From a virus, in IMG/VR virus record IMGVR_UViG_3300028800_001035, positions 1 to 64,000 of that record: a stretch of 64,000 bases of DNA, one strand, 5' to 3'. The translations under genes were made by a program, and so were the position numbers. Below the pieces are notes generated by a model. That model worked only from the letters and a program-made list of their open reading frames with translations. It made no database searches and was not told where the DNA came from. Positions within the stretch are counted from its first letter, which is position 1. Each line of letters starts with the position of its first letter. Below are positions 1-64,000 of the stretch, in pieces.

Positions 1-129
1 TAACGAAGATCGTCGACGAGGTCGGCGTTAGATCGGGGCCGTCAATCGGCTCCCACGGGAGGGGTTCCCCGAGGAAAAGCTCAGGGGGTCGTCCGGGACG
101 TTCGTGTCCGGGAGATGCGGGGCGAGGGC

Positions 130-490
130 GATTTGATCCAACCATTTTCAAGAGCTCCTTGGGTCGCGTAAGGATATATAATCAGGTCTAATGATTTGAG
201 AGAAGAGTAGATATTATTCTCTATCAAATCATTAGAAGAGAAGATGTATCCTCGCGCGCTACGGAAAACCCCCTGTTCTCTTTTCGTTTACGGTTTTATA
301 TTCGATTTAGTAACAAATAAGAAATATTTTAGCAACAATCGACGGAAATATAATTTCCGTAATTATAAAAAGGTTAATCGAAATACAAGAAATATAATTT
401 CCGTATTATTTATAGGGATTATTCCGCGCTCTCCGCCGAATTACAAACTCGCGTCGGACTACGGCTGGCGCGAAAGAATGTTTCTCGATT
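130..490. promoter_or_regulatory. AT-rich control region (late promoter/operator or origin)
   Basis: Only strongly AT-rich island in a GC-rich window. Inverted repeat TCTAATGATTTGA/TCAAATCATTAGA (187-199/224-236), palindrome ACGGAAAT-ATA-ATTTCCGT (342-360), direct repeat GAAATATAATTTCCGTA (345, 389). Confidence 0.6.
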
Positions 491-525
491 AGTTTCTCGC
501 CCGGGCTTCTCGAGAGGGCTTCGGG

Positions 526-1053
526 TTGGTTGACTATCGCTGGTACGCCGCGCAGGCGCTCGCAGGGCTTGAATCGACCGCAATTCACCACCTATCCCGC
601 GAAGGGATTACCGCCTGGTCTCCCCAGCCGGAGCCAAACCGGCCCGGCCGATTGTTTCCCGGCTATGTTTTCGTCGAGCTCGAGACCCCGGACGATGCCG
701 GGGTCGTCAACCGAACGCGCGGCGTTCACAAGCTCCTCCCGGTTCACGCGAGCACCCCCCTGCCCCTTCCGCATCGCTTCGTCGAGAACCTCCGCGCACT
801 GATCGAGCAGGGGAGCTTTACCGATCGCGCCGTCGCCGAAACGGTCTACAAATTCGTCGAGCACGACGAGATCGTCATCGACGGCGGGCCGTGGGACGGC
901 CACACCGGAGAATTTCTCCGCTACCACAAGAACTGCTCAATCGTTCTTTTGGCTTGCTTCGGTTCGAAAAGGGAACTACCAATACCGCGCGACGTACGGC
1001 TCCTGCCTTCCGGGCGGGGGACGCGGAGCGTAGGCGACCTCGTCGCCGCGTAA
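526..1053 (+). CDS. NusG/RfaH-family transcription antiterminator
   Basis: N-terminal WYA, NGN motif LFPGYVFVE, TRGVHKLL, KOW-like GGPWDGHTGEF; first gene of the late operon. Confidence 0.85.
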   Translation: MVDYRWYAAQALAGLESTAIHHLSREGITAWSPQPEPNRPGRLFPGYVFVELETPDDAGVVNRTRGVHKLLPVHASTPLPLPHRFVENLRALIEQGSFTDRAVAETVYKFVEHDEIVIDGGPWDGHTGEFLRYHKNCSIVLLACFGSKRELPIPRDVRLLPSGRGTRSVGDLVAA

Positions 1054-1163
1054 GGGCAATCAAACATTGAAAGGACGGTCCCGAGCCTCGGCCTCGAGCG
1101 CGTAAGCGGATGCAAATCCGAGAGCGCAGTCCATGAGGGACGCGGCGCGACCGCGACCCCGTT

Positions 1164-1796
1164 ATGCCGATAGCCGGGCAAAAATTGTGCGGGGCCAAAA
1201 CCCGAAAGGGGCGGCCTTGCGAGGACATCGCGATGGCCAACGGGCGCTGCAAGCGACACGGAGGCAAATCGACTGGTGCCAAGACGCCGCAGGTCGCTGA
1301 GATAAACCCCGCCTACAAGTACGGGATTTACGGCAAATATTACAACGACGAGGAGAAGACCCTCATCGACGGTAACGCCTTCAAGGCGGGACAAGTCGAG
1401 GCGGAACTAATCGCCGTCCGCGTTCGCCTCAAGCGCACGCTCGAGGCCCGCGCCGCCTGGGAAGCCTCCCTCGTCAAGACCGAGACCAGCCCCAAGCCGG
1501 ACGGTCAATCGGAACTCGTCCTCGTCGGGATCGAGGAGGGCGAGAAGCCCTTCGGCAAAGACGCGGACGTCATGCCCTTCGAGGCACGGACGTTCAAGCT
1601 CCCCGACTTCGACGCGATTATCGAGCGTTGCCTCCAACGGATTGAGTCCCTCGAGAAGACCCGCAAGGAGCTCCTCAAGGACGACGACGGCGATAACCCG
1701 GAGCCCGGCCGCGACCGCGTGACCTTCTCCGGCGGCCTCAACGGCGGCGACGACGAAGAGCTCCCGTCGCCCTTCGCCCCGAAGACGGAACCGTGA
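1164..1796 (+). CDS. Terminase small subunit (HGGxSTG domain)
   Basis: CGAKTRKGRPC...GRCKRHGGKSTG motif; directly upstream of and overlapping TerL. Confidence 0.8.
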   Translation: MPIAGQKLCGAKTRKGRPCEDIAMANGRCKRHGGKSTGAKTPQVAEINPAYKYGIYGKYYNDEEKTLIDGNAFKAGQVEAELIAVRVRLKRTLEARAAWEASLVKTETSPKPDGQSELVLVGIEEGEKPFGKDADVMPFEARTFKLPDFDAIIERCLQRIESLEKTRKELLKDDDGDNPEPGRDRVTFSGGLNGGDDEELPSPFAPKTEP

Positions 1797-3187
1797 CGCA
1801 TTATCACGTTCCGCTCCCGGTCCTTCACGTCGGTCAGCGAAAGGCGCTCAAGCTCCCCGGCAAGCGGAAGCTCGTCCGCTGCGGCCGCCGCTGGGGTAAG
1901 ACCGACTTCGGCAAGACCCTCGCGATCGACGAAGCCGCCGTCGGTATGCCGGTCGGCTGGTTCGCGCCGGACTACAAGATTTCCTCCGAGGCCTACGACG
2001 AGATGCTCGACGTCGTCGAGTCCTCGGTCCCGACGCTCAAACGGTCCGCCTCGAAGGTCGAGGGCCGGATCAAGACCCGGACGCACGGTCGGGTCGACGT
2101 CTGGACGCTCGAGAACGATCGCGCCGGTCGGTCCCGCAAGTACAAGCGGGTGATCATCGACGAGGCGGCGTTCACGAAGAACGGCCCGAACACCGACATC
2201 GGTTCGATGATGAGCGTCTGGGAACGCTCGATCGAGCCGACCCTCCTCGACCTCGACGGCGATTGCTGGGTTCTCTCGAATACCAACGGCAACGACCCCG
2301 AGAACTTCCTCTACGCGATCTCCCCCTCGGGCGGAGATCCGCCGCGCGAGCCGGGAGGCCCGGGGGCGAAGTACGGCTTCGTCGAATACCACGCCCCGAG
2401 CTGGGCGAACCCGCACGTCCCGAAGCGCCGCCACGACGAGACCGTCGAGGCCTGGCTCCTCCGGCGCGCGGCGACCTTCGCCAAGCTCAAGGCCGAGAAG
2501 CATCCGCTCGTCTTCGCCCAGGAATACGGTGCCGAGTTCGTCGACTGGTCTGGCGTCGCCTTCTTCTCGCTCGAGAAGCTCCTAGCCGAGGGCGTCGCCC
2601 TCCCCTATCCGACGAGCTGCGATTCCGTTTTCGCGGTCATCGACTCCGCGACCAAGACCGGCAAGGCGAACGACTCGACCGCCGTGACGTACTACGCGGT
2701 CAACAAATCGAACCGCACCTACCCCCTGCTCATCCTCGATTGGGACATCGTCCAGATCGAGGGCGCGTTCCTGATCGACTGGCTTCCCTCCGTCCTCCGC
2801 CACCTCGAAGAGCTCGCGGGCCTCGTCGGCGCGCGGATGGGATCGCTCGGCGCGTTCGTCGAGGACAAGGATAGCGGGCAGATCCTCCTTCAGGCGGCGA
2901 CCGCCAAGAGGCTGCCGGCCACGCCGGTCCCCTCCGAGCTGACCGCGATCGGGAAGGACGAGCGGGCGCTCAAGGCGAGCGACCACGTCTACCCGGGCCG
3001 GGTCAAGCTGACCGACGTCGCCCACGACAAGGTCAAGGATCACAAGGGGACGACGCGCAACCACCTCGTCGCGCAGGTCACCGGCTTCCGGGTCGGCGAC
3101 AAGGACGCCGCCAAGCGGGCGGACGACCTCCTCGACACGTTCACGTACGGGGTCTGCCTAGCGTTGGGAGATGCCGATGGGCTTTAA
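1793..3187 (+). CDS. Terminase large subunit
   Basis: Walker A CGRRWGKT, Walker B VIIDEAAF, nuclease acidic residues (VIDSA, ADDLLD). Confidence 0.93.
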   Translation: MTHYHVPLPVLHVGQRKALKLPGKRKLVRCGRRWGKTDFGKTLAIDEAAVGMPVGWFAPDYKISSEAYDEMLDVVESSVPTLKRSASKVEGRIKTRTHGRVDVWTLENDRAGRSRKYKRVIIDEAAFTKNGPNTDIGSMMSVWERSIEPTLLDLDGDCWVLSNTNGNDPENFLYAISPSGGDPPREPGGPGAKYGFVEYHAPSWANPHVPKRRHDETVEAWLLRRAATFAKLKAEKHPLVFAQEYGAEFVDWSGVAFFSLEKLLAEGVALPYPTSCDSVFAVIDSATKTGKANDSTAVTYYAVNKSNRTYPLLILDWDIVQIEGAFLIDWLPSVLRHLEELAGLVGARMGSLGAFVEDKDSGQILLQAATAKRLPATPVPSELTAIGKDERALKASDHVYPGRVKLTDVAHDKVKDHKGTTRNHLVAQVTGFRVGDKDAAKRADDLLDTFTYGVCLALGDADGL

Positions 3188-3275
3188 GCGCGGCTACGCC
3201 TACGAACTGACCCTCCTCGTCGCCGCCGTCTTCGTCGCCGTCATCGCGGTCGCGGTCCTCGTTCTCGGGAAATGA
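3171..3275 (+). CDS. Small membrane peptide (34 aa)
   Basis: Own translation MPMGFKRGYAYELTLLVAAVFVAVIAVAVLVLGK; single TM, fills the gap in the operon. Confidence 0.5.
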   Translation: MPMGFKRGYAYELTLLVAAVFVAVIAVAVLVLGK

Positions 3276-3276
3276 T

Positions 3277-3480
3277 TTGATGCAACTCGGCGCAACCCTC
3301 AAGGACGTCTTCGGCGGACAGCCGGGCTGGCTCAAGGCCGTCCCGGAGGGAACCGTCTTCGACTTCTCGGTCGGCCGCGTCGAAGGGCCCGGCGGGGCGC
3401 TCGTCCGGAGCCCGGCCTCCGGCCGCTGGGTCTTCGCGATTTCCCCCGCGCAGCTCGGCCCGGCGGAGGTCCGGTCGTGA
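3277..3480 (+). CDS. Hypothetical protein
   Basis: ORF tiles between neighbours with genome-typical codon usage. Confidence 0.55.
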   Translation: MMQLGATLKDVFGGQPGWLKAVPEGTVFDFSVGRVEGPGGALVRSPASGRWVFAISPAQLGPAEVRS

Positions 3481-3614
3481 GCTTCGACCCGAAACGCTTC
3501 GAGGACGACGCCTGGTCCGACCTCCGCGTCGGGCCGTTCATCGTCGTCTTGATGATCGCCGCCGGGATCGGCGCGCTCTTCGCCTGCTTCGTCTACGGGG
3601 TCGGCCCGCTGTGA
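3477..3614 (+). CDS. Small membrane protein (45 aa)
   Basis: GTGA overlaps at both ends; MSFDPKRFEDDAWSDLRVGPFIVVLMIAAGIGALFACFVYGVGPL. Confidence 0.55.
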   Translation: MSFDPKRFEDDAWSDLRVGPFIVVLMIAAGIGALFACFVYGVGPL

Positions 3615-5122
3615 GCACCGTTACCGTCAACGGCTCCCGGCTCGGGACCTCGCTTCAGTCGATGCTCGAGGCGGACGAGATCGTCCCCGGCGCGGAGCCG
3701 AGCTACGAGCTCTGCAAGATCATCTATTCCTTCCATCCGCTCGGCGCGAAGATGGTCGACTCGCCGATCAAGGCGGCCCAGTCGCAGTCCCGGGAGATCA
3801 CGGTCGGGAACGCCCCCGACGACGTCCCGGAAGCCTTCGTCAAGGAATGGCTCGCGATCGGCGCGGACGACCACATCCGGGCGCTCGGTTCGCTCGCGCG
3901 GATCTACGGTATCGCCTCCCTCGCCGTCTTGACCGTCGGGAAAGACCCCTCGACCCCGTTCGACCCGGCGAAGTCCGCGACCGAGAAGCTCGCCTTCAAC
4001 ACCTACGACCCGCTCAACACGGCGGGCTCCTTGGTCCTCGACCAGAACCCGAACTCGCCGGACTTTCAGAAGCACGCGAGTATCGCGGTCGCGGGGAAGC
4101 GGTACGCCCGGAACCGGAGCGTGACGCTCCTCAACGAGCGCCCCCTGTATATCGAATATACGTCCTCGGCCTTCGGCTTCGTCGGTCGGTCCGTCTATCA
4201 GCGCCCGCTCTACCTCCTCAAGTCGTTCGTCCAGACGATGATAACGGACGATATGGTCTCGAAGAAGGCCGGGCTGATTATCGCCTTCATCAAGGGCGCG
4301 GGCTCCGTCGTCGACAATATGATGATGAAGTTCACCGGGATGAAGCGGTCCCTCCTCAAGCAGGGGGTCGTCGACAACGTTCTCTCGATGGGCCCGGACG
4401 ACAAGGTCGAGTCGCTCAACCTTCAAAACCTCGACGGGGCGTTCGGGAACTCCCGCTCGAACATCATCAAGAACATCGCGACGTCGATCGACGCGCCCGC
4501 CGCCCTCCTCGAGAACGAGTCCCTGACCGAGGGCTTCGGCGAGGGGACCGAGGACGCGAAGATGATCGCCTCCTACGTCGACGGCTTCCGCAAGTGGCTC
4601 GCCCCCGCTTACGCCTTCTTCGACCCGATCGTCATGCGCCGGGCCTGGAACCCGGACTTCTTCAAGATCATGGCGAAGCGGTTCCCCGAGGAGTACGGCG
4701 GGCGCGACTACGAGGAGGTCTTCCTCGAGTGGCGCGATGCCTTCGCCGCGAACTGGCCGTCGCTCATCAAGGAGCCCGACTCCGAGCTCGTCAAGGTCGA
4801 GGACGTCAAGTTCAAGGCCCTGCTCGCAACCGCCGAGATACTCGCGCCGCAGCTCGACCCGGAGAACAAGGGCACCCTGATCGAGTGGGTCGCGGACAAC
4901 CTCAACGAGAACAAGCTCCTCTTCGCCCACCCGCTCGAGCTCGACATCGACCTCCTCCGCGCCTGGAAGCCCGAGGTCGCCGAGGGCGAGGACGGCGTCA
5001 AGGGGATCGGCGTCAACGAGAAGCTCGACGCCGCGCCGGGCGGGCACAACGCGATCAAATACTACGAGGACGCCGTCAAGCGCCTCCCGCTCCGCTTGAT
5101 CGACCGGAAGACCGGGACTTGA
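3611..5122 (+). CDS. Portal protein (DUF1073-like)
   Basis: 503 aa, position after TerL, ARIYG motif, FGFVGRSV and C-terminal NWPSL typical of this portal family. Confidence 0.85.
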   Translation: MSTVTVNGSRLGTSLQSMLEADEIVPGAEPSYELCKIIYSFHPLGAKMVDSPIKAAQSQSREITVGNAPDDVPEAFVKEWLAIGADDHIRALGSLARIYGIASLAVLTVGKDPSTPFDPAKSATEKLAFNTYDPLNTAGSLVLDQNPNSPDFQKHASIAVAGKRYARNRSVTLLNERPLYIEYTSSAFGFVGRSVYQRPLYLLKSFVQTMITDDMVSKKAGLIIAFIKGAGSVVDNMMMKFTGMKRSLLKQGVVDNVLSMGPDDKVESLNLQNLDGAFGNSRSNIIKNIATSIDAPAALLENESLTEGFGEGTEDAKMIASYVDGFRKWLAPAYAFFDPIVMRRAWNPDFFKIMAKRFPEEYGGRDYEEVFLEWRDAFAANWPSLIKEPDSELVKVEDVKFKALLATAEILAPQLDPENKGTLIEWVADNLNENKLLFAHPLELDIDLLRAWKPEVAEGEDGVKGIGVNEKLDAAPGGHNAIKYYEDAVKRLPLRLIDRKTGT

Positions 5123-5334
5123 GCGCGCCCCTCGGCGAGGACGTCCTCGCCTCGCTCAACGAGGCCGTCATGCACAAGACCGCGATGGACCGCGACCTCA
5201 ACAAGCTCCGCGACGCCGTCACGCGTCGCGACTGGGCCGCCGTCGAGGAGATCCGGTTCGGGCTCCACACCGCGATGGACGGCTACGTCGACGCCTACGC
5301 GACGGCGGGCCGCCGCCTGATGCACGCGCTATGA
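5119..5334 (+). CDS. Hypothetical protein
   Basis: TTGA overlap with the portal stop; real part of the 3847..5334 ORF (MSAPLGEDV...). Confidence 0.55.
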   Translation: MSAPLGEDVLASLNEAVMHKTAMDRDLNKLRDAVTRRDWAAVEEIRFGLHTAMDGYVDAYATAGRRLMHAL

Positions 5335-5723
5335 GCTGGCGTCGGCGCTGCAAGAAGAAAATCTCGAACGAGGAACTCGCCGTCAAGCTCGACGTTGTCC
5401 TTCTCGCTATAGCCTCCCTTTCGACGCAACTTTCAACCACGGAGAACAAGCTCATGTCGGCAGACGACGACCTCAAAACAGCCATCAGCGCCCTCGCGGA
5501 TTCCGTCGGGGCAATGCAGACCGCCGTCGCGGCGGAAGGCGCGGACATCGCGACCTTGACCGCGACGATCGCCAACGCCTCGAACGACCCGGTCGTCGTC
5601 GACGCCGTTGCCAAGATCAACGCGGCGGTCACGAATATCAATACGGCGACGGCCGCTGCGGTCGCCGCCGTGACGCCCGTTGCCGCCGCCGCGCCCCCTG
5701 TCCAGCCCGCCGTCGGTTCTTAA
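5331..5723 (+). CDS. Ala-rich coiled-coil protein
   Basis: ATGA overlap; may start at the internal ATG near 5454. Confidence 0.55.
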   Translation: MSWRRRCKKKISNEELAVKLDVVLLAIASLSTQLSTTENKLMSADDDLKTAISALADSVGAMQTAVAAEGADIATLTATIANASNDPVVVDAVAKINAAVTNINTATAAAVAAVTPVAAAAPPVQPAVGS

Positions 5724-5730
5724 CGCCTAA

Positions 5731-6585
5731 ATGCCCGGCTCGAGCAAGGAGGCCGAGTACCGCCGCGTCGTCGACGAAGCGGTAAACGACCTCGCCGAGC
5801 ACGGGTTCGATTCGGCCGAGCGCGTCGCGTACTGGGAGGAGCGGATTCGCCGCGCCGCCGAGGCCGCGATGGGCCCGTCCGCCAAGATGGAAGAAATGCT
5901 CCGCGAGCTCCTCGCCGCGACCTACAAGAAGATGGTCGAGCGCGGGAAGATCGCGGACTTCCACCCGGGCGTCGCCCGCTGGACGATCGAGCGGATCAAG
6001 CCCGAACTCCGCGCCGAGCTCGACCGCCGGATAATGGCGAGCGCGCAACTGATCCGCCTCAAGCGGAAGCAGCGGATCGAGGAAACCGTCGCCCGCTTCT
6101 CCGGTTGGGCGACAAGCCTCCCCAAGGGTGGAAGCGCCGAGCCCGACAAGGCCGCCGAGAAGGCGCGGGTCAAGAAGCCGATCGCCTCGCTCCCCTTCGA
6201 GGAGCGCCGGGTCTTAATCGACCAGGGGCACAAGCTAACCTCGTCGCTCAACTCCGTCGTCGCTACCGGCGGCGGCGCGATCGCCGGGGTCTGGCGCTCG
6301 CACTGGCGGCAGCCCGGCTACGACTACCGCGAGGACCACAAGGAGCGCGACGAGCTCGTCTACACGATCTCCGGCTCCTGGGCCCTCGAGAAGGGCCTAA
6401 TCCGCAAGTCGCCGAACGGGCACACCGACGAGATCACGCAACCGGCCGAAGAGCCGTTCTGCCGTTGCTTCTACCGCTACGTCTATACGCTCGGGCAGCT
6501 CGCCAAGCTCGCGCCGGACCTCTTGACCAAGAAGGGCGAGGCCGCCCTGGCCGAAGCCCGCGAGAAGATCGCGGCGATGGCATGA
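5731..6585 (+). CDS. Head morphogenesis protein (Mu gpF/SPP1 gp7-like)
   Basis: W-x-S...YDYREDH and PAEEPFCRC motifs, position after the portal. Confidence 0.8.
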   Translation: MPGSSKEAEYRRVVDEAVNDLAEHGFDSAERVAYWEERIRRAAEAAMGPSAKMEEMLRELLAATYKKMVERGKIADFHPGVARWTIERIKPELRAELDRRIMASAQLIRLKRKQRIEETVARFSGWATSLPKGGSAEPDKAAEKARVKKPIASLPFEERRVLIDQGHKLTSSLNSVVATGGGAIAGVWRSHWRQPGYDYREDHKERDELVYTISGSWALEKGLIRKSPNGHTDEITQPAEEPFCRCFYRYVYTLGQLAKLAPDLLTKKGEAALAEAREKIAAMA

Positions 6586-6929
6586 GCGGCGAGAGCGACT
6601 GGACGATCAGGACGCTCAAGAAGCACTTCGACCGCCGCTTCAAGGACCAAGACCGCGCCGTCTCGAAGGCGCTCGCGGCGACCGAGAAGCGATTCGACTC
6701 CGTCAACGAGTTTCGCCAGACCCTCGCCGACCAGCAGACGACGTTCGTCCGGAACGACGTCGCGAATACGCGGTTCACGGCGATCGAGGCGCAGATCGCG
6801 CGGATCACCGACCGCGAGACCGAGGTCAAGGCGCGCGGCGACGGGCGCAACGACGTCTGGGGTCGTCTCCTCGCCATCGTCGCGATCGCCATCTCGGCGG
6901 TCGCCTTGTTCTTCAAATTGAAGGGATAG
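6582..6929 (+). CDS. Hypothetical protein with C-terminal TM
   Basis: ATGA overlap (MSGESDW...), hydrophobic C-terminus. Confidence 0.6.
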   Translation: MSGESDWTIRTLKKHFDRRFKDQDRAVSKALAATEKRFDSVNEFRQTLADQQTTFVRNDVANTRFTAIEAQIARITDRETEVKARGDGRNDVWGRLLAIVAIAISAVALFFKLKG

Positions 6930-6933
6930 CCGC

Positions 6934-7098
6934 ATGAGCCCCCTGCTCCTCCTCCTGATCGTCCTCGTCCTCATCGGCGTCTTCTCCGCCCCGACTTGGG
7001 GGTACGCGCAGAATTGGGGCTACGGCCCGAGCGGCGGGATCGGGCTCATCGTCTTGATCCTCGTCATCCTCGTCCTCGTCGGAAGGATTCGCCTGTGA
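6934..7098 (+). CDS. DUF3309-like small membrane protein (54 aa)
   Basis: MSPLLLLLIVLVLIGVFSAPTWGYAQNWGYGPSGGIGLIVLILVILVLVGRIRL has the PTW...WGYGPSGG signature; absent from the ORF track. Confidence 0.7.
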   Translation: MSPLLLLLIVLVLIGVFSAPTWGYAQNWGYGPSGGIGLIVLILVILVLVGRIRL

Positions 7099-7427
7099 CC
7101 GACAATACCCGAGCCGCCGCCTTCGCGACGCCCGTCTTCCTCGTCCCGCCCGTCGGCGCGGCGGTCAAGAACGTCGCGACCGCGACGACGACCCTCGTCA
7201 AAACCGGCCCCGGGACTTTGCTCGGCGTCTCGATCAACACCGGCGGCGCGGGCTCCGACTTCAAGGTCTACGACGGGCTCGACGCGACCGGGACGCTCCT
7301 CGGAACGTTCTCGAGCGCGGCGCAGGGGGTGATAAACCTCCCCGGCGGCGGAATCAATTTCCTCGTCGGCCTTTGCGTCGTCACCGAGAACGGAACGCCA
7401 GCGAACATTACAATCAGCTACGTCTAG
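7095..7427 (+). CDS. Small beta-rich structural protein, paralog of 15404..15784
   Basis: GTG start (MTDNTRAAAF); shares G.L.G...NT.G......YDG....GT.LGTFS..AQ with 15404. Confidence 0.65.
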   Translation: MTDNTRAAAFATPVFLVPPVGAAVKNVATATTTLVKTGPGTLLGVSINTGGAGSDFKVYDGLDATGTLLGTFSSAAQGVINLPGGGINFLVGLCVVTENGTPANITISYV

Positions 7428-7440
7428 GAAGGGCAATCCA

Positions 7441-7644
7441 ATGGCAAAGCCGAGAGCTACCGCGTCGAAGCGCGCGAAGCCGTCCCCGAAGCGAAAACGC
7501 GGAGGCAAGCCTCGCGTCCCGAAGGAGATCGGGGCGGTCGTCCCCGGGCGCGATCAAATCGACGACGTTCCGATCGCGCCAGATCCCCCGCCTCGCGGAC
7601 GCTTCCGCCGCGCCTGGCGCTTCTTCTTCGGACCGAGGAGCTAG
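7441..7644 (+). CDS. Small basic protein
   Basis: K/R-rich N-terminus, AAGGGCAA leader. Confidence 0.55.
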   Translation: MAKPRATASKRAKPSPKRKRGGKPRVPKEIGAVVPGRDQIDDVPIAPDPPPRGRFRRAWRFFFGPRS

Positions 7645-7646
7645 AT

Positions 7647-7802
7647 ATGCATTTCGGACACGAGACTTCCGACGTCCTCGACTACCTCGTCTTCGGCCTC
7701 GTCGCCGGGTTCGGCTGGGCGATCTCGACCTGGGTCTGGGCCCAGATTACCGGGCGCTGGTTCGTTCGCACTTCGCCGCCTCCGCCCCCTCCGGTCCGCT
7801 GA
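7647..7802 (+). CDS. Small membrane protein (51 aa)
   Basis: GAGGAG RBS; MHFGHETSDVLDYLVFGLVAGFGWAISTWVWAQITGRW... Confidence 0.55.
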   Translation: MHFGHETSDVLDYLVFGLVAGFGWAISTWVWAQITGRWFVRTSPPPPPPVR

Positions 7803-8488
7803 TGCCGCTCGAGGGAGGATCGTCGAAGACCGCGATCTCGCACAATATCGCGACCGAGCGCAACGCGGGCAAGCCGGAGAAGCAGGCTATCGCGATCGCC
7901 GAGAACAAGGCGCGCGGAGATTCCGAGCCTTCGAACGCGAAGGAATGGGAAGCTCTTATACGGCACGCCTATGAGCGGCAGGACGACAAGCTCGGCAAGC
8001 GTCTCGAGGCGAAATACAAAGAGTGGAAGGCGCGTAACGACTCTCTCGAGCCTTCCCCCTTCGGCCGTGAGGAGCGCGCCGCCAAGCTCTCGGAGGCGGG
8101 CGACGCCGCGTTCTTGATGGGCGCGATTGATGAGCTCAAGAGCCGGATCGACGCCGCGTCGACACCGAAGAAGCCTCCCGAAGGCGGCAAGTACGATCCG
8201 ATCGCCGTGAACAAAGAAATAAACAAGGACAAGCGAATCAAACCCGGCGAGGCGAAGTTAATCCACGCCGTGCTCAAGGGGCGCGGTGACGAGGACAAAG
8301 ACGCCCGCGCCGATTGGAACGCATACCCTTCCTATACGCTCGCCGAACTCAAGTCGATGGTCGCGAAGGCGACCGACCCCGCGAGTAAGGTGAAGATGCA
8401 GAAAGAAATAGAGGATCGCGAAGCAGGTCGGTCAGTTCATCGTCCGACGCCACAGGTCGACTGGAAAGACGTAAAGATTCGCCGATGA
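7802..8488 (+). CDS. Putative internal head protein
   Basis: TGATG coupling; N-terminal MPLEGGSSKTAISHNIATE..AGKPEKQAIAIA motif typical of head modules. Confidence 0.6.
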   Translation: MPLEGGSSKTAISHNIATERNAGKPEKQAIAIAENKARGDSEPSNAKEWEALIRHAYERQDDKLGKRLEAKYKEWKARNDSLEPSPFGREERAAKLSEAGDAAFLMGAIDELKSRIDAASTPKKPPEGGKYDPIAVNKEINKDKRIKPGEAKLIHAVLKGRGDEDKDARADWNAYPSYTLAELKSMVAKATDPASKVKMQKEIEDREAGRSVHRPTPQVDWKDVKIRR

Positions 8489-10425
8489 CCCTCGACCCGA
8501 CCCATCGCGCCGCCGGGATCATATTCCGCGCGCCGAACGGAGAGGCGCTCTTCTTGAAGCGCGGGCCGGGCGGAGACTATCCGGGCGCGTGGTGCTTTCC
8601 CGGCGGGCACCTCGAAGGAAACGAGACGCCCGAGGCCGCCGCCTGCCGCGAAGCGGTCGAGGAGGTCGGATTCCTCCCAAAGGGAAAGCGCGAACCGCTC
8701 GCCCGTTCCATCGCCGTTCAAGAGTTCGCGGAGGCACCCGCCGCCGCGATGCCCGACGGGGCGGTCGGAGCGGAAGCCCTTCCCGGACCGGCCGCCCCGA
8801 AGGTCGTCGACTTCACGACGTTCCTTCAGGACGTCGCGGAACCGTTCGCCCCCGAGCGCGACGCCGAGCACATTGGCCACGCTTGGGCCCCCCTGACCGC
8901 GCCGCCGGAACCGCTCCATCCCGGTTGCCGCGTCGCGATCGACCGGCTCTTCGCCGACGAGCTCGGCGTCGCGAGGATGATGGCCGCCGGGGCTTTGACG
9001 AGCCCGCAGGTCTACAAGAACGTCACGCTCTGGGCGATGCGCGTTACCGGGACCGGCGTCGCCTACCGCCGCCCGGTCTTCAAGACCGGCAAGGACGGCA
9101 AGGTCGAGCTCGGCGAGGACAAGAAGCCGATCGTTCTTCGCGAGGAGGAGTTTCCGTGGCGCGACCCGGAGCTCTACCTCAACGACGAGTTCCTCGCGCG
9201 CTGCAACGGCCTCCCGGTCATCTGGGAGCATCCGAAGGGCGCGACGCTCGATTCGAAGGAGCACGCCCGCCGCGTCGTCGGAAGCGTCTTCCTCCCGTAT
9301 ATAAGCGGGGACGAGGTCTGGGGCATCGCGAAGGTCTACGACGACGAGGCCAACGCCGAGATGCGGAAGAACCAGCTCTCGACCTCGCCCGCCGTCGTCC
9401 TCTCCGACCCGGAGAGCCCGTCATACAAGTTTCGCCTCGAGGACGGCTCCGTCCTCCTCGTCGAAGGAAAGCCGAGCCTGCTCGATCATCTCGCCATCTG
9501 CGAGCGCGGCGTTTGGGATAAAGGTGGCGAGGCAGCAGGAATTATCAACCAAGTTTTAGAGGAGAATGAAGACATGCCTGAAGCGGTAAAGACCGACGCC
9601 GTGACCCCGACGCTCGCCGACGTTTTGGCCGCGATCGGCGGCCTCGCCGTATCGGTCAAGGACATCGGTGCTCGCGTCGACTCGATGGAGGAGAAGAAGG
9701 ACTCCGACGAGGAAAAAGAAAAAGAGCGCAAGGACGCCGAAGAGAAGGAAAAGTGCGACGCGGAAGCGAAGGCCAAGGCCGACGCCGACGAGAAGGCGAA
9801 GAAGGACGCCGAGGACAAGGAAAAAGGCGATCCTGAAAAGGTCGCCGCCGACGCGAAGAAGGACGCCGACGAGAAGGCGAAGAAGGACGCCGAGGACAAG
9901 GAAAAAGAGCGCAAGGACGCCGAAGTCAAGGCGGACGCCGACCGCGCCGAGAACAAAGTCCTCAAGGCCCGCCTCGACGCCCTCGAGCGCAAGCTCCCGA
10001 AGGATCGCGGCGACAGCGACTACAACGCGATGTCGCAGGCGCAAGCCCGCGCCGACGGCGTCTACAACGCTTTCGGCGAGCAAGCCCCGCGCTTCCTCAA
10101 CGGCGAAGAAGTCATCGACTATCGCCGTCGCTTGGTCGACAAGTTCAAGTCGCACAGCGCGGCTTGGTCGAAGGTCGACCTCGCCCGCCTCGACTCCGAC
10201 GCCTTCGAGATCGCGGAAGCCGCAATCTATGCGGACGCCGCCGTCGCCGCCGTCACGCCGGGCGACCTCCCGGACGGCGGTCTTCGTATGGTTCGCGGCA
10301 AGACGCCGTCGGGCCATACGGAGACGAAGTTCTACGGCCGCCCGAGCTCCTGGATGTCCCGCTTCTCGGGCTCCCGCCGCTACGCGACCTCTATCGTCCC
10401 CAACCCCAAGCGCGAGGCGGTCTAA
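8485..10425 (+). CDS. Nudix hydrolase fused to DUF2213-like prohead protease/scaffold
   Basis: Nudix box GGHLEGNETPEAAACREAVEEVG; GLPVIWEHP and DHLAICERG protease-type motifs; K/D/E-rich scaffold tail. Confidence 0.8.
   Translation: MTLDPTHRAAGIIFRAPNGEALFLKRGPGGDYPGAWCFPGGHLEGNETPEAAACREAVEEVGFLPKGKREPLARSIAVQEFAEAPAAAMPDGAVGAEALPGPAAPKVVDFTTFLQDVAEPFAPERDAEHIGHAWAPLTAPPEPLHPGCRVAIDRLFADELGVARMMAAGALTSPQVYKNVTLWAMRVTGTGVAYRRPVFKTGKDGKVELGEDKKPIVLREEEFPWRDPELYLNDEFLARCNGLPVIWEHPKGATLDSKEHARRVVGSVFLPYISGDEVWGIAKVYDDEANAEMRKNQLSTSPAVVLSDPESPSYKFRLEDGSVLLVEGKPSLLDHLAICERGVWDKGGEAAGIINQVLEENEDMPEAVKTDAVTPTLADVLAAIGGLAVSVKDIGARVDSMEEKKDSDEEKEKERKDAEEKEKCDAEAKAKADADEKAKKDAEDKEKGDPEKVAADAKKDADEKAKKDAEDKEKERKDAEVKADADRAENKVLKARLDALERKLPKDRGDSDYNAMSQAQARADGVYNAFGEQAPRFLNGEEVIDYRRRLVDKFKSHSAAWSKVDLARLDSDAFEIAEAAIYADAAVAAVTPGDLPDGGLRMVRGKTPSGHTETKFYGRPSSWMSRFSGSRRYATSIVPNPKREAV
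9781..9907 (+). repeat. 46-bp direct repeat in the scaffold region
   Basis: GACGCCGACGAGAAGGCGAAGAAGGACGCCGAGGACAAGGAAAAAG at 9781 and 9862. Confidence 0.85.
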
Positions 10426-10428
10426 GCC

Positions 10429-11307
10429 ATGGCGACTCCCAACATTACCATCAATCCTGCCCAGACCTCGACCGCCCAAGGGACGTTCAACGTCTCCTCG
10501 AGCGGCCTGATCCAGGGCATGGCGTACCCCGACCCCGCGACGCGGTTCGCCCTCGTTCAGGGGCTCGTCTCGGCCTCCGAAACCATCCCGATGTGGGGCG
10601 GCGTCGCCGTCTTCGAAGACATCGCGACGCTCAACAACGGGACGAACCCGTCGTCGGTCCTCGGCTCGGCGATCGGCCGGGCGACGACCGTCACGGGCGG
10701 CTCGAAGCCGATCCTCGGCTTCTCCGTCTTCGACCAGGCCTACGGGATGATCAACAGCCCGCAGTCCCCGGTTCAGCTCGCGGCGGCGGGCGCGTCGGCG
10801 AACTACTACCGGCTCGGCTCGGGAGCCCGGATTGCGGTCGCCTGCGACCCGAACCTCGCGAGCCTTCGCGGCGGCCTCGTCAACGCGAGCGTCTCGTGGG
10901 ACTTCGTCAACGAGCAGCTGATCGCGTACTCCGCGCCGACCTTCTCGGCGGGGTCGTACAGCTCCGGCACCGGCCTCGTGACGATCACGACGACCGCTCC
11001 GCACGGCTTGCTCCCGGGTGATCAGATTATCACCTCGGGCGCGACCGGAACCGGCGCGGACCTCGCGCTCGTCAACGGGCAGTTCGCGCTCGCGGCGGGA
11101 ACGACCGGCTCGACGCTCGTCTACAGCGTCGGAACCGGCCACACCATCTCGTCGATCACGGGCCTTACGCTCGGGACCGGCGCGATCTTGACCTCGGTCA
11201 AGGTCCTCGAGATCGAAACCGGCAACTCGATGACGGTCTCGTACGACGCAACCTCGGGTTTCGCGACCTGGAACCGCAGCGGCTCCGCTGCCGTCATCCT
11301 GATCTAA
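10429..11307 (+). CDS. Capsid decoration/cement protein with inserted beta domain
   Basis: Between scaffold and MCP; PMWGGV and YYRLGSGARI motifs; TTTAPHG insert. Confidence 0.7.
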   Translation: MATPNITINPAQTSTAQGTFNVSSSGLIQGMAYPDPATRFALVQGLVSASETIPMWGGVAVFEDIATLNNGTNPSSVLGSAIGRATTVTGGSKPILGFSVFDQAYGMINSPQSPVQLAAAGASANYYRLGSGARIAVACDPNLASLRGGLVNASVSWDFVNEQLIAYSAPTFSAGSYSSGTGLVTITTTAPHGLLPGDQIITSGATGTGADLALVNGQFALAAGTTGSTLVYSVGTGHTISSITGLTLGTGAILTSVKVLEIETGNSMTVSYDATSGFATWNRSGSAAVILI

Positions 11308-11322
11308 GGAGGGTCAGAAACC

Positions 11323-12342
11323 ATGCTGAACGCTTCGTCCTACATCACCGTCAATCCCTCCTTCATGGAGCCCGAGATCATCCTGCCGTACTCGCAGGCC
11401 TCGGGCGCGTTCGACCTTATCGCCGACGGCGAGCCGCGAGTCCGGCTCTCCGAGGGCGACCTCTGGGTCTACATGAAGCGCCTCGACCTCCGCACGCGCA
11501 TGGCGGCCGGGCAGGCCTCCGGCAATCAGCTTCCCGGCGTCTCGATCGCCGCGTCGCAGATCAGCACGCCGACCTACCTTCAGCGCGTCCGGGCGACCTA
11601 CGACCATCACGACACCGCCGCCGCTGCTCGCTGGGGCTTCGGGCTTCCGGAGGCCTATCGCCTCGGGATGTTCCAGGGCCACTTCCAGCTCGCGCGCTCG
11701 GCCTTGCTCTACGGCTTCAACCCGGCGAACGGCGAAGGTCTCATTCACGCGAATGGTGCCACCGCCCTCAACCTGCCGGCCGACCAGTTCGGCAACACGA
11801 CCGTCCTGACCTACGACAACGGTCAGATGGCGTTCTTCTTGCTTCAGCAGATCGGCCTGATCAAGACGCGGACCAACCAAATGGGGATCGGGCGCAAGTT
11901 CACGATCCTCGGCCCGCAGCGGGTTCTCGAGACCTTCGAGTACCCGGGGATCGTTCAGCTCGTCCAGTACCAGCGCGTCGGCGCGGGCACGGCGACGACC
12001 GCGAACGTCGTCAAGGAGACTTGTATGTCGAACGGCGACCAGATCATCTGGGCGTACGACGACACCTTGATCGGCCAGGGCTCGGGCGGGACCGACGCCG
12101 TCATCATCTCGATGCCGGAAGTCGAGAAGCCGGAAAGCTCCCCCCTGAATACGAACGTCTTCGCGAACCTCGGCCCGGGCAATCCGGTCTGCGCGACGAT
12201 GTACGCGGATATGGCCGCGCCGCGCGAGATCACCTCGCCGATGGCGGGCGGGGCGACCGACGTCCTGACCGAATGGCGCGTTACTGCCGGCTGGGCCGTC
12301 CGCCCGGAGGCGATCACCATCATCTCGATGCAGTACCAGTAA
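11323..12342 (+). CDS. Major capsid protein
   Basis: 339 aa, AGGAGG RBS, position, followed by a terminator. Confidence 0.8.
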   Translation: MLNASSYITVNPSFMEPEIILPYSQASGAFDLIADGEPRVRLSEGDLWVYMKRLDLRTRMAAGQASGNQLPGVSIAASQISTPTYLQRVRATYDHHDTAAAARWGFGLPEAYRLGMFQGHFQLARSALLYGFNPANGEGLIHANGATALNLPADQFGNTTVLTYDNGQMAFFLLQQIGLIKTRTNQMGIGRKFTILGPQRVLETFEYPGIVQLVQYQRVGAGTATTANVVKETCMSNGDQIIWAYDDTLIGQGSGGTDAVIISMPEVEKPESSPLNTNVFANLGPGNPVCATMYADMAAPREITSPMAGGATDVLTEWRVTAGWAVRPEAITIISMQYQ

Positions 12343-12361
12343 ACCGGAAGACGTTTCCGTC

Positions 12362-12390
12362 AAAGAGCAACCCTCGCGGGTTGCTCTTTT
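12362..12390 (+). terminator. Intrinsic terminator after MCP
   Basis: AAAGAGCAACCC-TCGC-GGGTTGCTCTTTT hairpin ending in a T-run. Confidence 0.85.
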
Positions 12391-12431
12391 GGGAAGCGCC
12401 GTGAAGGGCCTTCGCAAGAAAGGGCAACAAG

Positions 12432-12941
12432 ATGAAGACGTACATCGCGAACTGCACTATGCAGAACCAGACGGCGAACTTTCGCCTCCCGGAATTTCCG
12501 AAGCCGCACTCGATCAAGGTCCCGATGGGACGGCAGGCGGAGGTCGGCGACTTGACGCCGCCGCAGCTCGACTCCTTCGTCGATCAGATGGGGCGCTACG
12601 GTATGGTTCACGTCAAGGAGGCGGGCAAGGCGACCGTCAAGATCGTATACCTCTATTCGACCGACGGCCCCGTCCCGCAGGAGGCGTTCCTCCGCGTCCT
12701 CGAGCGGAACAGGGGGCTCTTGCGGAACGAGGGCGTTCGCCGCCGCCAGGAGGCCGCCGTCGCGGCCAACGCGGCGATGAACACCGAGGACACGCCGGTC
12801 AAGAACCTCGAGATGTCGATTGAGGAAGAGACCTCCGGCTCGTTCGCGGGTCAGGACGACCCGATCGCCGAGGGCATCAAGATCGACAACGAGGCGGTCA
12901 CGAGCGAGAACAAGACACCGCGCCGACGCGGCAAGGGCTGA
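12432..12941 (+). CDS. Hypothetical head-associated protein
   Basis: Position after MCP, AAGGGCAA leader. Confidence 0.65.
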   Translation: MKTYIANCTMQNQTANFRLPEFPKPHSIKVPMGRQAEVGDLTPPQLDSFVDQMGRYGMVHVKEAGKATVKIVYLYSTDGPVPQEAFLRVLERNRGLLRNEGVRRRQEAAVAANAAMNTEDTPVKNLEMSIEEETSGSFAGQDDPIAEGIKIDNEAVTSENKTPRRRGKG

Positions 12942-12948
12942 ACGCCCG

Positions 12949-13461
12949 ATGAGCTGCGCGGCCCTCGCGATTCCTCCTCCGACCCAGGCGGGGTTCATCG
13001 ACTTCGCCCGGACGATTATGGGGATCACGGTCAAGCAGCTCCCGGACGCCTCGCCGTTCTTCACTTACGCGTTCTGCGTCTCCCTCGAGCTCGTCAACTG
13101 CGCGATCCGCGACGCTTCGCCGTTCATGTATCGGCTCGCGGTCTACAACCTCGCGGGTTCGAACCTCCTCAACTGGGCGCAGGACCCGGTCCCGGTCGAC
13201 CCCTACCCGCCGAACAACGACGAGTCGAAGGCGAACGGCGTCGGGTTCTTCGCCTATACCCGCGCGCAGTACAATATGCTCGGGTTCGTCTCCGGTATCA
13301 TCCAGGCCGCCGCCGACGAGACGACGTCCGAATCGCTCGTCGTCCCGGAGAGCTTCAAGAACTTTACGATCGCGAACCTTCAGCAGCTCAAGGACCCCTA
13401 CGGGCGGGCGTACCTCGGCATCGCGATGGACTACGGCCCGGCGGCCTGGGGCTTGACCTAG
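12949..13461 (+). CDS. Head-tail adaptor (DUF4054-like)
   Basis: AVYNLAG..LL and LKDPYGRAYL motifs; ATG at 12949. Confidence 0.65.
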   Translation: MSCAALAIPPPTQAGFIDFARTIMGITVKQLPDASPFFTYAFCVSLELVNCAIRDASPFMYRLAVYNLAGSNLLNWAQDPVPVDPYPPNNDESKANGVGFFAYTRAQYNMLGFVSGIIQAAADETTSESLVVPESFKNFTIANLQQLKDPYGRAYLGIAMDYGPAAWGLT

Positions 13462-13974
13462 ATGCTCAAACTTCACATCGGCGTCTTCGACGTTCCCTAC
13501 GTCAAGCGCGAATCGCCGAAGAGGATGGCGGCGCGGATCGCGAAGAACGCGAAGAAGCCTCTCGCCAAGCCAAAGCACGCGAGCGCCGATAACAGGACGA
13601 CCGGCGACGTCGCGACGATCCTCGAGGCCAAGTACGGACTCTTCACAGCCTTCTTCGAGAACAAGGAGCTCGAGATCGCCGCCGCGCTCGAGGGCGGCCT
13701 CAAGGACTCGCTCGAGAGCCTCCTAACCGGAGCCCCGACGAGCCTCGACCCCTTCGGCGACGGGACGGCGAAGATCGACGAGATGTTCAAGGACTTCCTC
13801 TCGACCCGCGAGGCCGAGCGCGTCGGCATCCCGGGGACGCCGACCAAGGCCGCCCGGCGCGGCGTCAACCACAGATTCAAGCACCCGTACGCGAAGGACA
13901 ATCCGCGCCGCCCGTCGTTCATCGACACGGCCCTTATGCAGTCCTCCGAGAAGTCGTACGTCGAGGAAACCTAG
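13462..13974 (+). CDS. Neck/tail completion protein
   Basis: Position; C-terminal RPSFIDT motif. Confidence 0.6.
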   Translation: MLKLHIGVFDVPYVKRESPKRMAARIAKNAKKPLAKPKHASADNRTTGDVATILEAKYGLFTAFFENKELEIAAALEGGLKDSLESLLTGAPTSLDPFGDGTAKIDEMFKDFLSTREAERVGIPGTPTKAARRGVNHRFKHPYAKDNPRRPSFIDTALMQSSEKSYVEET

Positions 13975-14298
13975 ATGGCAGTCAAATCGACCGCGAGGGC
14001 CGCAGCGAAGGACCCAACGCGGCACTCTTTCGACATCCACGGCAACGGCTACGTCGACCACGGCGCGGAGCCGACCATCGCGCCCGGCGCGGCGGCGCTA
14101 CCGCCCGTCCGGCCCCCCGCCTTGGCGACTGAGGGCTCGTGTCACGTCCTCCTCGCGCCCGGCCCGAACGAAATCATCCTCCGCTGGGTCGGAGGCAATT
14201 GGCAGCATCCCTTCAACCCGGGCGCGGGCAACCGCCTCGCCTGGACGCCGAAGCACCTCGGCGACGCCGGATGGTCCTATCACGGCCTGGTGAACTAG
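13975..14298 (+). CDS. Hypothetical protein
   Basis: Tiles the operon. Confidence 0.55.
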   Translation: MAVKSTARAAAKDPTRHSFDIHGNGYVDHGAEPTIAPGAAALPPVRPPALATEGSCHVLLAPGPNEIILRWVGGNWQHPFNPGAGNRLAWTPKHLGDAGWSYHGLVN

Positions 14299-14299
14299 C

Positions 14300-15391
14300 G
14301 TGACCGTCGCCGAGGCGCTCGGCGCGAAGACCCCGCTCGGGTCCGACCTCGCGGCTGGCGTCGACGCGATCAGCTCGAACCAGAAGGTCACGTTTACGAA
14401 GTACGTTCGCCTGGTCCTCCCGATCGACGGCTCGATCTTCTGGGTTCGCGCGACGATCATCTCCGACGGCGCGCTCCTCAACGCCGCCGTCCTCAACTCG
14501 GCGGCGCTCAACGAGCTCCCGCTCGTCTCGATCCCGGCCGCGACGATAACGGTCAAGGGCTCGCTCCACTACGCGACGGAGAACCGGCAGCAACAGGAAG
14601 CGAACTACGCGGTCAACCGCGTCGTCTTCACGGCGGAGTCGCCGGTCAACGACCTCAACGCGGTCGGCCCGTCGACGATGTACATCGGTGAGTTTCAGGG
14701 GCAGCGGTTCGCGTTCTCCTCGCGCCGGTCCTTCTACAAGCAGGCGGACCTCTATCACTACGCGGGCGACGCGATCTACCCGCCGATGCTCTCTCAAATC
14801 ATCGACGACGCGGTACAACTAGCGAACCGGGGGCAGGTCGTCTCCAACTCGCTCCCGATCTGGCTCTCGATCGCCGACTACTTCGCGCCGACCTTCGGCG
14901 GCATCGGCTTGAGCTTCGTCATCGGCGAGAGCGCGATCGGCGGCGGCTACTGGCCCTGGAAGGTTCCCTTCGCGCCGATCCCGGCGCTCTTCCCGTCCTA
15001 CCTCGCCGACGACAACCTCGCGCCGCCGTTCGCGACGATACACATACCGCCGGAGTCGACCCAGGCGCTCGCCTCGGCACCGTTCCTCGGGCGGCGGCTC
15101 TCGCACCACCAGCTCGCGAAGGATAAGGTCAAGGTCACGTTCTACGGCCTCCGCAACGAGGACGCGCTCGGCTTCATCGACACGGTCAACCAGTTCTCGC
15201 TCGACACCGACCGCCTCGGGATTATGAACATCCCGACGGTCCGGGACGAGAAGCAGACGCAGGCCGAGATGAACATAATCGCGATGAAGAAGACGGTCGA
15301 ATACGAAGTTTCCTATCACCAAAACCAGGCGCGGGACGTGGCGCGTCAATTGATCTTGTCCGCGATCCCAACCTTCATATTTCCCACCTAG
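14300..15391 (+). CDS. Head closure/tail terminator-type structural protein
   Basis: 363 aa upstream of the sheath; RLVLPIDG..FWV motif. Confidence 0.6.
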   Translation: MTVAEALGAKTPLGSDLAAGVDAISSNQKVTFTKYVRLVLPIDGSIFWVRATIISDGALLNAAVLNSAALNELPLVSIPAATITVKGSLHYATENRQQQEANYAVNRVVFTAESPVNDLNAVGPSTMYIGEFQGQRFAFSSRRSFYKQADLYHYAGDAIYPPMLSQIIDDAVQLANRGQVVSNSLPIWLSIADYFAPTFGGIGLSFVIGESAIGGGYWPWKVPFAPIPALFPSYLADDNLAPPFATIHIPPESTQALASAPFLGRRLSHHQLAKDKVKVTFYGLRNEDALGFIDTVNQFSLDTDRLGIMNIPTVRDEKQTQAEMNIIAMKKTVEYEVSYHQNQARDVARQLILSAIPTFIFPT

Positions 15392-15403
15392 GAGAACGAC
15401 CAA

Positions 15404-15784
15404 ATGCCGCAAGCCCCCCTGAACGCCTTCGTCGCGAAGAACCCCTCGAACGTCCTCGTCGCGCTCAAGGTCGACGCGAACGGCGACCTGATCGTCAGCT
15501 CCGCCGGGACGCCCGGCAACTCTTCGAAGAACTACGCCGCGAATACGGCGGGCGACCAGGCCAAGCTCGGCGCGGGCATCCTTCGCGGCTTGACCGTCAA
15601 CACTGCCGGCCTGACCTCGACCGCGACGCTCTATGACGGGACGTCGACCTCCGGCACGAAGCTCGGGACCTTCTCGACCCTCGCGCAAAACAGCTTGCAG
15701 GACCTCAACCTCGCCTTCGCGACCGGGCTCTTCGTCGTCCTCGCAGGTGGGACCCCGGCGGACGTCACGGTCTCCTGGTCCTAA
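15404..15784 (+). CDS. Small beta-rich structural protein, paralog of 7095..7427
   Basis: AGGAG RBS; visible similarity to the 7095 product. Confidence 0.65.
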   Translation: MPQAPLNAFVAKNPSNVLVALKVDANGDLIVSSAGTPGNSSKNYAANTAGDQAKLGAGILRGLTVNTAGLTSTATLYDGTSTSGTKLGTFSTLAQNSLQDLNLAFATGLFVVLAGGTPADVTVSWS

Positions 15785-15820
15785 ATCGGCGCGGCCTCCA
15801 ACCTTTAGGGGAACCCCCGA

Positions 15821-17203
15821 ATGGTCAACAACATTGTTACCGTCAACGTCTCGCAGACGATCGCGCCGACGCCGAGCACGCTCCAGAAGACCGGGGCGTT
15901 CATTTCCCAGGGGGCGACGACGCTCGGCGCGGGCAAGACCGCGCTGATCACGCAGCTCTCGGACCTAACGTCAATCCTTCAGGGCGCGTTCGCCCTCGCC
16001 TCCCTAACCTGGTCCGGCGGCGTCGTCACGGGGACGACCGCCGCGCCGCACGGCTTCGCGAACGGGCAGCAGATACAGCTGACGATCTCCGGCGCGGTCC
16101 CCTCGGGCTATAACGGGACCTACATCTGCACGATCACGGGCGCGTCGCTCTTCACGTACGCGCACGCGGGAACCCTGACGACCCCGGCCGGAACGCCGGG
16201 CGTCTACACCGAGGAAGACGTCGCCGAGCTCCTCGCGATGGGGACGACCTTCTTCGCGCAGGGCGCGGCGCAGGCCGTCTACGTCCTCGAGCTCGGTCAA
16301 GGCGACGCCGCGACCGGCGTCACCGCGCTCTCGGCGTACATAACGGCGAACCCGAACGCGTTCTATTCCTACCTCGTCCCCCGCAACTGGGCGAGCGAGA
16401 CGACCTACTGGGCCTTCGTCGCGAACTTCGAGAACCCGACCGCGAAGACCTACTTCTTCACGACGATGTCGCTCGCGAACTACACGAACTTCACGCCGCA
16501 GATGAAGTCCGTCTTCGGCCTCGTCGAGGCCCCGGTCATCCCGGTCACGGAGTTCTCGCTCGCGGCGGTCTTCTACCGGACGCTCAACTACGACCCGTCG
16601 ACGACGAACAAGGTCGCGCCGACCGCGTTCGCCTTCCTCTTCGGCGTTACGCCGTACCCTCTCCCGGGTAACAGCGCGCAACTCTCGACGCTCAAGTCCG
16701 CCTTCGTCAACTACGTCGGAACCGGAGCCGAGGGCGGGATCTCGACCGCCGTCCTCTTCTGGGGGACGACGATGGACGGGAACGACTTCACGTACTGGTA
16801 CTCGGTCGACTGGGTCCAGATCAACATCGACCTCGACATCTCGAACGCGATCATCGACGGCTCGAACAACCCGATCAACCCCCTGTACTACAATCAGAAC
16901 GGCATCGACCGGCTCCAGGGGGTAGCCGCGTCGACGATGTCGAGCGGCGTCACGTTCGGCCTCGTCCTCGGGAACGTCGTTCAGACCGCGCTCGACGGCC
17001 CGGCCTTGACCGACGCGCTCGCGCGGAAGCAGTTCGAGGGGCAGACGGTCGTCAACGCCGTCCCGTTCATCCCGTACTCGGAAGAGAACCCGGGCGACTA
17101 CAAGATCGGCAAGTACAGCGGCTTCTCGATCTCGTACACCCCGGCGCGAGGGTTCCTCTCGATCATCTTCAACGTCAACGTTTCCCAATTCGTAGCGGCT
17201 TGA
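15821..17203 (+). CDS. Tail sheath protein (DUF3383-like)
   Basis: N-terminal NIVTVNVS, C-terminal YWYSVDWVQIN...PLYYNQNGI; precedes the tube gene. Confidence 0.85.
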   Translation: MVNNIVTVNVSQTIAPTPSTLQKTGAFISQGATTLGAGKTALITQLSDLTSILQGAFALASLTWSGGVVTGTTAAPHGFANGQQIQLTISGAVPSGYNGTYICTITGASLFTYAHAGTLTTPAGTPGVYTEEDVAELLAMGTTFFAQGAAQAVYVLELGQGDAATGVTALSAYITANPNAFYSYLVPRNWASETTYWAFVANFENPTAKTYFFTTMSLANYTNFTPQMKSVFGLVEAPVIPVTEFSLAAVFYRTLNYDPSTTNKVAPTAFAFLFGVTPYPLPGNSAQLSTLKSAFVNYVGTGAEGGISTAVLFWGTTMDGNDFTYWYSVDWVQINIDLDISNAIIDGSNNPINPLYYNQNGIDRLQGVAASTMSSGVTFGLVLGNVVQTALDGPALTDALARKQFEGQTVVNAVPFIPYSEENPGDYKIGKYSGFSISYTPARGFLSIIFNVNVSQFVAA

Positions 17204-17211
17204 GGTAAAAG

Positions 17212-17652
17212 ATGGCCAACCCCCAAGTCCCCCAGGGCTCACTCAACCGGCTGCGGGCCTCGATCGTCATCCCGCAGTTCCCGCAACTCAACGTCACGGC
17301 CGCGTTCCTCGGAGAAGAGGCGATCCGCCTCGCCTTCGAGGGCGACTCGACGACGTTCATCAACACGCTGACCGGCGCGGTCACGTCGCCGGAGCCGTAC
17401 ATCGCCGCGTCGCTGACGATCTCGCTCCTCAAGACGCAGAACCTCGCGAACGCCTACAAGGCGCAGATGGAGCAGAGCGCGCTCCTCGGCGACCTGACCG
17501 TCCGCCCGGACTCCGCGATCCTCAACCCCTACCTCCTCGAGAACTGCGCGATCGAGAACGTCCAGGAGCTCAACTTCTCCGGACGGGACGCAGCCTACCG
17601 CGTCATGATCAAGGGCTTCTATATCGTCAACAACGTCCTCTGGAACGGGTGA
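17212..17652 (+). CDS. Tail tube protein
   Basis: 146 aa directly after the sheath. Confidence 0.75.
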   Translation: MANPQVPQGSLNRLRASIVIPQFPQLNVTAAFLGEEAIRLAFEGDSTTFINTLTGAVTSPEPYIAASLTISLLKTQNLANAYKAQMEQSALLGDLTVRPDSAILNPYLLENCAIENVQELNFSGRDAAYRVMIKGFYIVNNVLWNG

Positions 17653-17687
17653 TCCGCGCCTAGGGCACATCCCGAAGGGCAAATCGG

Positions 17688-18236
17688 ATGCGCATCGACA
17701 AGAAACTGAACCTCGTAATACCCGTCGAGTACGACGACCGGACGCTCTACGTCCACTCCGCCCCGATCTCGAGCGAGGCTTTCGAGGCGAACTATATGAT
17801 CCTCGCGAAGACGTTCTCGAAAATCTACACGGCGGGCCTCAACTGGCAGATCGGTCCCCGGATCGCCGCCCTCGCCCTCAAGGAGGTCGCGGAGGAAGAC
17901 GGGAACTGGGACGCCGTTCAGGCCTCTCTCGTCAACGACATCGAGCGCCTGACGAACGTCGCCGTCCCCGGCGCGAACGGATGGGAGGTCATTCCCTACG
18001 TCGAGGCGCGGTCGAAGGGTATCATCGACGCCGACGACGCGCGGGAGGTCGAGAACGCGATAACTTTTTTTATTGTAGACTACGCGATCCACGGCCGCCG
18101 GGACGGGGAGAAAGTCATCAAGGAGGCGGCGAGGCTCTGGGGCGGGCAGACTACGTCGTCGAACTGTACGGAGTTCGCCGCTTCCTTGCCGACGTCGACC
18201 GGGGCCGCGAGTTCTGGCGAGAAGGCGGCGTCGTAG
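17688..18236 (+). CDS. Tail assembly chaperone (with probable -1 frameshift extension to 18373)
   Basis: Between tube and tape measure; T7 slippery run at 18065-18071. Confidence 0.7.
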   Translation: MRIDKKLNLVIPVEYDDRTLYVHSAPISSEAFEANYMILAKTFSKIYTAGLNWQIGPRIAALALKEVAEEDGNWDAVQASLVNDIERLTNVAVPGANGWEVIPYVEARSKGIIDADDAREVENAITFFIVDYAIHGRRDGEKVIKEAARLWGGQTTSSNCTEFAASLPTSTGAASSGEKAAS

Positions 18237-18373
18237 GCGACGTTCTCGACTGGGCGTCCGGCGAGGGCTCCGACGAGTTCTTCTCCCGCGACGGCGAAGA
18301 GCAATTCGACGCCTCCCGCTTCCGCAACCGTCACGTCGTCAACGCGATCCTCTCGCTCAAGAAGGGCAAGTGA

Positions 18374-20152
18374 ATGGCCGTCAAGAGCGTTATAGAAGTC
18401 GAGGTCGACGACGGCGCGTTCAAGACGTTCAAGGCGCTCTTCGACAAATTCAAGGAGCAGGCCGCCGAGATCCCGGAGGTCTGGGCTCAAGTCGGCAAGG
18501 AGACCAAGGGCTCCGCCGGTAACTTCGCCGATATGACCGCCGCGCTTATGGCGCAGGCGCATTTGATGGACGCGCTCGAGAAGAAGCGCCGGGCCGCCGA
18601 CCGGGCCGTCGACAAGGAAACGACGAGCTGGAAGCGCATCTCGACCTACTCGAAAGAGGTCGCGGGCAACATCGGCAAGGCGACGGTCGCGCTTCTCAAG
18701 TGGGGAGCCTTGACCGGCGTCGTCTCCGGCCTCCTAGGCGGGGGCGGCCTCTACGGGATAGACCGCCTAGCCCTCGGCGTCGGGGCCGGTAGGCGCTCGT
18801 CCCTGGGACTAGGGATCGGCTACGGCGAGCAGAAGTCCTTCGAGACCAACTTCGGCCGGATCGTCGACCCGAACTCCTTCCTTTCCGGGGTCAACGAATC
18901 CCTTCACGACGTTACCAAGCGCTGGATGCTCCAGGCGGCGGGCGTCAAGGCTTCGACGATCGCGGGCGGCGACACCGGGGCGGTCGGGGTCGAACTCCTC
19001 AACTCCGTCAAGACCCTCGTCGACCGGACCCCGGCGAACCAGCTTCAGCAGCTCTCGGATTCCCGGGGGCTCGGTCAGTTTTATTCCCTCCAGGACCTCG
19101 TCCGGCTCAAAGCCACCTCTCGCGAGGAGCTCGCGACGCAGGGCGCAGCGTTCCGACGCGACGCGGGCTCGTTCGGTCTCGACGACCGGACGCAGCGCCG
19201 CTTTCAGGACTTCGCGACCCAGCTCTCCCGGGCCGGTCGCAAGATCGAGACGGTCTTCGTCGAAGGCCTCTCCCCCCTGGTCCCGTCCCTCTCCAAATTG
19301 TCAGAATCCGTCGCCGACGCGCTCGGCTCGTTCCTCAAGAGCATCAAGCCGTCCGACGTCGACGCGATCGGAAAAGACATAACCGACTTCGCGAAGTACC
19401 TCGGCTCGCCCGAGTTCAAGAAGAACCTTCACGACTTCGGCGCGGACGTCGGAAGCCTCGCGCACGCGATCGCCGACGCGCTCCACGCGCTCGGCAAGCA
19501 CTCCGTCCAGGACGCCGCGTTCGGCGCGGCGGCGGGTTTCGTCGTAGGCGGCGTACCCGGCGCGGTCGTTGGCGGCCTCGTTGGCGGCGCAGTCGGCGCT
19601 GGTCGCGATGGCGTAACGGTCTCGCACGTCGAAGGCGGCAAGACGATCGTCGATAGACCCGACCTCGTCGGGAAGGGCTTCGTCGACGACGGCAAGTTTC
19701 ACGTCCTTCATCCCGAGACCTGGGGTCGCGGCTGGACCCGGCCGAACGATACCAACCCCGGCAACATCGAGAAACTCGACGGGACGGGCTATCGGACTTT
19801 CGCCAATCCTGGTGAGGGCGTTCGCGCGGTCGCGGATCAGCTCAAGCGGTACGAATACTCGAACAAGTGGGGGCACCTCGATACGATCGCGAAGATCATC
19901 GCGACCTACGCTCCCGCCAAGGCCGGAAACAACGTCGGCGCGTACATCAAGGACGTCGTCGGGCAGACGGGGTACAAGGCCGATCAGCATCTAGAACTTT
20001 CCGACAATAGGGTCCTCGCGAAGCTGACGTCGGCGATCCTCCGCCACGAGAACATCAAGAAAAATTCGGGCTACACGCCGGAGAAGACCTTGCAGATCAT
20101 CAACAATACGGGCGGCAACGCGATGGTCGTCGCCTCGCAGGCCGCTAGGTGA
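18374..20152 (+). CDS. Tape measure protein with C-terminal lysozyme-like domain
   Basis: Helical Ala/Gly-rich; C-terminal TNPGNI...F....EG..A...L.RY...TI..II..YAP...NN..AYI motif. Confidence 0.8.
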   Translation: MAVKSVIEVEVDDGAFKTFKALFDKFKEQAAEIPEVWAQVGKETKGSAGNFADMTAALMAQAHLMDALEKKRRAADRAVDKETTSWKRISTYSKEVAGNIGKATVALLKWGALTGVVSGLLGGGGLYGIDRLALGVGAGRRSSLGLGIGYGEQKSFETNFGRIVDPNSFLSGVNESLHDVTKRWMLQAAGVKASTIAGGDTGAVGVELLNSVKTLVDRTPANQLQQLSDSRGLGQFYSLQDLVRLKATSREELATQGAAFRRDAGSFGLDDRTQRRFQDFATQLSRAGRKIETVFVEGLSPLVPSLSKLSESVADALGSFLKSIKPSDVDAIGKDITDFAKYLGSPEFKKNLHDFGADVGSLAHAIADALHALGKHSVQDAAFGAAAGFVVGGVPGAVVGGLVGGAVGAGRDGVTVSHVEGGKTIVDRPDLVGKGFVDDGKFHVLHPETWGRGWTRPNDTNPGNIEKLDGTGYRTFANPGEGVRAVADQLKRYEYSNKWGHLDTIAKIIATYAPAKAGNNVGAYIKDVVGQTGYKADQHLELSDNRVLAKLTSAILRHENIKKNSGYTPEKTLQIINNTGGNAMVVASQAAR

Positions 20153-20820
20153 GCGGCGCGGGCCGTGCCCAGTTCGACCTCTCCTTCCAGATCAGCCCGA
20201 TCATCTTGGTCGGGGGGATCGCGGCGGGACAGACCGGCGGAATGTCAATCTCCGATCTCCTCGGGGAATCGGACTCGGACGAGCCGTTCGCCAAGTTCAT
20301 ACCGCTCAACGGCGGGACGATCATCGACCAGGCGGTCGCGACCTTCCCGTTCGCGAACCAAACGGTCGCAGCCAACGCGGTCATAGCAAACCCGAACGTC
20401 GTCTCCCTCAAGATGATCGTTCCGGCGGTGGACGGCTTCAGCTACGGGCAGAAACTGCAAGTCATAACGGCGCTACAATCCTCGCTCGCGAAGCACAACG
20501 CGCAGGGTGGAACCTACACCGTCGCGACGCCCTCCTTCTACTACGACAACTGCCTCTTGACCGCCCTCCGCGACATCTCCGGCGGCGAGTCGAAGCAGGC
20601 GCAGATCGAGTGGCAATTCGACTTCTTCCAGCCGCTGATCACGCTCGCGGCCGCAGCCGCCGCGCAGAGCACGCTTATGAGCAAGGTTTCCAACGCGACG
20701 CCGGTCGACGGCGATCCGCCCGCGTGGTCCGGCCTCTCGACGACCTCCGGCTCGCCGCCGGGCGTCGGATCGACCGGATCGACCCCGTCCGCCGCGCCGC
20801 CCGTCGGGAGCCCGCCGTGA
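20149..20820 (+). CDS. Baseplate/tail tube initiator
   Basis: Position after TMP; QIEWQFDFFQPL. Confidence 0.65.
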   Translation: MSGAGRAQFDLSFQISPIILVGGIAAGQTGGMSISDLLGESDSDEPFAKFIPLNGGTIIDQAVATFPFANQTVAANAVIANPNVVSLKMIVPAVDGFSYGQKLQVITALQSSLAKHNAQGGTYTVATPSFYYDNCLLTALRDISGGESKQAQIEWQFDFFQPLITLAAAAAAQSTLMSKVSNATPVDGDPPAWSGLSTTSGSPPGVGSTGSTPSAAPPVGSPP

Positions 20821-21305
20821 CGACGTATTTCGAGTTCGCGCCGACCAACACGGCGGCGTTTCAATTTCAACCGACGTTCGACGGCGTGGTCTACAACGTC
20901 GCCGTCCCATGGCTCCTCTTCGGCCGCCGCTACTACGTCGCCTGCTACGCGCTCGACGGGACCCTCCAGTTCCTCTTGCCGCTGATCGGCTCGCCGACGG
21001 GGTTCGAGATACAGGCGATCGAGTGGGAGCGCGGCAACGCGATCGTCACGACGGTCGAACCGCACGGCTTCAAGATCGGATCGACGACCGAGGTGACGAT
21101 CTCCGGCGTCGCCCCGGCCGCGTACGACGGCAAATTCAAGGCCCTCGCGGTCGACCCCGTCACCCTCTCCTACCCCCTGGCCGCCAACCCCGGCCAGGCG
21201 ACGGCGCTCGGAAGCGCGAACCGCGATATAAGCATGACGGCGGGGTACTTCAATTCGACCCTCGTCTATCGTGCCGCGAACAAGACCTTCGAGGTCTCGC
21301 CCTAG
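20817..21305 (+). CDS. Baseplate protein
   Basis: GTG start (MTTYFEFAP); contains the TTVEPHG beta insert. Confidence 0.65.
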   Translation: MTTYFEFAPTNTAAFQFQPTFDGVVYNVAVPWLLFGRRYYVACYALDGTLQFLLPLIGSPTGFEIQAIEWERGNAIVTTVEPHGFKIGSTTEVTISGVAPAAYDGKFKALAVDPVTLSYPLAANPGQATALGSANRDISMTAGYFNSTLVYRAANKTFEVSP

Positions 21306-22297
21306 TGCGGTATTACAAGATCGTTCTCAAGAACGCGACGAGCGGCGAAGTCATCCGGCCCGCCTCGATGACGAACCTCGACGCCGATTCGAGCTACGCG
21401 AGCTACGCGGGCGGCGCGACCCTTCCGGGCGCGCTCAACGTCGAGCTCGACCTCCCGGTCTCGTCCTTCGCAACGCCAGCCGGAGCGGCCTACGTTAAGA
21501 TCTGGGGCGTCTCCCTCGCGGAGATCGCCCAGTCGAACGACCTCGCCGGTTGCAAGATCGAAGTCTACGGCGGAATGCAGAAAGGCCTTCCGCTCGCCAA
21601 GCCAGCGCAGGCGGGGCTCTTGGTTCAGGGGGTGGTTTCGCAGGCCTTCGGCAACTGGGTCGGGACCGAGATGTCCCTCGACCTGATCGTCGTAGCCGAC
21701 GCCGGGACGAGCGAAGCGCCGAAGAACATCGTCCTCGACTGGAAGAAAGGCGCGACCCTCTCGGACGCGCTTTCCTCGACCTTGACGAACGCGTTCCCGG
21801 GATCGACGGCGAAGATCAACATCGACCCCGGCCTCGTCGCGACGCAGGATCAGCAGGGGTTCTACGCGACGATGACGCAGCTAAACTCCTACCTCGTCTC
21901 GGCGAGCAAGGGGATTATAAAGCGCGACGGCTACATCGGGGTTCAAGTCGCGCAGCTCGGCAACGCCTTCAACGTCTACGACGGGACGACGAAGTCGACG
22001 CCGAAGGAGATCGCGTTCGAGGACCTACTCGGGCAGCCGACGTGGATCGGACCTAGCGTCGTTCAATTCAAGACGGTTATGCGGGCGGACGTCGTCCTCG
22101 ACGACTACGTCAAGCTCCCCGCGCCTCAGGTCTCCGCGACGGCGGCGGGAACGCCGCCGTTCGGGAGCGGGATCAAGCAGAAGAGCGCGTTCCAGGGTTC
22201 GTTTCAGATCATAGACGTGCATAGCTACGGAAGCTTCCGGCAGCCCGACGCCTACGCTTGGAATACGACGTTCAACGCGGTCCCGGAGCTGCAATGA
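21305..22297 (+). CDS. Baseplate hub protein
   Basis: GTG start (MRYYKIVL); ~330 aa immediately before the spike. Confidence 0.7.
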   Translation: MRYYKIVLKNATSGEVIRPASMTNLDADSSYASYAGGATLPGALNVELDLPVSSFATPAGAAYVKIWGVSLAEIAQSNDLAGCKIEVYGGMQKGLPLAKPAQAGLLVQGVVSQAFGNWVGTEMSLDLIVVADAGTSEAPKNIVLDWKKGATLSDALSSTLTNAFPGSTAKINIDPGLVATQDQQGFYATMTQLNSYLVSASKGIIKRDGYIGVQVAQLGNAFNVYDGTTKSTPKEIAFEDLLGQPTWIGPSVVQFKTVMRADVVLDDYVKLPAPQVSATAAGTPPFGSGIKQKSAFQGSFQIIDVHSYGSFRQPDAYAWNTTFNAVPELQ

Positions 22298-22989
22298 GCT
22301 TCAACGCGCAGAAGACGCCGGGCGGGAAGAGCCTCAACGAGCTGACCCGGATGCGGACCGGCGACGCGCGGCAGGTCGTCGGGCAGCGCCTGCCGTGCTC
22401 CGTTACCGCCGTCGACGGCGCGATGGTCACCGTCAAGTTCGAGATCGCGACGGAGGACTTTACGCTCCCGAGCGTGACGGTCCCGATCGCCAACTCGATA
22501 TACGTCCGCGAGCCGACGCAGGTCAGCGACAAGGGCTATGTTCAGGCCGCCGACGCGCGCCTCGGCGGCGTCGCCGGGCTCTTCGAAGGCTCGGCCGACC
22601 TCTCGACGCCTTCGAACCTCGGCGCACTCGTCTTCGTCCCAATCGGCAACGCAACTTGGGAACCTGTCCCCGACCCCGACAAGCTGACGCTCCAGGGGCC
22701 GAAGGGCTTCTACCTCCGCGACCTCCCGGAGTCCGGCGGCGACGAGACCTTCTCAATCGTCGGCGACAAGGACTCTGGGACGATCACGATAAAGGTCGGA
22801 AACGACGTCTCGGCCGTTCTCAGCGCGACGGAGATTCTCTTCAAGGTCAAGACGAACGCAACAATCAAGATGATAGACGGCGAGATCGACATCGACGCGA
22901 CGACGGTCAAGATCAACGGGCACGATTTCAATACGCACGAGCACTCGGGGGTTCAGACCGGAGGCGGAAACACGGGAGGCGTCGTTTGA
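22294..22989 (+). CDS. Baseplate central spike (gpV/gp138-like)
   Basis: C-terminal HEHSGVQTGGGNTGG HxH metal-binding tip. Confidence 0.85.
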   Translation: MSFNAQKTPGGKSLNELTRMRTGDARQVVGQRLPCSVTAVDGAMVTVKFEIATEDFTLPSVTVPIANSIYVREPTQVSDKGYVQAADARLGGVAGLFEGSADLSTPSNLGALVFVPIGNATWEPVPDPDKLTLQGPKGFYLRDLPESGGDETFSIVGDKDSGTITIKVGNDVSAVLSATEILFKVKTNATIKMIDGEIDIDATTVKINGHDFNTHEHSGVQTGGGNTGGVV

Positions 22990-23333
22990 GGACTTACGGA
23001 CGCGCCGTCGACCCGAACACCGGCAAGTTCGGCTGGATGATTGTCGAGACGGCGGCGGACGGGTCGAACGACTACGTCTACCTGACGACGCTCTGCCAGG
23101 TCCTCCTTCTCAACCTCAACGAGTCGCCGTTCTTCGCCAACTATGGTATCCCGGCGCACCAATCCGTCGCGCAGCAGATCGCGCCCGACTTCTACGTCGC
23201 CGCGACGCAGCGGCAATTCGCGGGCTTCTTCGCGAGCCTCGTCATCAACAAGATCAAGGCGATCCCGCCGACCTATGCGGTCCGGGTCATCACCAACCAG
23301 GGCGTTAAGATGGAAGCGACGGTGGCAATTTGA
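22986..23333 (+). CDS. Baseplate wedge protein (gp25-like)
   Basis: TTG start (MRTYGR); LNLNESPFFANYGIP motif. Confidence 0.7.
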   Translation: MRTYGRAVDPNTGKFGWMIVETAADGSNDYVYLTTLCQVLLLNLNESPFFANYGIPAHQSVAQQIAPDFYVAATQRQFAGFFASLVINKIKAIPPTYAVRVITNQGVKMEATVAI

Positions 23334-24760
23334 GCACGGGACTGCCGCTCGTCATGACCGCCGCCGGTCCGCAGCCGACCGCGCCCGCGACGCTCCGCGC
23401 GGAACTCCTCGCGTCGGTCGCGGCGACCAACCCGGGCTACACGGCGAACCTGCCCGCCTCGCTGATCGAGGACGTCGCGAGCACGGACGTCGGCGCGCTC
23501 GTAATCGCCGACACGGCCCGCGTCGAAACCGTCAACTCCCTGACGCCCTACGGCGCGAACCCCTTCCTGCTCAACCAGCTCGGGCAGGTCTACGGCGTCC
23601 CGATCGGCGAGCCGACGAGTACGTCGGTCTTCCTCGTCTTCTCCGGCCCGGCGGGCTTCGTCATCGGGAAGGGCTTCCTCGTCTCGGACGGGACGCACCA
23701 GTACGCGGCGGCCGACGGCGGCGTCATCGACGGAACGCTTCAGTCGACCCCCCTGTTCTTCGTCGCGACCTCGCAGGGATCTTGGCCGGTCCCGGCCAAC
23801 TCCGTGACGACGTTGATCACGTCGATCCCGACTTCGGTTAGCACCATTACCGCGACGAACCCACTCCCGGGCGTTCCCGGCATCGCGACCGGCGAGACCG
23901 AGGAGTCCTACCGGGCGCGCGTCCTTCAGGCCGGGCTCGCGGCGAGCCAGGGGATGACGCGCTACCTCAAGACGCTCCTCGGGCAAGTCTCGGGAACGCA
24001 GACGCGCTTGATCTCGGTGCGGCAAATCGTCGGCGCGGGATGGGAAGTCATCTGCGGCGGCGGCGATCCCTACGAGGTCGCGTTCGCGATCTTCCAGGCG
24101 CTCTTCGACATCAACACGCTCGTCGGCTCGACGATAAAGATCACCGGGATTACGAACGCGACGCTCGGCGTCGTCACGACGGACCTCAACCACGGGCTCG
24201 TGACGGGGCAGAACAACGTTCACATCGCCGGGGTCGTCGGAATGACCGGCGCGAACGGAGGCCCGTATACCGTAACCGTTCTGACAGAGAAGACTTTCAC
24301 GTTCGGGGTCAACACGAGCGGCTTCGGGGCCTACGTCTCCGGCGGCGTCGTTACGCCGAACGCGCGGAACGTCGTCGTCGACGTTGACGATTATCCCGAT
24401 ACGTATGCGATCCCGTTCGTCAACCCGCCGCAGCAGTCCGTGACGATGAACGTTACGTGGAACACCAACGCGACAAACTTCGTTAGCGCGGCGGCGGTCG
24501 CGCAGCTCGCGATCCCGGCGCTGACGGACTACGTCAACTCGATCGGCGTCGGCCAGCCGATCAACCTCCTCGAGATGACGACGATCTTTCAGGCGGCGAT
24601 AACGCCGGTTTTGATTCCGGACCTCCTCGTCCGCCTCGTCTTCTCCGTCAACATCAACGGCGTGACGACCGCTCCCCCGGCTGGCGAGAGCGTCATCAAC
24701 GGCGACCCGGAGTCCTATTTCTTCGCCGCGCAGTCCGGAATAGTGGTCGTTCAGGGATGA
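23330..24760 (+). CDS. Baseplate J-like protein
   Basis: LNQLGQVYG, G...ETEESYRARV motifs. Confidence 0.85.
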   Translation: MSTGLPLVMTAAGPQPTAPATLRAELLASVAATNPGYTANLPASLIEDVASTDVGALVIADTARVETVNSLTPYGANPFLLNQLGQVYGVPIGEPTSTSVFLVFSGPAGFVIGKGFLVSDGTHQYAAADGGVIDGTLQSTPLFFVATSQGSWPVPANSVTTLITSIPTSVSTITATNPLPGVPGIATGETEESYRARVLQAGLAASQGMTRYLKTLLGQVSGTQTRLISVRQIVGAGWEVICGGGDPYEVAFAIFQALFDINTLVGSTIKITGITNATLGVVTTDLNHGLVTGQNNVHIAGVVGMTGANGGPYTVTVLTEKTFTFGVNTSGFGAYVSGGVVTPNARNVVVDVDDYPDTYAIPFVNPPQQSVTMNVTWNTNATNFVSAAAVAQLAIPALTDYVNSIGVGQPINLLEMTTIFQAAITPVLIPDLLVRLVFSVNINGVTTAPPAGESVINGDPESYFFAAQSGIVVVQG

Positions 24761-25572
24761 TCCCGTCTTCCGCGATCGGCTCCTTCGTCATCGGACGTTC
24801 CCCGATCGGGGCGTTCGTTCCGCCGCCGCCGCCGGTTCCGTTTCCGCCGCCGGGTCCGACGACGGTCACGAAGGTCATACCGGCCTACCTCTATCAAGAG
24901 TACAACGACGACGACGACCTTCAGGGGTTCTTCGCGGCGCAGAACGCGCTAGCGCAGGACATCGTCGGCTGGTTCGCGACGATCGGCCTCCCGGTCTACA
25001 CCGGGGAGCAGGTCTCCAACCTCCTCCTCGACTGGGTCATCGCCGGACTCTACGGGATCGAAGGCCGACCGGCCCTCCCGTCGGGGACGAACCAAGACGT
25101 CGGCCCGCTAAACACGTGGGCGCTCAACACCCTCGCGCTCAACGCCTACGAGATCATCGGGAACCAAAACTTCTACGCGACGACGGACGACATCTTCCGC
25201 CGCATCTTGACCTGGCACTTCTACAAGGGCGACGGGAAGGTCTTCACGATACGCTGGCTCAAGCGCCGCATCATGCGGTTCTTGACCGGCGTCGACGGGA
25301 CGGCTGGAGAGACCGACGAGACCTACCCGATCTCGGTCTCGTTCGGCGCGGGGAACCAGGTCAACATCGGGGTTGCGAACGGGACGCGGACGATCACGAC
25401 GAGCGCCCTCCTCAACACGTTCGCGCTCAATACGGTCGCCCTCAACGAGCTCGACTCGACCTTCGTCCCGGAGCCGCCGTTTCCGCTCGCGCCGATCCTC
25501 AAGGCGGGGATCGACTCGGGCGTTCTCGAGCTACCTTTTCAGTTCACATACGTCGTGACGATCACGACCTAG
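24757..25572 (+). CDS. Baseplate wedge protein (DUF2612/gpI-like)
   Basis: LLDW....YG..RP, TDDIFRRIL motifs; follows the J-like gene. Confidence 0.7.
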   Translation: MIPSSAIGSFVIGRSPIGAFVPPPPPVPFPPPGPTTVTKVIPAYLYQEYNDDDDLQGFFAAQNALAQDIVGWFATIGLPVYTGEQVSNLLLDWVIAGLYGIEGRPALPSGTNQDVGPLNTWALNTLALNAYEIIGNQNFYATTDDIFRRILTWHFYKGDGKVFTIRWLKRRIMRFLTGVDGTAGETDETYPISVSFGAGNQVNIGVANGTRTITTSALLNTFALNTVALNELDSTFVPEPPFPLAPILKAGIDSGVLELPFQFTYVVTITT

Positions 25573-25588
25573 CGGAGACCTATCGAAG

Positions 25589-26695
25589 ATGGTCAACACC
25601 TTCCTCTACGCGAACAACGCCAAGTCGGCCCTCGCCGGGGCGATCACGAACGTCGCGACGTCGGCGAACTTGACGTCCGGCTCCGGCGTCCTCTTCCCGA
25701 ACCCGGTCGCCGGACAACAGTTCGCGATGACCTTCGTCGACGCGGCGACTGGCCTCCTCAACGAGATCGTCTACGTCACGTCGCGGTCGGGCGATACCGT
25801 CACGATGGTTCGCGCGCAAGAAGGTACGACCGCCCTCGCCTGGAGCGCCGGAGACATCGCGGCGAGCCTTATGACGGCGGGGAACATGGCGCAGTTCCTT
25901 CAGCCGGGAAATACGACCTACCTTCGAACGCGGCTTGCGACGAATACTACGTTCTACGCGTCGAACACCGGAAACGATAGCACAGGCGACGGCACCGTCG
26001 GCAATCCGTGGGCGACGATGGCTCACGCTATCGCCGTCGTATATCAAAGCTATGACGCGAATGGCGCAACGGTAACAATCAAATGGAATGCTGCCGTTAC
26101 AAACACTGAAAATTTGATCATAAACGGGCCGATGGTCGGCGTCGGATTGCCTTCTAATTTCGTCTTGGATTTCAACTCTCAGACGATGAGCCCGTCGGCT
26201 ACGGCCGATTGCATAATCGCGCAAATGAACGCGCTTGTCTCCATTCAGAACGTTATCCTCACGAATACGCACTCCGCCGGGTGCCTTACGGCTCAGTATG
26301 GTGGCCAAATTCAAATCGCAGCTGGTGTTACCTTCGGAAGCGCGACCGGTGCAAATCATATTCTTGCTCAGGTAGGCGGCCGGGTAACGTCTAGCGCAAA
26401 TTATACGATCACCGGTAGCGCGGCTTCGCACGTAAATTGCAACGACAACGGCATTGCTGTAATGCTAGGCGGGGCGACGACGACAATTACCGGAACGCCC
26501 GCCTTTTCTCTCGCGTTTATCTTTTGCAATTCCAACGGGTTCTTCGGTTGGACCGCCGCAACATTCTCTGGCGCTGCAACGGGATCGCGCTACAGCGCGT
26601 CGCTTAATGGTGTTATCTTCACGAATGGCGCGGGCGCGACTTATTTTCCAGGAAATTCGGCTGGCTCAACATCGACCGGCGGACAGTACGACTAA
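25589..26695 (+). CDS. Tail fibre/receptor-binding protein
   Basis: N-terminal NEIVYVT...T.TMVRAQEGT anchor, GNDSTGDGT..NPWAT motif, lower-GC C-terminal half. Confidence 0.75.
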   Translation: MVNTFLYANNAKSALAGAITNVATSANLTSGSGVLFPNPVAGQQFAMTFVDAATGLLNEIVYVTSRSGDTVTMVRAQEGTTALAWSAGDIAASLMTAGNMAQFLQPGNTTYLRTRLATNTTFYASNTGNDSTGDGTVGNPWATMAHAIAVVYQSYDANGATVTIKWNAAVTNTENLIINGPMVGVGLPSNFVLDFNSQTMSPSATADCIIAQMNALVSIQNVILTNTHSAGCLTAQYGGQIQIAAGVTFGSATGANHILAQVGGRVTSSANYTITGSAASHVNCNDNGIAVMLGGATTTITGTPAFSLAFIFCNSNGFFGWTAATFSGAATGSRYSASLNGVIFTNGAGATYFPGNSAGSTSTGGQYD

Positions 26696-27228
26696 TGACC
26701 TCCCTCGCCTGGGGCGCTCGCGTCTCCCCTCTCTTCCGGACGACGGTCGTCGGAATCGCGAGCGACCTCGCGATCTCCGACCCGTCGTGGCTTATGGCCG
26801 CGATGGCGTTCGAGACCGGGGAACGGTTCGCGCCCGACGTCCGCAACGGCGCGGGCTCCGGCGCGGTCGGCTTGATCCAGTTTATGCCGCAAACCGCCGC
26901 CGCCTTGGGAACCTCGACCGACGAGCTCGCCGCGATGACGCCCGAGACGCAGCTCGGCTTCGTTAAGGCCTACTTCGAGCCGCGCGCCGGTAGGCTCAAC
27001 AGCCTCGGAGACGTCTACGGTGCTATCCTGTGGCCCGCGATGATCGGCAAGCCCGACGACGCGGTCGTCTTCGACGAGGCCGACCCGCACCACCCGAAGC
27101 TCTACCTTCAGAACAAGGGCCTCGACCTCAACGCCGACGGTAAAATAACCAAGGCCGAAGTCGTCTCGCGCGTCGCGCGCGAGCTCGACCGGGGCCTCCT
27201 CCCGAACAACTCGACGGAGATCGTATGA
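26695..27228 (+). CDS. Endolysin (SLT/lysozyme-like) with EF-hand-like motif
   Basis: MAFETG catalytic Glu, AVGLIQFMP motif, DLNADGKITKAE. Confidence 0.85.
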   Translation: MTSLAWGARVSPLFRTTVVGIASDLAISDPSWLMAAMAFETGERFAPDVRNGAGSGAVGLIQFMPQTAAALGTSTDELAAMTPETQLGFVKAYFEPRAGRLNSLGDVYGAILWPAMIGKPDDAVVFDEADPHHPKLYLQNKGLDLNADGKITKAEVVSRVARELDRGLLPNNSTEIV

Positions 27229-30200
27229 ATATCAAGAAGCATACCCGCGCGCTCGCCTTCCTCGCCCCCCTGCTCTTTGCGGCGACCGCCGCGCTCGGCC
27301 AGTCCTCGCCGAATTTGGTGACGGGGCAGATCCCGACCGCCGCGCAGTGGAACTCCTATTTCGCCTCAAAGCTCGACTACACCGCCCCTCTAGCCGCGAT
27401 CGCGACGACCGGCTCCGCGAGCAACCTGATCACCGGAACCGTCCCCGTCGCGCGGCTCCCAATCGCGACGACCGGCGCGATCGGCGGCGTCAAGCCGGAC
27501 GGGTCGACGATTACTATCGGCCTCGACGGAACGATCACCTCCGTTTCGACCGGTGCTATCCCGTGCACGACGACCCCGAACAGCGTCCAGTACGACGCGG
27601 CGGGAGCCCTCGGCTGCGTTTCCGGCGTCACCTCCGACGCGACGGTCATGACGTTCGCACCGAGCGCGCTCAAGCTTTCCGGGTCTTCTTCCGGGGCGTC
27701 GTTCCTCAACGCGCCCGCGACCGGCGGCGGCCTCCTCGTCCTCCCCCCGGGGGCCGACACCCTCGTCGCCCGGACCTCGACCGACACCTTAACCGGCAAG
27801 TCGATATCAGGGGGTGCGAATACCTTTACCAATATCCCGAACGCGGCGCTGACCAACCCCGGTCTGACCCTCGGCTCGACCGGCCTAACCCTCGGCGCGA
27901 CGACGACGACCGTCGCCGGGTTGACCCTGACGACCCCGACGATTGCGCAGATCGTCAACACCGGGACGCTCTCCCTCCCGACCGCGACCGATACCTTGGT
28001 GGCGCGTGCGACGGCCGATACCTTGACCAACAAGTCGATGAGCGGGTCGGCGAACACCTTCACCAACCTGCCGAACTCGGCGTTCACCAACCCCTCGCTG
28101 ACCCTCGGCTCGACGCTCCTGACCCTCGGCGCGACGACGACCACGGTTGCGGGCCTTACCCTGACCGCGCCGACCTTTTCGACGATCGTCAACACCGGGA
28201 CGCTGACGCTTCCGATTTCAACCGACACCCTCGTCGCGCGGGCGACGACCGATACCTTGACCAACAAGTCGATGTCGGGCGGAGCGAATACCTTCACCAA
28301 CATCCCCAACGCGGCCTTGACGAACTCGAGCCTGACTATCGGATCGACCAACGTCGCCCTCGGCGCAACCGCCGCGACCGTCGCGGGGTTGACGCTTACC
28401 GCGCCGACCATCGCGACGATCGTCAACACCGGGACGCTAACCCTCCCGACCGCGACCGATACCTTGGTGGCGCGGGCGACGACCGACACCTTGACCAACA
28501 AGTCGATGAGCGGGTCGGCGAATACGTTCTCCAACATCCCGGTCGCGGCTTTGACCGGCGCGACGACCACGATCAATACTATCGCCTGCGCGCTCGGCGG
28601 CTCTTGTACCGTTCCCGCTGCCGCCGGGACCTTGACCGGCTCGGCCCTCGCCTCCGGCGTAACCTCCGCGCCGGGCGTGACCTCGATCAACGGCTCGACC
28701 GTTCCGACCGCGACCGATACCTTCGCGCTCCTCGCCGCGACCCAGACCTTGACGAATAAGACGCTCTCCGGCGCGTCGAATACGATCAACAACCTCAACG
28801 CCTCGAACGTCTCGAGCGGAACCCTCGCGACCGCGCGGACCGCCGTCGGCAAGTCCGTCCTCGACCCGGGGACCGGCGTCCTCGAAGCGATGTCGCCGGT
28901 TCAAACCGTAACGGCGACGAGCAAGACCTTCGCGACGGCGGACTTCCAGCTCGTCACGCGCCGGACCAATTCCGGGACGGCGATGACCGACACCTTCCCG
29001 GCCTCCTCGGCGACCGGGCTCGTCAATGGCACTGTGATGACCGTCAACAACGTCGACGCGACTGCCATCGACACGATCACGGCGGGGTCCGGGACGACGA
29101 TAGGCGGCAACGCGACCGACGTCCTCGAAGCCGGACGCTCGGCTGCCTATATCTATGACCTCGCGAACACGACCTGGCGGAAGAACTACAACTCCGGGAC
29201 CGCAGCGATCTTCGCGGCGACCGGCGGCAACGTCGCGAACGACATAGTCACGATGAGGACGAGCTACGGTGGCGTTCAGGACAGCGGTACGGCGCTATCG
29301 AGCCTCGCCCTCAACGGGACCGGCGCGGTCATAACGACGAGCCAGTCGCCGACGGCGGCCGACTTCAATACGACTTGCAAAACGTTCACGATCAACGCGA
29401 CGTCGCTGACGATAACCTTACCGCAGGCGAATACCCTTCAGCCGAACGGCGGATGCTATTTCGTCAGTAACCCGTCGGCTTTTTCGGCGACCGTTGCCCC
29501 GAACGCCGCCGACAAGATCAACAACGGAACGACCGGCGCGAGCGTCTCCGTCGCGGCGGGCTCCTTGACCCTCGTTACGACCGACGGGATCAACGGCGAC
29601 TTCCTCCCGCTCGGCGGCTCGAGCGGCTTCCCGATCACTCTCGGCTCGACCTCGGTCGGAGCGGGTTCGACGACGACGAGCATCTCCGGCTTGTCCCTCG
29701 TCGCGCCCGCCTTGGGAACACCCGCTTCCGGCGTCGCGACCAACTTGACCGGGCTTCCTTTGTCGACCGGCATCACCGGCTTCGGAACCGGCGTCGCGAC
29801 GCTTCTTTCTGGCGCGGCTTCCGGAACGGGAGGCCCCGTCGGGACGACGTCCCCGTCGTTCTCGGGAACGGTCAACGCCGTCGCGCTCGTCCTCTCCGGC
29901 AACTTGACGACGAACGTCACCGGGTCGACGCAGTGCCTCAACGTCAACACGCTCGGCGTTATCTCCGGCTTCGGGGCGGCGTGCAGCGGCGTTCAATTGT
30001 CGGCCGCGAACGTCTGGTCGGCGCAGCAGAGCAACTCGGTGACGACGTTGACGATCTCGACGGCGACCTTCACGCCCGACGGCTCGGCGAACAACTACAA
30101 GATCGGATTGACGAGCGCCTGCCCGTGCACGCTCGCCAACCCGAGCGCGACTCCCGTCGCCGGAACGGCCGGGCTGATGGAGGTCGATCAAGACGCGACC

Positions 30201-30365
30201 GGCAGCCGAACCTTCGGAACTTATGGTTCGCAGTATCAATTCCCGGGAGGGACCTCGACCTTGACGCTCAGCACGGCGGCGAACGCCGTCGACTATGTTC
30301 CTTTTTACGTCAGGGACTCGACACATATCGTTTTGAGCCCTCCGATCCTCAACCCGGTTCACTAA
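27225..30365 (+). CDS. Long Thr-rich fibre-like protein with Sec signal peptide
   Basis: MNIKKHTRALAFLAPLLFAATAALG signal; 78-aa repeats; C-terminal VDQDATGSRT...LSTAANAVD fibre-type motif. Confidence 0.75.
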   Translation: MNIKKHTRALAFLAPLLFAATAALGQSSPNLVTGQIPTAAQWNSYFASKLDYTAPLAAIATTGSASNLITGTVPVARLPIATTGAIGGVKPDGSTITIGLDGTITSVSTGAIPCTTTPNSVQYDAAGALGCVSGVTSDATVMTFAPSALKLSGSSSGASFLNAPATGGGLLVLPPGADTLVARTSTDTLTGKSISGGANTFTNIPNAALTNPGLTLGSTGLTLGATTTTVAGLTLTTPTIAQIVNTGTLSLPTATDTLVARATADTLTNKSMSGSANTFTNLPNSAFTNPSLTLGSTLLTLGATTTTVAGLTLTAPTFSTIVNTGTLTLPISTDTLVARATTDTLTNKSMSGGANTFTNIPNAALTNSSLTIGSTNVALGATAATVAGLTLTAPTIATIVNTGTLTLPTATDTLVARATTDTLTNKSMSGSANTFSNIPVAALTGATTTINTIACALGGSCTVPAAAGTLTGSALASGVTSAPGVTSINGSTVPTATDTFALLAATQTLTNKTLSGASNTINNLNASNVSSGTLATARTAVGKSVLDPGTGVLEAMSPVQTVTATSKTFATADFQLVTRRTNSGTAMTDTFPASSATGLVNGTVMTVNNVDATAIDTITAGSGTTIGGNATDVLEAGRSAAYIYDLANTTWRKNYNSGTAAIFAATGGNVANDIVTMRTSYGGVQDSGTALSSLALNGTGAVITTSQSPTAADFNTTCKTFTINATSLTITLPQANTLQPNGGCYFVSNPSAFSATVAPNAADKINNGTTGASVSVAAGSLTLVTTDGINGDFLPLGGSSGFPITLGSTSVGAGSTTTSISGLSLVAPALGTPASGVATNLTGLPLSTGITGFGTGVATLLSGAASGTGGPVGTTSPSFSGTVNAVALVLSGNLTTNVTGSTQCLNVNTLGVISGFGAACSGVQLSAANVWSAQQSNSVTTLTISTATFTPDGSANNYKIGLTSACPCTLANPSATPVAGTAGLMEVDQDATGSRTFGTYGSQYQFPGGTSTLTLSTAANAVDYVPFYVRDSTHIVLSPPILNPVH
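27756..28540 (+). repeat. Tandem 234-bp (78 aa) repeats, about 3.3 copies
   Basis: DTLVARAT.DTLTNKSMSG.ANTF.N.P unit; CCTTGACCAACAAGTCGATG recurs at 28021, 28255 and 28489. Confidence 0.9.
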
Positions 30366-31334
30366 ATGAGGAAGCTCCTCGCATCCGCGCTTCTATGGTT
30401 GGCGCTCTTCGCTTCGCCCGCCTTCGCGGCGACGACGACGGTTTTCCTGACGTCCGGCACGACTTGGACCGTTCCGGCCAGCGCCACCGTCACCGCCATC
30501 GAAGCTATCGGACCTGGTGGCAATAGCGGCGCGGCCGTTCTCAATACGAGCGGCGGCGGCGGCGGTCAGGGGGGTGGCTACGGCAAGGTCACGTCACCGT
30601 CAAACGTTCACCCCGGCGACGTCCTCAACATCCAAGTCGGCGCGGGCGGATCGACGAACCCGACTTTCGTTCAGGACGACACGAATACGGTCATCGCCCA
30701 AGGCGACTACGGCGCGAACGGTTCTACGCTAACCGGCGGTTCTCGATCTCAGACCAATGTAGGTGCGGCATCTACGGCGGCGGGCGGAGCGGGCGGATCA
30801 GTCGCTTCCGGTGCGCGGGGTGGTGCGGGCGGCGGCGCTGCTGCCGGACCTTCCGGCGCTGGCGGTCACGGCGGCTCCATTACGGGAACGGGCAATTCCG
30901 GAGCGGGAGGTGGCGGCGCGGACGGCGGAGCCAATGCCGTCAACAACGGCAGCAATCCCGGCTCGTCTGGCGGCAACGGCCCGCTCGGTTCGGGCGGCGG
31001 TACGACGGCGACGGCAGGCGTCAATGGCGGCGGCGGCGGCGGCTCTACCGGGAGCAGCGGCTTTCCGGCTCAACCCGGCGCGGGCGGTCCCGGCACGAAT
31101 TACGATTCGACCCACGGCTCCGGCGGTGGCGGTGGTGGTGGCGGCGGTGCAACGAGCTTGACGGCGGCGGCGGGCGGCGCGGGCGGACTTTACGGCGGCG
31201 GCGCGGGCGGTCCGGGCGCGGCATCTACGGGCACCAACGGAGCCGTCGCTTCCGGCAAAGCGGGCTTGATCGTTATTACTTACACGACGCCCAGCGGTTC
31301 TCCCCCAACCTTCACGTTTAGGTCGATACCGTGA
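30366..31334 (+). CDS. Glycine-rich fibre-type protein with signal peptide
   Basis: MRKLLASALLWLALFASPAFA signal; SGTTWTVP...IEAIG.GG and G..GLIVITY flanks of Gly-rich phage tail domains. Confidence 0.75.
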   Translation: MRKLLASALLWLALFASPAFAATTTVFLTSGTTWTVPASATVTAIEAIGPGGNSGAAVLNTSGGGGGQGGGYGKVTSPSNVHPGDVLNIQVGAGGSTNPTFVQDDTNTVIAQGDYGANGSTLTGGSRSQTNVGAASTAAGGAGGSVASGARGGAGGGAAAGPSGAGGHGGSITGTGNSGAGGGGADGGANAVNNGSNPGSSGGNGPLGSGGGTTATAGVNGGGGGGSTGSSGFPAQPGAGGPGTNYDSTHGSGGGGGGGGGATSLTAAAGGAGGLYGGGAGGPGAASTGTNGAVASGKAGLIVITYTTPSGSPPTFTFRSIP

Positions 31335-33334
31335 TCAACGAAGGCCGCCTCCTCAAGCATCTAACCTGTATCATCGCTTTCGTAATGATGACCGCTGTTT
31401 GGTCAGGTGAAGCGCAAGCCGTTCATCGCGGAACGAACGCGTCGATCGCCGCCGGGCCGGTCCTTCAAAACGTTGCCGTCAACTACGGCGTCTTGACGCC
31501 GAGTGGCCTCGGAAGCGTCCGCCTGAGCTCCCAGGACCTCAACTACGGAACGGGCCTCAACCCGTCCGGCCTAGACGTCCTCGTGAGCGGGGGCTGCGCG
31601 AAGTGGAGCGAGACCTTCGTCAGTGGGCGGTCGTCGACCGACTTCAACTTGATCCCCGCGCACACGGTCGAAGGAACGAGCGCGAAGACGCCGAACATCT
31701 CTTCCACAGGCGTCGGGCACATGACCGGGGCCTACGTCTTCAACATCGTCTGTGAGGATTCCTCCGGGACCCCCCTGGCGACAAAGACGCTCACCTACAA
31801 TTCCGCGACGAACGCGGTCAACATCGGGACCGGCGACCGCAACTTCTCGAATTGGCCATCCGGCTTCGGCAACGTCGCCGGGGCGAAGGTTCTCTTCAGC
31901 ACCGGCTTCGTTCACGACAGCGGGCGCATATTCTATACCGCCGCATTCTCTCAACAGGTGATTTGGACTTGGGCGGATACCTCGCGGCCAGGGGCGGAAA
32001 TTCAGCTCGAATTTGCAAGCGGGTCCGGGAACGTCCTTGTCAAGGATATGTCTTTCACGGGGTCATCAGTCGCCGGTATCGGTTCGCTCTTAACTCTCGC
32101 TGGCACCGGCGGTCCTATGTCGGCGGACAACGTTCACGGCTATTTGAGCCAAGCCATAATCGGGAACAGTCAGACGGCCTTCGTTTCGCCGGGCGGCGTT
32201 AGCGGTACGGTCAACAATTTCAGTTGTGAGTGGTGCGCCACCGGGGCGGCGGTCGGGTCAAACTATATAATGACAAACGGGTATTTCCGTTATGTCAATA
32301 ATAACGGCCTATTCTTCGTCAGCTTGCACGACACCGAAATTGATGATGTTACGGTTGCCTCGCTTGTAACTAATGCGCTCAACCAACATCCCGATTGTAT
32401 GCAGCGGGCAGACGGATCGTCGCAAATACGGCTCGTCGTCAAACGTTTCATGTGCATCGGAGCGGATGCTACTTCGACGGCGCAAGGCCCTTGGTTCGGC
32501 GGCGCGGTTCTCGGGAGCAACGGCGGCATACAGGGCTATATCAGCGCCGGATGCGGCAACACAAATCCCGGCAAAAACCTCTGCATCACAAGCGGCGGTC
32601 TCCTGACTGGTTCTGCCGGATCTGTCATCTATTCGCCATCCGGTTCGCCTGTCGGCGCGTCCGACCTCGTGACTATCGGCAACTGCGGCTCGAACTGTCT
32701 CGGTCAGACCTCGGTGGCGCTCAACCTCGCGTCCGATATCAACTACGGAAGCGCGGGAGCTCCGGCGACGTTCTACGGTCTTCAGACCGTGGACAATACG
32801 TTCGATATGATCGCCTACGCGGCGAATACCTTCAACGGCTTGGTGAGCGGGTCGGAGGCGGGAACCTCGACCGTTTCGCGGTTCACGTATATCGAGCAGG
32901 ACTACCCGGGAGCGGGAGCGGCTGGCGTCGGCTTTACTTTGGGAAATTGCGAAGTCACCCAGGTACATCTCGGAACGTTCAGTCTTAGTGGCGGGATTAT
33001 TTACGAGGGGATCGGCACTCGCAAGGCGAACCCGATAACCCCGGCGACGCCATGCTCTCCGAACGTCCCGCCCGCCAACACGACGGTTTCGAACGTCACC
33101 TCGGCGAGCGGCAATACGACGACGCTCAACGCGGCCTTCGCCGGGGGCAACCCGCAACCGATCCTCGAGGCCGTCCTCCCCGCGACGTACAAAGGCGAGA
33201 CCGTCGCGCAGCTCAAGCATTATTACTGCGGCGTCCTAGCCGCGAAGGTCGCCGGTCCGCTCGACGGCGGCGGGGGTACTTGGTACAACGCCTTCAACTC
33301 CAGCGGCAATTGGGCCGACGGAACGGCGTGTTGA
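31331..33334 (+). CDS. Secreted beta-helix-like protein (possible depolymerase/adhesin)
   Basis: Signal ending AQA; HPDCMQ motif reminiscent of pectin-lyase-like folds; many Cys; lower-GC core. Confidence 0.6.
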   Translation: MINEGRLLKHLTCIIAFVMMTAVWSGEAQAVHRGTNASIAAGPVLQNVAVNYGVLTPSGLGSVRLSSQDLNYGTGLNPSGLDVLVSGGCAKWSETFVSGRSSTDFNLIPAHTVEGTSAKTPNISSTGVGHMTGAYVFNIVCEDSSGTPLATKTLTYNSATNAVNIGTGDRNFSNWPSGFGNVAGAKVLFSTGFVHDSGRIFYTAAFSQQVIWTWADTSRPGAEIQLEFASGSGNVLVKDMSFTGSSVAGIGSLLTLAGTGGPMSADNVHGYLSQAIIGNSQTAFVSPGGVSGTVNNFSCEWCATGAAVGSNYIMTNGYFRYVNNNGLFFVSLHDTEIDDVTVASLVTNALNQHPDCMQRADGSSQIRLVVKRFMCIGADATSTAQGPWFGGAVLGSNGGIQGYISAGCGNTNPGKNLCITSGGLLTGSAGSVIYSPSGSPVGASDLVTIGNCGSNCLGQTSVALNLASDINYGSAGAPATFYGLQTVDNTFDMIAYAANTFNGLVSGSEAGTSTVSRFTYIEQDYPGAGAAGVGFTLGNCEVTQVHLGTFSLSGGIIYEGIGTRKANPITPATPCSPNVPPANTTVSNVTSASGNTTTLNAAFAGGNPQPILEAVLPATYKGETVAQLKHYYCGVLAAKVAGPLDGGGGTWYNAFNSSGNWADGTAC

Positions 33335-33365
33335 CGAATTTTTTAACGAAGAAGGGCAACTACCT

Positions 33366-33647
33366 ATGAAACGCATCGCATTGACTCTGTTCCTCCTCGC
33401 CTCGACCTCCGCCTTCGCCGAAGACGCCAAGCCGAAGCCGACCTGCGGCAAATCGGTCGAGGACTGCCAGAAGGTCGTCGACGACCTGACCGGCAAGCTC
33501 GGCGAGATGACCCTCGCCTATCAGGGCGCGAGCGCGCAGCGCGACGCCAACGCCAACGCCGCCGCCAAGTCGGCCGCCGACGCCAACCTCGCCGCCTGGA
33601 TCAACCAGCAAAAGGCCGCGATCGCCGCGCCTTCCGCGAAGAAGTGA
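33366..33647 (+). CDS. Small secreted coiled-coil protein
   Basis: MKRIALTLFLLASTSAFA signal; CGKSVEDC pair. Confidence 0.7.
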   Translation: MKRIALTLFLLASTSAFAEDAKPKPTCGKSVEDCQKVVDDLTGKLGEMTLAYQGASAQRDANANAAAKSAADANLAAWINQQKAAIAAPSAKK

Positions 33648-34030
33648 TCCGCCTCCCGGCGGCGCTCGCGGTTTTCCTCCTCGCGGGCTGCGCCAACCTC
33701 GCCGCCTATCAACCCTACGTGGCGGACGTCAAGGACCGGAAGGCCCTCGCCGACGACGAGGTCGCCTGCCTCGCCCGCGCGGAGGCCTACAAGGCCCCCC
33801 TGTCGGGCCAAGCGATCGCGTCGGCGGCGCTACAGGGGGGCGCGGTCAACGCCGCCTCGGGCGTCCTCAACCCGCTCGCGCCGGTCTTGGGGAGCCTCGG
33901 CTACGCCTCCGGCGAGTTCCTCTCCGAGCTCGGGCTCTTGAGCTCGGCCCAGCGCCGGGTCTTCTTGATCTGCCTCTCTCATCGCGGGATGCGGAGCGGC
34001 CTCTACGACGTTCTCGATCCAAACCAATAG
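33644..34030 (+). CDS. Lipoprotein
   Basis: Lipobox LLAGC; two further Cys. Confidence 0.7.
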   Translation: MIRLPAALAVFLLAGCANLAAYQPYVADVKDRKALADDEVACLARAEAYKAPLSGQAIASAALQGGAVNAASGVLNPLAPVLGSLGYASGEFLSELGLLSSAQRRVFLICLSHRGMRSGLYDVLDPNQ

Positions 34031-34039
34031 GGGGAAAGT

Positions 34040-34441
34040 ATGTCGCCGAATCTCAAGTTCGACATCAAGATAACCGGCAATCCGCTCGTCGACGGGGTCA
34101 TCCTCAAGATGGTCGGGATGTTCGCGGGCGGCCTCGCGATCAACGCGGCGGTCTGGCTCAAGGCCCACGGCTTCGCGCCGGACTCCGAGATCCTGACGCA
34201 GGCGATCGGCGGCGTTATGGTCGGCGGCCTCGTCCTCGTCGCCGGTTGGTACAAGAGCAAGAACGACTACGCGAAGGCCGCGCAGGGCGGAATCAACCTC
34301 GTCCTTAGCGGCGAGGCCATCGCCAAGGACGGGTCGACGATCATGAACATAGGAGCCCCGGGCTCGACCCCGCCGATGCCGGTGACGCCGAAGACCGGCG
34401 TCGAGATCATGAAGCTCGCGACCCCGGCGAAGGCCGCCTAG
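34040..34441 (+). CDS. Putative holin
   Basis: Two TM segments; upstream of a spanin-like pair. Confidence 0.55.
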   Translation: MSPNLKFDIKITGNPLVDGVILKMVGMFAGGLAINAAVWLKAHGFAPDSEILTQAIGGVMVGGLVLVAGWYKSKNDYAKAAQGGINLVLSGEAIAKDGSTIMNIGAPGSTPPMPVTPKTGVEIMKLATPAKAA

Positions 34442-34442
34442 C

Positions 34443-34685
34443 TTGGGCGCTTTTTGGACTTGGCTCCGGGAGACCGTGACGGGCGTTATACTAGGGTTCT
34501 TCGGGAAAGGCCCGGGAACCGTTTCCCCGGCCGAGCGGGTCGGGCAACTGGAGAGCGAGAATGCGGGACTCAAGAAAGAGATCGACGTCGCGGACCGCGC
34601 GGAGGCTGCTCGCGATCGCGTTCCTGACGACCCTCGGAGCGTGTACGACGACCCCGCCAACCGCCGGGAGCGCCCTCCCGGCTAG
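34443..34685 (+). CDS. Putative i-spanin (Rz-like)
   Basis: N-terminal hydrophobic segment plus coiled coil; overlapped by a lipoprotein gene. Confidence 0.55.
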   Translation: MGAFWTWLRETVTGVILGFFGKGPGTVSPAERVGQLESENAGLKKEIDVADRAEAARDRVPDDPRSVYDDPANRRERPPG

Positions 34686-34866
34686 GACGACGCCGACGGC
34701 GACCGCGCGCTACGTTCCCTGCGCAGCCGACCCGATCATCTCCTACAACGCTCCGGACCCGGATCACCCGGTCAACGAGACGGCGGCGAATATCTACGAC
34801 ACGCCGCCTACTATTTCACAAATACGAAAGAACAACGCCGCGCGCATCGAAAGCTGCGGCAAGTGA
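34561..34866 (+). CDS. Putative o-spanin (Rz1-like lipoprotein)
   Basis: Lipobox TLGAC, Pro-rich, overlaps the upstream gene in another frame. Confidence 0.6.
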   Translation: MRDSRKRSTSRTARRLLAIAFLTTLGACTTTPPTAGSALPARTTPTATARYVPCAADPIISYNAPDPDHPVNETAANIYDTPPTISQIRKNNAARIESCGK

Positions 34867-35183
34867 CGTCGGCACAAAAGGTCAAAAGCGTGGCAGAGAA
34901 CGCCTGGGTTACGTTCTTCGGACGCGGGATGCAGCTGATCGGGACGCCGCTTATGGTCGCCCTGATCCTCGCGGTCCTTCACAAGATAGACAATTTCGGA
35001 CACCGGATCGACGTCCTCGAGGACAAGATGTCGGTCGCCTATGCCGACCCGTACCACGCGACCGACGCGAAGCGCGACTTCGAGTGGCGCGACCGGAACG
35101 CCGCCGGAATCGAATCCCACGTCGAGAACCTCGACGGACGCGTGCAGGCCCTCGAGCTGGCCAACGCGCGGGGACGCAAATAA
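34863..35183 (+). CDS. Membrane-anchored coiled-coil protein
   Basis: One TM followed by a coiled coil. Confidence 0.6.
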   Translation: MTSAQKVKSVAENAWVTFFGRGMQLIGTPLMVALILAVLHKIDNFGHRIDVLEDKMSVAYADPYHATDAKRDFEWRDRNAAGIESHVENLDGRVQALELANARGRK

Positions 35184-35211
35184 GCTCGCGGACCAACCAA
35201 AGGAGAAGGGC

Positions 35212-35604
35212 ATGACAACTTCAACAGCAACACTCTCGGGCCTGGCCGCCCAAATCGAGGCCTTCGCGTCGGCCGCCGTTGCCGCCGCCAAGGCGGAAGC
35301 CGAGAAGATCGGCGCGGAGATTGTCGTCGAGGCGAAGGCGGTCGAAGCCGCCATCGAACCGATCGCCGTCATGGCGTTCAACGAAGTCGTCCAACAGTTC
35401 GGCGCGCTCGCGGCGGCTACGGTGACGAGCTTGTTCGGCCAGGCGGGCGCTTTGCTCTCCGGCGGCGAGAAGGCAGACCTCGCCGCGAGGACCCTCGTCG
35501 ACGCTGTCGAGCAATCCGGCAAGAAAATCCTCGCCGACGACGCAACCGCCCTGATCAAGAACTCCTACACGGCGGTCAAGAACCTGCTTCAGCCCGCCGG
35601 ATAA
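35212..35604 (+). CDS. Ala-rich hypothetical protein
   Basis: AGGAGAAGGGC leader before ATG 35212 (MTTSTATL). Confidence 0.65.
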   Translation: MTTSTATLSGLAAQIEAFASAAVAAAKAEAEKIGAEIVVEAKAVEAAIEPIAVMAFNEVVQQFGALAAATVTSLFGQAGALLSGGEKADLAARTLVDAVEQSGKKILADDATALIKNSYTAVKNLLQPAG

Positions 35605-35633
35605 CGCGCCGACGATTGATCCTAGATAGAATG

Positions 35634-35671
35634 AAAAACGCCGCCGAGGCTTTCGCTTCGGCGGCGTTTTT
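35634..35671. terminator. Bidirectional intrinsic terminator between the convergent arms
   Basis: AAAAACGCCGCCGAGGC-TTTC-GCTTCGGCGGCGTTTTT. Confidence 0.9.
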
Positions 35672-35701
35672 GTTGACGCGAGGGCAAGTCGATTGCCGAG
35701 C

Positions 35702-35920
35702 CTACCTCCCGGTCTCCGGCGCGTCTAGGGCGACCCGCGCCGTCCCGTCGGGTTCGGAGAAGGCCGCGAACTCGACGACGGCTAGGACGGCTCCCGCGAC
35801 CGCCGGGAGGGCGAGGAAGGCGAGAAAGAGGAGCGCGACGAGGGTCAACCCTCCCGACCCCCTGACCTCGCGGCGGAACAGGGGGCGGGCTTCGGGCTTC
35901 GGGATATAGACGCGGCTCAT
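35702..35920 (-). CDS. Small membrane protein
   Basis: MSRVYIPKPEARP... with TM; ATGA overlap with the upstream gene. Confidence 0.55.
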   Translation of the reverse strand: MSRVYIPKPEARPLFRREVRGSGGLTLVALLFLAFLALPAVAGAVLAVVEFAAFSEPDGTARVALDAPETGR

Positions 35921-36495
35921 CGGCTCGGCTCCTTGTAGAATTGGTGGCCGCCGATCGACGCGGTCTCGCGCCAACCCTTCCAGCGGACCTTGGTCAGCGC
36001 GCCGTTCTCGTAGCGGGTCGCGCCGCCGGTCGGGTCGGGGGCCTCGTCGCGGTCGATCCAAGAAAGGAGGGCGACCTCGTAGGCGTCGTTCCAGGCGTCG
36101 TGCTCGCGGATCGAGTGGTCCCGCCCGTCGTTGACCCAGGAGAACTGGCAGACGCCGTTCCGGGGGTCGCATTGCGAGACGACCTTGCAGGCCTTGCGGG
36201 GGAAGACGCCGCCCTTCATCCGATTGAGGACGACGTTCGTGACGTACCACATCCCGTCCTCGCCCTCGCCCCGCGCCTCGAAGTAATTGTTCTCGGCGAT
36301 GCATTCAATCTCGCGGAGGTCCTCGTCGGAGAGACTCGCCGCCGCGCTCCGGACCCGCGCGTCGAGCGAGGTTCGGATCACGACGACGCCGTCGCGGGCG
36401 GCGATCGCGTCGCGGTAGCCGCCGGAGAAGAGGAAGACGATCCCCGCGAGCGCGAGAAGGCTCATCGCGAAGGCGGCCGGGCCGAGGCGGTTCAA
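35917..36495 (-). CDS. SleB/Hydrolase_2-family cell wall hydrolase with N-terminal TM
   Basis: CIAENNYFEARGE...V.NVVLNR, CQFSW, DPTGGATRY, IGGHQFY; likely TTG start at 36495. Confidence 0.88.
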   Translation of the reverse strand: MNRLGPAAFAMSLLALAGIVFLFSGGYRDAIAARDGVVVIRTSLDARVRSAAASLSDEDLREIECIAENNYFEARGEGEDGMWYVTNVVLNRMKGGVFPRKACKVVSQCDPRNGVCQFSWVNDGRDHSIREHDAWNDAYEVALLSWIDRDEAPDPTGGATRYENGALTKVRWKGWRETASIGGHQFYKEPSR

Positions 36496-36590
36496 GACCG
36501 CCTCCCGTTCGACGCCGCGACGATGATCGCCAAGAAGATGAAATTGAGGAAGATCGAGGCGACGAGCGCCCCCGCATAGTGTTCGTGCAT
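36492..36590 (-). CDS. Small membrane peptide (32 aa)
   Basis: GGAGA RBS; MHEHYAGALVASIFLNFIFLAIIVAASNGRRS. Confidence 0.5.
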   Translation of the reverse strand: MHEHYAGALVASIFLNFIFLAIIVAASNGRRS

Positions 36591-36648
36591 TTGCTTCGTC
36601 TCCGGTTATATACGCGAGAAGCATAGGCACGAATTTCCTAACGGGAGG

Positions 36649-37809
36649 TTAAAACGGAATCGGATCGTCGGCGGTCGCCGGGTATTTCGGGACGAGAACG
36701 ACCTCGAGCCCTTGCTCCGGCGCGACCGGGACGTTCGCCTCCGACCAGAGCCCGACGTTGATCCGCTTGACGATCGCCTCCGCGACCCGCTCCCAATCGT
36801 CGTAATAGCCGTCCGGCGCGGCGAGGACGGGCTCGTTGTTCGCGTCCTTGACCTCGAGACCCTCGACCCGCCACGGGCGCGGATGGACCTCGGAGAGTCT
36901 CCAAGGACCGCGCGGGTAGGACCGCGACCCGGCGTAGGAGCCGTAGTAGGACCAGGAGGCCTTCGAGAGCCCGCGCGGGCGGCGCTTCATAACGGCGCGG
37001 AAGGCCTCCGACGGCGGGACGTGGCCCGGGAACGTCATCCCGTGCTCCCAGTTGTCTTGCTCGGCGGTCAAGACCGCCTCGACCTGCTCCTCCGTCGCCT
37101 CGGTCAAGACCCAGCGCGCGACGAGGTCTTTTAGGTGATAGGTGTAGGCGATCGAGCGGTTCTCCGTCAGCTCGAGGACCTCGAGGACGTTGTAGGTGAA
37201 GACCGACGGCTTGCCGAGGTCGAGGGCCCGCATCGTCCGGTAGTAGACGTGATCGGATTCGCCGGGAAACGCTTCGAGGAGGACGCCGCTCCGCCGACCG
37301 CGCGGGAGGAAGATCGAGTCGATCTCCTCGGCGGCCTTGAGGAAGTCCGGCTGGTCGATGACGACGTAGGTCTTGCCCGCGTCGGGGCCGCCGTGGAAGA
37401 GGTCCCACTTGTCCGGCGCGTCGATCAGGACGGTCCGCCCGCCCTCGTCGCGGGTATTGCTCTCGAGCTCGCGGAAGGCCATCCAGGGCTGCCAGTTCCG
37501 CCCGTAGGACGTCGTGAACGGCATCTCGTAGGCGGTCGGTCGCTTGCCGCCCTCCTTGAGGACCTTCATCACAATCGTCTCGAGCGGGGAGCCCCGGAAG
37601 GTCGAAACCTTCTTCGTGAAGGTGATCTTGTCCCGGCCGCGCCATACGACCGGCTCCGCGCCGAGCCGGACGAGGACCGCGATCGCGTACTTGAGCCCGG
37701 TTCCGAAGTAGCCGATCGGGTTGGTCGTATTGGGCTTCGCGTGCGCGCCCATCACGGTAAAGGCCCGGAGGTCGATCAAGCCGGGGGTCTCGAAGACGAC
37801 GGCGGTCAT
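36649..37809 (-). CDS. GHKL/HATPase-like protein
   Basis: IGYFGTGLKYA (G2-box-like) and FRELESNTRDE (N-box-like), in permuted order. Confidence 0.65.
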   Translation of the reverse strand: MTAVVFETPGLIDLRAFTVMGAHAKPNTTNPIGYFGTGLKYAIAVLVRLGAEPVVWRGRDKITFTKKVSTFRGSPLETIVMKVLKEGGKRPTAYEMPFTTSYGRNWQPWMAFRELESNTRDEGGRTVLIDAPDKWDLFHGGPDAGKTYVVIDQPDFLKAAEEIDSIFLPRGRRSGVLLEAFPGESDHVYYRTMRALDLGKPSVFTYNVLEVLELTENRSIAYTYHLKDLVARWVLTEATEEQVEAVLTAEQDNWEHGMTFPGHVPPSEAFRAVMKRRPRGLSKASWSYYGSYAGSRSYPRGPWRLSEVHPRPWRVEGLEVKDANNEPVLAAPDGYYDDWERVAEAIVKRINVGLWSEANVPVAPEQGLEVVLVPKYPATADDPIPF

Positions 37810-37978
37810 AGCGCAATCCTTTCGACGAAGGCTTTTATCTGATCGCGGAAAATCGCCGCGAGGACGATCAGGAGTATCGGGGCCCAGAACTCGACGACGA
37901 CCGCACCGAGGACGGCGACCATAGCGGCGACGCCGACGATCCCGAAGGCGGCGATCGCGCCCAAGCCGAGGAGGACCC

Positions 37979-38233
37979 TCACGGCTTTTCCTCCATCCCG
38001 AGGATCAGGAGCGAGATCCCGAGGAGGCCGACCCGGAAGGCGGAGGCCTCGAACTCGTCGCGCGCCATAGCGAGGCGACCGTCGAAGGCCGCGCGCTCGT
38101 CCGCGAGCGCCGCCTTGAGCTCGACCTTCGCCTTGCGGTACCACCAGCACGCCGACCAGACCTTGAAGCGCGCCGCGTTACGGCGACGCTCCTCGGCCTC
38201 GCGGATTTCTTCCATCGTCTTGTCGTCGAGCAT
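37979..38233 (-). CDS. Hypothetical protein
   Basis: Tiles the operon; a further small TM ORF lies at ~37806-37982. Confidence 0.5.
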   Translation of the reverse strand: MLDDKTMEEIREAEERRRNAARFKVWSACWWYRKAKVELKAALADERAAFDGRLAMARDEFEASAFRVGLLGISLLILGMEEKP

Positions 38234-38234
38234 A

Positions 38235-38399
38235 TCATTCCCCCTTCTTCGCGAGGAGCGCCGCTTCTTCGACGCCCTTCCGCCACTTCGCCTCGGAACG
38301 GGTCATCCCGTTCCACTTCATCCGCCCGTCGACGAAGAGCGCCCAGCTATAGGCGTCGTCGCCGCCGTCCTTCCTGATCTTGACCCGGGAGCCGCTCAT
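38235..38399 (-). CDS. Hypothetical protein
   Basis: MSGSRVKIRKDGGDDAYSWALFVDG..., ATGA overlap. Confidence 0.55.
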   Translation of the reverse strand: MSGSRVKIRKDGGDDAYSWALFVDGRMKWNGMTRSEAKWRKGVEEAALLAKKGE

Positions 38400-39961
38400 C
38401 TCCGGTCCTCCCCGGGGATCAAGATCAGCGTCTCCATCGCCCGCGTCTGCGCAACGTAAAGAAGGTTGCACTCCTGCTCGAACGCCGCCTCGGACTTCGC
38501 CGACTTGAGCGGGACCATCTCCGGCCCGTAAATCGCGACGGTGTGCCACTCGCGACCTTTAGCTTTATGCATAGTGCAAAGCGTCAAGACGCCCTCGCCG
38601 GTCCCGTCGGCGAAGAGCTCGTCAATCTTCGCGAGAACGGCGGGGACGGTCCGGTTCGGGACGGGGATCGACTCGATCACGGTCTTGATGCAGTCGATCC
38701 GATCTTGAAGCGCCTCGGTCTTCGCGACGTCGCCCTTCTTCGCGTTGATCTCCCACTCCTTGGCGGCGTAGGCGTCCATCCGCTCGAGGAGGCTCTCGAC
38801 CCCCTTCGGGCGGAGCTTCTTGACGAGGGCCGAGAGGCCCGCGCCGATGTCCTTGCCGAGGACGAAGCACCCCCTGCCCTCCGCGATCAGCTTGAAGGCG
38901 AGGGAGATCAGGGGGGCGGTCTTGCGGCAGAGGATCGCGGAGCTCGCGTCGAGGCGCGGGAGCGCGTCCTTGAGCGGGAGCGTTACGACCTCGCCCTCGA
39001 TCGCGCCGGGGAAGACGTCGAAGTAGGGGACGATCATCCGGGCGAGTTCGCCGACGGCCTTCGGGCAGCGGTAGGAGGTCGTCAAGGGAAGCTCGACGGT
39101 CTTGAACTCGCGGGCGATTACGTCCATCGCGTCGGCGGAAGCGCCCGTGAAGGCGTAGATTGCTTGGCGGGGATCGCCGACCGCGACGAGGCGACCGTCG
39201 CGGCGGAGGACCTTGCGGGCGAACTCCCGGCGGACGGGGTTTGTATCCTGCGCCTCGTCGACGAAGACCCAGCTATAGGGGAAGAGGCGGAGGTTCCAGA
39301 GGAGCGGGAGGTAGAGCTGGTCGTCGAAGTCGATCCAGCGCTCGGTCTCGGCCTTGCGGTTCGAGGCGGCGAGCGCCTTGCGCGCGATCTCGACGGCGCG
39401 GCCCTCGGTCGCCTTCTCGTCGTCGAGCCACATATCCTGCCCGGCGATGATCTCGAACCAGACCTCGGGGACGTCCGCCGCGAGGCCCGGGATGCCGACG
39501 CCGATTCCCTTGCCGTAGCCGACGAGCTTCGCGACGAAGTCGCCATACATCTCGTATTCGTCCTCGGAGAGCCGGTCCTTGAGAATCTTCCGGACCTTCC
39601 CGCCGTCGACCTCGACCTTGACGTCGCGCCCGAACTTCGCGCAGAGCGCCTTGAAGCCGCGCGCGTGGAAGGTCGCGGCCTCGACGTTGCGGAAACGCGA
39701 AACGTCTCCCAGCTCTTCCGCGAGCTGGGAGACTTTCGCGCGCATCTCCTTGGCGATCGGCGTATTGAAGGCGAGGATCAAGACGGTCTCGGAGACCGGG
39801 ATGTAGGGGAGCGCCCGGACGATTGAGGTCGACTTCCCGGAGCCCGCGACGGCCTTGAGGATCGCGTTCCCGCGACCCTTGGCAATCCAATCGAAGAAGG
39901 CCTGCTGAAGTTTCGACGCGGCGAAGGCGCGCGGGGCGCGGACGGCGAGGGCGGCGCTCAT
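38396..39961 (-). CDS. UvrD/Rep-like SF1 helicase
   Basis: AVAGSGKS, VDEAQD, VGDPRQAIY, YRCP, TMHKAKGRE, YVAQTRA. Confidence 0.92.
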   Translation of the reverse strand: MSAALAVRAPRAFAASKLQQAFFDWIAKGRGNAILKAVAGSGKSTSIVRALPYIPVSETVLILAFNTPIAKEMRAKVSQLAEELGDVSRFRNVEAATFHARGFKALCAKFGRDVKVEVDGGKVRKILKDRLSEDEYEMYGDFVAKLVGYGKGIGVGIPGLAADVPEVWFEIIAGQDMWLDDEKATEGRAVEIARKALAASNRKAETERWIDFDDQLYLPLLWNLRLFPYSWVFVDEAQDTNPVRREFARKVLRRDGRLVAVGDPRQAIYAFTGASADAMDVIAREFKTVELPLTTSYRCPKAVGELARMIVPYFDVFPGAIEGEVVTLPLKDALPRLDASSAILCRKTAPLISLAFKLIAEGRGCFVLGKDIGAGLSALVKKLRPKGVESLLERMDAYAAKEWEINAKKGDVAKTEALQDRIDCIKTVIESIPVPNRTVPAVLAKIDELFADGTGEGVLTLCTMHKAKGREWHTVAIYGPEMVPLKSAKSEAAFEQECNLLYVAQTRAMETLILIPGEDRR

Positions 39962-40578
39962 TTCGCACCGCCTTTCGCGAAGGCGTCGCGGTCTTGCGAC
40001 GCGACGAAGGCTTCGATCGCCGCGCGCTTCGACGGGTCGGAGAGCTCGCGTTCGTCGTACTGCTTGACGGAATCGAGAACCTTGCGATCGACGGCGTCGA
40101 GGAGCTCGGCGGCGCGGAGGCCGACGTTCTTGTTGCGCATCGCATCGAGGACGACCGCGTAGAACGCGTCGGCGGCGTCGCCGACGTAGTAGCGGCGGGA
40201 CTTGGCAATTTGCTGGTCGCGCTCGATCAAGAGCGCGCGGCCCCAACCCTCGCGATGCTTGCTGGCCTCGTCGGCGGTCGGAATCCGCCCCGAGAGGAGG
40301 AGCCCCTCCGTGATCGCGGCGAAGTCGTCCTGCTTGTCGGCCTTGGCGAAGAGCGTCCGGTCGACCCAGGAACCGTCGGCGGGCGTCAACGCGCGGACGA
40401 GGACGGGCTCGTGGTTGACGTCGAAGAGCTCGTAGCCCTTGCCGCGATAGTTGCGCATCCAAACGGCGCGGCGCTCGCCGTCGACGATCACGTCGAAGTC
40501 GTTGATCAGGTTGCGGGGGTTCGTCTCCCCGACGTTGGCGGGGCAGTCGCGGATCACGCGCTTGAAGGTGAAGTTCAT
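39958..40578 (-). CDS. Hypothetical early protein
   Basis: AGGAG RBS before MNFTFKRV; downstream of a promoter copy. Confidence 0.65.
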   Translation of the reverse strand: MNFTFKRVIRDCPANVGETNPRNLINDFDVIVDGERRAVWMRNYRGKGYELFDVNHEPVLVRALTPADGSWVDRTLFAKADKQDDFAAITEGLLLSGRIPTADEASKHREGWGRALLIERDQQIAKSRRYYVGDAADAFYAVVLDAMRNKNVGLRAAELLDAVDRKVLDSVKQYDERELSDPSKRAAIEAFVASQDRDAFAKGGAK

Positions 40579-40636
40579 TTCTATTCTCCTTGGCCGCCCT
40601 CCCCGAAGTCGATCGGGGAATCGGGTCGACGCCGTC

Positions 40637-40667
40637 ATCCTAGCCCGGAACCCGGGGAAAAGTAAAG
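40637..40667 (-). promoter_or_regulatory. Early sigma70-like promoter (copy 1)
   Basis: CTTTACTTTTCCCCG; TTTACT-18-TAGGAT. Confidence 0.7.
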
Positions 40668-41072
40668 TTAGGGCTTCGGCCAAGAATTAACCAATTCGAC
40701 GAGGCGCTCGGCGAGATCGGCGGGGACGTTCGCCGGGTCGGAAAGCGCCTTGTAGAGCGTCCGGCAATTCGAGACGTGCCGGTGCTTGGCGACCCGGACC
40801 TTCTGCTCGGCCTCGATCGCCGGGGTCCAAGGCCGAACGATCGTCCCGGAGAAGCTCCCGCCGGTCGAATGCCCGCGATTCCCGTGAAGCCGGTACTGCT
40901 GCGCCTCGACGGCCTTCGGCTCCTTGGCCGGGGCGAGCTTGACGTTGCCATTCTTGAGGATGACCGCGACGACCATCCGCCGGTAGGGCTCGTCGTTGCC
41001 GCCCCGCTCGACGGCGACGGGAGCGCCGAGGACGAAGGGATTCGGGCCGGGGTCGAATTTGGTAGCTTTCAT
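40668..41072 (-). CDS. Hypothetical protein
   Basis: GGAGA RBS before MKATKFDP. Confidence 0.6.
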   Translation of the reverse strand: MKATKFDPGPNPFVLGAPVAVERGGNDEPYRRMVVAVILKNGNVKLAPAKEPKAVEAQQYRLHGNRGHSTGGSFSGTIVRPWTPAIEAEQKVRVAKHRHVSNCRTLYKALSDPANVPADLAERLVELVNSWPKP

Positions 41073-41353
41073 CTCTCGTCTCCCGGGAAGTTGACGCGGT
41101 CGCAATACGGGTCGACCTTCGCCCGCCGCCAAAGGGCGAGCGGAACCGGGTCGTGCCCGTCGTTCTGCATATCCCAATCCGGGGCGAGGGCGAGGTCGGC
41201 GTAGTTGACCTCGTCGCCTTCCATCCAAGCGAGGGCGACGTAGCCTCCGTCGCCCCGGAACTTGGCGTCGAAGAGGTCTTCCCAGGCGATCGAGTGCCCG
41301 TAGGCGTCCCAGGCGGCGGCGAGCGCCGGGTTCTTCTTGCGGCCGGGTTTCAC
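41069..41353 (-). CDS. Hypothetical protein
   Basis: GTG start overlapping the upstream stop. Confidence 0.55.
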   Translation of the reverse strand: MKPGRKKNPALAAAWDAYGHSIAWEDLFDAKFRGDGGYVALAWMEGDEVNYADLALAPDWDMQNDGHDPVPLALWRRAKVDPYCDRVNFPGDER

Positions 41354-41679
41354 AGCGGCATCTCCTTCGCGTGGTCGAAGATCGCCGCGACCTCGTACTT
41401 CGTCCGGCCCTCCTCGTCGTTGTAGCGGGCGAGGCTTTCCCCGAACCCGAGCCCGACGAGGGCGCGCTTGAGGGCGTCCCCGCACGGCGCGTCCGTCAGA
41501 ACTTTCACGCCCGTCGCGCGGAAGGTCGCGCCGACTATGCAGAAGGATACGGCCTCTTTCCGCTCGACCCTCGTCGGCATACCCGAAGCATCCCGGGCGA
41601 AAACTCCCTGACACCACCCCGCGAGGACGAGGGCCTTCGCGCGATCGAGCGCGGCGTTGCGGGCTTCGAGGGTCGTCAT
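41350..41679 (-). CDS. DUF6197-like hypothetical protein
   Basis: GWCQG...FCIVGA...YND..GRT..EV pattern. Confidence 0.55.
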   Translation of the reverse strand: MTTLEARNAALDRAKALVLAGWCQGVFARDASGMPTRVERKEAVSFCIVGATFRATGVKVLTDAPCGDALKRALVGLGFGESLARYNDEEGRTKYEVAAIFDHAKEMPL

Positions 41680-41879
41680 ATCGTCACTCCTTGTTCCTTG
41701 AAAACCGCGTGCCCGAGCCACGGCGCGATCCGGAGCTCGGTCCCGCTCCATTCGGATTGCGACTTCGGGACGTAGACGGTCACCTGGTCGCCGGAGTCCT
41801 TCGCGACGCGGAAGGCCCAGGCGCGCTCGGTCTCGCGGAAGACGTCGGAGCGGCGAAGGCGGGTCGGGCGGGTTTTCAT
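41676..41879 (-). CDS. Hypothetical protein
   Basis: RETERAW....VYVPKSQ...IAPWL. Confidence 0.55.
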   Translation of the reverse strand: MKTRPTRLRRSDVFRETERAWAFRVAKDSGDQVTVYVPKSQSEWSGTELRIAPWLGHAVFKEQGVTI

Positions 41880-42619
41880 TTCGCGCCGTCCTTGAGGAGC
41901 CGCGTCGGCCATTGCGGGAAGTATTTCCCGAGGACCGAGACATTCTCGATCTGCTTCGTCTTCCAGCGCTCGACCGCCGCGCCCTTGCGGACGGTCAAGA
42001 TCGAGTGCGACCAGACGTGGTCGCCGTCGAGCTCGGCGGCGTCGCACGCGCCGATCTTGGCGACGAGCTTGAGGATGAAGAGGTCGTAGTTGATCGCGGC
42101 GTCCTCCTTGGCGTGCTGGACGAACCGCGCGACGAGGGTCGGCTCCCAAGCGTACTCGCCCTTCTCGCCCATCCGTCGCGCGCCCTTGAGGTCGCGGACG
42201 AACCGATGATATTTCGCGTACTTGTCCTTCGCGAGGTTGTAGCTGATGGTCCCGTATTGAAGGCCGCTCGCGCGGTCCGGATAGGGCGCGAAGCCGTCGA
42301 CGTCGAAGCCGACCGCCTCGAGCTCGACCTTGACCTTGGCGGCGTAGGCGATCGCCCACTTCTCGGCGGCGGCGACGGAGGCGGCCTTGAGCGGGTGGAC
42401 GGCGCGACCGACCGGCTCGCGGCTCGCAATCGTCGCGGCGATCGTCTCGGCGGGAATCTCGGCGGCGTAGGCCGCGTCGATCTCGTCGTTGAGCTCGCGG
42501 AGCCGGTAGACGTGACCGAGGAGCGTCGAGGTCTTCTTGAAATAGGCGGCGCGCTTGGCGGCGGCGACGCGGGCGGCCTTCTCGGATTTTTTGGTCACGA
42601 CGTCTTCCCCGCTTCCCAA
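41876..42619 (-). CDS. Hypothetical protein
   Basis: Long ORF with typical codon usage; start may be GTG at 42598. Confidence 0.6.
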   Translation of the reverse strand: MGSGEDVVTKKSEKAARVAAAKRAAYFKKTSTLLGHVYRLRELNDEIDAAYAAEIPAETIAATIASREPVGRAVHPLKAASVAAAEKWAIAYAAKVKVELEAVGFDVDGFAPYPDRASGLQYGTISYNLAKDKYAKYHRFVRDLKGARRMGEKGEYAWEPTLVARFVQHAKEDAAINYDLFILKLVAKIGACDAAELDGDHVWSHSILTVRKGAAVERWKTKQIENVSVLGKYFPQWPTRLLKDGAK

Positions 42620-42807
42620 ATCGCGCCACCCTTGATCCTGTCGAGGAGTATCTCGGCCTCGGCCTGATCGACGACGCGGACCGAGTCGAAACTCTCGCAG
42701 AGGTCGCGGCCCGCGCAGAGCGCGTCGTTACGGAAGGCGAAGCGGTCGTAGGTCGACCAGTCGCCGGTCTCGTCGATCACTTCGACGGTATATCGTTTGT
42801 CGGTCAC
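42595..42807 (-). CDS. Hypothetical protein
   Basis: GTG start (MTDKRYTVEV). Confidence 0.5.
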   Translation of the reverse strand: MTDKRYTVEVIDETGDWSTYDRFAFRNDALCAGRDLCESFDSVRVVDQAEAEILLDRIKGGAIWEAGKTS

Positions 42808-42974
42808 TTCACACCGCCCTTCGTCGCGGCGATCGCGCAAAGGGCGTTGACCTTCTTGTAGAGCGCGGCGAGCGGGCTGGCGTCAAAAGCGCCCTCGCGA
42901 CCGTCGTCGTCCATCTCCATCGCCTTTTCGACGAGCAGCGCGCGGATTTGTTCTAGTTCTTGATGGGAAAACAT
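42804..42974 (-). CDS. Hypothetical protein
   Basis: ATAACCGGAGACGA leader before MFSHQEL. Confidence 0.55.
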   Translation of the reverse strand: MFSHQELEQIRALLVEKAMEMDDDGREGAFDASPLAALYKKVNALCAIAATKGGVK

Positions 42975-43000
42975 TTTGTCGTCTCCGGTTATCTCGGCCC

Positions 43001-43032
43001 CCATAAGGCCCGATTCCCGGGGAAAAGTAAAG
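43001..43032 (-). promoter_or_regulatory. Early promoter (copy 2)
   Basis: Identical 15-mer CTTTACTTTTCCCCG; -10 element less clear. Confidence 0.6.
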
Positions 43033-43037
43033 CGGGT

Positions 43038-43394
43038 TCATCGCCCGAAGCGGAACCCCCGCTTTTCCCAAAACGAGACGAGCCGGGGGTCGGCGGCGGC
43101 CTCCCAAGCGTGGACCGTCACCTTCGAGACCGACCGGGCCTCGGCGACGGCTTCGAGGGTCAAGCCGGACCGGCGGCGGGCGAGGGCGAGGAGGAGCTCC
43201 GGCGACGCCGTCTGAACGCCGAACTTCGGCGAAACGGGCGAGGGCCGCCGGTCCTTCTCAATCTCGATCAAGACGTTCTCGGTCACACCGAGCCGCGCCG
43301 CCATCTCGACCTGGGTCAGCTCGAGGACCTTCCGAACGAGCCAGGCGGTCTCCCCCGGGGTCCTTTTGGTCAAATCCTTGTTATTTTGTTTCAA
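43038..43394 (-). CDS. Tandem XRE-type HTH regulator
   Basis: ELTQVEMAARLGVTENVLIEIE and GLTLEAVAEARSVSKVTVHAWE. Confidence 0.8.
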   Translation of the reverse strand: MKQNNKDLTKRTPGETAWLVRKVLELTQVEMAARLGVTENVLIEIEKDRRPSPVSPKFGVQTASPELLLALARRRSGLTLEAVAEARSVSKVTVHAWEAAADPRLVSFWEKRGFRFGR

Positions 43395-43421
43395 TTCGCT
43401 CTCCGTCGATTTTGAGGGGGT

Positions 43422-43928
43422 CTACGCGGCCTCGGGCGGCCCGGGGTCCGATCCTACCGGCCCGACCCGCCGAGCCGGTTCTCCGCCGCCCGCTCGAGGC
43501 CCCGTCAAGGCCCGGAGGACCCTCCCGGTCGGGAAATTGCCCTTCCCGAAGGCCCTCGCGACGAAGAAGGCGTCTCCGGCCCGGACGGCGTCCTCGAAGA
43601 CCCCCCTGATCCCGGCGGGCTCGAAGAGGAAGTGCCAGGGGGGCGCTTTGAGGAGGAGGAAGGCCCGCCCCCCGGCGGCGGTCCAATCCTCGGCGAAGGC
43701 GACTTGCTCGAGCGTCAAGGTCTCGACGTGAAGCCGCGTCGCATCCCGCTTCGGGAAGCCGTCGATCGACTTGAGCTCGATCCAGCCGGTCGCGGCGTTC
43801 CCGTTCGGGGCGCGGAGGGCGTAGGCGACGTCGGGAACGCCGAGCGCGGTCGAGGTCTCGATCCGGACGAGCTTCCCGAACGGGGAGAGGTTGTCGCGGA
43901 CGGTCGACCAGTAGGCGTCTTCCCTCAC
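43422..43928 (-). CDS. PD-(D/E)xK nuclease (VRR-NUC/Holliday junction resolvase-like)
   Basis: RIET...GVPD...WIELK...EQVAF. Confidence 0.75.
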   Translation of the reverse strand: MREDAYWSTVRDNLSPFGKLVRIETSTALGVPDVAYALRAPNGNAATGWIELKSIDGFPKRDATRLHVETLTLEQVAFAEDWTAAGGRAFLLLKAPPWHFLFEPAGIRGVFEDAVRAGDAFFVARAFGKGNFPTGRVLRALTGPRAGGGEPARRVGPVGSDPGPPEAA

Positions 43929-44320
43929 GCCCGACCCTCCGCCCGCTTGGCGAACTTCTCGAGGCCCTCGAACTGTGCCCGCGAGAGCCGCCCGTTCCGG
44001 TCCCATTGATCCTTGATGCTCGCGATGAAGTCGTTTGCCTCTCCGCGCGGGTCCTTGCTCAAGACGGTCTCGAACATATCGTCGACGACCTTTGCGAAGG
44101 CAGCCTTCCGCACCGCCTCGGCGGACGGCTCCGTCTTCGCGTCGCGCGGCTCGATCTCGACCTCGACCTTGATAACGCGGTCGAGGACGCGATCCCAGGT
44201 CGTGTCCGACTTGCGGATGATCTCGTTCGCCGAGTTGATCGCGGTTAGCTTCTCCTGGTCCGCGCCGGAGAGCGTCATATTCATTAGTTTTTTGAGTCGG
44301 CGAAAATCCTCGAGCTTCAA
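43925..44320 (-). CDS. Hypothetical protein
   Basis: TTG start overlapping the exonuclease stop. Confidence 0.55.
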   Translation of the reverse strand: MKLEDFRRLKKLMNMTLSGADQEKLTAINSANEIIRKSDTTWDRVLDRVIKVEVEIEPRDAKTEPSAEAVRKAAFAKVVDDMFETVLSKDPRGEANDFIASIKDQWDRNGRLSRAQFEGLEKFAKRAEGRA

Positions 44321-44985
44321 AACAGCACCTCTTGTTTTTGCATATCTTCGCGGAGCGCAGCGACCGCGCCGTCGAGGACGGTCCGCCCTTCGTTGCGCCG
44401 CTTGATCTCGAAGTAGACCTCCGCCGCCGCGCGGCAATCGGCGAGCGCGCCGTGAGCGCCGGGATAGTCGCGCCCGAAGAAGAAGCGGTACGCCTCGGTC
44501 AGCTTCGGGGTCTTGAATTGGTCCGCCCGGCCCCAGCGGATCATCTGTTCGGTCGCGGGAAGGCGACAATGCGGCGACGCGAGCTCGGTCGTGTCGATCA
44601 CCTCGCCCGGCCCGGGGAGCGTGACGGGCTTGCCGTTGCGCGCGATCGCTTGCCGCATTATCGCGAGGTCGAACTTCGGATTGTGCGCGATGATCGCGTC
44701 GGCGCGAGAACGGAGGTGGACGTAGGCCGGGACGACGAGGGAGAGCGGGACGCCAAACTCCTCGGCGACCGCCGTCGTTATACCGTGAACGCGCACGGCG
44801 GAGTCGGGGATAACGTAGCGGCCTTCGGGGCGGACGATCAACTCGAGCGTCGCGAACTCCGCGCCGTTGTCTCCGTCGACGAGGAGGCAGCCGAGCTGGA
44901 CGAGCGGCGGCTGCGCCGGGTGATCGTCGGCGAGGCGGTCGCTCGGGATGCCGCAGGTCTCGGTGTCGAGGAAGAGGAGTTTCAA
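44317..44985 (-). CDS. DEDDh 3'-5' exonuclease (DnaQ-like)
   Basis: LDTETCG, AHNPKFD, AHGALADC. Confidence 0.9.
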   Translation of the reverse strand: MKLLFLDTETCGIPSDRLADDHPAQPPLVQLGCLLVDGDNGAEFATLELIVRPEGRYVIPDSAVRVHGITTAVAEEFGVPLSLVVPAYVHLRSRADAIIAHNPKFDLAIMRQAIARNGKPVTLPGPGEVIDTTELASPHCRLPATEQMIRWGRADQFKTPKLTEAYRFFFGRDYPGAHGALADCRAAAEVYFEIKRRNEGRTVLDGAVAALREDMQKQEVLF

Positions 44986-44995
44986 GAGAGGCCCC

Positions 44996-46683
44996 TTATT
45001 TCAGTACCCGTAGAAATTCCAAAACGGCGTCCGCCGTTCTAGTCGCTATAACCATCTGCTGCGGATCGCCATCTGGGTGATTTTTCGTCGGCAAAAATCG
45101 CCTATCCTGCGCTAACATAACAATCTCACCACAGATCGGAGTCAGGTTTATTCGTTTCCGAAAACACCGCATAAGGTCCCTCAATCGTAAGTTCGGAAAG
45201 CGGCGTGGAGCGCAATTAGCGCAACCACCGCAATTGCAACCCATTGCCATTGATCTGTAGTCATAACGTCGTTCCCTTCTAAATCTTAGTCAGGCCATTG
45301 GGATAAGCCTTGAACCATTCTCGGTCATACGAGCCCCGGTAACCGTCGAATTGCACATCGACCGTATCTCCGACACGATCAACGACGCCCTCCTTGCCAT
45401 TCATGTGTCGCACCCTATCGCCGTCAGCGAACTGAAATTCAAAAAACGCCTTGCCGCAGGTCGGACAATGTTTGACGATTTGATATGACATCGAACGTCC
45501 CTATTCTGTTGGTGGTGAAGAAGGCGGCGGGGGTGGGGGAACAGGATCGAACTGCTTTCCAGGGTCCGCCAGTAGCGCGAAAATCTCGCTCGCTGTCTTT
45601 CCTTGCGGGTAAACCATCTGGAAGTCGCCCTTTTCCAAATCTTGGAAATAGAGTCCGACCGTGAACCTAGCGCCTAAGTCATACGGAACGCGCGGCTGGT
45701 TATCAGCCGGATCGTCCGCAATGTATTCCCACCAATCTGGTCTCATAGCCGCCCCCTATTCTTCGTAATTGCCAGTGATAAGAGCAGTCAACGCTACGCA
45801 ACCCATTCCGAGCGGCCCAATGAAGCCAAGGTAGAAAAGCCAATCGCTCATAACGTCCCCTTCCTGTTAGTGGTTGATCTGGCAATCAATGCGCCCGCAA
45901 TCCGGACATTCATTCGTGTCCGCCGCCGTGATGCGCCTGCACGACGGGCAGAGAATGCGATGTTTGCTCTCGGCCATGAACGACCGCTCGCAGTTGGCAC
46001 ACCGGCATTCGTATTGCGGCGTTTCTGGTTCCATAGCCGTCCCCATTAAACTTTCTTGTTAAGGGCTTGCCTGCCCGCTTCGGTCACAACGTAGATGGTG
46101 TCCCGCCCGTTATTGATTGTGCGAGCGGCGCGCATGAACCCAAGCTGCACCAGGCTGTCGATGGTCGATTGATCGGCATGACAACCGGCAGTCTCGGCGC
46201 AGAAATAATTGCGGTAACTTTCCGTTGAGCGGTCTAGCCCCAACGAGTGCCGTATAATGTCTTTCTCAGGTTCGCGCAGCACGCCCATCCTTGGTCCCTA
46301 TTCCGCTGAGGTTGAAGTGTCCGGCACCGGGTCGCGGTAACCGTTTGCGAGTAAATTGCGGCGGCGCTCCGCTTCTTGCTTCGGGTCAAAGTCTATGGTG
46401 ATGACTTTGGTCCCAACTCTTGCGGGAGGAATGCTCTGATCGGTGCGAATTTTCATAACGTCGCCTCCCCTGCTGCTTCGAGTGCTTTGCGGATGCGATA
46501 TTGCGTCTCCGCGAAATTCGACTTGAACCATTCTATGGTCGGCCCTTCCGGCGCGTGGTGTGTCAGCGCCCCGGCAATGACGTAGCGCAGGGTCATCACC
46601 TTCTGCCGCAGACGCGTATTCTCGTTCAACACTTCTGCCAGGGCATCGTGTGCGTCCATCGTCGGTCCCCTTTCTACAAACAA
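44996..46683 (-). other. Lower-GC array of about 9 small ORFs (accessory region)
   Basis: ORFs at 44996-45250, 45279-45491, 45501-45746, 45756-45851, 45867-46034 (three CxxC pairs), 46046-46288, 46298-46457, 46453-46659; codon usage differs from the core. Confidence 0.65.
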
Positions 46684-46961
46684 CCGAACAACGCGCGAAG
46701 CGTCGGAGCTTCCTTGATCGCGCGCGTTAGGCCTACGATTCCTTCAATCAATCCCGGCGGAAGTCCGACAACGCGGACTTCGCCGATCGTCCTCGACTCC
46801 GCCGTCGCGCCGACGAAGAGCGTCCCGCGACCGCGAAGGCAGGCGATCGCCGCGCGAAGCGTCTCCGCGCCGCGCCCTTCGAGGAACGAAGTCTTCTCGG
46901 GTACGCCGAGGACGCGGAGCGCGATCTCCGCCTCGCGGCTCCGGGAATAGCCGACGATCAC
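46674..46961 (-). CDS. Hypothetical protein (resolvase N-terminus-like)
   Basis: MIVGYSR start resembles a serine recombinase N-terminus, but the ORF is only 95 aa. Confidence 0.4.
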   Translation of the reverse strand: MIVGYSRSREAEIALRVLGVPEKTSFLEGRGAETLRAAIACLRGRGTLFVGATAESRTIGEVRVVGLPPGLIEGIVGLTRAIKEAPTLRALFGCL

Positions 46962-47212
46962 CTTTGCCTCCTGATCTTGCCTTCAACCTTGCGCTCCCGC
47001 GCCGCCGCCTGCTTGTTGATCTCGGCGGTCGCCTCCCCGGCGATCCCGCCGAAGATAGCGCCCGCAACGAAGAGCGCAAACATCCGCTCCTTCTCGAGCT
47101 TTAGTATAAAATCCTTCGGACCAATCTCAGACGAGGTATATCCCGGCATCTCCGCCGCAAGGTAGTCCTCGAAGGCGTTCTCGAGCGATTCCTTGGAAAC
47201 AGAATATGTCAC
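46958..47212 (-). CDS. Hypothetical protein
   Basis: GTG start overlapping the polymerase stop. Confidence 0.55.
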   Translation of the reverse strand: MTYSVSKESLENAFEDYLAAEMPGYTSSEIGPKDFILKLEKERMFALFVAGAIFGGIAGEATAEINKQAAARERKVEGKIRRQR

Positions 47213-49176
47213 AGCGCCTCTCCCCACGTCCGCCCCGTCTTCGCCTCGACGAGGACCGGGACCTTGAGCTTGATCGCGTTCGGCATCACGTCCTCGTGAA
47301 GCTCGCGCCAAGCCTCGCGGCCCCGCGCCGTCCTCGGGATCGAGGAGTTGAGTTCGTCGTAGATCGTAAGTAGGTACGGCCCCAAGGCGTCCGATGCGGT
47401 CAATCCGCGATCGACGCCGTCGACCATCGCCTTCTTGATTATATCCGCGTTCGACGATTGCATCTTCTTGTTGAGCGCCGTGTAGGTGTGATAGCGGACG
47501 ATGTTCGGCCCGTATTCCTTCTCGGCCTCGGCCCGGCGGAGCGGCGTCGCGGGATTGTCCCAGTTCTTCTTCGCGGGCTCCCAGAGCAGGAACCGCTGGC
47601 GTCGCCGGAGGATCGAGCGGACGAAGCCGTGCTTCTCCGCGTACTTCTGCGCCGCGTCGAACGTATCCTTGTTGAACGGTAGCTTCGCGTCGTAGAGGTC
47701 GATGAAGGCCTGCGCCTCTTGCTTCGAGATGCCTAGCATCTCGCCGATCTTGTTCGCGCGGGCCCCATAGGTCTTGCCGAAGTTTAGGTTCTTGACATAT
47801 TTCCGCCGCTTCTTGTCCTCCGGCGGGATGCCAGCCATCTCGGCGCACATCTTGTGGTAGTCGGTCCTCGGGTCCTCGTTGTAGGTCCGCCGGACGGATT
47901 CCGCGCTCGGCCCGACCGCGAAGTGCGCGAGGAGCCGATACTCGATCTGCGAAAAGTCCGCCGAACCCCAATCCTCGCCGTCCTCCGGAAGGAAAAGCCC
48001 CCTGATCAGGGGGGCGACGTCGCGGAGATCTTCGTCGGCGCGGTCGTCGTCGCGGCTCGGGATGTTGGCGAGGTTCGGGTTCGCGCTCGCCGTCCGCGCG
48101 ATCGTACCGCCGCCGTCGTCCTTGAGTTGCTTCCACTCGCAATGTATCCGGCCCTTGACGTTCGAGCCGATGATCGTCCCGTCCATAAAGGTCGAGAGGA
48201 GGGTTTGAACCTTCCTCCCGTTGTAGATCGCGGAGCAGAGCGGGTCGCCGAGGCGGGCGGTTAGCCAACCCTTCGTAATCGAATCTTTCCCGGACTTCGG
48301 CGTCTTCGGGATTTGGTGCCCGTTCGCGCGAAGCGCGTCGGTGAAGCTCTCCGGGATTGAGAGCTCGGCCTTCGGGCTCGAGAGCCGCCGAACCTCGGCG
48401 AGGAGGCGGTCGCGGACGCGGACGAGGCCCTCGCGGGTCCGGATCGCGCCCGCGACGTCGACGCGAACGCCGCGCCGCGTCATATCGACCAAGGGGCGGA
48501 CGAGGCGGCGCTCGATCTCCCAGACCGGGAGGAGCTCCTCGGCGGCGAGCTTCTCGCGCTGGAGCTTGATGATCCGGAGCGGGCGGTCGACGTCGGCGAG
48601 CGCATAGGGCCCGGCGTGCGAGGAGTGGAGCTTCCAGACGTTCGACTTGATCTGCGAATCCGTCTTCCAGCCGCGCGCGTTGGCGGCCTTGCGGAGAAGC
48701 TCCTCGTCCTTGCCTTGCCCGAGGTAGTCGCGGGCGAGCGCGTCGAGGTTGAACTCGTAGCGCCATTCGTCGAGCAACGGCTCCGCGATTTGAACGTCGT
48801 CGAACGCCTCGACGAGCGGGAACGTCACGCCGTTCTCCGCGAGCCAGTCGAGGTCGTAGGCGAGCTTCGCGCCGACGACGGTCCCCCGGAAGGCGTTAAG
48901 CTCCTCGCGGGCCCAAGCCCAGACGATCCGCTCGTCGAGGTTGCCGCCGCCTTCGTGGCGAACGGGAAAGTACCAGCGGCGACCGTCTTCGGTCCCGACC
49001 GCGAGGCCGACGACGTAGTTGCCGGGGCGTCGGACGCCGGGGCCGAGCTCGGCGATTTGCGTATCCTTGGTCTCGACGTCGACGGCGAGATCGCCGAAGC
49101 GCGGCAAGCTCGGAAGCTCAGCGGGCGGATGCCAGGCCGGGACGTCCTCGAGCTCGACGGCGGAGAGGAGGTTCAA
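47209..49176 (-). CDS. Family A DNA polymerase (3'-5' exonuclease plus polymerase)
   Basis: VDVET exo I, YALAD exo III, NPNLANIP, ADFSQIEYR (A), RKYVKNLNFGKTYG (B), TIYDEL (C). Confidence 0.93.
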   Translation of the reverse strand: MNLLSAVELEDVPAWHPPAELPSLPRFGDLAVDVETKDTQIAELGPGVRRPGNYVVGLAVGTEDGRRWYFPVRHEGGGNLDERIVWAWAREELNAFRGTVVGAKLAYDLDWLAENGVTFPLVEAFDDVQIAEPLLDEWRYEFNLDALARDYLGQGKDEELLRKAANARGWKTDSQIKSNVWKLHSSHAGPYALADVDRPLRIIKLQREKLAAEELLPVWEIERRLVRPLVDMTRRGVRVDVAGAIRTREGLVRVRDRLLAEVRRLSSPKAELSIPESFTDALRANGHQIPKTPKSGKDSITKGWLTARLGDPLCSAIYNGRKVQTLLSTFMDGTIIGSNVKGRIHCEWKQLKDDGGGTIARTASANPNLANIPSRDDDRADEDLRDVAPLIRGLFLPEDGEDWGSADFSQIEYRLLAHFAVGPSAESVRRTYNEDPRTDYHKMCAEMAGIPPEDKKRRKYVKNLNFGKTYGARANKIGEMLGISKQEAQAFIDLYDAKLPFNKDTFDAAQKYAEKHGFVRSILRRRQRFLLWEPAKKNWDNPATPLRRAEAEKEYGPNIVRYHTYTALNKKMQSSNADIIKKAMVDGVDRGLTASDALGPYLLTIYDELNSSIPRTARGREAWRELHEDVMPNAIKLKVPVLVEAKTGRTWGEAL

Positions 49177-49922
49177 GCCGCGCCCTTCTCAATCAGCCAT
49201 CCGGCGAAGTCGCCATAGCGGAACCACTCGACCGGATTGCCGGGTAGGTCTTCCGGGTCAAGCGGGCGCTGGACGCCCGCGAGCGAGAGCTCTTTGTCGA
49301 TGATTTCCTTCGGCGAGACGCCCGTCGACAGCTTGCCCGCAAGGGTTAGGCGATTGAGGACCTGGCTCGCGTAGCCCGAAGCGAGCGCGGTCCGGTCGAC
49401 GACGACGAGGGCACCGCCGGGAGCGAGGTTGCACCAAAGATCGTGAAGCAACTTCCGCCGCTTCTTGGGCGGAACGAACATCACGAAGAGGAAGGCGACG
49501 ATCAGGTCGTTCTTGTCCTTGTCGGCCCACGGGACGTTTGTCGCGTCCTCGTTCCAGACGTTGACGTATGGATGAAACGACACGAAGTCCCTCGAGCCTC
49601 GCCGCTTGATTGCTTCGATCATCGCCTCCGACTTCTCGACGCCGTATATTCGGGCGGACCGCGCCTTGAGGACCGACTGCAGGGCGTAGGCGACGTTGCC
49701 GGTCGACGCGCCGAGGTCGATGACGCCTCCGCCTTCCGAGACGTAGTGCCGCGCGATATGGACGAGCCCCTTCGTAACGAAGTCGTACCACGGGAGCTGG
49801 CTCCGGACGTGCGCGTCGAAGTTCTCCGCGACGTCGGCGGTCTCGAACGACCACGCGCCCTCGGCGGGTCGCTCGGAGAGGCCGTCGCCGGAGAGCTTCT
49901 TGATCTTGGCCTTCTTGGTCAT
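49173..49922 (-). CDS. CmoA-like carboxy-SAM synthase / SAM-fold protein
   Basis: WSF..DVAENFDAHVRSQLPWY, IDLGASTG, MFV...R..LL...LAPGGALVVVD, WFRYGDFAG mirror CmoA. Confidence 0.75.
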   Translation of the reverse strand: MTKKAKIKKLSGDGLSERPAEGAWSFETADVAENFDAHVRSQLPWYDFVTKGLVHIARHYVSEGGGVIDLGASTGNVAYALQSVLKARSARIYGVEKSEAMIEAIKRRGSRDFVSFHPYVNVWNEDATNVPWADKDKNDLIVAFLFVMFVPPKKRRKLLHDLWCNLAPGGALVVVDRTALASGYASQVLNRLTLAGKLSTGVSPKEIIDKELSLAGVQRPLDPEDLPGNPVEWFRYGDFAGWLIEKGAA

Positions 49923-51016
49923 CTCTTCCTCGCCTCTCTCAAATCGCGGTACGGGATCAGGACCTTGTCGCGAACCGCCGAAGCGACGGCGGCCATCATA
50001 ACCGGCGGGACGGCGCGGCCCATCCGCTCCCATTTCTGCTGATAGGTCCCCGTCAACTTAAAGTCATCGGGGAAGGAGCAAAGCCGCCGGACCTCGGCGA
50101 TCGAGAACTTCCGCTTCTCGGTCGGATGGCATACCCCGGCGATAGATTCTCCGCCGTGGCTCGCGAGGATCGTCGGCGCGGGCTTCGACCGGCTCGCGCG
50201 GATCAAGGAGAAGAAGCGGTCGGACTGCTGCCCCTCCGCGCACTTGTCCCACTCCGCGCCGATCGCGTAGCGCGAGATGTCGATCCCGTCCATAACCCCG
50301 GGATGCTCCTCGGTCGCGCCGTCGGTCATCCACGGGCAGGCGTCGCCGACGTTGTAGCGATAGTCGAGCGGCTCCGGGTAGGCCGGATCGAGCCCGAGGT
50401 CCTCGCGGACGCCGACGAAGATAATCCGCATACGTTGCTGCGGGACGCCGAGCCATTGCGCGTCCAAGACGCGCGCCCCGACGCGGTAGCCGAGCGAGCG
50501 TAGGAGCTCGAGGACGTCGTTGAAGTACCCGACCGCAACCCCCCTGACCAATCCCGCGACGTTCTCGGCGACGAAGGTCTTCGGCTTGATCCCATCGACG
50601 AGCCGGGCGAACTCGAAGAAGAGGTCGTCGGTCCGCTGCTTGGAGTCGGAATATTTCCGGACGACGCCCCAACCCTCCGACCGCTTCCCGGCGGTCGAGA
50701 AGGAGGCGCAGGGGGGACTGCCGTCGAAGAGGTCGAGGCCGCCGGGCTTGACGCCGCACGCGGTCAAGACGTCGGCGGCTTGGACGGTTCGTATGTCCCG
50801 CCCGTCGACGACGGTATAGGGGCGCGCGTTCGCCTCGTAGGTCGCCCGCGCCTCCGGGATGAACTCGTTCGCGTAGCCGAGCTTGAAGCCCGCCATCCGG
50901 TAGCCGAGGCTCGAGCCCCCGCAACCGGAAAACGTACTCGCGGCGACGAAGCCGTTCGGCTCGAGCGCGTCGATCTCCGCCATCAGCGGGACGCGGTAGG
51001 GAGGCTTCTCGGTCAT
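49919..51016 (-). CDS. DNA cytosine-C5 methyltransferase-family enzyme (probable carboxymethyltransferase)
   Basis: FSGCGG (I), GSPPC (IV), ENV (VI), QQR.R (VIII), motif X GRAVPP. Confidence 0.9.
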   Translation of the reverse strand: MTEKPPYRVPLMAEIDALEPNGFVAASTFSGCGGSSLGYRMAGFKLGYANEFIPEARATYEANARPYTVVDGRDIRTVQAADVLTACGVKPGGLDLFDGSPPCASFSTAGKRSEGWGVVRKYSDSKQRTDDLFFEFARLVDGIKPKTFVAENVAGLVRGVAVGYFNDVLELLRSLGYRVGARVLDAQWLGVPQQRMRIIFVGVREDLGLDPAYPEPLDYRYNVGDACPWMTDGATEEHPGVMDGIDISRYAIGAEWDKCAEGQQSDRFFSLIRASRSKPAPTILASHGGESIAGVCHPTEKRKFSIAEVRRLCSFPDDFKLTGTYQQKWERMGRAVPPVMMAAVASAVRDKVLIPYRDLREARKR

Positions 51017-51249
51017 TCTTCGGAGACCTTCGTGTCGTCGGCGTTGGGCTTGGGATTGCCGCGCCAGCCGTAGCCACATTTTGCACAGCAGAACTCGACC
51101 TCGATCCCGGCGGAGAAGTCCGGCCACGCCTCGGGCGGGACGGCGCTCTCGGGATCGTAGCCCGCGAGGTCGGAGACCTCCTTGACGTCGAACAAGGCGG
51201 AAGCGCCGATGCCGACGGGGCCGAGGGAGGAGGAGCGGAGTTTTGCCAT
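51013..51249 (-). CDS. Small Zn-ribbon protein
   Basis: CAKCGYGW motif; translationally coupled to the MTase. Confidence 0.6.
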   Translation of the reverse strand: MAKLRSSSLGPVGIGASALFDVKEVSDLAGYDPESAVPPEAWPDFSAGIEVEFCCAKCGYGWRGNPKPNADDTKVSEE

Positions 51250-52052
51250 CAGTCTAATACTCCGGCGGCGATCTTGTTATAGGCGGCGATCGGCGACTTC
51301 GCGCCGGGGGCGTACTTCCGGAGGACGGCGTTGCCGACCGTCTCCGCTATCTTGGAATCGCCGAGCTGAAGGTTCGTATGCCGCGCGATCGAGAGGGGAT
51401 CGAGCTCGGGGAACTCTTTCCGAATCGCCTCCTTCTGGCGCGGCTTGTTGAGATCGTCCCAGGTCGAGCGGGCGAAGAGGTCGAAGACATCATTGCTGAA
51501 ATACGGCGAAAAGATCGAGACGTTGTTCGCGATCCCGATCGCGCGGAGCGTAGAAACTTGCGCCGCGTCCGGGTTCGCGAAGTAGTCCGCCCGGAATTTC
51601 TGAAACTTCGCTCTCGGATAGCGGTGATGGATCATCGCCTTCTTCGAGAGCGCAAAATGCCCGTCCGCCGCCGAGCCGACGACGAGCGTCGAAAGCCCGG
51701 CGCGCTTCAAGGTCGCAATCGTCGCGAGGAAGGGCCAGAGGCACTCGATCGCGGTCTTCCGCCGGGCCTCCCAGGTCTCGATAAGATAGCGGACGTCGGC
51801 GACGATCGTCTCCTCGGAAGTCGGTAGCGCGACCGGAAGGAACGGAAGGCCGAAGGCCTCCGCCAAGTGCCTAGCGGCTTTGAAGTCGCTCGACTCGTAC
51901 CGTTCGAGGGAAAAGGAAACAACCGTAACGGTCTTCCCCGCGTCGATCGCGGCAAGGACGAGGGCCGAGGAGTCGATTCCGCCGGAAGTCGCGACGGCGA
52001 TCTTCGCGTCCGGGATAGCCTTGATTTTGTCGGCGAGGATTTGGCGGAGCAT
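51249..52052 (-). CDS. Asparagine synthetase-like ATP pyrophosphatase (no glutaminase domain)
   Basis: PP-loop ATSGGIDSS, GSAADG, SPY..., QKEAIR; ATG at 52052. Confidence 0.8.
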   Translation of the reverse strand: MLRQILADKIKAIPDAKIAVATSGGIDSSALVLAAIDAGKTVTVVSFSLERYESSDFKAARHLAEAFGLPFLPVALPTSEETIVADVRYLIETWEARRKTAIECLWPFLATIATLKRAGLSTLVVGSAADGHFALSKKAMIHHRYPRAKFQKFRADYFANPDAAQVSTLRAIGIANNVSIFSPYFSNDVFDLFARSTWDDLNKPRQKEAIRKEFPELDPLSIARHTNLQLGDSKIAETVGNAVLRKYAPGAKSPIAAYNKIAAGVLD

Positions 52053-53035
52053 CAACTCCTCCCCGTCACGAGACCGCGAACGACCGGGCCGACGAAGGCG
52101 CTCGGCGCGGGATAGGCGGAGAGGTCCCAGGCGGTCGCGTTGGCTACGACGAGGTCGGCGAGGGCGACGTGCCACTTGCTCGCGTCGCGCCCTTCGGGGA
52201 CCGCGCTCTCGACCTCCTCCTCGACGGTAGCCGCGCCGTTGACGCCGACGATCTTGTCGGCACGTATCGCAATCTCGCCGTCGGCGAACCCGGCGACGCG
52301 TATAAATGCCCCTCTCCACTCCTCCGTAATTTCCGGAGGAGTTGGCGAGGTAGCAACCTTCTCGGCGAGGCGGTCGATCGTCCCGGGGACCTTGCCGTCG
52401 ACCAAGGACGACGCGAGCCAGGCTCCGTCCTCCCAGAAGAAGCTCGCGCGGTTCGCGGAGAGGGAGATTCGATTCGGCGGCGTCGCCGCGCCGAGGACGG
52501 CCATCAAGGCGCGCTTGGGGATCAGGGCGTCCGCGCCGAAGTCGGGGATCGATGCGTAGGCGTAGATCGCGGCCTGCGGCCCGCAGGCGCTCGCGCGCCC
52601 GTGCTGAATTATCAAGGCGTTCATCCACGCCGGTTGGGGGTCCTCGGAGACGAAGCCCGAGAGGACCTCGAAGCGCGAGAGCGTCGCCGCGTCGAGCGGG
52701 TGCGCGTCGGCGTCGCTCGGCGTCGCCGGGACGAAGGTCTCGACGAACTTCGCGAGACGGACTTCGCCCTTGAAGCGCCCGGCGCGGATTCGGAGGACAT
52801 CGCCTTCGACGTCGAACTCGGGATCGGAGGGCATCCTCGAGAGGACGGCCTCGAACTCGGACCCGGCGACGATCGCGTCGCCGAGCCACGGGAAGGGGGC
52901 GGAGGCGGTCATCGCGCGCGAGTTCGCGGCGATCCGCCCCCCTGACAAAACGAGCCAGGAGAACGGGCCCGAGTCCTCGCGGTCGAGGGCCGCCTTGACG
53001 CGCGCGATCGCCGCGAGGGCTCGGGAGAGTTCCAT
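52052..53035 (-). CDS. Sliding clamp (beta-clamp)-like protein
   Basis: 327 aa, repeated clamp-like architecture (LRIRAGRF, LIPKRAL, SSLVDGKVP). Confidence 0.6.
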   Translation of the reverse strand: MELSRALAAIARVKAALDREDSGPFSWLVLSGGRIAANSRAMTASAPFPWLGDAIVAGSEFEAVLSRMPSDPEFDVEGDVLRIRAGRFKGEVRLAKFVETFVPATPSDADAHPLDAATLSRFEVLSGFVSEDPQPAWMNALIIQHGRASACGPQAAIYAYASIPDFGADALIPKRALMAVLGAATPPNRISLSANRASFFWEDGAWLASSLVDGKVPGTIDRLAEKVATSPTPPEITEEWRGAFIRVAGFADGEIAIRADKIVGVNGAATVEEEVESAVPEGRDASKWHVALADLVVANATAWDLSAYPAPSAFVGPVVRGLVTGRS

Positions 53036-53038
53036 CGG

Positions 53039-53701
53039 CTATTCCTCAATCCCGAAGATAGACTCGAGCGTCTTGCCCTTTGGGAGCGTGATCGAGACGA
53101 CTTCCTTATCGTCGATCTCGAAGGTCCCGCCGACGAGCGCCGCGACCTTCTTGACGCGGAACTTCGCCCGCGACTTCTGATTGCGCCCGTTGTCGGCGAG
53201 GCGCATCAGCGGAACGAGCTGACCGAGAGTCTTGCTGCCCTCGACCCCGTACTTCAAGACGCGCCCGAGCGAGGAGTTCTCGCGTACGGCGAGAGCCGTC
53301 CCGTTCTTCTTCTTGGCGACCTTCGCCGCCTTCTTGCCCTTCTTTGCCATTTCATTCTCACCATTTTGAGTTTCTGCCGCTGATGCTACCTTCGAGTTCG
53401 CGGCTTCGCTCTCGACGGGTTGATTCCGGAATTGAGATTCGAGGAGGCCGAAGACGCGTTCCGCGCCGATCGACCGGGTCTCGAACTTGTTGACGGGCTT
53501 CGCGCCGTCCGGCGCGAGCGCGTTGTGCATCGCGACGAGGCTCGGCCCCGACTTCGACGCGAGGTCGCCGACCTCGGAGACGACGGAGGTCGAACAATTC
53601 GCGAAGCGCGTCTCGATAGCGCGGTTCGCCGCCGCGACGTCGGCGAACGTAAAGACTTCCACGTCCTTTCGCGACAGCCCTAGTATTAGATAAGTCACCA
53701 T
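53039..53701 (-). CDS. Hypothetical protein (basic C-terminal domain)
   Basis: First gene after promoter copy 3; PVNKFETR..G..R motif. Confidence 0.6.
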   Translation of the reverse strand: MVTYLILGLSRKDVEVFTFADVAAANRAIETRFANCSTSVVSEVGDLASKSGPSLVAMHNALAPDGAKPVNKFETRSIGAERVFGLLESQFRNQPVESEAANSKVASAAETQNGENEMAKKGKKAAKVAKKKNGTALAVRENSSLGRVLKYGVEGSKTLGQLVPLMRLADNGRNQKSRAKFRVKKVAALVGGTFEIDDKEVVSITLPKGKTLESIFGIEE

Positions 53702-53749
53702 CTCTTTGCCCTTTCGTTCCCGTCCGCCGAATCGCGGCGCGGGTCGTCT

Positions 53750-53779
53750 ATCCTATGCGCGTCGCGGGGAAAAGTAAAG
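53750..53779 (-). promoter_or_regulatory. Early promoter (copy 3)
   Basis: TTTACT-17-TAGGAT with the same 15-mer. Confidence 0.75.
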
Positions 53780-53784
53780 CCCCG

Positions 53785-53985
53785 TCACGCTTTCGGGTCG
53801 AGCGGGTCGGTTAACTCAATCGTTACGGTCCGGACGCCCCGGGTCGCGGTCACATTGGCGAGCCGCGTCGCGAAGTCCGAGAGCTCAACGTGATCGACCA
53901 TATCCTCTGGACGATACCCCCGGGCCTTGTACCGCGCGAACTCGTGAAGGATCGGGCGGGTCGTCTTCAAGGTGATCGTTTCCAT
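53785..53985 (-). CDS. Hypothetical protein
   Basis: AGGAG RBS. Confidence 0.55.
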   Translation of the reverse strand: METITLKTTRPILHEFARYKARGYRPEDMVDHVELSDFATRLANVTATRGVRTVTIELTDPLDPKA

Positions 53986-53994
53986 AGTCTTCTC

Positions 53995-54402
53995 CTATAC
54001 GGACTGATCCGAACCCCGGAGGGTCCGGAGTTCGTCGCGGGTCAATTCGTTCTCGAGCTTGCCCAAGGCTTCGGACCAAGGCGATTCCGGATCGCGCGAC
54101 GTGTTCTCACGGGCTGCGCCCTCGTAGAGCCGGGCGTAGTACCACCGCGCGCTCTCGAGGGAGTGCTCCGGCATCTTCGAGCGCCGGAGATAGCGAAGAA
54201 TGTTCGAGGCGGCGGCGACCGGGCCCCAACCGAGGCGGAGCATCGCGTCCCACGGTTGCTCGCCTTCGACCCCGTAGTGCGCCTTCCTCGGCTCCCGATC
54301 CCCCTGGTTCTCCCGGACCGGCGCGAGGGCAGGGGGTTGGGCCCGTCGCTCGCTCGCGAGCTTCTCGATTCCCTCGACGGTTTCGCGATCGACGTCGGTC
54401 AC
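53995..54402 (-). CDS. DUF3310-like protein
   Basis: AHY...EQPWD...NILRYL.R.....LESARWY. Confidence 0.6.
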   Translation of the reverse strand: MTDVDRETVEGIEKLASERRAQPPALAPVRENQGDREPRKAHYGVEGEQPWDAMLRLGWGPVAAASNILRYLRRSKMPEHSLESARWYYARLYEGAARENTSRDPESPWSEALGKLENELTRDELRTLRGSDQSV

Positions 54403-54572
54403 GCCGCGACTCCTTCGAGCTTGTCGACCGCATCGCGTACGACTTCGGCGATCGAGATCAGGCGGCCCTCCCGGCGCGTTCGGCGCGCGGCTTCGAGCCG
54501 GAGCCGCTCGAGCTGGTCGGGGCGGAAGAGGACGTTGTAGTAGGTTGCGTTCTCGGCGAGCTTGGGCCTCAC
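54399..54572 (-). CDS. Ribbon-helix-helix (CopG-like) regulator
   Basis: YNVLFRPDQLERLRLEA...ISIAEVVRDAVD; not in the ORF track. Confidence 0.65.
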   Translation of the reverse strand: MRPKLAENATYYNVLFRPDQLERLRLEAARRTRREGRLISIAEVVRDAVDKLEGVAA

Positions 54573-54814
54573 TTGAACCTCCGGGGAAATTTCTCGAGCT
54601 TGAGCGGGCGCGTCCCTCGCGGGACGTAGCAGCGCTCGATTGAGACAACCCGTCCCATCGTTCCGACGAGCCCGGCGACCTCGAGCTCAATCATCGCCTT
54701 CGGAACGCGCGGCGCGTGCGCCTTGTAGAAATTGTCCGGGTCGAGGACCCTCTCGAAGAGCTTCCGCGCCGCCGGGGAGAGGCGGGCGATCTTGCGGTTG
54801 AGCGAAACGGTCAT
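54569..54814 (-). CDS. Hypothetical protein
   Basis: ATGA overlap (MTVSLNRK). Confidence 0.5.
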   Translation of the reverse strand: MTVSLNRKIARLSPAARKLFERVLDPDNFYKAHAPRVPKAMIELEVAGLVGTMGRVVSIERCYVPRGTRPLKLEKFPRRFK

Positions 54815-54975
54815 GCGCGCCACGCGAAGAAGACCAGCGCGGCGACGACGGCGACGAGGACGGCGTCGAAGAGGAACGACGCCCGGCGCTCGTCCGGCGA
54901 CATCTCGTCCCAGACGTCGGAGAAGGCGGGGTTGAAAGGACGCGGAACTTGCGGGACCCATGAAGGAATTTTCAT
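54811..54975 (-). CDS. Small membrane protein
   Basis: GGAGACGA RBS; MKIPSWVPQVPRPF... with C-terminal TM. Confidence 0.55.
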   Translation of the reverse strand: MKIPSWVPQVPRPFNPAFSDVWDEMSPDERRASFLFDAVLVAVVAALVFFAWRA

Positions 54976-54997
54976 TATCGTCTCCAGTTATAAAAAT

Positions 54998-55156
54998 GTC
55001 GCGGCGGGGAGTGGTCTCTTAGCCCTCTTGCGAAAGTCGATACGGTCTCGTTTGCGTAGGTTCGACCCCGCGTTGCGGGATGAACGGCTTTGCGACCGAC
55101 GAACTTTCCTCCTCCGACTGCTTTCGCCGACCGATACGCAACGCGGTCGCCGCGAC
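54998..55156 (-). ncRNA. Candidate structured non-coding RNA
   Basis: Perfect 9-bp closing stem, perfect 10-bp inner stem, GNRA-capped hairpins, promoter-like element directly upstream, AUUUUU downstream. Confidence 0.6.
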
Positions 55157-55162
55157 GATTCG

Positions 55163-55191
55163 AGTAAAGGGCATCGCGAAGGAGAAGTAAA
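55163..55191 (-). promoter_or_regulatory. Promoter-like element for the structured RNA
   Basis: TTTACT-17-TTTACT; same -35 hexamer as the three early promoters. Confidence 0.5.
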
Positions 55192-55193
55192 CA

Positions 55194-55778
55194 TCAATCT
55201 TCCCCGCAGCCGACGCCGATCGCGCCGCGATCCCGGCTCGAGACGAAGTCCTTCCAGAACTTCCAACCCTTCGGGCAATAGAAGCCCCAATCCCGTATGC
55301 GGAAGCCCATCAGGAAGAGGGAAACGGTTTCCGGTATGCTCCCGTCCGCCTCGCGCTTGAGGACGATCCGATGCGCCGTCGCCGCCCGGCGGATCGTTAC
55401 CGAGCCTTCCTTGCGAAATGTCTTGTACGTCGGGCGGAAGACCGCCTGCTCGCGTAGTTGCGATATGCGGGTCTCGGACAAGGGAACGAAGAGGACTTCC
55501 CAGTAGCCGGTCTTGAGCGGGATCGAGACGCTCCCGAACGGATGATCGTGAAGCGCCCGATCGTCGTCGTCGTGAAGGAACCGATGAACGTAAACCGCCG
55601 GGAGCGCCCGGACGAACGCCTCCCATCGGTTCTTCGGGACGGAGCCCTTCTCGTAGTTCGACCACGAACACAAATGCCACCGGAGCATATAGCGGTCGCC
55701 CGGCGGCCCGACCTCGAAGTCCGGAGACCGCGACGCCATTACGCGCTCGGCCCGTTTCAGTAACGCCTCTCTGATCAT
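55194..55778 (-). CDS. Cupin-like metal-binding protein
   Basis: VHRF...DDDRALHDHP....S..L..GY.E and a later HRI motif. Confidence 0.65.
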   Translation of the reverse strand: MIREALLKRAERVMASRSPDFEVGPPGDRYMLRWHLCSWSNYEKGSVPKNRWEAFVRALPAVYVHRFLHDDDDRALHDHPFGSVSIPLKTGYWEVLFVPLSETRISQLREQAVFRPTYKTFRKEGSVTIRRAATAHRIVLKREADGSIPETVSLFLMGFRIRDWGFYCPKGWKFWKDFVSSRDRGAIGVGCGED

Positions 55779-55791
55779 CTTCTCTCCTCCC

Positions 55792-57276
55792 TTAAATCCG
55801 ATACCCGTACTGCGTGCCCGGCGCGACGAGGATCAGCTTCTCCTTGCACCGCGTCGCGCCGACGTAGAACACGCGATGCTCGCTATCCTCGTCGAGCTCC
55901 ATCGCCCGGCTCGTCCGGTAGGTCATATCGGTGACGAGGACGACGCCCTCCGCCTCCGCGCCCTTGCTCCCGTGGATCGTCTCGATCCGGACCTTCGGCT
56001 CGTCGGTCAGCTTCCCGCCGCGCCGCATGATCGCGAGGTAATATTCGCGGGTCTCGAGGGGGATCTCGGTCAAGGCGTCGTGCCATATCCGGCCGGCATC
56101 GTAGCCGAGCTCGGCGGCGGAGCGGCTCCCCTCGAACGGCTCGAACGCGATCCCGGCGGACTTGGCGAGGGCGTCGGCCTCCTCCCGGTCTATCTTCTTG
56201 CCGCCCCGGAGCGCCTCGTGGGCCTTGATCGCGCGGACGTCGGCCCAGCGGACGGACTTCTCGCCCTTGACCTCGTACGCAACCCCCTGCGCCCTTGCGG
56301 CGGCGGCGAGCGCGGGAAGTTGCGCCCTAGTCCTCGCCAACAAGAGCCAGCGCCCGTCCCCTCCGAGGCCCGCTCCGGAGAAGTCGACCTCGTCGGCGGC
56401 GGCAACCCAATCGACCGACCCTTCCCGGTTGGAGGGCCGCCAGTCGCGGGCGTACTTCTTGCCGATCCGCGCCCCGATCTCCGCCGCGAGCCGGAAGGGG
56501 GCTCGCGGTAGGCGATGCGACAGGGGGAGATTCTCGATCTCGAAGCCCTCGGCGCGGAGGCCGAGGAACTTCTCCTCGTCGGCCCCGGCCCAGTGGTGGA
56601 TCATTTGCATATCGTCCCCGGCGACGAAAAGTTCCTCCGCGTTGGCGAAGAGGCGGTTCGCGACGCGCCACTGCGCGCGGGAGAGGTCTTGCGCTTCGTC
56701 GACGATCGCGACGTCGACGTCGAGCGGGGGAAAGGAGGAGTCGGCGTAGCGCGTCAGCATATCCGTGAAGTCGAGGACGTCCTCGTCGTCCTTGTAGGCC
56801 TCGTAGGCGCGGTTGAAGCGGAGGAGCCGGAACCACTCGAGCTCGGAGCCGTGATCGCTCCAGGCGTCGGCGAGCGAGCGCCCGGTCGTCCGCGCGAAGT
56901 GGTCGAGCGTCAAGAGCGGATCGGCGGAGCGACCAGCGACCGGCGCGTCGGAGAAGGGGTTCGTCAAGGACGTCAGGAGCTCGCCGGTAATCTCGGAGAC
57001 GCGGTCGAGGTGCTCGTCGCCGAGGACGCGGCCCCGCCCGAGGCCGAGCTCGCGGAAGGCGAAGGCGTGGATCGTCTTGAAGTTCGGGAGGTCGTCCGGG
57101 GTTAGGCCGAAGGCGTCGCAGGCCCGCTTGATCGCGAGCCGGATCGCCTCCTTCGTAAAGGACGCGAAGGCGATCCGCGCGGGCGGGATGCCCGCCTCTA
57201 AGGCGAGCTCGACCTTGCGGAGGAGCTTCTCCGTCTTGCCAGCGCCGGGCCCGCCGAGGACGAGGACCTTCCTCAT
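55792..57276 (-). CDS. Second UvrD-like SF1 helicase
   Basis: GGPGAGKT, TIHAF, VDEAQD, AGDD.Q.I, TIHGSKGAE, YVGATR. Confidence 0.92.
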   Translation of the reverse strand: MRKVLVLGGPGAGKTEKLLRKVELALEAGIPPARIAFASFTKEAIRLAIKRACDAFGLTPDDLPNFKTIHAFAFRELGLGRGRVLGDEHLDRVSEITGELLTSLTNPFSDAPVAGRSADPLLTLDHFARTTGRSLADAWSDHGSELEWFRLLRFNRAYEAYKDDEDVLDFTDMLTRYADSSFPPLDVDVAIVDEAQDLSRAQWRVANRLFANAEELFVAGDDMQMIHHWAGADEEKFLGLRAEGFEIENLPLSHRLPRAPFRLAAEIGARIGKKYARDWRPSNREGSVDWVAAADEVDFSGAGLGGDGRWLLLARTRAQLPALAAAARAQGVAYEVKGEKSVRWADVRAIKAHEALRGGKKIDREEADALAKSAGIAFEPFEGSRSAAELGYDAGRIWHDALTEIPLETREYYLAIMRRGGKLTDEPKVRIETIHGSKGAEAEGVVLVTDMTYRTSRAMELDEDSEHRVFYVGATRCKEKLILVAPGTQYGYRI

Positions 57277-57521
57277 CTCCCGACCTCGATCTTCCCCGGC
57301 TGCCAATAGGTCCGCGCGCCTATTCCCGGGCGGTCGAGAAACTCGCCGCGCTTGCCGGGCTTGTAGAGGTCGACGAGGACGAGGAAGCCGAACGTCTCGT
57401 CCGGGATCACGCGCTTGACCCGCCCCGCCCGACCGAAGCAAGGGTCGTCGCGGATGATCACGTCGCGCCCGACGAGGCGTTCGGCGGCGGCGAAGGTCGC
57501 CGCAAAGTCGGAAGCCATCAC
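57273..57521 (-). CDS. Hypothetical protein
   Basis: Tiles the operon. Confidence 0.5.
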   Translation of the reverse strand: MMASDFAATFAAAERLVGRDVIIRDDPCFGRAGRVKRVIPDETFGFLVLVDLYKPGKRGEFLDRPGIGARTYWQPGKIEVGR

Positions 57522-58009
57522 GGCGCGTCCGCCTTCTCAAGCTCGCCGGGGGCGCTCGCGAAGAAGTCGGCGGGAGAGTCGTAGCGGAGGCTCGCGACGA
57601 TCTCGTCGAGCGCGACCTTGAGCGTCCCGCGCCGCTTCATCGCTCGACCGAACTGCCACTTCGAGTATCCCCGGTTCGTTCCGATAACGTAGATCGGCTT
57701 CCCGTGCGCGTCGGCGTAGCCCGCCTCGTAGAGCGCGCCCTTGAGGTCGTCGTCGCGCTCGGCGTAGACGAGGAAGACGTCGGCGCGACGTATGTCGGCC
57801 TTGTTATCCTCGAGCCAGTGCCGCGCGGGGCGGTTCATCTCGCTCGAAACGTCGGCGACGGCGGCCCAGCGGGAAGTCAGGTAGATGTTTGGGTAGGCGT
57901 CGCGGATCGCGAGGATCTTCTTCGCGTGGAGGAGCTTGCTCGCGGCATAGAGCGAGACGGACGCCCCCGGCGGTAGCGCCATACTCTGCGTCTTCATATC
58001 TCCGGTCAT
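57518..58009 (-). CDS. Nucleoside 2-deoxyribosyltransferase-like protein
   Basis: LYAAS, D..DIRRADVFLVY, GALYEAGYA...GKPIYVIG. Confidence 0.75.
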   Translation of the reverse strand: MTGDMKTQSMALPPGASVSLYAASKLLHAKKILAIRDAYPNIYLTSRWAAVADVSSEMNRPARHWLEDNKADIRRADVFLVYAERDDDLKGALYEAGYADAHGKPIYVIGTNRGYSKWQFGRAMKRRGTLKVALDEIVASLRYDSPADFFASAPGELEKADAP

Positions 58010-58854
58010 TGTTTTCCCTTTCCGAGGTTCTTGGTGAATAGTTCTTCGAGGCCCGCCGCGTAGGCGGCGATCAGGGTCGCTCCGGAGGAGAGCTTCCGCG
58101 ACTCCGCCATTCCGAAGAGATATTTGATCCCGACGGTCTTGATCGCGCGGATCACGCCGATCGGGTCGGCGAGCCACGCCGGGTTGGCGGCGAGGACGGA
58201 GGTCGTCGCCGTCACGATCGGGGCGCGGAGGAGGCCCGGGTTGCCGCCGCCGGTATCGACGACCGTCCGGAGCGCGAGTTCGAGGACCTCGGGCCCCCAG
58301 GACTTGAAGGCCTTCTCGAGCGCGCCGATCGCGAGGGTCTCGCCGGGGACCATCCCGGAGAGCGGCTTCGTCCCGCGCGGGATCGTCACGCCGACCTTCT
58401 CGAGGACGCGGCTCAAGCGGACGGCGACGGAATCCCCGGCCATGAGCCGCGCGTGCCAGATTTGCTGCTCGGCGATCGCGGTAACGGCCCCGTTGATCAC
58501 GGAGAAGGCCTTCGCCTCGTCCGCCCGGTCCCCCCTGATAACGAGGCACGGGACCTTCTCGATCCCGCCGTGGGTCCGCGCTGCGATCGCCCGGTGCTGC
58601 CCGTCGATTACGGCGTAGAGGCCGCCCTCGCGCGCGCAGACGACGAGCGGGGAGAAGAGGCTCCAGGAGAAGTTTTCGATCACCTGCCGGATGTTCTTCT
58701 CGCCCTTCGGCCCGATCGGTCGCTGATACTTCGGGTCGATCCGGAGGTCGCGGAGGTCGAGCCACGCGAGCTCGCCGACGGCGTCGGTCGGAGCCGGGTT
58801 CGGGAAGGGCGGCGCGAAGGCGACCGCGTCGAGGGAGAGAAGTTCGTCGTTCAT
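58006..58854 (-). CDS. ParB/Srx-like domain protein (DUF6551-like)
   Basis: LRIDPKYQR, VIDGQHRA.AA, EAKAF..IN. Confidence 0.75.
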   Translation of the reverse strand: MNDELLSLDAVAFAPPFPNPAPTDAVGELAWLDLRDLRIDPKYQRPIGPKGEKNIRQVIENFSWSLFSPLVVCAREGGLYAVIDGQHRAIAARTHGGIEKVPCLVIRGDRADEAKAFSVINGAVTAIAEQQIWHARLMAGDSVAVRLSRVLEKVGVTIPRGTKPLSGMVPGETLAIGALEKAFKSWGPEVLELALRTVVDTGGGNPGLLRAPIVTATTSVLAANPAWLADPIGVIRAIKTVGIKYLFGMAESRKLSSGATLIAAYAAGLEELFTKNLGKGKQ

Positions 58855-59207
58855 ATCGCCTCCGCGTTCGGGTCCGCCATATAGTAGCCGCGTCCCCAGG
58901 ACGTCCCGATGTCGATCCCGAGCGGCTTGATTTTCTTCCGGAGCTTGCAGACGTATACGTCGACTATCTTGATCTCCGGGACCTCTTCCTCGGTCCTCCG
59001 GAGTTGGTATAGGTGCTCGAGGATCGCCTCCTTCGGGACGATCCGCCCGGCCCTCTCGAAGATGAACTCGAAGACCGCCATCTCCTGCGGGGTCAACGAC
59101 CCGCAGCGCTTGCCGCCGTAGCGTATCTCCGCGCGGTCGCGGTCGAGGATTATTCCGCCGAACTCGGGAAGCGCCGAACCGCAATGCTCGCAAACTCTCC
59201 CGCTCAT
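58851..59207 (-). CDS. CtrA-like OmpR winged-helix protein without receiver domain
   Basis: KEAILEHLY...PEIKIVDVYVCKLRKK...IGTSWGRGY; N-terminal CxxC. Confidence 0.8.
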   Translation of the reverse strand: MSGRVCEHCGSALPEFGGIILDRDRAEIRYGGKRCGSLTPQEMAVFEFIFERAGRIVPKEAILEHLYQLRRTEEEVPEIKIVDVYVCKLRKKIKPLGIDIGTSWGRGYYMADPNAEAI

Positions 59208-59626
59208 CCGTAGACCTCCCCTATCATCGACGCGACGGCGCGAGCGTGCGGGCCCGTCGCCTCGAACTGCTCGACGAGGATCGCGACGACCTTGCTCCGG
59301 CGCTCGAGCTCGCCGGGCGCGAGCTCCGGGCGCGTCGCGCGAACGGCGGAATAGCCGAGCCCGAAAACGGTCGTCGTCAGGACGACGCCGTAGTCCGCGA
59401 GCTTGAAACGGAGCCGCGAGGCGTAGACGCGGGAGGCGTTGAGCGGGTCCTCTTCGACCTTGCCGACGTCGCCGACGAGGTCCCGATGCCGCACCGGGCG
59501 ACCCTCGGCGCGAAGTAGCGTCGCGACGAAGCGCGCCTCGGCGCGGGTCAGGCTCATTTCGACCGGGGCGTGAAACCGCCTCGCGACCTCGTCGAACGAC
59601 CATCCTCCCCACTCGATCATCATCAC
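59204..59626 (-). CDS. Second OmpR-type winged-helix protein
   Basis: LTRAE....LL...GRPV....L, VYASRLRFKL, TVFGLGY. Confidence 0.7.
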   Translation of the reverse strand: MMMIEWGGWSFDEVARRFHAPVEMSLTRAEARFVATLLRAEGRPVRHRDLVGDVGKVEEDPLNASRVYASRLRFKLADYGVVLTTTVFGLGYSAVRATRPELAPGELERRSKVVAILVEQFEATGPHARAVASMIGEVYG

Positions 59627-61215
59627 ATCTCCACCGCCGCCGCGCCGCGCGGGACGGCGTGCTCTTCGGTCTGCTCGGGGAAGGCGGGAACCGACCAATA
59701 GTCGACCCGCTTGCCCTTGATGTCGGATGCGTGACTATCGACGCCGCGCTTGCGGAGCCAGCGCCAGGCGTCGCGGTCGTTGATCCCAGCGAAGCGGTGG
59801 GCGGTCAAGTAGGCGAAGAAGTCGGTCGAGCGGAAGTAGACGCGCTTCTTCGCGTGATCCGTAAAGGCCTTCCCGAGGATGATTTCTTCGAGGAGCCGCG
59901 CGCGGGCCCGGCCTGTGCAGAAGGCGGCGAGGTGCGCGAAGAACTGCCCCTCCCGCGTCCCGTCGTCGGGAACGACGATCGTCGTCGCGCTTGCGAGGAG
60001 GTCGCGGACGATCTTCTCCCAGGCGGACGGCTTGACGGGGTTGGGCCATTTGTTGAGGCGCTCGATCACGAAGGTCCGGAACTTGCGCTGATCCGTCAAC
60101 GCGTCGGTCGTCACCTCGAGGAGCTCGCCGTCGACCTCGATCACCCAGACGGGCGGTTCGGTCAGGACTTTGGCGAGGGTCCCGAACTTGACGCCGGGGT
60201 CGAGCGGTTCGCCGCCAAGGCCGAAGTCGACCTTGGCGCAGGCGGTCTTGTTGCAGACGCCGGAGATCGGGCCGTCTTTGCATTTGTAGAAGTAGTTCTT
60301 CTTCTTGACCGACTTGACGACCGACCGTATATCCGCGCTCGGAACGCCGAGGCCGAGCCGGTCATTGTAGTCGATCAGCGCGGCCTCGACGTCCTCCTCG
60401 CCGCGCTTCTTGAGGTATATCCCGATGTCGAAGAGGGAGTTGTTTCCCCAATCGCCCCAGCCGTTCGTCGCCCAGAGCGTCCGGAGGCACGGCGGAGCTC
60501 CGGGGAAGAGGTCCTCGCCCGGCGGCGGAAGATCGGGCGGCGTCGCGACCTCGATCTTCTCGAGCGTCTCCGGCGAGATCGCGCGGCGGCGAACCTCCTC
60601 TATGAACTCGTCGACCGAGAGCGCCTCGTCGTTCGGCCCGAGGGCGTAGCGGAGGCTCCGGTTGCCTCCGGCATACGGGATGTTGATCCAGGACCCGTCC
60701 GACTCCGGCGTAAGGACGTCCTGCTTCGGAAATATTTCGACGCCGGGATGGCCCAAGGCGATAGCCCAGGCGATCAGCTTCTCGCGGACGAGCGTCGCCC
60801 GCGCGGGCGAAGAGAGGAAGAGGTAGGCGTGCGCGCCGGAGGACTTGGTCCGGCAAACGATCAAAGGAAGGCCGAGCTCGGCGACCTTGGCTCTGAACTT
60901 CTCGATGGTTAGCGGATAGACGTCGACGTCGATTGCGCCGAAGACGGCGGTTCCGTCCTCGCGGATCGGGACGATCCCGAGCCCGACCGGGCCCGTAACG
61001 GGCTCGTCGGTCTTCTCGTCCTTGACGGTCGCGATCACCCCGGAGAGGTGATCTTCCCATTCCTTGAGGCCGACGGGGCGCTTCGACGTCCAGGGACGGC
61101 CGACGATCTTGCCGGTCTTCGGATCGGCGATCGCGCCGGTCGGAACGACGTAGCGCCCGCTCGATCGCGCGAGCCCCGCAAATATCCGAGAAAATTCTTC
61201 CGCCCTTGATGACAA
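59623..61215 (-). CDS. AEP-superfamily primase
   Basis: GAIDVD, TKSSGAHAYLF, EIFPKQ, WINIPY, PPC plus Cys cluster. Confidence 0.8.
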   Translation of the reverse strand: MSSRAEEFSRIFAGLARSSGRYVVPTGAIADPKTGKIVGRPWTSKRPVGLKEWEDHLSGVIATVKDEKTDEPVTGPVGLGIVPIREDGTAVFGAIDVDVYPLTIEKFRAKVAELGLPLIVCRTKSSGAHAYLFLSSPARATLVREKLIAWAIALGHPGVEIFPKQDVLTPESDGSWINIPYAGGNRSLRYALGPNDEALSVDEFIEEVRRRAISPETLEKIEVATPPDLPPPGEDLFPGAPPCLRTLWATNGWGDWGNNSLFDIGIYLKKRGEEDVEAALIDYNDRLGLGVPSADIRSVVKSVKKKNYFYKCKDGPISGVCNKTACAKVDFGLGGEPLDPGVKFGTLAKVLTEPPVWVIEVDGELLEVTTDALTDQRKFRTFVIERLNKWPNPVKPSAWEKIVRDLLASATTIVVPDDGTREGQFFAHLAAFCTGRARARLLEEIILGKAFTDHAKKRVYFRSTDFFAYLTAHRFAGINDRDAWRWLRKRGVDSHASDIKGKRVDYWSVPAFPEQTEEHAVPRGAAAVEM

Positions 61216-61251
61216 TGCCCCGAGCCTTCAATCGACTTCTTCGTCTCGTTG

Positions 61252-61293
61252 AAAAACCCGGGCGGCGGAGCCCTTCTATCCGCCGCCCGGTTC
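61252..61293 (-). terminator. Intrinsic terminator after the SSB-like gene
   Basis: CCGGGCGGCGGA-loop-TCCGCCGCCCGG followed by GTTTTT on the - strand. Confidence 0.8.
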
Positions 61294-61302
61294 AGGCGAC
61301 GC

Positions 61303-62217
61303 TTACATCTCGACTTCGTTCTCGGCTGCGGGTTCCTCGACCAAACCGCCGGTGTAGTCGACCTCGGCCTTGCCCTCCTCGACAAACTTCGCGAACTCCT
61401 TCGCCATAGCGAAGAGCGGGTCGGACTTCTTGATGAACGACTTGACGGAGACGTCGTCCGAGCCGTCCTCCTTCTTCGCGAGGAGCCCGATCACGTAACC
61501 CTTGAACGCGCCCTTCTTGTTGCGCTCGTTGCCGGTGGTCAGGAGCCACTTGTGGGAATAGAGCGCGGGCTTGACCGGGACCTCCGAACCGGCGACGAGG
61601 TATTCGAAGCCGTCGGCGCGGTCGATGAACGTAGTGTATTTAGAAATTTGCGTCGACTGGAACGGAACAATCGCGCGGAACTTCGATCCCGTCGCCGGGT
61701 CGATGAGGATCGAGTAGAGCTCGAAGCTCTCGACGATCTCCGTCCCGTCGAGCGGCTTGCCGTCCTTGTCCCGCTTGGTCACGCCGTTCGGGAGGCGGCC
61801 GAACTTGCCGAACTTGGCGCGGAGGTCCTTGATGAGCTTGTCGCCGGGCTGATGAAGGCCGACGAAGCCCCCGCCGATCTCGCGCGGCGTATATTCGATG
61901 AACTTGTGATCCCGCGCGCACGCGATCATAATCAACGACGAGTAGAGCTGCTTCGACGCCGTGTTCATGAAGAGCCCGGCCTTGGCGTTCGGCATATACT
62001 TGGCGTTGCCCTCCTCGCACTCCGGAGAGTTCGATTGAAGGATGCGGAGGAAGGGAACCTTCCGCTCGTCGGCGGAGATGTTCTTGAGCCCAGCCCCCCT
62101 GTCCTCCTCGTCGATCTCGACGACCGCGAGCTGGGTATTGTTTGCCGCCGTCGGGAGCTGCTTGTCGGCTTCCGGGGCCGGAGCCTCGGGTTTCTTTTCT
62201 TCGGTCTTGGCGTTCAT
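61303..62217 (-). CDS. Putative ssDNA-binding/recombination protein
   Basis: PFLRILQSNSPE motif, acidic C-terminal tail, next to the primase. Confidence 0.6.
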   Translation of the reverse strand: MNAKTEEKKPEAPAPEADKQLPTAANNTQLAVVEIDEEDRGAGLKNISADERKVPFLRILQSNSPECEEGNAKYMPNAKAGLFMNTASKQLYSSLIMIACARDHKFIEYTPREIGGGFVGLHQPGDKLIKDLRAKFGKFGRLPNGVTKRDKDGKPLDGTEIVESFELYSILIDPATGSKFRAIVPFQSTQISKYTTFIDRADGFEYLVAGSEVPVKPALYSHKWLLTTGNERNKKGAFKGYVIGLLAKKEDGSDDVSVKSFIKKSDPLFAMAKEFAKFVEEGKAEVDYTGGLVEEPAAENEVEM

Positions 62218-62278
62218 GTCGATATCCTTTTGGTCTTCGTTGAGCCGGTTCCTGGTTGCGTCGACCGGCGGCGGCGCG

Positions 62279-62719
62279 TCATACCCTTTCGGGTATCTTG
62301 ACCGCTCGCGTCGGCGAGCGGGAGAAGCAGGGGGTTTTGCGGTCTTCGACTTCGGCCTTGACCTCGGCCGCGCTGACGAGGCTCGTCGGTTTCCAGCCCT
62401 TGGTCGGACGGAGCTCGTACAAGCGCGCGGGAAGGACCGGGAGGCCGCGCCAATCTTTGCGCTGAACGACGAAGCGGCGGAGGGGCTTCCTCTCGTCGGC
62501 GATCATACCGGCGGCGATCTTGTCGCCCTCGGGATTGGCGCGGGCGGAAAGGACGCGGTCCGCGATGTTGCTGATCTCGCGCCAGACCGGCGGCATCTCG
62601 CCCTTGTAGTACTGCTCGACGCCGGGGAGGCCGATCTTCTCCCAGAACTCGGCGTGGTCGGTCATCTTCGGGTTGTTCTTGAGGACCGCGCAGGCCGTTG
62701 CGACTAGCTTGTTGCCCAT
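62279..62719 (-). CDS. Hypothetical protein
   Basis: ORF in the operon. Confidence 0.5.
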   Translation of the reverse strand: MGNKLVATACAVLKNNPKMTDHAEFWEKIGLPGVEQYYKGEMPPVWREISNIADRVLSARANPEGDKIAAGMIADERKPLRRFVVQRKDWRGLPVLPARLYELRPTKGWKPTSLVSAAEVKAEVEDRKTPCFSRSPTRAVKIPERV

Positions 62720-62935
62720 CTAACTCTTCCTCTTCGTCGCGGTGAAATTGTTGACGACCTTCGGGTCGATCCGGCGGCGCGGGCCGACGCCGCGCTCGGC
62801 GCGGAGCCGGACGACCTCGGCGCAACCGAAGCGGGACTGCTCGACGAAGACCGCGTTGAAGAGCTTCGTGCGGGACTTCTTCCCTACCGCGACGACGCCG
62901 ACCTCGTTGTAGATGTATTTTCCGTTCTTGCTCAT
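62720..62935 (-). CDS. Hypothetical protein
   Basis: ATGA overlap (MSKNGKYIY). Confidence 0.5.
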   Translation of the reverse strand: MSKNGKYIYNEVGVVAVGKKSRTKLFNAVFVEQSRFGCAEVVRLRAERGVGPRRRIDPKVVNNFTATKRKS

Positions 62936-63522
62936 TTCCCCTCCTTCGGCCCGACCAATTCGGCGCGCGTCAATTCGAATATCCCGATCAAGTCGCGCGG
63001 GAGCCGAAGCTCGAGCGGGACCTTCCCGGCGTCTTCCTTCTCGATCCGGCGGCGGACGAACGCCCGCCACGTCGCCGGGTGAATGTTGTCTTCGACCTCG
63101 TGCTCGATCGGACGCTTCCGCTTCTCGAGGTCGCGTATGAATTTGGCCGCGAGCTTCTCCTCCCCCTTGTCGAAGAAGGCCGTAACGACCTTCCGGACGA
63201 TCGGGAAGCCGTGCGCGGCGAGCCAGGCGTGTACCGCCGGTTCGTCTTCCTTGCGGATCGTCCCGGAGATGACTTTCGACTTCTCGACGCTCCAGCCGCC
63301 GTCGAGCGGGACCGAAGAGACCCCGGCCTCGCGGAGCGCGGCGGGGAGCTCGAACTCCTCGATCATCTTGACCTCCGCCGCGAACTTCGCGGCCTCGGCC
63401 TCGGCGACGGCTAGGTGCTTCTTCGCCTTCCACAACCGTCCCGCGATCGCGCGGATCGAGACGAGGGCTTGTGCCCCCGGCTCGACGCGCGGCTCGATCT
63501 CGGAGGGGTCGACGCGGATCAT
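62932..63522 (-). CDS. Conserved phage replication-module protein
   Basis: Coiled N-terminus, AWL..HG...IV, IHPATWRAFV pattern. Confidence 0.6.
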   Translation of the reverse strand: MIRVDPSEIEPRVEPGAQALVSIRAIAGRLWKAKKHLAVAEAEAAKFAAEVKMIEEFELPAALREAGVSSVPLDGGWSVEKSKVISGTIRKEDEPAVHAWLAAHGFPIVRKVVTAFFDKGEEKLAAKFIRDLEKRKRPIEHEVEDNIHPATWRAFVRRRIEKEDAGKVPLELRLPRDLIGIFELTRAELVGPKEGK

Positions 63523-63523
63523 C

Positions 63524-63799
63524 CTAGAACCCGTTCGCCTTGCGCCAGCGCGCGAAGCGGAGGGCGCGCTCGTAGAAGTCGGGGCTCTCGGTCATACTCT
63601 CGACCAAGCCTTTGAAGGTAAGTCCCGAGACGCCGTCCCCGGCCTTGCGCGGCCACTCCGCCGCGAGGCGGTTCGAGACCTCGTCGTCGAGCGCCTTCTC
63701 CGGCGTTGCGTGAACGCGGCCCGCGTAGCCGGTATAGGCGGGCGTCGGCTTGACCGAAAACTCCTCGAGTCCGGGGATTGCGTATGAGTTCTCCGTCAT
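63524..63799 (-). CDS. Hypothetical protein
   Basis: ATGA overlap (MTENSYAIP). Confidence 0.5.
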   Translation of the reverse strand: MTENSYAIPGLEEFSVKPTPAYTGYAGRVHATPEKALDDEVSNRLAAEWPRKAGDGVSGLTFKGLVESMTESPDFYERALRFARWRKANGF

Positions 63800-64000
63800 A
63801 GCGCGGCCTCGTACGGCGCGGCTTCGAGGAGAGCGGCGACGTGCTCGGGGAGGACTTCGCCGCGCTGGCATCCAATCGCTTCGTTCGCGTTGAAGAAGAC
63901 GCCGTAGCCGTGCTCCCAACTCAAGCCGATATTTTTCGCGATCGTTTGCGCCTCGAAGTATGCCTCCTGGCTATTGACCGTCCGCCCCGTCGCGGACGAG
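63796..64000 (-). CDS. 3' end of a gene truncated by the window edge
   Basis: Open frame ...IGLSWEHGYGVFFNANEAIG...YEAAL*. Confidence 0.5.
   Translation of the reverse strand, partial: SSATGRTVNSQEAYFEAQTIAKNIGLSWEHGYGVFFNANEAIGCQRGEVLPEHVAALLEAAPYEAAL

Follow-up and report, generated by a model that had tools for sequence, protein, structure and literature searches.

Primases initiate at short template words. Phage T7 gp4 recognizes 5'-GGGTC-3', 5'-TGGTC-3' and 5'-GTGTC-3', and DnaG recognizes 5'-CTG-3'; to our knowledge, known primases read 3–5 nt. The sites ssiA and ssiB of plasmid RSF1010 are ~40-nt hairpin-forming sites present once per plasmid. Chi (E. coli GCTGGTGG) is G-rich, asymmetric, 5–8 nt long, over-represented and orientation-dependent, and the uptake sequences USS and DUS reach ~0.7–0.9 per kb, a density to which that of the word described here is likened. 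The nick motifs of T5, phiKMV-like phages and tf and the stoperators of Cluster A mycobacteriophages are read by a phage protein; in the nicked phages known to us, nicks are on one strand only. We know of no primase site for which strong genome-wide enrichment, use of rare codons, even spacing and an arrangement in inverted pairs have been described. According to passages of a review (PMC10345425), AEPs make purine-initiated primers on polypyrimidine templates; the initiation templates given there are 3'-G-Y-C-5' for Pri1, 3'-G-Y-Y-5' for HSV-1 UL52 and 3'-R-C-C-5' for CAPP, and human PrimPol is efficient on 3'-G-T-C-5'.

The sequence analysed here (the window) is 64 kb long and belongs to a 72,463-bp record (G000) of an uncultured soil phage of lytic type. 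Direct counting gave 26 CCCCCTG and 18 CAGGGGG (44 sites), all at the positions listed in the original prediction and none besides (Table 1). Dinucleotide-preserving shuffles of the window (n = 100) gave a mean of 6.0 (sd 2.19, largest 15), and 0/100 reached 44. The entire record holds 28 CCCCCTG and 22 CAGGGGG (50 sites), against a mean of 11.3 (sd 2.6, maximum 21) in synonymous-codon shuffles and of 10.3 (maximum 22) in codon-order shuffles (n = 1000 each), run within our own gene calls, which are crude and were made from GC3 and codon usage with no curated annotation. Sites lie in different reading frames, 47 of 50 within called genes (91.6% of the record), and use uncommon codons, as had been predicted. 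The spelling CCC-CTG was found in 19 of 104 Pro-Leu dipeptides (2.46 expected), AGG-GGG in 11 of 85 Arg-Gly (1.39 expected) and CAG-GGG in 19 of 45 Gln-Gly dipeptides (8.4 expected). Enrichment was restricted to the exact heptamer: the 21 one-mismatch variants, pooled, stood at 0.70–0.83 of expectation in five of six genomes (the exception, G002, at 1.18), and no flanking information was found past the 7 bp of the motif. Codon shuffles, reading frames, rare codons and conservation in relatives (see below) thus agree in supporting the proposal that CCCCCTG is under selection as a DNA-level signal. The observation is real and stronger than first reported.

In the window, a CCCCCTG stood no more than 600 bp upstream of 16 of the 18 CAGGGGG and no more than 40 bp upstream of 7, as originally counted. 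For the whole record the counts were 18 of 22, against a uniform null with a mean of 5.07 and a maximum of 13 (n = 10,000; circular shifts, maximum 12), and 7 (null 0.36). The excess over chance claimed for pairing was thereby borne out. The reverse order was nearly absent (2/22 with wrap-around; counted linearly, 1/16 in the + arm and 0/12 in the - arm). Pair order was identical in both gene arms, as predicted (8/10 in the + arm, 10/12 in the - arm), and both word orientations occurred in both (CCCCCTG/CAGGGGG 16/10 in the + arm, 12/12 in the - arm). Pair order and closeness are under selection. Within-pair spacing spans 9 to ~600 bp, with a sharp peak at 21–39 bp among pooled pairs (22/100). 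In close pairs, complementarity ends at the 7-mers, which indicates selection of two independent sites and not of a hairpin. GC inside pairs equals that of the flanks; the pairs are therefore not merely meltable regions. Of the 26 + sites in the window, ten are unpaired.

An addition to the original prediction is the regular spacing of sites on each strand, with a CV of 0.51 for CCCCCTG (P = 0/5000) and 0.48 for CAGGGGG (P = 1/5000) versus ~0.95 in the null. Across genomes the per-strand CV was mostly 0.27–0.57 (null ~0.95) and the mean interval 2.3–4.1 kb.

Table 1. Motif sites and selected genes in the window.
Feature	Starts (CCCCCTG / CAGGGGG)	Coordinates	Strand	Start-to-start (bp)	Remarks
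Pair	4141 / 4361	4141..4367		220	
Pair	6939 / 7323	6939..7329		384	
Pair	12141 / 12710	12141..12716		569	
Pair	15415 / 15908	15415..15914		493	
Close pair	16879 / 16916	16879..16922		37	
Pair	21173 / 21626	21173..21632		453	
Pair	27266 / 27808	27266..27814		542	
Close pair	33796 / 33833	33796..33839		37	
Close pair	35858 / 35879	35858..35885		21	
Close pair	38870 / 38909	38870..38915		39	in UvrD-like helicase 1; both sites kept in G001, G003
Close pair	43602 / 43636	43602..43642		34	both kept in G003
Overlapping pair		47998..48013			16-nt perfect palindrome CCCCCTGATCAGGGGG, as predicted; in PolA gene; kept in G001
Pair	50540 / 50709	50540..50715		169	
Close pair	54300 / 54330	54300..54336		30	both kept in G003
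Pair	56283 / 56521	56283..56527		238	in UvrD-like helicase 2
Pair	62095 / 62328	62095..62334		233	
Unpaired CCCCCTG	269	269..275	+		no CAGGGGG within 600 bp downstream
Remaining unpaired CCCCCTG	756, 2722, 5694, 8889, 19273, 23749, 31771, 52938, 58531		+		
Unpaired CAGGGGG	82	82..88	-		CCCCCTG on - strand
Unpaired CAGGGGG (second)	30567	30567..30573	-		
AEP Prim-Pol primase, 530 aa		59623..61215	-		proposed reader; PF22548; phrog_21866
UvrD/PcrA-like helicase 2		55792..57276	-		module common to all motif-bearing relatives
Family A DNA polymerase (PolA)		47209..49176	-		shared module
Pam3 gp34-like protein		61303..62217	-		shared module; function unknown
Pam3 gp33-like protein (DUF7307)		62932..63522	-		shared module; function unknown
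Small putative PD-(D/E)XK / VRR-NUC-like nuclease (g43422)		43422..43928	-		PD...ELK motif by eye
NusG-like gene		526..1053			PF02357, 4.7e-10

The same heptamer was found in 11 more uncultured phage records (12 in total), at 19–64 copies each. The conservation expected in relatives was seen for the heptamer, its density and its pairing; individual site positions turned over. Site 56283 was kept in G001, G003, G002, G007 and G006, where the conserved element may be an underlying Gln-Gly codon pair. G002, G006 and G007 (53, 89 and 39 copies) have no detectable homologues of the G000 structural genes, and retention of the motif despite unrelated structural genes indicates that the signal travels with the replication module and with neither the virion genes nor a host-range module. 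Pairing was weak or absent in G002 (7/29, null 5.2) and G006 (12/33, null 12.6). Closer relatives with an altered word were G006 (CCCCTG) and G008 (TCCCCTG). Variant-word phages were retrieved via the primase family of Table 1. They included the more distant G413 (CCCTGAC, paired, 17 + 16 copies versus 1 + 1 for the control) and MW202510.1 (GTCCCTG, 20 copies versus 2.5 expected); further words around the CCCTG core were AACCCTG, GCCCCTG, AGCCCTG and CCCCTGG. The GC content of these phages runs from 41 to 66%, a breadth that speaks against any one host factor.

All six compared motif-bearing records encode PolA, helicase 2, the primase, the gp34-like and gp33-like proteins, SNF2, g43038 (an HTH protein), g43422 and helicase 1 (a weak match in G006). 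The g43422 protein, which gave no match in a Pfam search, was found in all compared relatives except G004. G000 and MW202510.1 share only PolA, the gp33-like and gp34-like proteins, the primase, helicase 2 and SNF2. ParB-like, wHTH, HTH, NusG-like and CmoX-like genes are absent from some motif-bearing phages. ParB-like or wHTH proteins, originally offered as possible readers, are disfavoured: tblastn found no ParB-like gene in G002, G006 and G007, each of the two wHTH genes occurred in only 2 of the 6 compared records, and homologues of neither kind were found in MW202510.1, the bearer of the related GTCCCTG signal.

The primase consists of an N-terminal Prim-Pol domain, a PriCT-1-type middle (PF08708 is recorded on homologues, not on the G000 protein itself), a Cys cluster and a C-terminal winged-helix-like domain, with invariant cysteines C243, C312, C321 and C326. 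Its AF2 model (mean pLDDT 85) matched CAPP Prim-Pol with Z 20 and an rmsd of 2.6–3.0 over 186–191 residues. The match to RepB' was weaker (Z 7–8, Foldseek E 2.7e-5).

As the best reading, with a probability of about 0.4, CCCCCTG would be the initiation site of this primase. The reader would belong to the conserved replication module that the phage itself encodes and would most likely be the AEP Prim-Pol primase, acting during primer initiation on a single-stranded template. The template would be read as 3'-G-T-C-C-C-C-C-5' (an uncopied G, then T, then the C run), yielding an all-purine primer that starts pppA-G-G-G. Chance alone supplies too few start sites of seven letters; selection would therefore have placed copies about every 2.3–4.1 kb per strand, resorting to rare codons if necessary, and either strand could then be primed regardless of fork direction. 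Okazaki fragments of phages and bacteria fall in this size range. If the C-rich strand is the template, the strict pair order implies by geometry that the two primers of a CCCCCTG...CAGGGGG pair would grow in diverging directions. Bidirectional synthesis could therefore also start at a pair, from one small opened region, as at RSF1010 ssiA/ssiB. Of the four mechanisms that the original prediction left unranked, primase sites are now best supported and ParB-like/wHTH binding is disfavoured. The motif travels with the AEP Prim-Pol module and, read 3' to 5', is G-T-C followed by pyrimidines, matching the AEP initiation preference in the review passages cited above (PMC10345425). By our arithmetic, ~1/128 random heptamers would, in one orientation or the other, consist of six pyrimidines followed by a G.

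Several points speak against primase sites. An exact 7-nt requirement is unusual beside the shorter words of known primases. Inverted pairs, their strict order and the 21–39 bp peak are not needed by lagging-strand priming alone, and no orientation switch marking a single origin was found. In most loci that encode a primase of this family, no dispersed heptamer is enriched; membership of the family is therefore not enough to impose such a word. The word also persists in G002 and G006, where pairing is weak or absent. G413 carries the lineage-specific letters AC on the uncopied 3' side of CTG. General CCCTG enrichment in primase-bearing loci was weak (median 1.20, rank 1 of 512), and in loci from the PolA scan it was the same with (23 loci, 1.12) or without (9 loci, 1.11) a flanking primase match. 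The link between motif and primase is phylogenetic, and helicase 2, SNF2 and the gp33-like and gp34-like proteins co-occur with the motif equally well. None of the four mechanisms explains strict pair order and closeness without extra assumptions.

A Chi-like role is unlikely. A helicase-nuclease approaching the 5'-CAGGGGG-3' strand from the 3' side would recognise the word, stop degrading phage DNA and promote recombination, and outward-facing pairs would halt enzymes arriving from either side. The word is G-rich, 7 nt long, asymmetric, dense and in both orientations, as is Chi. The reader could be host RecBCD/AddAB, or a phage UvrD-like helicase with the small PD-(D/E)XK-like protein; the conserved module has both a UvrD-like helicase and the PD..ELK-motif protein. 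For G001, G002 and G007 the assembled sequences are circular; should permuted ends be the cause, the word would have to be available in either orientation all along the genome. Recurrence of the core across 41–66% GC, in phages that differ in their structural modules and in the restriction sites they avoid, speaks against a host reader. In 401 genomes, of one bacterial phylum only, CAGGGGG excess over the reversed control reached at most ~5.5-fold, versus 9–14-fold in the phages. Both phage helicases retain Walker A and B motifs and neither resembles a dead scanner subunit. For either reader, by our reasoning, DNA lost before the first correctly oriented site is independent of pairing, so that neither closeness nor order is predicted.

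It is similarly doubtful that the sites are bound as double-stranded DNA by a replication-module protein (the winged-helix end of the primase as initiator, SNF2 or the gp33/gp34-like proteins), with two copies held by an inverted pair as a dispersed origin, loading site or architectural anchor. The pair is a dyad-symmetric unit whose order and closeness are selected, its close form consists of two independent sites, its inner GC is that of the flanks and the primase has a winged-helix-like domain. The domain's matches to winged helices reach only Z 6–7, however, a fixed dimer does not explain the 9 to ~600 bp range, and the partnerless + sites and missing flanking information also count against such binding.

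Programmed single-strand nicks like those of T5-like and phiKMV-like phages, with a phage nuclease cutting at every motif, are a rather improbable explanation. The motif is short, asymmetric and regularly spaced, a conserved nuclease-like gene is present, and a UvrD/PcrA-type helicase and PolA could start strand-displacement synthesis at nicks. Here, however, sites lie on both strands, unlike the nicks of known phages, and with 22 of 100 pooled pairs 21–39 bp apart, opposite nicks would risk double-strand breaks.

It is very unlikely that the word is the target or marker of a DNA modification system, be its methyltransferase the CmoX-like C5 enzyme or a different one, or that it is kept unmodified. 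The phage encodes CmoA-, CmoX- and amidoligase-like genes, and the heptamer lacks an internal GpC, the motif that the characterised CmoX modifies according to part of a published account (PMC12783734). Among nine records, however, the CmoX-like gene was well conserved only in G001, with weak matches (26–30% identity) in G002, G007 and G008 and none in G003, G005 and G006, and a modification target accounts for neither enrichment, pairing nor regular spacing.

A transcription signal, either an ops-like site for the NusG-like protein or a CCCCCUG/CAGGGGG RNA stem, is hardly credible: the NusG-like gene is present and the complementary words would stand in the same order on every transcript, but both orientations occur in both gene arms, a stem is indifferent to the strict order observed and in close pairs would be limited to 7 bp, and G005, G006 and MW202510.1 yielded no match to the NusG-like gene.

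Compared with known systems, the phage word shares dozens of dispersed asymmetric copies with the T5, phiKMV-like and tf nick motifs and the Cluster A stoperators. Nick motifs are on one strand, and stoperators are 13–14 bp, intergenic and oriented with transcription, whereas the phage sites lie within genes on either strand, form pairs and bear no relation to the direction of transcription. With Chi, the word has in common that it is G-rich, short, asymmetric, over-represented and oriented. Chi, however, is host-specific, skewed to replication strands, without tight inverted pairs and read by host RecBCD/AddAB, whereas the phage word follows the phage replication module over very different GC contents. 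USS/DUS of Pasteurellaceae/Neisseriaceae are likewise short asymmetric words in both orientations, largely intragenic and in several frames. In passages of one study (PMC1939737), 65% of H. influenzae uptake sites are in ORFs, inverted repeats account for only ~10% of uptake sequences, and over-representation extends to mismatched forms; by contrast, ~80% of the phage minus-strand sites have a partner, and forms with one mismatch do not exceed expectation. The bearer here is a lytic-type phage and not a competent bacterium. RSF1010 ssiA/ssiB are neighbouring primase entry sites on opposite strands with primase-dependent starts both ways, and the phage primase model matches the AEP-like primase RepB'; the phage differs in having bare 7-mers without extended stems, ~20 pairs per genome and inside genes. 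Like primase sites, which are needed on both strands at Okazaki-scale intervals, the phage motif occurs on both strands at such intervals, and it ends in CTG; it differs in its 7 exact letters versus 3–5. It also shares with them the form of a short asymmetric template word, an uncopied 3' purine followed by pyrimidines (for AEPs, as in the review passages; PMC10345425).

All 26 CCCCCTG and 18 CAGGGGG coordinates of the original prediction were right and none was missing. Against these 44 sites of the window, 100 dinucleotide shuffles yielded 6.0 on average and never more than 15. In the whole record (G000; 72,463 bp, 64.7% G+C, its first 64 kb forming the window), 28 plus (CCCCCTG) and 22 minus (CAGGGGG) sites were counted, and CCCCCTG was the most over-represented heptamer. 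The proposed selection at the DNA level withstood a codon-preserving check: the 50 sites fell to 11.3 (sd 2.6, max 21) after 1000 within-gene synonymous shuffles, and to 10.3 after shuffling of codon order. Chance and composition are excluded as the cause by these three kinds of shuffle. As had been stated, the sites occupied different frames, namely all three on both coding senses, which rules out a repeated peptide. Sense sites read mostly NNC-CCC-CTG, and antisense sites NNC-AGG-GGG or CAG-GGG-GNN. The claimed use of rare codons was found for CCC-CTG in 19 of 104 Pro-Leu pairs (2.46 expected) and for AGG-GGG in 11 of 85 Arg-Gly pairs (1.39 expected). Leucine codons of G000 were 69% CTC and 8% CTG, which is odd for 65% G+C; 19 of the 153 CTG codons fell within motif sites. 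Flanks beyond the heptamer carried no information, and enrichment was limited to the exact word, the 21 one-mismatch variants jointly reaching 0.70 of expectation.

Pairing was tested on the whole record. Eighteen of the 22 CAGGGGG sites lay at most 600 bp downstream of a CCCCCTG, versus 5.07 under a uniform null (max 13, 10,000 runs) and a maximum of 12 under circular shifts. Seven pairs were within 40 bp (null 0.36), and the reverse order was almost lacking. The pair order also held in both gene arms, as predicted. Plus and minus sites alternated along the entire record, with both orientations present in both arms, and per-strand spacing was more even than random (CV 0.51 and 0.48 vs ~0.95). 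When 100 pairs from seven genomes were pooled, 22 distances clustered sharply at 21-39 bp, only two fell at 40-59 bp, and a wide hump covered 60-600 bp. A meltable origin region was rejected, as the G+C fraction between sites (0.629) equalled that of the flanks (0.627 and 0.634; 97 pairs). A hairpin or terminator was likewise rejected: the 30 pairs at most 100 bp apart had no complementarity past the heptamers (mean extension 0.67 nt outward, 0.3 nt inward), so two sites are selected rather than a hairpin. Searching the window for Rfam families and for tRNAs gave no match.

Relatives were retrieved by PolA and primase searches of IMG/VR. CCCCCTG was strongly over-represented in eleven further records with 51 to 66% G+C, the reversed-word control giving 0-7 per strand. 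Counts on the two strands were 23+19 (G001), 24+29 (G002), 25+29 (G003), 26+27 (G005), 56+33 (G006), 21+18 (G007), 13+13 (G414), 28+36 (G415), 25+24 (G416), 31+27 (G417) and 8+11 (G418). Same-order pairing was significant in G001 (10/19, null 3.9), G003 (21/29, null 6.5), G005 (12/27, null 5.4) and G007 (14/18, null 3.0), the last with nearly perfect plus-minus alternation. It was weak in G002 (7/29, null 5.2) and absent in G006 (12/33, null 12.6). Even per-strand spacing was also found in G001 (plus strand), G003, G005 and G007, and was not seen in G002. For site conservation, G000 sites were mapped via protein alignments. Kept in position were 12/28 in G003, 8/28 in G001, 4/16 in G007, 2/16 in G002, 2/9 in G006, 1/25 in G005 and 0/12 in G008. 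Conservation in relatives applies to the word, which recurs in eleven records; individual positions largely turn over. G005 keeps one of 25 positions yet has 53 sites; density, spacing and pairing are therefore selected, not particular positions.

Variant words were found in several records. In G006 the word is in effect relaxed to CCCCTG (164 copies). G008 has CCCCTG, mainly as TCCCCTG, in 15+16 copies, 11 of 16 being paired (null 2.5). CCCTGAC occurs 17+16 times in G413 (control 1+1), whose primase is 34% identical; by hand count, 9 of its 16 minus sites lie at most 600 bp downstream of a plus site (~3 expected), and 2 of 17 show the opposite order. The distant relative MW202510.1, an uncultured podovirus with 45% G+C, has 20 copies of GTCCCTG (2.5 expected) with four ordered pairs. 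At other loci of the primase family the top dispersed heptamer was AACCCTG, GCCCCTG, AGCCCTG or CCCCTGG. By our arithmetic, ~0.6% of random heptamers would include CCCTG on one strand or the other, and all variant words retain 3'-GTCCC-5'. Most primase-bearing loci had no enriched dispersed heptamer. Among 110 primase-bearing loci outside the clade, which are mutually related, CCCTG ranked 1/512 of the 5-mers (median observed/expected 1.20); in control loci from the PolA scan, the value was 1.12 with a primase match in the flank (23 loci) and 1.11 without (9 loci). Because the loci are related and the control showed no difference, this weak general enrichment was given no weight.

Other repeated words were set aside. 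GAGGTWGGC in G008 (L087, L089) belongs to a 15-bp tandem repeat arrayed at both ends of the contig (10-160 and 55888-56413 of an incomplete record; 39 copies on one strand) and is not a dispersed word. CCCGATG (L027) and ACCCCTA (L152) are tandem arrays as well. In Acinetobacter phage SH-Ab 15497 (L201, MG674163.1), GAGCAACC forms two clustered, non-coding iteron sets at 20890-21054 and 43039-43236; this phage has the same primase family and no dispersed heptamer, and its record annotates an adenylosuccinate synthetase. Dispersed and unpaired words were GCCCAGG in G009 (L098-L099; 25+22 copies in 39 kb) and the strongly strand-biased CTCCTGGG in G004 (L112-L116; 40+9). A second over-represented word in G001 (L100-L103) was CCGATGCTC, with 15 copies vs 1.0 expected.

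Gene sharing was determined by tblastn of all called G000 proteins, with absences scored at E 1e-3 and some of the records incomplete. The structural arm of G000 was common only to G001, G003 and G005. G002, G006 and G007 have the same word with other, unrelated structural modules, which excludes a packaging or virion function. All six motif-bearing records compared contained PolA, helicase 2, the primase, proteins similar to Pam3 gp34 and gp33, SNF2 and two small proteins, the HTH protein g43038 and one in which a PD..ELK motif was recognised by eye; helicase 1 was also found in all six, weakly in G006. The ParB/DUF6551 protein, the two wHTH proteins, the NusG-like protein and the CmoX-like enzyme were not universal. 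MW202510.1 and G000 share only PolA, the gp33-like and gp34-like proteins, the primase, helicase 2 and SNF2. A protein database search with the gp34-like protein gave matches from its own family only. The ParB-like and wHTH proteins, which had been put forward as binders of the word, were dropped as universal readers because tblastn (E 1e-3) failed to find each of them in one or more of the phages with the word. HTH protein g43038, helicase 1 and the NusG-like and CmoX-like proteins were rejected as universal readers by the same search and threshold, each with at least one such phage. Since the core is conserved across G+C contents, sources, virion modules and restriction-site avoidance, the evidence points to a phage-encoded protein of the shared module as reader rather than a single host factor.

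The gene layout of G000 is listed in the table. By sequence comparison it has no close cultured phage: two window stretches gave no megablast or tblastn match in cultured phages, and the best identities there were 38.7% for PolA and 34.6% for the primase. Parts of the window were contained, as contigs, in eight DNA runs labelled rhizosphere metagenome, and no RNA runs were listed; four runs over 38001-58000 had short contigs only, at depth 2-7.

Features of G000 (our own gene calls)
Feature	Position	Strand	Remarks
Plus-strand arm	1 to ~35.6 kb	+	structural genes including tail genes
NusG-like protein	526-1053	+	start of the 35-kb structural arm; PF02357 E 4.7e-10; phrog_6386 'transcription antiterminator'; homologues in G001, G002, G003, G007, G008, L118, L130
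Terminase large subunit	1793-3187	+	
Portal	3611-5122	+	
646-aa protein	8485-10425	+	structural arm; N-terminal NUDIX domain (residues 6-146, E 5.1e-15), remainder without family match
Capsid	11323-12342	+	weak match
Minus-strand arm	~35.7 kb to record end	-	replication genes
UvrD/PcrA-like helicases, two	38396-39961 and 55792-57276	-	
DEDD exonuclease	44317-44985	-	
Stretch of ~2 kb without confident gene call	44986-46957		lower G+C (0.597 for bin 44001-48000)
24-nt repeat, three copies	45497, 45855, 46294		inside the ~2-kb stretch
PolA	47209-49176	-	
Class-I methyltransferase	49173-49922	-	
C5 cytosine methyltransferase-like	49919-51016	-	SPPC motif at residues 100-103
Asn-synthase/QueC-like ATPase	51249-52055	-	
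Sliding-clamp-like gene	52052-53035	-	
phrog_4786 match	55194-55739	-	within replication arm; annotated 'cysteine dioxygenase' (E 6e-42)
ParB/DUF6551	58006-58854		near the two methyltransferase genes and the ATPase gene
AEP primase	59623-61215	-	
SNF2 helicase	68588-70309	-	beyond window

CCCCCTG sites are absent between 43636 and 47998. The ~2-kb stretch without a confident gene call may have a regulatory role or contain an origin. The adjacent genes for the two methyltransferases and the Asn-synthase-like ATPase look like the phage CmoA/CmoX/amide-ligase pathway, which leads to 5-carboxymethylcytosine and its amides (PMC12783734). G000 DNA is probably hypermodified at cytosines, judging from these genes. 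Several 6-bp palindromes are strongly avoided in G000 (observed/expected: CCGCGG 0/186.5, GGCGCC 0/138.2, GGATCC 0/35.3, GAATTC 0/16.0, GCCGGC 12/149.2). The avoided set is different in each relative, which suggests different, restriction-rich hosts.

CCCCCTG is tentatively read as an initiation site for the AEP Prim-Pol primase, with a probability of about 0.4. The gene matches PF22548 (E 4.7e-8) and phrog_21866 (E 9.9e-76). Its AlphaFold (AF2) model (27-sequence alignment, pLDDT 85) aligned with CAPP Prim-Pol at Z 20 and rmsd 2.6-3.0, and with the plasmid primase RepB' at Z 7-8 (Foldseek E 2.7e-5); four cysteines are invariant, and the C-terminal domain is winged-helix-like (Z 6-7). By these family matches and the model, the gene product has the AEP catalytic fold and is a predicted primase. 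A PF22548-type primase was present in every word-bearing record in which a primase was sought; helicase 2, SNF2 and the gp33/gp34-like genes accompany the word just as regularly. Mean per-strand spacing is 2.3-4.1 kb, which lies within the range of Okazaki fragments.

Template preferences reported in the review PMC10345425 are 3'-G-Y-C-5' for Pri1, 3'-G-Y-Y-5' for HSV-1 UL52 and 3'-R-C-C-5' for CAPP; 3'-G-T-C-5' is primed efficiently by human PrimPol, and AEP primases make purine starts on polypyrimidine templates. Read 3' to 5', 5'-CCCCCTG-3' is G-T-C-C-C-C-C, which fits 3'-G-Y-Y, 3'-G-Y-C and 3'-G-T-C as given there (PMC10345425). The template word, an uncopied 3' purine followed by pyrimidines templating purines, agrees with the preference of the enzyme family. 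Of the module proteins, the primase is the best candidate, since selection of short words on the template is an established property of its family. If the C-rich strand is the template, the constant pair order would make two primers diverge, as in a small bidirectional start site.

Several observations are left unexplained by primase reading. It does not account for the seven-letter stringency, and we know of no primase that reads seven exact letters. Ordinary lagging-strand priming would work without pairs and without a peak at 21-39 bp, and the unpaired words of G002 and G006 are not explained either. In G413 the lineage-specific letters of the word are on the uncopied side. As far as gene co-occurrence goes, the word is linked to the primase no more closely than to the neighbouring module genes.

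A Chi-like signal is unlikely. In a host chromosome, Chi sites occur in excess and with a strand skew, and they are read by host RecBCD/AddAB. The phage sites had no orientation bias relative to replication or genome ends, as both strands alternate and both arms are mixed. Among 401 bacterial genomes of a single phylum, the excess of CAGGGGG over its reversed control reached ~5.5-fold at most. A genome-contig scan for the host yielded only four phage-like MAG contigs, which did not help to assign a host. Double-strand binding sites for a module protein are a doubtful reading too. An extension of primase reading, in which each CCCCCTG...CAGGGGG pair would be a small primase-defined bidirectional origin, with some twenty dispersed, sequence-specified starts per 70-kb genome, is rather improbable; the start word would have drifted among lineages (CCCCCTG, TCCCCTG, CCCTGAC, GTCCCTG), presumably along with the Prim-Pol that reads it. 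Programmed nick sites are decidedly unlikely. At T5-type nick sites one strand of virion DNA is interrupted at the motif; the G000 sites are on both strands and include seven pairs within 40 bp. A modification-related word is very unlikely, and the CmoX-like enzyme is among the proteins that are not universal. A transcription or RNA signal is barely plausible.

About fifty coding positions have been rewritten against the codon preferences of the phage to hold one heptamer, evenly on both strands and in ordered pairs, and the word has been upheld through full turnover of single sites and exchange of the entire structural module. This is a strong and unusually clean case of a genome-wide DNA code overlying protein coding. 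If the Prim-Pol is the reader, it would be a directly testable, highly sequence-specific AEP primase whose specificity is seen shaping genome sequence, and the variant words would form a natural series for specificity evolution. A phage-encoded Chi-like system, nickase or initiator as reader would be equally new for such phages. The bidirectional-origin reading, if true, would mean that a phage can replicate from many origins, much as eukaryotes do, and that its primase is the first one known to read 7 nt. The word could also mark this phage group in metagenomes.

The literature searches turned up no paper on a phage heptamer with even spacing and ordered pairs. Full-text searches for the two heptamers gave primer-type noise only, and no such signal was listed under over-represented primase recognition sites or under words evenly spread over both strands of phage genomes. 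The nearest systems are primase recognition sites, RSF1010 ssiA/ssiB, Chi, DNA uptake sequences, T5-type nick motifs and mycobacteriophage stoperators; all of them resemble the word in part and differ from it in other respects. As in ssiA/ssiB, the sites are on opposite strands, close together and oriented for two-way starts (G000, G001, G003, G005, G007, G008, G413). A specific ~40-nt hairpin is characteristic of each ssiA/ssiB site, whereas the phage sites have neither flank information nor extended complementarity (30 pairs at most 100 bp apart). For DNA uptake sequences, mismatched forms are over-represented too, a footprint of molecular drive (PMC1939737); one-mismatch forms of the phage word, in contrast, were at 0.70-0.83 of expectation in five of six genomes and at 1.18 in G002. 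Set beside these systems, the word appears to be a dispersed replication or recombination signal, and there is a real chance that it is something new.

Follow-up and report, generated by a model that had tools for sequence, protein, structure and literature searches.

A predicted CmoA/CmoX/CmoY-type cytosine hypermodification operon with a free-standing ParB-tail protein in an uncultivated phage

Four coupled genes in the replication module of an uncultivated phage very likely encode a post-replicative cytosine hypermodification pathway of the CmoA/CmoX/CmoY type, judging by the sequence of the window (the whole 64,000-nucleotide stretch of DNA analysed here, from IMG/VR record IMGVR_UViG_3300028800_001035). 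Such a pathway has been experimentally demonstrated for Synechococcus phage S-B43, and its homologs already number in the thousands (Yang et al., Nat Commun 2025, PMC12783734). A preliminary description of this DNA had proposed that a carboxy-SAM (Cx-SAM) synthase, a C5 carboxymethyltransferase and an amide ligase act in turn on DNA, a proposal now supported by homology to S-B43, by the SPPC and Arg signatures of the transferase and by wide co-occurrence of the genes. The similar cyanophage gene set that it mentioned does exist, being the CmoA, CmoX and CmoY of S-B43 reported by Yang et al. (2025; PMC12783734). The phage is thereby one more member of a known enzyme system, with one small extra protein.

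Gene order and the S-B43 precedent

The four overlapping genes occupy 49173-52052 on the minus strand and are confirmed as real by the list of open reading frames and by re-reading of their junctions. In order of transcription, they encode a CmoY-like ATP-dependent amide ligase (51249-52052, 267 aa), a 78-aa free-standing 'ParB-tail' protein that is predicted to dock onto CmoX (51013-51249), a CmoX-type DNA cytosine-C5 carboxymethyltransferase (49919-51016, 365 aa) and a CmoA-like carboxy-SAM synthase homolog (49173-49922, 249 aa). The junctions are a TGATG overlap between the ligase and the 78-aa ORF, and ATGA overlaps between that ORF and the transferase and between the transferase and the CmoA-like gene. 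Both flanking genes lie on the same strand and outside the pathway. Upstream is a sliding-clamp-like processivity factor (52052-53035; phrog_947, E 5.5e-22, annotated as 'DNA polymerase processivity factor'), whose TGA has one base in common with the ATG of the ligase. Downstream is a family A DNA polymerase (PolA; 47209-49176; PF00476, E 2.6e-49; NF004397, E 2.2e-64), which starts with TTG at 49176 in a TTGA overlap with the stop of the CmoA-like gene. Translational coupling of four genes between a clamp-like gene and a DNA polymerase, as described earlier, is thus borne out by the start/stop overlaps and by both flanks.

Sequence comparison reveals S-B43 homologs of all three enzymes, alignable along their whole length, and the two systems have much in common: the same three enzyme families in one coupled cluster, a CmoX with SPPC and a motif-X Arg, a ligase of about 270 aa that lacks a glutaminase domain, and a CmoA with Glu in the column of E. 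coli Arg199. They differ in sequence, with identities of 37% for CmoX (against SpCmoX, E 4e-75), 32% for CmoY (against SpCmoY, residues 1-231, E 3e-41; 267 versus 271 aa) and 23% for CmoA (against SpCmoA, E 1e-15). They further differ in gene order, which is Y-tail-X-A here and A-Y-X in S-B43, in the type of target-recognition region, in the C-terminus of the ligase, and in the 78-aa tail protein, which is found in 0/80 loci for the S-B43 lineage, whose CmoX also lacks a P-x-x-P-x-P loop that is conserved here. S-B43 is a cyanomyovirus, whereas the window derives from an uncultivated virus of 65% GC that has a genome of 72.5 kb and encodes a tail sheath. Every enzymatic step proposed below is carried over from S-B43, at 23-37% identity.

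Co-occurrence of the genes in other genomes, a check set beforehand, was found among 80 viral loci selected on the ligase alone: CmoX is present in 78/80 and CmoA in 73/80, and the transferases carry GR[AS]VPP in 73/78 and GSPPC in 75/78. Among 28 metagenome loci selected on the tail alone, CmoA lies downstream of all Arg-type transferases (8/8) and of none of the Asn/Leu-type ones (0/4).

The transferase and its cofactor

The methyltransferase matches PF00145 (E 3.1e-50) over model positions 4-321 of 324 and is the only match to this family in the 72.5-kb genome. Its best sequence match in the PDB is SpCmoX (8YF3, E 6.8e-64), which leads the second, HaeIII (2.6e-18), by 45 orders of magnitude. 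The C5-methyltransferase motifs I, IV, VI and VIII are present as FSGCGG, GSPPC, ENV and QQRMR (QxRxR), and the residues that contact Cx-SAM (F of motif I, NEF and D) are found as well. Re-reading of the motifs places SPPC at 50708-50719, with Cys103 catalytic by position, and motif X reads ERMGRAVPP. The unusual GRAVPP noted earlier is therefore real, with Arg334 encoded by CGC at 50015-50017, and it aligns to GRMVPP of SpCmoX, making Arg334 the equivalent of R350. Yang et al. (PMC12783734) searched for CmoX by SPPC and an Arg at the R350 position; the window enzyme has both, and the genomic association with CmoA that also marks CmoX is seen in the adjoining CmoA-like gene with its ATGA overlap.

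By these signatures, the enzyme would use carboxy-SAM to form 5-carboxymethylcytosine (5cxmC) in double-stranded DNA, and this is the step with the strongest support. Cys103 would attack cytosine at C6 in double-stranded phage DNA, and the carboxymethyl group of carboxy-SAM, its carboxylate held by Arg334, would pass to C5, so that 5-carboxymethylcytosine would be formed within some short site. The target-recognition region differs in type from that of SpCmoX and aligns poorly with it (66 gap positions), and the GC site of SpCmoX is therefore not transferable. An engineered parallel is M.MpeI N374K, which uses carboxy-SAM to give 5cxmC at CG (Wang and Kohli, cited in PMC12783734). Both enzymes have a basic residue in place of the motif-X Asn; the window enzyme differs in being natural, in having Arg rather than Lys, and in being encoded by a phage with its own cofactor synthase.

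Could this instead be an ordinary 5-methylcytosine methyltransferase beside unrelated housekeeping-like genes, with no hypermodification at all? Close relatives in the clade do carry Asn in motif X (GNCVPP in L091, a locus that has neither CmoA nor CmoY, and GNSVPP in L179, L180 and L204), so the scaffold can be a plain methylase. The window copy, however, carries Arg. Wild-type SpCmoX is reported to accept only Cx-SAM, and its R350N mutant neither cofactor (PMC12783734). Together with the translational coupling of the four genes and their co-occurrence in 73-78 of 80 loci, this makes a plain methylase hardly credible.

The cofactor would come from the CmoA-like enzyme, which by homology is expected to make Cx-SAM from host SAM and host prephenate. 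Neither a chorismate mutase nor a SAM synthetase was found in the phage genome, and both substrates must therefore be supplied by the host. All three PDB matches of the protein at E<=1e-3 are CmoA/YecO (4GEK, 1e-12), it belongs to the phage family phrog_4752 (E 1.3e-45), and its best NCBIfam models are two CmoA equivalogs, TIGR00740 (63.9 bits, under the cut-off of 193.3) and NF011995 (56.5 bits, under the cut-off of 285). Residues that contact SAM in E. coli CmoA (Y39, D62, G64, S66, D89 and F137; numbering from Byrne 2013, PMC3663124) are kept as Y46, D69, G71, S73, E96 and F149. The protein thus shares fold and SAM contacts with the E. coli CmoA/CmoB pathway for tRNA cmo5U (4GEK, 4IWN; Byrne 2013, PMC3663124), and differs in its 24% identity to E. 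coli CmoA, in the change of Arg199 to Glu and in the absence of CmoB here. The proposed carboxymethyl acceptor is DNA cytosine, as against tRNA ho5U in E. coli.

The change at Arg199 deserves attention, as this residue is described as the key carboxylate-binding residue, forming a salt bridge to the carboxylate of the cofactor (Byrne 2013, PMC3663124). The preliminary description had aligned E. coli QKRS to DKEL by eye and had questioned the cofactor chemistry. Its alignment stands, since HMMER and MAFFT both place Glu211 (49290-49292) in the Arg199 column; the doubt about chemistry does not. SpCmoA carries the same Glu (E188), as do the proteins of Mcat8, L004 and L010, and SpCmoA is the faster Cx-SAM synthase, with a kcat of 2.33 s-1 versus 0.23 s-1 for E. 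coli CmoA (PMC12783734). Since an active enzyme has this Glu, the substitution is no argument against carboxy-SAM synthesis, and Arg199 is not a defining feature of the phage branch. That the enzyme makes or binds some other SAM derivative, and that the group placed on DNA is not carboxymethyl, would fit the twice-found Glu alignment and the CmoA equivalog cut-offs that are not reached. It is nonetheless quite improbable given the activity of SpCmoA, the carboxylate-binding Arg retained in the partner transferase and the company that CmoA keeps with Arg-type transferases in the tail-selected loci.

The ligase and the amine

The earlier identification of the ligase as an Asn-synthetase-like PP-loop ATPase that lacks a glutaminase domain holds on every count. 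The protein matches Pfam Asn_synthase (E 5.8e-9) and phrog_26038 (E 5e-43), has the PP-loop SGGIDS at 51969-51986 (residues 23-28), and matches positions 246-369 of the 517 of TIGR01536, that is, the synthetase half only; neither profile matches nor fold comparison find a glutaminase domain in its 267 aa. Its AlphaFold2 model (pLDDT 93.1) has the fold of the AsnB synthetase domain, with AsnB 1CT9 as the best Foldseek match (TMq 0.74-0.76), followed by beta-lactam synthetase and carbapenam synthetase (structural matches 1CT9, 1MC1 and 1Q15; TMq 0.64-0.76 overall, E about 1e-8). The chemistry presumed common to these synthetases is formation of an acyl-adenylate and then of an amide. The ligase differs from them in being half their size, in lacking the N-terminal glutaminase-like domain, in its 15-20% identity and in its proposed acid substrate, a base in DNA. 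It would adenylate the carboxylate of 5-carboxymethylcytosine and then join an amine to it.

The amine need not be that of S-B43. At positions invariant in the ligase's own clade, SpCmoY has Tyr for H132 and Ser-Asn for D232-S233, and the C-terminus, with the clade motif SP-x-x-AYN, is also unlike that of SpCmoY, so that a different amine may be used. The existence of ligase clusters whose active-site residues are distinct and whose amines are unknown is moreover reported (PMC12783734). With only 32% identity to SpCmoY, it is a serious possibility, if somewhat short of an even chance, that the same pathway adds a non-glycine amine (an amino acid, a polyamine or free ammonia) to 5-carboxymethylcytosine and that the mature base is not 5gcxmC. 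Against this, the conserved polar and basic positions are mostly common to SpCmoY (K99, E103, D130, R154, the SKKA motif and Q229/G231), and the largest ligase cluster and several smaller ones retain the glycine-carboxylate-binding residues, according to the same report (PMC12783734). Ammonia derived from glutamine is unlikely because the ligase lacks a glutaminase domain.

A free-standing ParB tail

The 78-aa ORF carries the motifs LFD, GYDP, PPxxWPDF and CCAKCGYGWRG. A Pfam search gave no match, and it has no ParB N-terminal domain. Exhaustive HMMER searching yielded 44 matches, either stand-alone or at the C-termini of ParB-like proteins; the former are 60-81 aa long (best 69% identity) and the latter about 170-220 aa. 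With BLASTP, its alignment to the ParB-like protein of locus L004 is confined to residues 121-168 of the latter, a protein that itself passes PF02195 (27.4 bits; cut-off 26.3). On this homology, the ORF corresponds to the C-terminal tail of the ParB-like partners of this methyltransferase clade, encoded as a protein in its own right. Such ParB-like (PF02195) proteins lie beside or are fused to phage DNA methyltransferases, and their last ~50 residues are homologous to the ORF, which differs in lacking the ParB/Srx-fold N-terminal domain; in L075, a full-length ParB-like gene takes the same operon slot. The tail occurs in 71/80 ligase-selected loci, in every case no more than 25 aa from the C-terminal end of a ParB-like ORF. 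No other copy was found in the phage genome, where a ParB_N domain is weakly matched elsewhere (E 9.2e-4). Yang et al. count 1660 ParBc sequences in CmoX contigs and give their function as unknown (PMC12783734); literature searches for the tail itself or its docking to CmoX returned only that paper, and no description of either was found.

The earlier label of a Zn-ribbon peptide is not upheld. A zinc ribbon has two Cys/His knuckles with four zinc ligands, while only one CCxxC knuckle (CCAKCGYGW, 51064-51090) occurs in the ORF, with neither a further Cys pair or knuckle nor a Pfam match. Its C55 and C58 are the sole invariant Cys among 17 stand-alone homologs.

Modelling suggests that the protein probably clips onto CmoX. 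The complex of tail and CmoX scored a median of 0.88 (0.88, 0.89 and 0.86), as against 0.01 for the best of three controls, and the 0.88 mark is reached by 58/80 solved complexes and 2/110 mismatched pairs, rough counts as our own alignments were used. At least 56% of contacts agree between runs, with a partner pLDDT of at least 53. As docked in one model run on our own alignments, the tail strand PPEAWPDFS would add antiparallel to CmoX strand 179-185, and the tail would pack on the conserved P-x-x-P-x-P loop (residues 211-216). The 78-aa protein would then be a small CmoX subunit or adaptor. The tail-less lineages seen are only the S-B43-like phages and L084, and the association of tail and loop may reflect plain shared ancestry.

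A more doubtful alternative, though one with some claim, is that the protein is not a CmoX subunit and instead acts with the ligase, binds DNA, or merely dimerises through a shared zinc site built from two CxxC knuckles, its place in the operon being left over from a ParB gene that has been lost. The tail-bearing gene adjoins the ligase, not the transferase, in 57/80 ligase-selected loci, and the tail has only two invariant Cys. Intermolecular zinc hooks likewise have two invariant Cys. SpCmoX, further, is reported to be active as a monomer without a partner (PMC12783734). These observations are to be set against the distribution of the tail, which is found with the transferase but without the ligase in Mcat8 and L090/L091, while the ligase is found without the tail in the S-B43 lineage and in L084; in tail-selected loci, the transferase comes immediately next in 22/28. 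A fresh relic is contradicted by the free-standing homologs, which retain the motif down to 27% identity. In favour of docking onto CmoX, the modelled contacts coincide with the conserved residues of the tail.

A divergent phage operon that probably encodes a published cytosine modification pathway

According to Yang et al. (Nat Commun 2025, PMC12783734), Synechococcus phage S-B43 encodes a CmoA that produces carboxy-SAM (Cx-SAM), a C5-methyltransferase homolog, CmoX, that forms 5-carboxymethylcytosine at GC sites, and a short asparagine-synthetase homolog, CmoY, that joins glycine using ATP. This is the cyanophage precedent mentioned in the preliminary description, whose proposed set of a CmoA, a C5 carboxymethyltransferase and an amide ligase is borne out by homology to these enzymes and was already in print. 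The transferase of the window is 37% identical to that of S-B43 (SpCmoX; E 4e-75; locus L001 of our set), the ligase 32% identical to SpCmoY over its full length (E 3e-41), and the CmoA-like protein 23% identical to SpCmoA (E 1e-15). Judged by this homology, it is right to read the operon as a CmoA/CmoX/CmoY cytosine modification pathway of the published kind. As a member of that kind it would be divergent and high in GC, its target-recognition region being of a different type and its ligase belonging to a subclade whose amine may differ. This makes it a candidate for supplying both a carboxymethyltransferase that acts at a new site and a new amide adduct.

The layout is as first described: four overlapping minus-strand genes, each start overlapping the stop of the preceding gene when the junctions are re-read, encode the ligase (51249-52052, 267 aa), a small ORF (51013-51249, 78 aa), the C5-methyltransferase (49919-51016, 365 aa) and the CmoA-like protein (49173-49922, 249 aa). 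On one side lies a clamp-like processivity factor (52052-53035, minus strand; phrog_947, E 5.5e-22), on the other a DNA polymerase of family A (47209-49176, minus strand). The window covers bases 1-64000 of an IMG/VR virus record of 72,463 bases, which is linear without end repeats and has a CheckV completeness of 100%. A large terminase and a tail sheath are among the encoded proteins, and the GC content of the window is about 65%. A blastn search with the 5.8-kb region returned as its sole match the methyltransferase of Streptomyces phage TurkishDelight (69%), and with the polymerase as tblastn query identities did not exceed 39%, the matching phages having many different hosts.

The top NCBIfam model for the polymerase is the aminoadenine-type DpoZ, with a score of 258.7 bits where the cut-off is 500; a Z-genome is unsupported because a PurZ-like adenylosuccinate synthetase (PF00709) is absent from the phage genome. 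Elsewhere in the window, a winged-helix Trans_reg_C protein without receiver domain (58851-59612, minus strand; E 5.9e-13) lies beside an archaeo-eukaryotic-type primase (59623-61215, minus strand; PF22548 E 4.7e-8, phrog_21866 E 9.9e-76).

When the methyltransferase was compared with all PDB sequences, the top match was 8YF3 (E 6.8e-64), followed by the HaeIII methylase (2.6e-18). It is the single PF00145 match in the whole genome, and it keeps SPPC, ENV and QxRxR as well as the residues that Yang et al. list as touching Cx-SAM (motif-I Phe, NEF and Asp). As reported in the same source, Arg350 of SpCmoX stands in for the motif-X Asn and touches the cofactor carboxylate in structure 8YF3. Motif X of the window transferase does read GRAVPP, as had been noted, and aligns to GRMVPP of SpCmoX, so that the Arg is present. 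Between columns ~240 and 390 of the transferase alignment, at least three types of target-recognition insert occur within this clade: a short one, one ending in YHW-x-EPR and one ending in HP-x-E-x-RKF, which is the type of the window. Such differing inserts suggest that several target sites are served within one transferase clade. By computation, CpG would take in 47% of the phage cytosines and GpC 31%, the latter being the eligible fraction if the target were GC as in S-B43.

The ligase carries the PP-loop SGGIDS, and its matches to AsnB models are confined to the synthetase half, in line with the earlier view of an Asn-synthetase-like ATPase that lacks a glutaminase domain. The structure comparison proposed at that stage was run and agrees: an AlphaFold2 model from 28 sequences (pLDDT 93.1, pTM 0.91) had as its best Foldseek matches E. 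coli AsnB (TMq 0.74-0.76), beta-lactam synthetase, carbapenam synthetase and human ASNS. The family comprises 155 matches at E<=1e-3 among 3,524 candidates, the closest non-self relative (P0002, on a 71.5-kb contig) being 72% identical. While SpCmoY has most conserved polar positions in common with the window ligase, it differs at positions that vary little or not at all in the window ligase's clade (H132, D232-S233 and, at the C-terminus, SP-x-x-AYN), and the amine may therefore be one other than glycine. A bacterial chromosome, the Bacillus sp. M6-12 contig, holds a ligase-like ORF (4959-5792) that is 37% identical to the window ligase, and the 5 kb to each side of this ORF contain no CmoX or CmoA match; members of the ligase family thus also occur outside carboxymethylcytosine operons.

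The preliminary description had cautioned that the catalytic Arg of CmoA appeared to be replaced and that the cofactor chemistry could differ. The replacement stands, since Glu211 aligned to E. coli Arg199 twice, by HMMER against 4GEK and in a MAFFT alignment that included E. coli K-12 CmoA. Byrne et al. (2013, PMC3663124) describe Arg199 as forming a salt bridge with the carboxylate of the cofactor. The suggested difference in chemistry does not follow: the same column holds Glu in active SpCmoA (E188), and in Moraxella phage Mcat8, L004 and L010, Ala in TurkishDelight and L082, and Arg in L032, L062 and L084. Because SpCmoA, with its Glu, is reported to synthesise Cx-SAM faster than the E. 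coli enzyme (PMC12783734), the change is best seen as a trait of a phage branch. The SAM-contact residues are kept in the alignment, and the only three PDB sequence matches are all CmoA structures. The protein scores far under both NCBIfam CmoA cut-offs and so falls outside the bacterial CmoA equivalog. Neither a chorismate mutase nor a SAM synthetase C-domain was found in the phage genome; prephenate and SAM must therefore come from the host.

Distribution of the gene set

Yang et al. (PMC12783734) count, in phage contigs including IMG/VR v4, 5,615 candidate CmoX, 4,257 CmoA, 2,251 ligases and 1,660 ParBc. Single-protein scans of viral contigs returned nothing with the CmoA query and two loci only with the ligase query, and an alignment-based ligase scan of IMG/VR gave 275 relatives. 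In the best 80 loci, the genes do co-occur in other genomes, a point on which the pathway proposal had been staked: CmoX matches were present in 78, CmoA matches in 73 and ParB-like matches in 71, the commonest order being ParB-CmoY-CmoX-CmoA (n=57). Loci that lack a partner match are mostly cut by contig ends. The motif GSPPC occurs in 75 and GR[AS]VPP in 73 of the 78 transferases. Since many IMG/VR loci are near-duplicates (L050/L059 repeat L004/L005, L177 equals L178 and L201 equals L203), such counts do not represent independent events. A search of 185,579 prokaryote species, with one genome each, yielded just two loci, in Bacillus sp. M6-12 and Lederbergia, from which it follows that the system resides mainly in non-integrated phages.

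A small ORF resembling the tail of ParB-like proteins

The 78-aa ORF had been labelled a Zn-ribbon peptide, a label that does not hold up well: only one CCxxC knuckle is present, and Pfam gives no match. The 44 relatives recovered by exhaustive HMMER searching include stand-alone proteins of 60-81 aa, up to 69% identical, as well as the extreme C-termini of proteins of ~170-220 aa. In 71 of the 80 viral ligase loci, the motif PPxDFxEFDxxIxTEYxCPxCGYxWSG lies at most 25 residues from the C-terminus of a ParB-like ORF; eight of the other nine have no upstream sequence, and one (L084) is truly tail-less. Several tail-bearing ORFs pass the PF02195 cut-off or come near it (L004, 27.4 bits against 26.3; Mcat8, E 1.2e-6; L075, E 3.3e-4). 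The match of the 78-aa ORF to the L004 ParB-like protein spans residues 121-168 of the latter, and in L075 a full ParB-like gene fills the same slot between ligase and transferase. By these sequence comparisons, the 78-aa ORF is a detached ParB tail.

No second tail or ParB copy was found in the phage genome beyond a weak ParB_N match at 58495-58662. This match (E 9.2e-4, 15.5 bits) falls in the N-terminal part of a 415-aa ORF (57518-58765, minus strand) that has neither the tail motif nor a PHROG match, and whose residues 309-366 weakly match nucleoside 2-deoxyribosyltransferase (E 6e-5; 23.6 bits, with the cut-off at 28.8).

Predicted docking of the tail on the transferase

Four observations on the distribution of loci favour the transferase over the ligase as the partner of the tail. 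Moraxella phage Mcat8 (with a tail variant ending in CGYEF) and L090/L091 have tail and transferase without ligase. Conversely, the tail is absent though the ligase is present in S-B43, in all 80 S-B43-like loci, which form one lineage, and in L084. When metagenomes were scanned with the tail as the sole seed, 28 loci were obtained, and in 22 of them a CmoX-family transferase begins directly where the tail ends; in the remaining six, the sequence downstream is shorter than 200 nt (four loci), about 400 nt long (one) or 3.4 kb long without a match (L191). Further, among the tail-selected transferases with a readable motif X, CmoA lies downstream in 8/8 with the Arg and in 0/4 with Asn or Leu (GNSVPP in three, GLSVPP in one), two of these four having at most 150 nt downstream. 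The tail therefore follows the transferase scaffold whatever the cofactor, and the Arg tracks CmoA.

The transferases of L090/L091, L179, L180, L204 and L189 are close relatives of the window transferase (46-51% identity), with GNCVPP, GNSVPP or GLSVPP as motif X, a ParB-tail gene directly upstream and no CmoA or ligase match nearby; in L091 (GNCVPP) the two genes span 3599-4153 and 4020-5294. From these relatives it follows that the same scaffold also exists as an apparently ordinary methylase.

A complex of CmoX with the tail protein was modelled from a 17-row tail alignment (A3) and a 24-row transferase alignment (A5), made up of the window CmoX and 23 of 60 non-identical full-length CmoX sequences. 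The model scored 0.88, 0.89 and 0.86, the best of three controls reaching 0.01, on a mark that 58/80 solved complexes and 2/110 mismatched pairs attain and that is a rough guide here, own alignments having been used. The runs share at least 56% of contacts, with a partner pLDDT of at least 53. The model is support for binding of the tail to CmoX, not proof of it. We know of no solved complex of a ParB tail with a methyltransferase, and so it seems unlikely that the score reflects an already known structure.

In the model, tail residues 42-46 run antiparallel to CmoX 179-185 (GYRVGARVLDA), which we take to lie at the edge of the catalytic sheet in the C5-methyltransferase fold, and tail residues 38-42 and 60-65 pack against CmoX 211-220. 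The loop P211-x-x-P214-x-P216 is invariant in A5; its strict pattern occurs in 70/77 tail-bearing loci, close variants in most of the other seven, and it is absent from both tail-less lineages (four loci with partial CmoX, L012, L042, L077 and L088, were omitted).

Yang et al. (PMC12783734) offer no explanation for the role of the ParB-like proteins in ~1660 CmoX contigs. Those beside CmoX end in a small conserved tail, a predicted transferase binder, and this phage encodes the tail alone. We tentatively propose, as an idea that could well prove wrong, that the tail (PPxDFxEFDxxIxTEYCCPxCGYxWSG) is a portable docking peptide, freed from ParB here, that would clamp one clade of phage C5-transferases, methyl- and carboxymethyl-transferring alike, through an added strand at the edge of the catalytic domain. 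If so, the transferase would depend on the peptide itself and not on ParB, for instance with the peptide serving as a small subunit that stabilises or activates the enzyme. Such docking would also explain the recurrent ParB domains beside or fused to phage DNA methyltransferases and would provide a minimal peptide-enzyme pair.

A second small free-standing tail ORF (3785-4093) occurs in L095/L096, directly upstream of a CmoX-family ORF (3945-6323) whose frame of ~790 aa contains GRAVPP and is followed by a long ligase-like ORF of ~570 aa (6089-7801).

Follow-up and report, generated by a model that had tools for sequence, protein, structure and literature searches.

In phage lambda, transcription from pR' yields a short leader, the '6S' RNA, which ends at tR', and read-through into the genes beyond occurs only after Q antitermination. 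Long structured 5' untranslated regions are also found in the mRNAs of type I toxins such as tisB, zorO and hok, and RNase III sites exist in the early transcripts of phages T7 and lambda. The segment described here is a 159-nt stretch of the minus strand (55156-54998) of an uncultured soil phage. All positions refer to the window, the whole 64,000-nt stretch analysed, which makes up the opening 64 kb of an IMG/VR virus record of 72,463 bp (G000). As at lambda pR'-tR', a promoter-like motif has a terminator-like signal within about 160-190 nt downstream of it, an order in which a short leader would be the default product and the genes beyond would need read-through. The locus differs from its lambda counterpart in that the putative terminator stem closes the whole leader, with 141 nt inside it, rather than forming a local hairpin. 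The genes downstream are small ORFans in the early and replication arm, not late genes, and no antiterminator or qut-like site was identified, termination itself being a prediction. The locus resembles the type I toxin mRNAs in that a leader of some 180 nt precedes the gene for a protein of fewer than 60 amino acids with one hydrophobic helix. Unlike in those mRNAs, the Shine-Dalgarno (SD) sequence and the AUG are free in the predicted fold. There is also no homology to any toxin family in Pfam, PHROG or PADLOC, and no antisense promoter was found: a scan of positions 54000-56500 gave no promoter-like site on the plus strand.

The GC content of the window is about 65%. Structural genes, for example that of the large terminase, occupy the plus strand up to about 33 kb, and a capsid-type protein encoded there (phrog_6671) shares 59% identity with proteins from phages of Klebsiella, Yersinia and Pantoea. 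From about 34 kb onwards the minus strand carries the replication and early genes, which include those for DNA polymerase, primase, two SF1 helicases, a methyltransferase and a clamp-like protein. The element sits in this second arm, in a 218-nt spacer (54976-55193, minus strand). Its upstream neighbours are a cupin-like gene (55194-55778, minus strand; phrog_4786 'cysteine dioxygenase', E 1.6e-42) and the gene for a UvrD-type helicase. Downstream on the same strand are three small open reading frames encoding proteins of 54 aa (54811-54975, with a hydrophobic C-terminal stretch and a GC3 of 0.83), 81 aa (54569-54814) and 57 aa (54399-54572). None of the three belongs to a family in Pfam, PHROG or PADLOC, and PADLOC, a defence and toxin library, matched no family in six neighbouring proteins. 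The 81-aa protein retrieved itself alone in a protein search and nothing in viral contigs, and judged by these searches it is an ORFan. A retron non-coding RNA was considered and rejected, the neighbours being small ORFs, the cupin-like gene and the UvrD-type helicase, with no adjacent reverse-transcriptase gene.

Read along the minus strand, the locus begins with a TTTACT hexamer (55191-55186) that opens a 15-nt promoter-like motif. A second TTTACT (55168-55163), the putative -10 hexamer, follows after a spacer of 17 nt. The 5' arm of stem P1, GTCGCGGCG (55156-55148; GUCGCGGCG as RNA), begins 6 nt past this second hexamer and pairs perfectly with the 3' arm CGCCGCGAC (55006-54998), giving a 9-bp stem with a span of 159 nt and pair probabilities of 0.93-1.00. 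Directly after P1 comes a terminator-like run of A and U5 (ATTTTT, 54997-54992). Inside P1, the P2 domain (55068-55146) is closed by a perfect 10-bp stem (55146-55137 with 55077-55068, probability 0.97-0.99) and encloses GC-GAAA-GC, a purine run and CGGU..GCCG. The sequence GCGAAAGC was located by sequence search at 55127-55120 and the purine run GGAGGAGGAAAGUUCG at 55115-55100. Pairing in the interior of P2 is ambiguous in the predicted ensemble, in which the purine run is partly paired. P3 (55036-55067, probabilities 0.67-0.92) is formed by GGUCGA/UCGACU and UACG/CGUA, with GTCGA/TCGAC at 55066-55062 and 55040-55036 and TACG/CGTA at 55058-55055 and 55044-55041. A candidate hairpin, CUUUC-GCAA-GAGGG (55036-55023), has 5 bp, two of them G-U, and competes both with P3 and with an alternative GAGGG/CCxCUC pairing. 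P1, P2 and P3 are present in both the minimum free energy (MFE) and the centroid folds computed with ViennaRNA. P1 and P2 are separated by one nucleotide on their 5' strands and by 61 nt on their 3' strands. The U-run is followed by the ribosome-binding (RBS) cassette ATAACTGGAGACGA (54991-54978), which is common to other promoter-proximal genes of both G000 and a related phage record, G001 (ATAACCGGAGACGA). The SD sequence is not sequestered, and both it and the AUG lie outside the predicted fold of the element. Every motif and pairing listed in the first-pass annotation of this DNA was recovered in place.

The first TTTACT belongs to TTTACTTCTCCTTCG (55177-55191, minus strand), a variant of a promoter-like motif of the clade. 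The motif is -35-like and here begins 3 nt past the stop codon of the upstream gene. Its canonical form, TTTACTTTTCCCCGG, precedes minus-strand genes of G000 at 40666, 43031 and 53778. Counting close variants, the motif occurs five times on the reverse strand of G000, the early-gene strand, and never on the forward strand, while in G001 it occurs four times forward and never in reverse; all occurrences are in gene orientation. The reversed pattern, used as a control, had one and zero matches. Three matches within 3 mismatches were found where 0.41 would be expected, and the 55191 site agrees with the degenerate motif pattern at 14 of its 15 positions. At the other motif sites a TAGGAT, TAGGCT or TAGGGT hexamer lies 17-18 nt further on. 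Seen as a -10 box, the second TTTACT has T6 and lacks A2, and a sigma-70 scan made no call. The claim that the element has its own promoter is supported for the first TTTACT, which lies in a motif recurring upstream of genes in both phages, and not supported for the second as a -10 box; the assignment of the element to the minus strand is supported.

The distance between motif and gene sets this site apart. From the second hexamer to the ATG, the seven other sites with an obvious start measure 59, 28 and 48 nt in G000 and 25, 61, 47 and 24 nt in G001, and they often reach the start codon through the shared ATAACCGGAGACGA ribosome-site cassette. At the 55191 site the corresponding distance is 187 nt, against 24-61 nt elsewhere, and the leader is exceptional in length among the motif sites. 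What is added here corresponds exactly to the 159 nt bounded by P1 together with A+T5, and when the 159 nt are subtracted a normal cassette is left, ending in ATAACTGGAGACGA-ATG. For this element the context tells more than the fold.

Comparison with G001, a 68-kb IMG/VR record and the only relative found, places the element in a variable part of the genome. The helicases of the two phages are 72% identical and the cupin-like proteins 52%. Behind the cupin homolog of G001 come the promoter motif, then 25 nt, then a thyX-like gene. Locus comparison, sequence search and a covariance model (R1) all show G001 to lack the element; R1 matches only the element itself in G000 and has no match in G001. 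The three small downstream ORFs have no counterpart in G001, nor thyX in G000, and synteny returns at the next promoter motif and a 220-aa gene. Since the cassette differs while the flanking motifs are conserved, the element heads a variable ORFan cassette between two conserved promoter motifs.

The segment is non-coding by its codon-phase composition. The core is 63% GC, with phase values of 0.64/0.57/0.68 and a range of 0.11, and none of 349 coding windows has a phase-GC range as small. Genes accepted by the codon-position GC filter (GC3 > 0.78) have values of 0.78-0.96, typically 0.80-0.93. An internal 51-aa ORF (55019-55174) has a GC3 of about 0.65 and no SD sequence, and tblastn of its product against phages returned no match. 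A longer overlapping frame, 54988..55680, had been named beforehand as a feature that could tell against an RNA if it proved to be a gene. This frame is an out-of-frame shadow of the cupin-like gene, which is the real gene here, and it fails the codon-position GC filter; it does not refute the element. Both the missing codon periodicity and the filter support the view of the segment as non-coding, and the missing periodicity also means that it is not a recent one-frame gene remnant.

Runs of T5 are rare in the 64-kb window, with 13 on the minus strand and 11 on the plus strand. Two of those on the minus strand belong to hairpin and T5 combinations with the textbook form of a terminator, one at 61290-61256 and the other, which is bidirectional, at 35666-35638 (35638-35667), and these show that the phage does use such signals. 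Like them, the element has a GC-rich perfect stem ending ...GCG/GGG and then T5 on the transcribed strand. The canonical terminators differ from it in spanning 28-33 nt with an abutting T-run, whereas the element spans 159 nt and one A separates the 3' arm of P1 from the T5 run at 54996. The arrangement expected of an intrinsic terminator, a GC-rich stem and then a U-run on the transcribed strand, is therefore present, and the compact loop is not, as P1 encloses 141 nt; a terminator consensus scan with loops of 3-8 nt did not call P1 with T5. With no local hairpin present, the P1 3' arm has a partner only in the 5' end of the element, 141 nt upstream. At the other motif sites the standard cassette from promoter to RBS contains no such T5 run. 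Long-range stems of 8 bp beside T4-5 runs are also present within coding DNA, which makes the coincidence of P1 and T5 suggestive and not decisive.

The fold itself had been put forward as special, and comparison with chance expectation does not sustain this. The MFE of the 218-nt spacer has a z-score of -0.16, with 84 of 200 shuffles equally stable or better, and that of the 227-nt putative transcript a z-score of -0.68, with 50 of 200 shuffles at least matching it. The 159-nt core has a folding energy of -64.8 kcal/mol, and 40% of 1598 native 159-nt windows are at least as stable, as are 20% of 561 GC-matched native windows. At a range of up to 200 nt, the 64-kb window contains 147 perfect stems of at least 9 bp and 53 of at least 10 bp, and nested pairs of stems of at least 9 bp occur in nine places including the element, mostly in genes. 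Energy, native windows and nested stems thus all place the element at background. The GNRA loops had been taken to fix the strand. They do not, because the core has one GNRA hairpin of at least 3 bp on each strand and 25% of shuffles carry at least one. The pairing read as a pseudoknot or switch (5 bp, a bulge and 3 bp) is likewise no evidence, because 61% of 300 shuffles contain it. A single measure speaks for the finding: when the core was dinucleotide-shuffled 1000 times, only 1.3% of the shuffles matched P1 and P2 as perfect stems of 9 bp and 10 bp, and the two long stems are unusual by this standard. Structure above chance is, for the most part, not shown. The element serves as a worked example that, where a genome is 65% GC, nested perfect stems and GNRA-like loops are not by themselves evidence for a structured RNA.

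No described RNA family accounts for the element. At gathering thresholds, none of the 4227 families of Rfam 15 matched anywhere in the window, and at E <= 10 the region 54700-55500 gave three weak matches, none on the strand and span of the element, with 14.7-19.1 bits against gathering scores of 36-48. ARAGORN called no tRNA or tmRNA gene. The first-pass annotation had assigned no known family, which agrees with these results. It had also heard an echo of the P4 region of RNase P RNA, whose motif GAGGAAAGUCC is matched at 10 of 11 positions by GAGGAAAGUUC, in the purine run at 55115-55100. Bacterial RNase P RNA is far longer than the 159 nt of the element, and the matches at E <= 10 include none to an RNase P model; this echo is not supported. 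The RNase P-like motif also reads as a double Shine-Dalgarno-like run.

Searches for relatives by neighbouring proteins, blastn, probes, promoter pattern and R1 recovered no relative of the element. The cupin-like protein found only G001 among viral, metagenome and genome contigs, G001 was the sole match of the helicase search, and it alone among viral contigs matched the clade promoter pattern. Short matches with a best E >= 0.5 were all that blastn of the element gave against phages and plasmids, three exact probes of 20-22 nt had no match in viral contigs, and no second copy of the element was found in G000. A 20-mer probe of metagenomes returned 75 stretches, which were rejected as one coding locus of a single organism in gut-type assemblies with unrelated flanks and which count as one chance match. 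The single match of a genome-contig probe, in a Planctomycetaceae MAG, was set aside for its unrelated flanks and lack of an R1 match. The public runs found to contain the phage are all of DNA, the best of them perhaps being the source sample, and two of four have contigs over the region (X1, 54988-55166; X2, 54959-55208). These are identical to it, with no other letters, and so provide no variants for testing the pairing. A likeness of ATCGACTTTCGCAAGAGGGC in the element to the conserved leader behind the 40666 promoter was judged to be chance. The window holds 12 occurrences of ATCGACTT against 2.45 expected; the gapped pattern has three matches within 1 mismatch against 1.1 expected, a number reached by 8 of 100 shuffles, and it is exact only at the element, with no match at the 40666 leader.

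We regard the element as most plausibly a promoter-proximal leader whose closing stem and U-run form an attenuator, with a leader RNA of about 165 nt in front of the ORFan cassette, and we give this reading a probability of about 0.35. A regulatory leader for the small downstream genes had been offered earlier as an alternative, and among the proposals it fits the context best. The 159-nt segment (55156-54998, minus strand) would make up the main part of a 5' leader of unusual length. Transcription would come from the phage promoter motif at 55191, with a start at or near 55156, and read-through from the upstream helicase and cupin genes would also reach the segment. The RNA would fold into an independent three-way-junction domain, and the 9-bp GC-rich P1 followed by A+U5 would act as an intrinsic-terminator-like attenuator. 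Most transcripts would then end at about 54992, and the leader RNA would measure roughly 165 nt. Those that read through would enter the small-ORFan cassette, which encodes the 54-aa membrane-type protein and then the 81-aa and 57-aa proteins. The start of transcription, the stop at P1-U5 and any control of read-through are what we infer here. Because the RBS is open and outside the fold of the element, transcriptional rather than translational control fits, and a translational switch like those of type I toxins is made less likely by the unsequestered RBS.

The points in favour of a leader are the recurrence of the promoter motif, the 187-nt distance, the flat codon phase, a rare T5 placed at P1, the well-defined P1 and P2, and the open RBS. 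Against it stand the ordinary fold energy, nested stems elsewhere in the window, stems beside T-runs in genes, the 141-nt loop and the weak -10 hexamer. A promoter followed immediately by a terminator is moreover the reverse of the usual order. The searches gave no homolog, and G001 has the promoter, 25 nt and the thyX-like gene at this place. The leader, proposed from a single sequence, is the best fit.

Doubtful in its own right and nearly as likely as the leader is a chance fold in a functionless transcribed spacer, in which the segment would be a non-coding leftover of an ORFan cassette acquired by horizontal exchange, with stems that any sequence of 63% GC would form by chance. Most comparisons with chance point this way: the z-scores of -0.16 and -0.68, the 20-40% of native windows that are as stable, the 147 perfect stems of at least 9 bp with nine nested pairs, and the GNRA hairpins and pseudoknot pairing at chance level. 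The absence of the element from G001, the difference between the two phages in the cassette between conserved motifs, and the ORFan status of the 81-aa ORF also speak for it. Phage genomes are compact, however, and the seven other promoter-to-ATG distances are 24-61 nt. The flat codon phase speaks against a recent one-frame gene remnant, both stems appear together in just 1.3% of core shuffles, and a chance fold would have to account for an exact coincidence in which the promoter ends 6 nt before P1, P1 spans the extra DNA and T5 follows 1 nt later. At the level of DNA, the segment might be a MITE-like insertion bounded by inverted repeats, or, close as it is to the replication genes, a site of recombination or replication. 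It shares with MITEs the perfect 9-bp terminal inverted repeats around a non-coding insert of about 160 nt, and these repeats exactly bound the extra segment in an otherwise canonical promoter-RBS cassette, next to an AT-rich tract and at the edge of the cassette in which the two phages differ. No target-site duplication is seen in the flanks, CGAATC and ATTTTT, and this, together with the single copy in G000, the absence of any copy in G001 and the failure to find relatives, distinguishes it from a MITE. Probes of viral contigs were empty and those of metagenomes and genomes matched unrelated loci only, and there are no iterons besides the two TTTACT copies, so that we consider a DNA-level feature unlikely.

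The remaining proposals keep an RNA function and give it a different form. The segment could encode a standalone trans-acting phage RNA of a new family (an sRNA, decoy or ribozyme) with its own promoter, P1 as closing stem and a U-run at its end, and with a GGAGGAGGAAAG loop offered to a partner such as the 16S rRNA anti-SD or a pyrimidine-rich target. The promoter motif, the paired 5' and 3' ends, the U-tail, the independence of the domain from the downstream RBS and its GC-rich, non-coding character would all suit such an RNA. It is nonetheless improbable, given that there is no Rfam match, homolog or second copy, that the fold is at background with the purine run partly paired in the predicted ensemble, and that nothing indicates a target. 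More speculative still, and very improbable, is a combination of the two functions, in which a structured RNA of about 165 nt from an undescribed family, made from the clade promoter, would present GGAGGAGGAAAG as a double Shine-Dalgarno-like loop, act in trans, for example as a ribosome or anti-SD decoy or a protein sponge, and also gate the membrane-protein cassette. A further possibility, for which we see little probability, is an intercistronic processing or stability element, with P1 and P2 cut by a double-strand-specific RNase or protecting the 3' end of the helicase-cupin message. Its place between two co-oriented genes and the open RBS just downstream agree with this, as do P1 (9 bp) and P2 (10 bp), which lie one nucleotide apart on the 5' strand and could stack. 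Yet they form no continuous duplex of about 20 bp, their 3' strands being 61 nt apart, and the element is absent from G001.

If the leader with its attenuator is the correct reading, and P1 with the U-run does terminate transcription, the phage would have an intrinsic terminator whose 'loop' is a folded domain of 141 nt. In this uncultured soil phage the element would then decide, as a switch, whether a short leader RNA is made or an ORFan cassette expressed. This would be a small addition to the repertoire of phage attenuators, and it may provide a handle on quiet cassettes.

The promoter-like motif TTTACTTTTCCCCGG is common to both related phages, the one under study and its only relative found (G001, a 68-kb IMG/VR record), and is specific to this clade. 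Copies lie on the minus strand of the window at 40652-40666, 43017-43031 and 53764-53778, and on the plus strand of G001 at 27470, 30427, 39628 and 41143. At every one of these sites the motif is oriented with a gene and lies upstream of it, and it is followed 17-18 nt on by TAGGAT, TAGGCT or TAGGGT.

Two-phage comparison identified a conserved leader 3' of the 40652-40666 promoter, at 40579-40637 on the minus strand of the window and at positions 93-153 of L004, the sequence carrying the second phage's version. This leader is kept in both phages and contains a hairpin that reads CCCCGA-UCGACU-UCGGGG in one and CCCGGA-CCGACU-UCCGGG in the other, with a single compensatory change from C-G to G-C between them. 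Judged by conservation, it is a stronger candidate than the 159-nt segment at 55156-54998 for a leader structure that is conserved.

Several other features of the window were observed. At 35638-35667, where the plus- and minus-strand gene blocks converge, CGCCGCCGAAGCGAAAGCCTCGGCGGCG forms a canonical intrinsic terminator that is bidirectional, carrying T5 on each strand. Between 44000 and 48000, GC content falls to 0.59-0.61 versus about 0.65; this stretch contains several T5-6 runs and, at approximately 45050-46950, is without any ORF of at least 150 aa. Near the left end, a non-coding, AT-rich stretch (300-420) holds the palindrome ACGGAAATATAATTTCCGT at 342-360 and, at 389-404, GAAATATAATTTCCGT in its second copy; the stretch might act as an operator, an origin or a site of the packaging type. 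A tandem repeat at 27754-28556 (unit 234 bp, 3.4 copies, 77% match) sits within a 1046-aa ORF (27225-30365), which probably means that the ORF encodes a tail or fibre protein of repetitive sequence.

The phage also encodes, at 58851-59612 on the minus strand, a protein whose winged-helix DNA-binding domain is of the OmpR/PhoB type (Pfam Trans_reg_C, E 5.9e-13); this protein is a candidate for regulating the repeated TTTACT-type motif. The cassette lying between TTTACTTTTCCCCGG motifs is not the same in the two phages, so the motifs may double as recombination boundaries.
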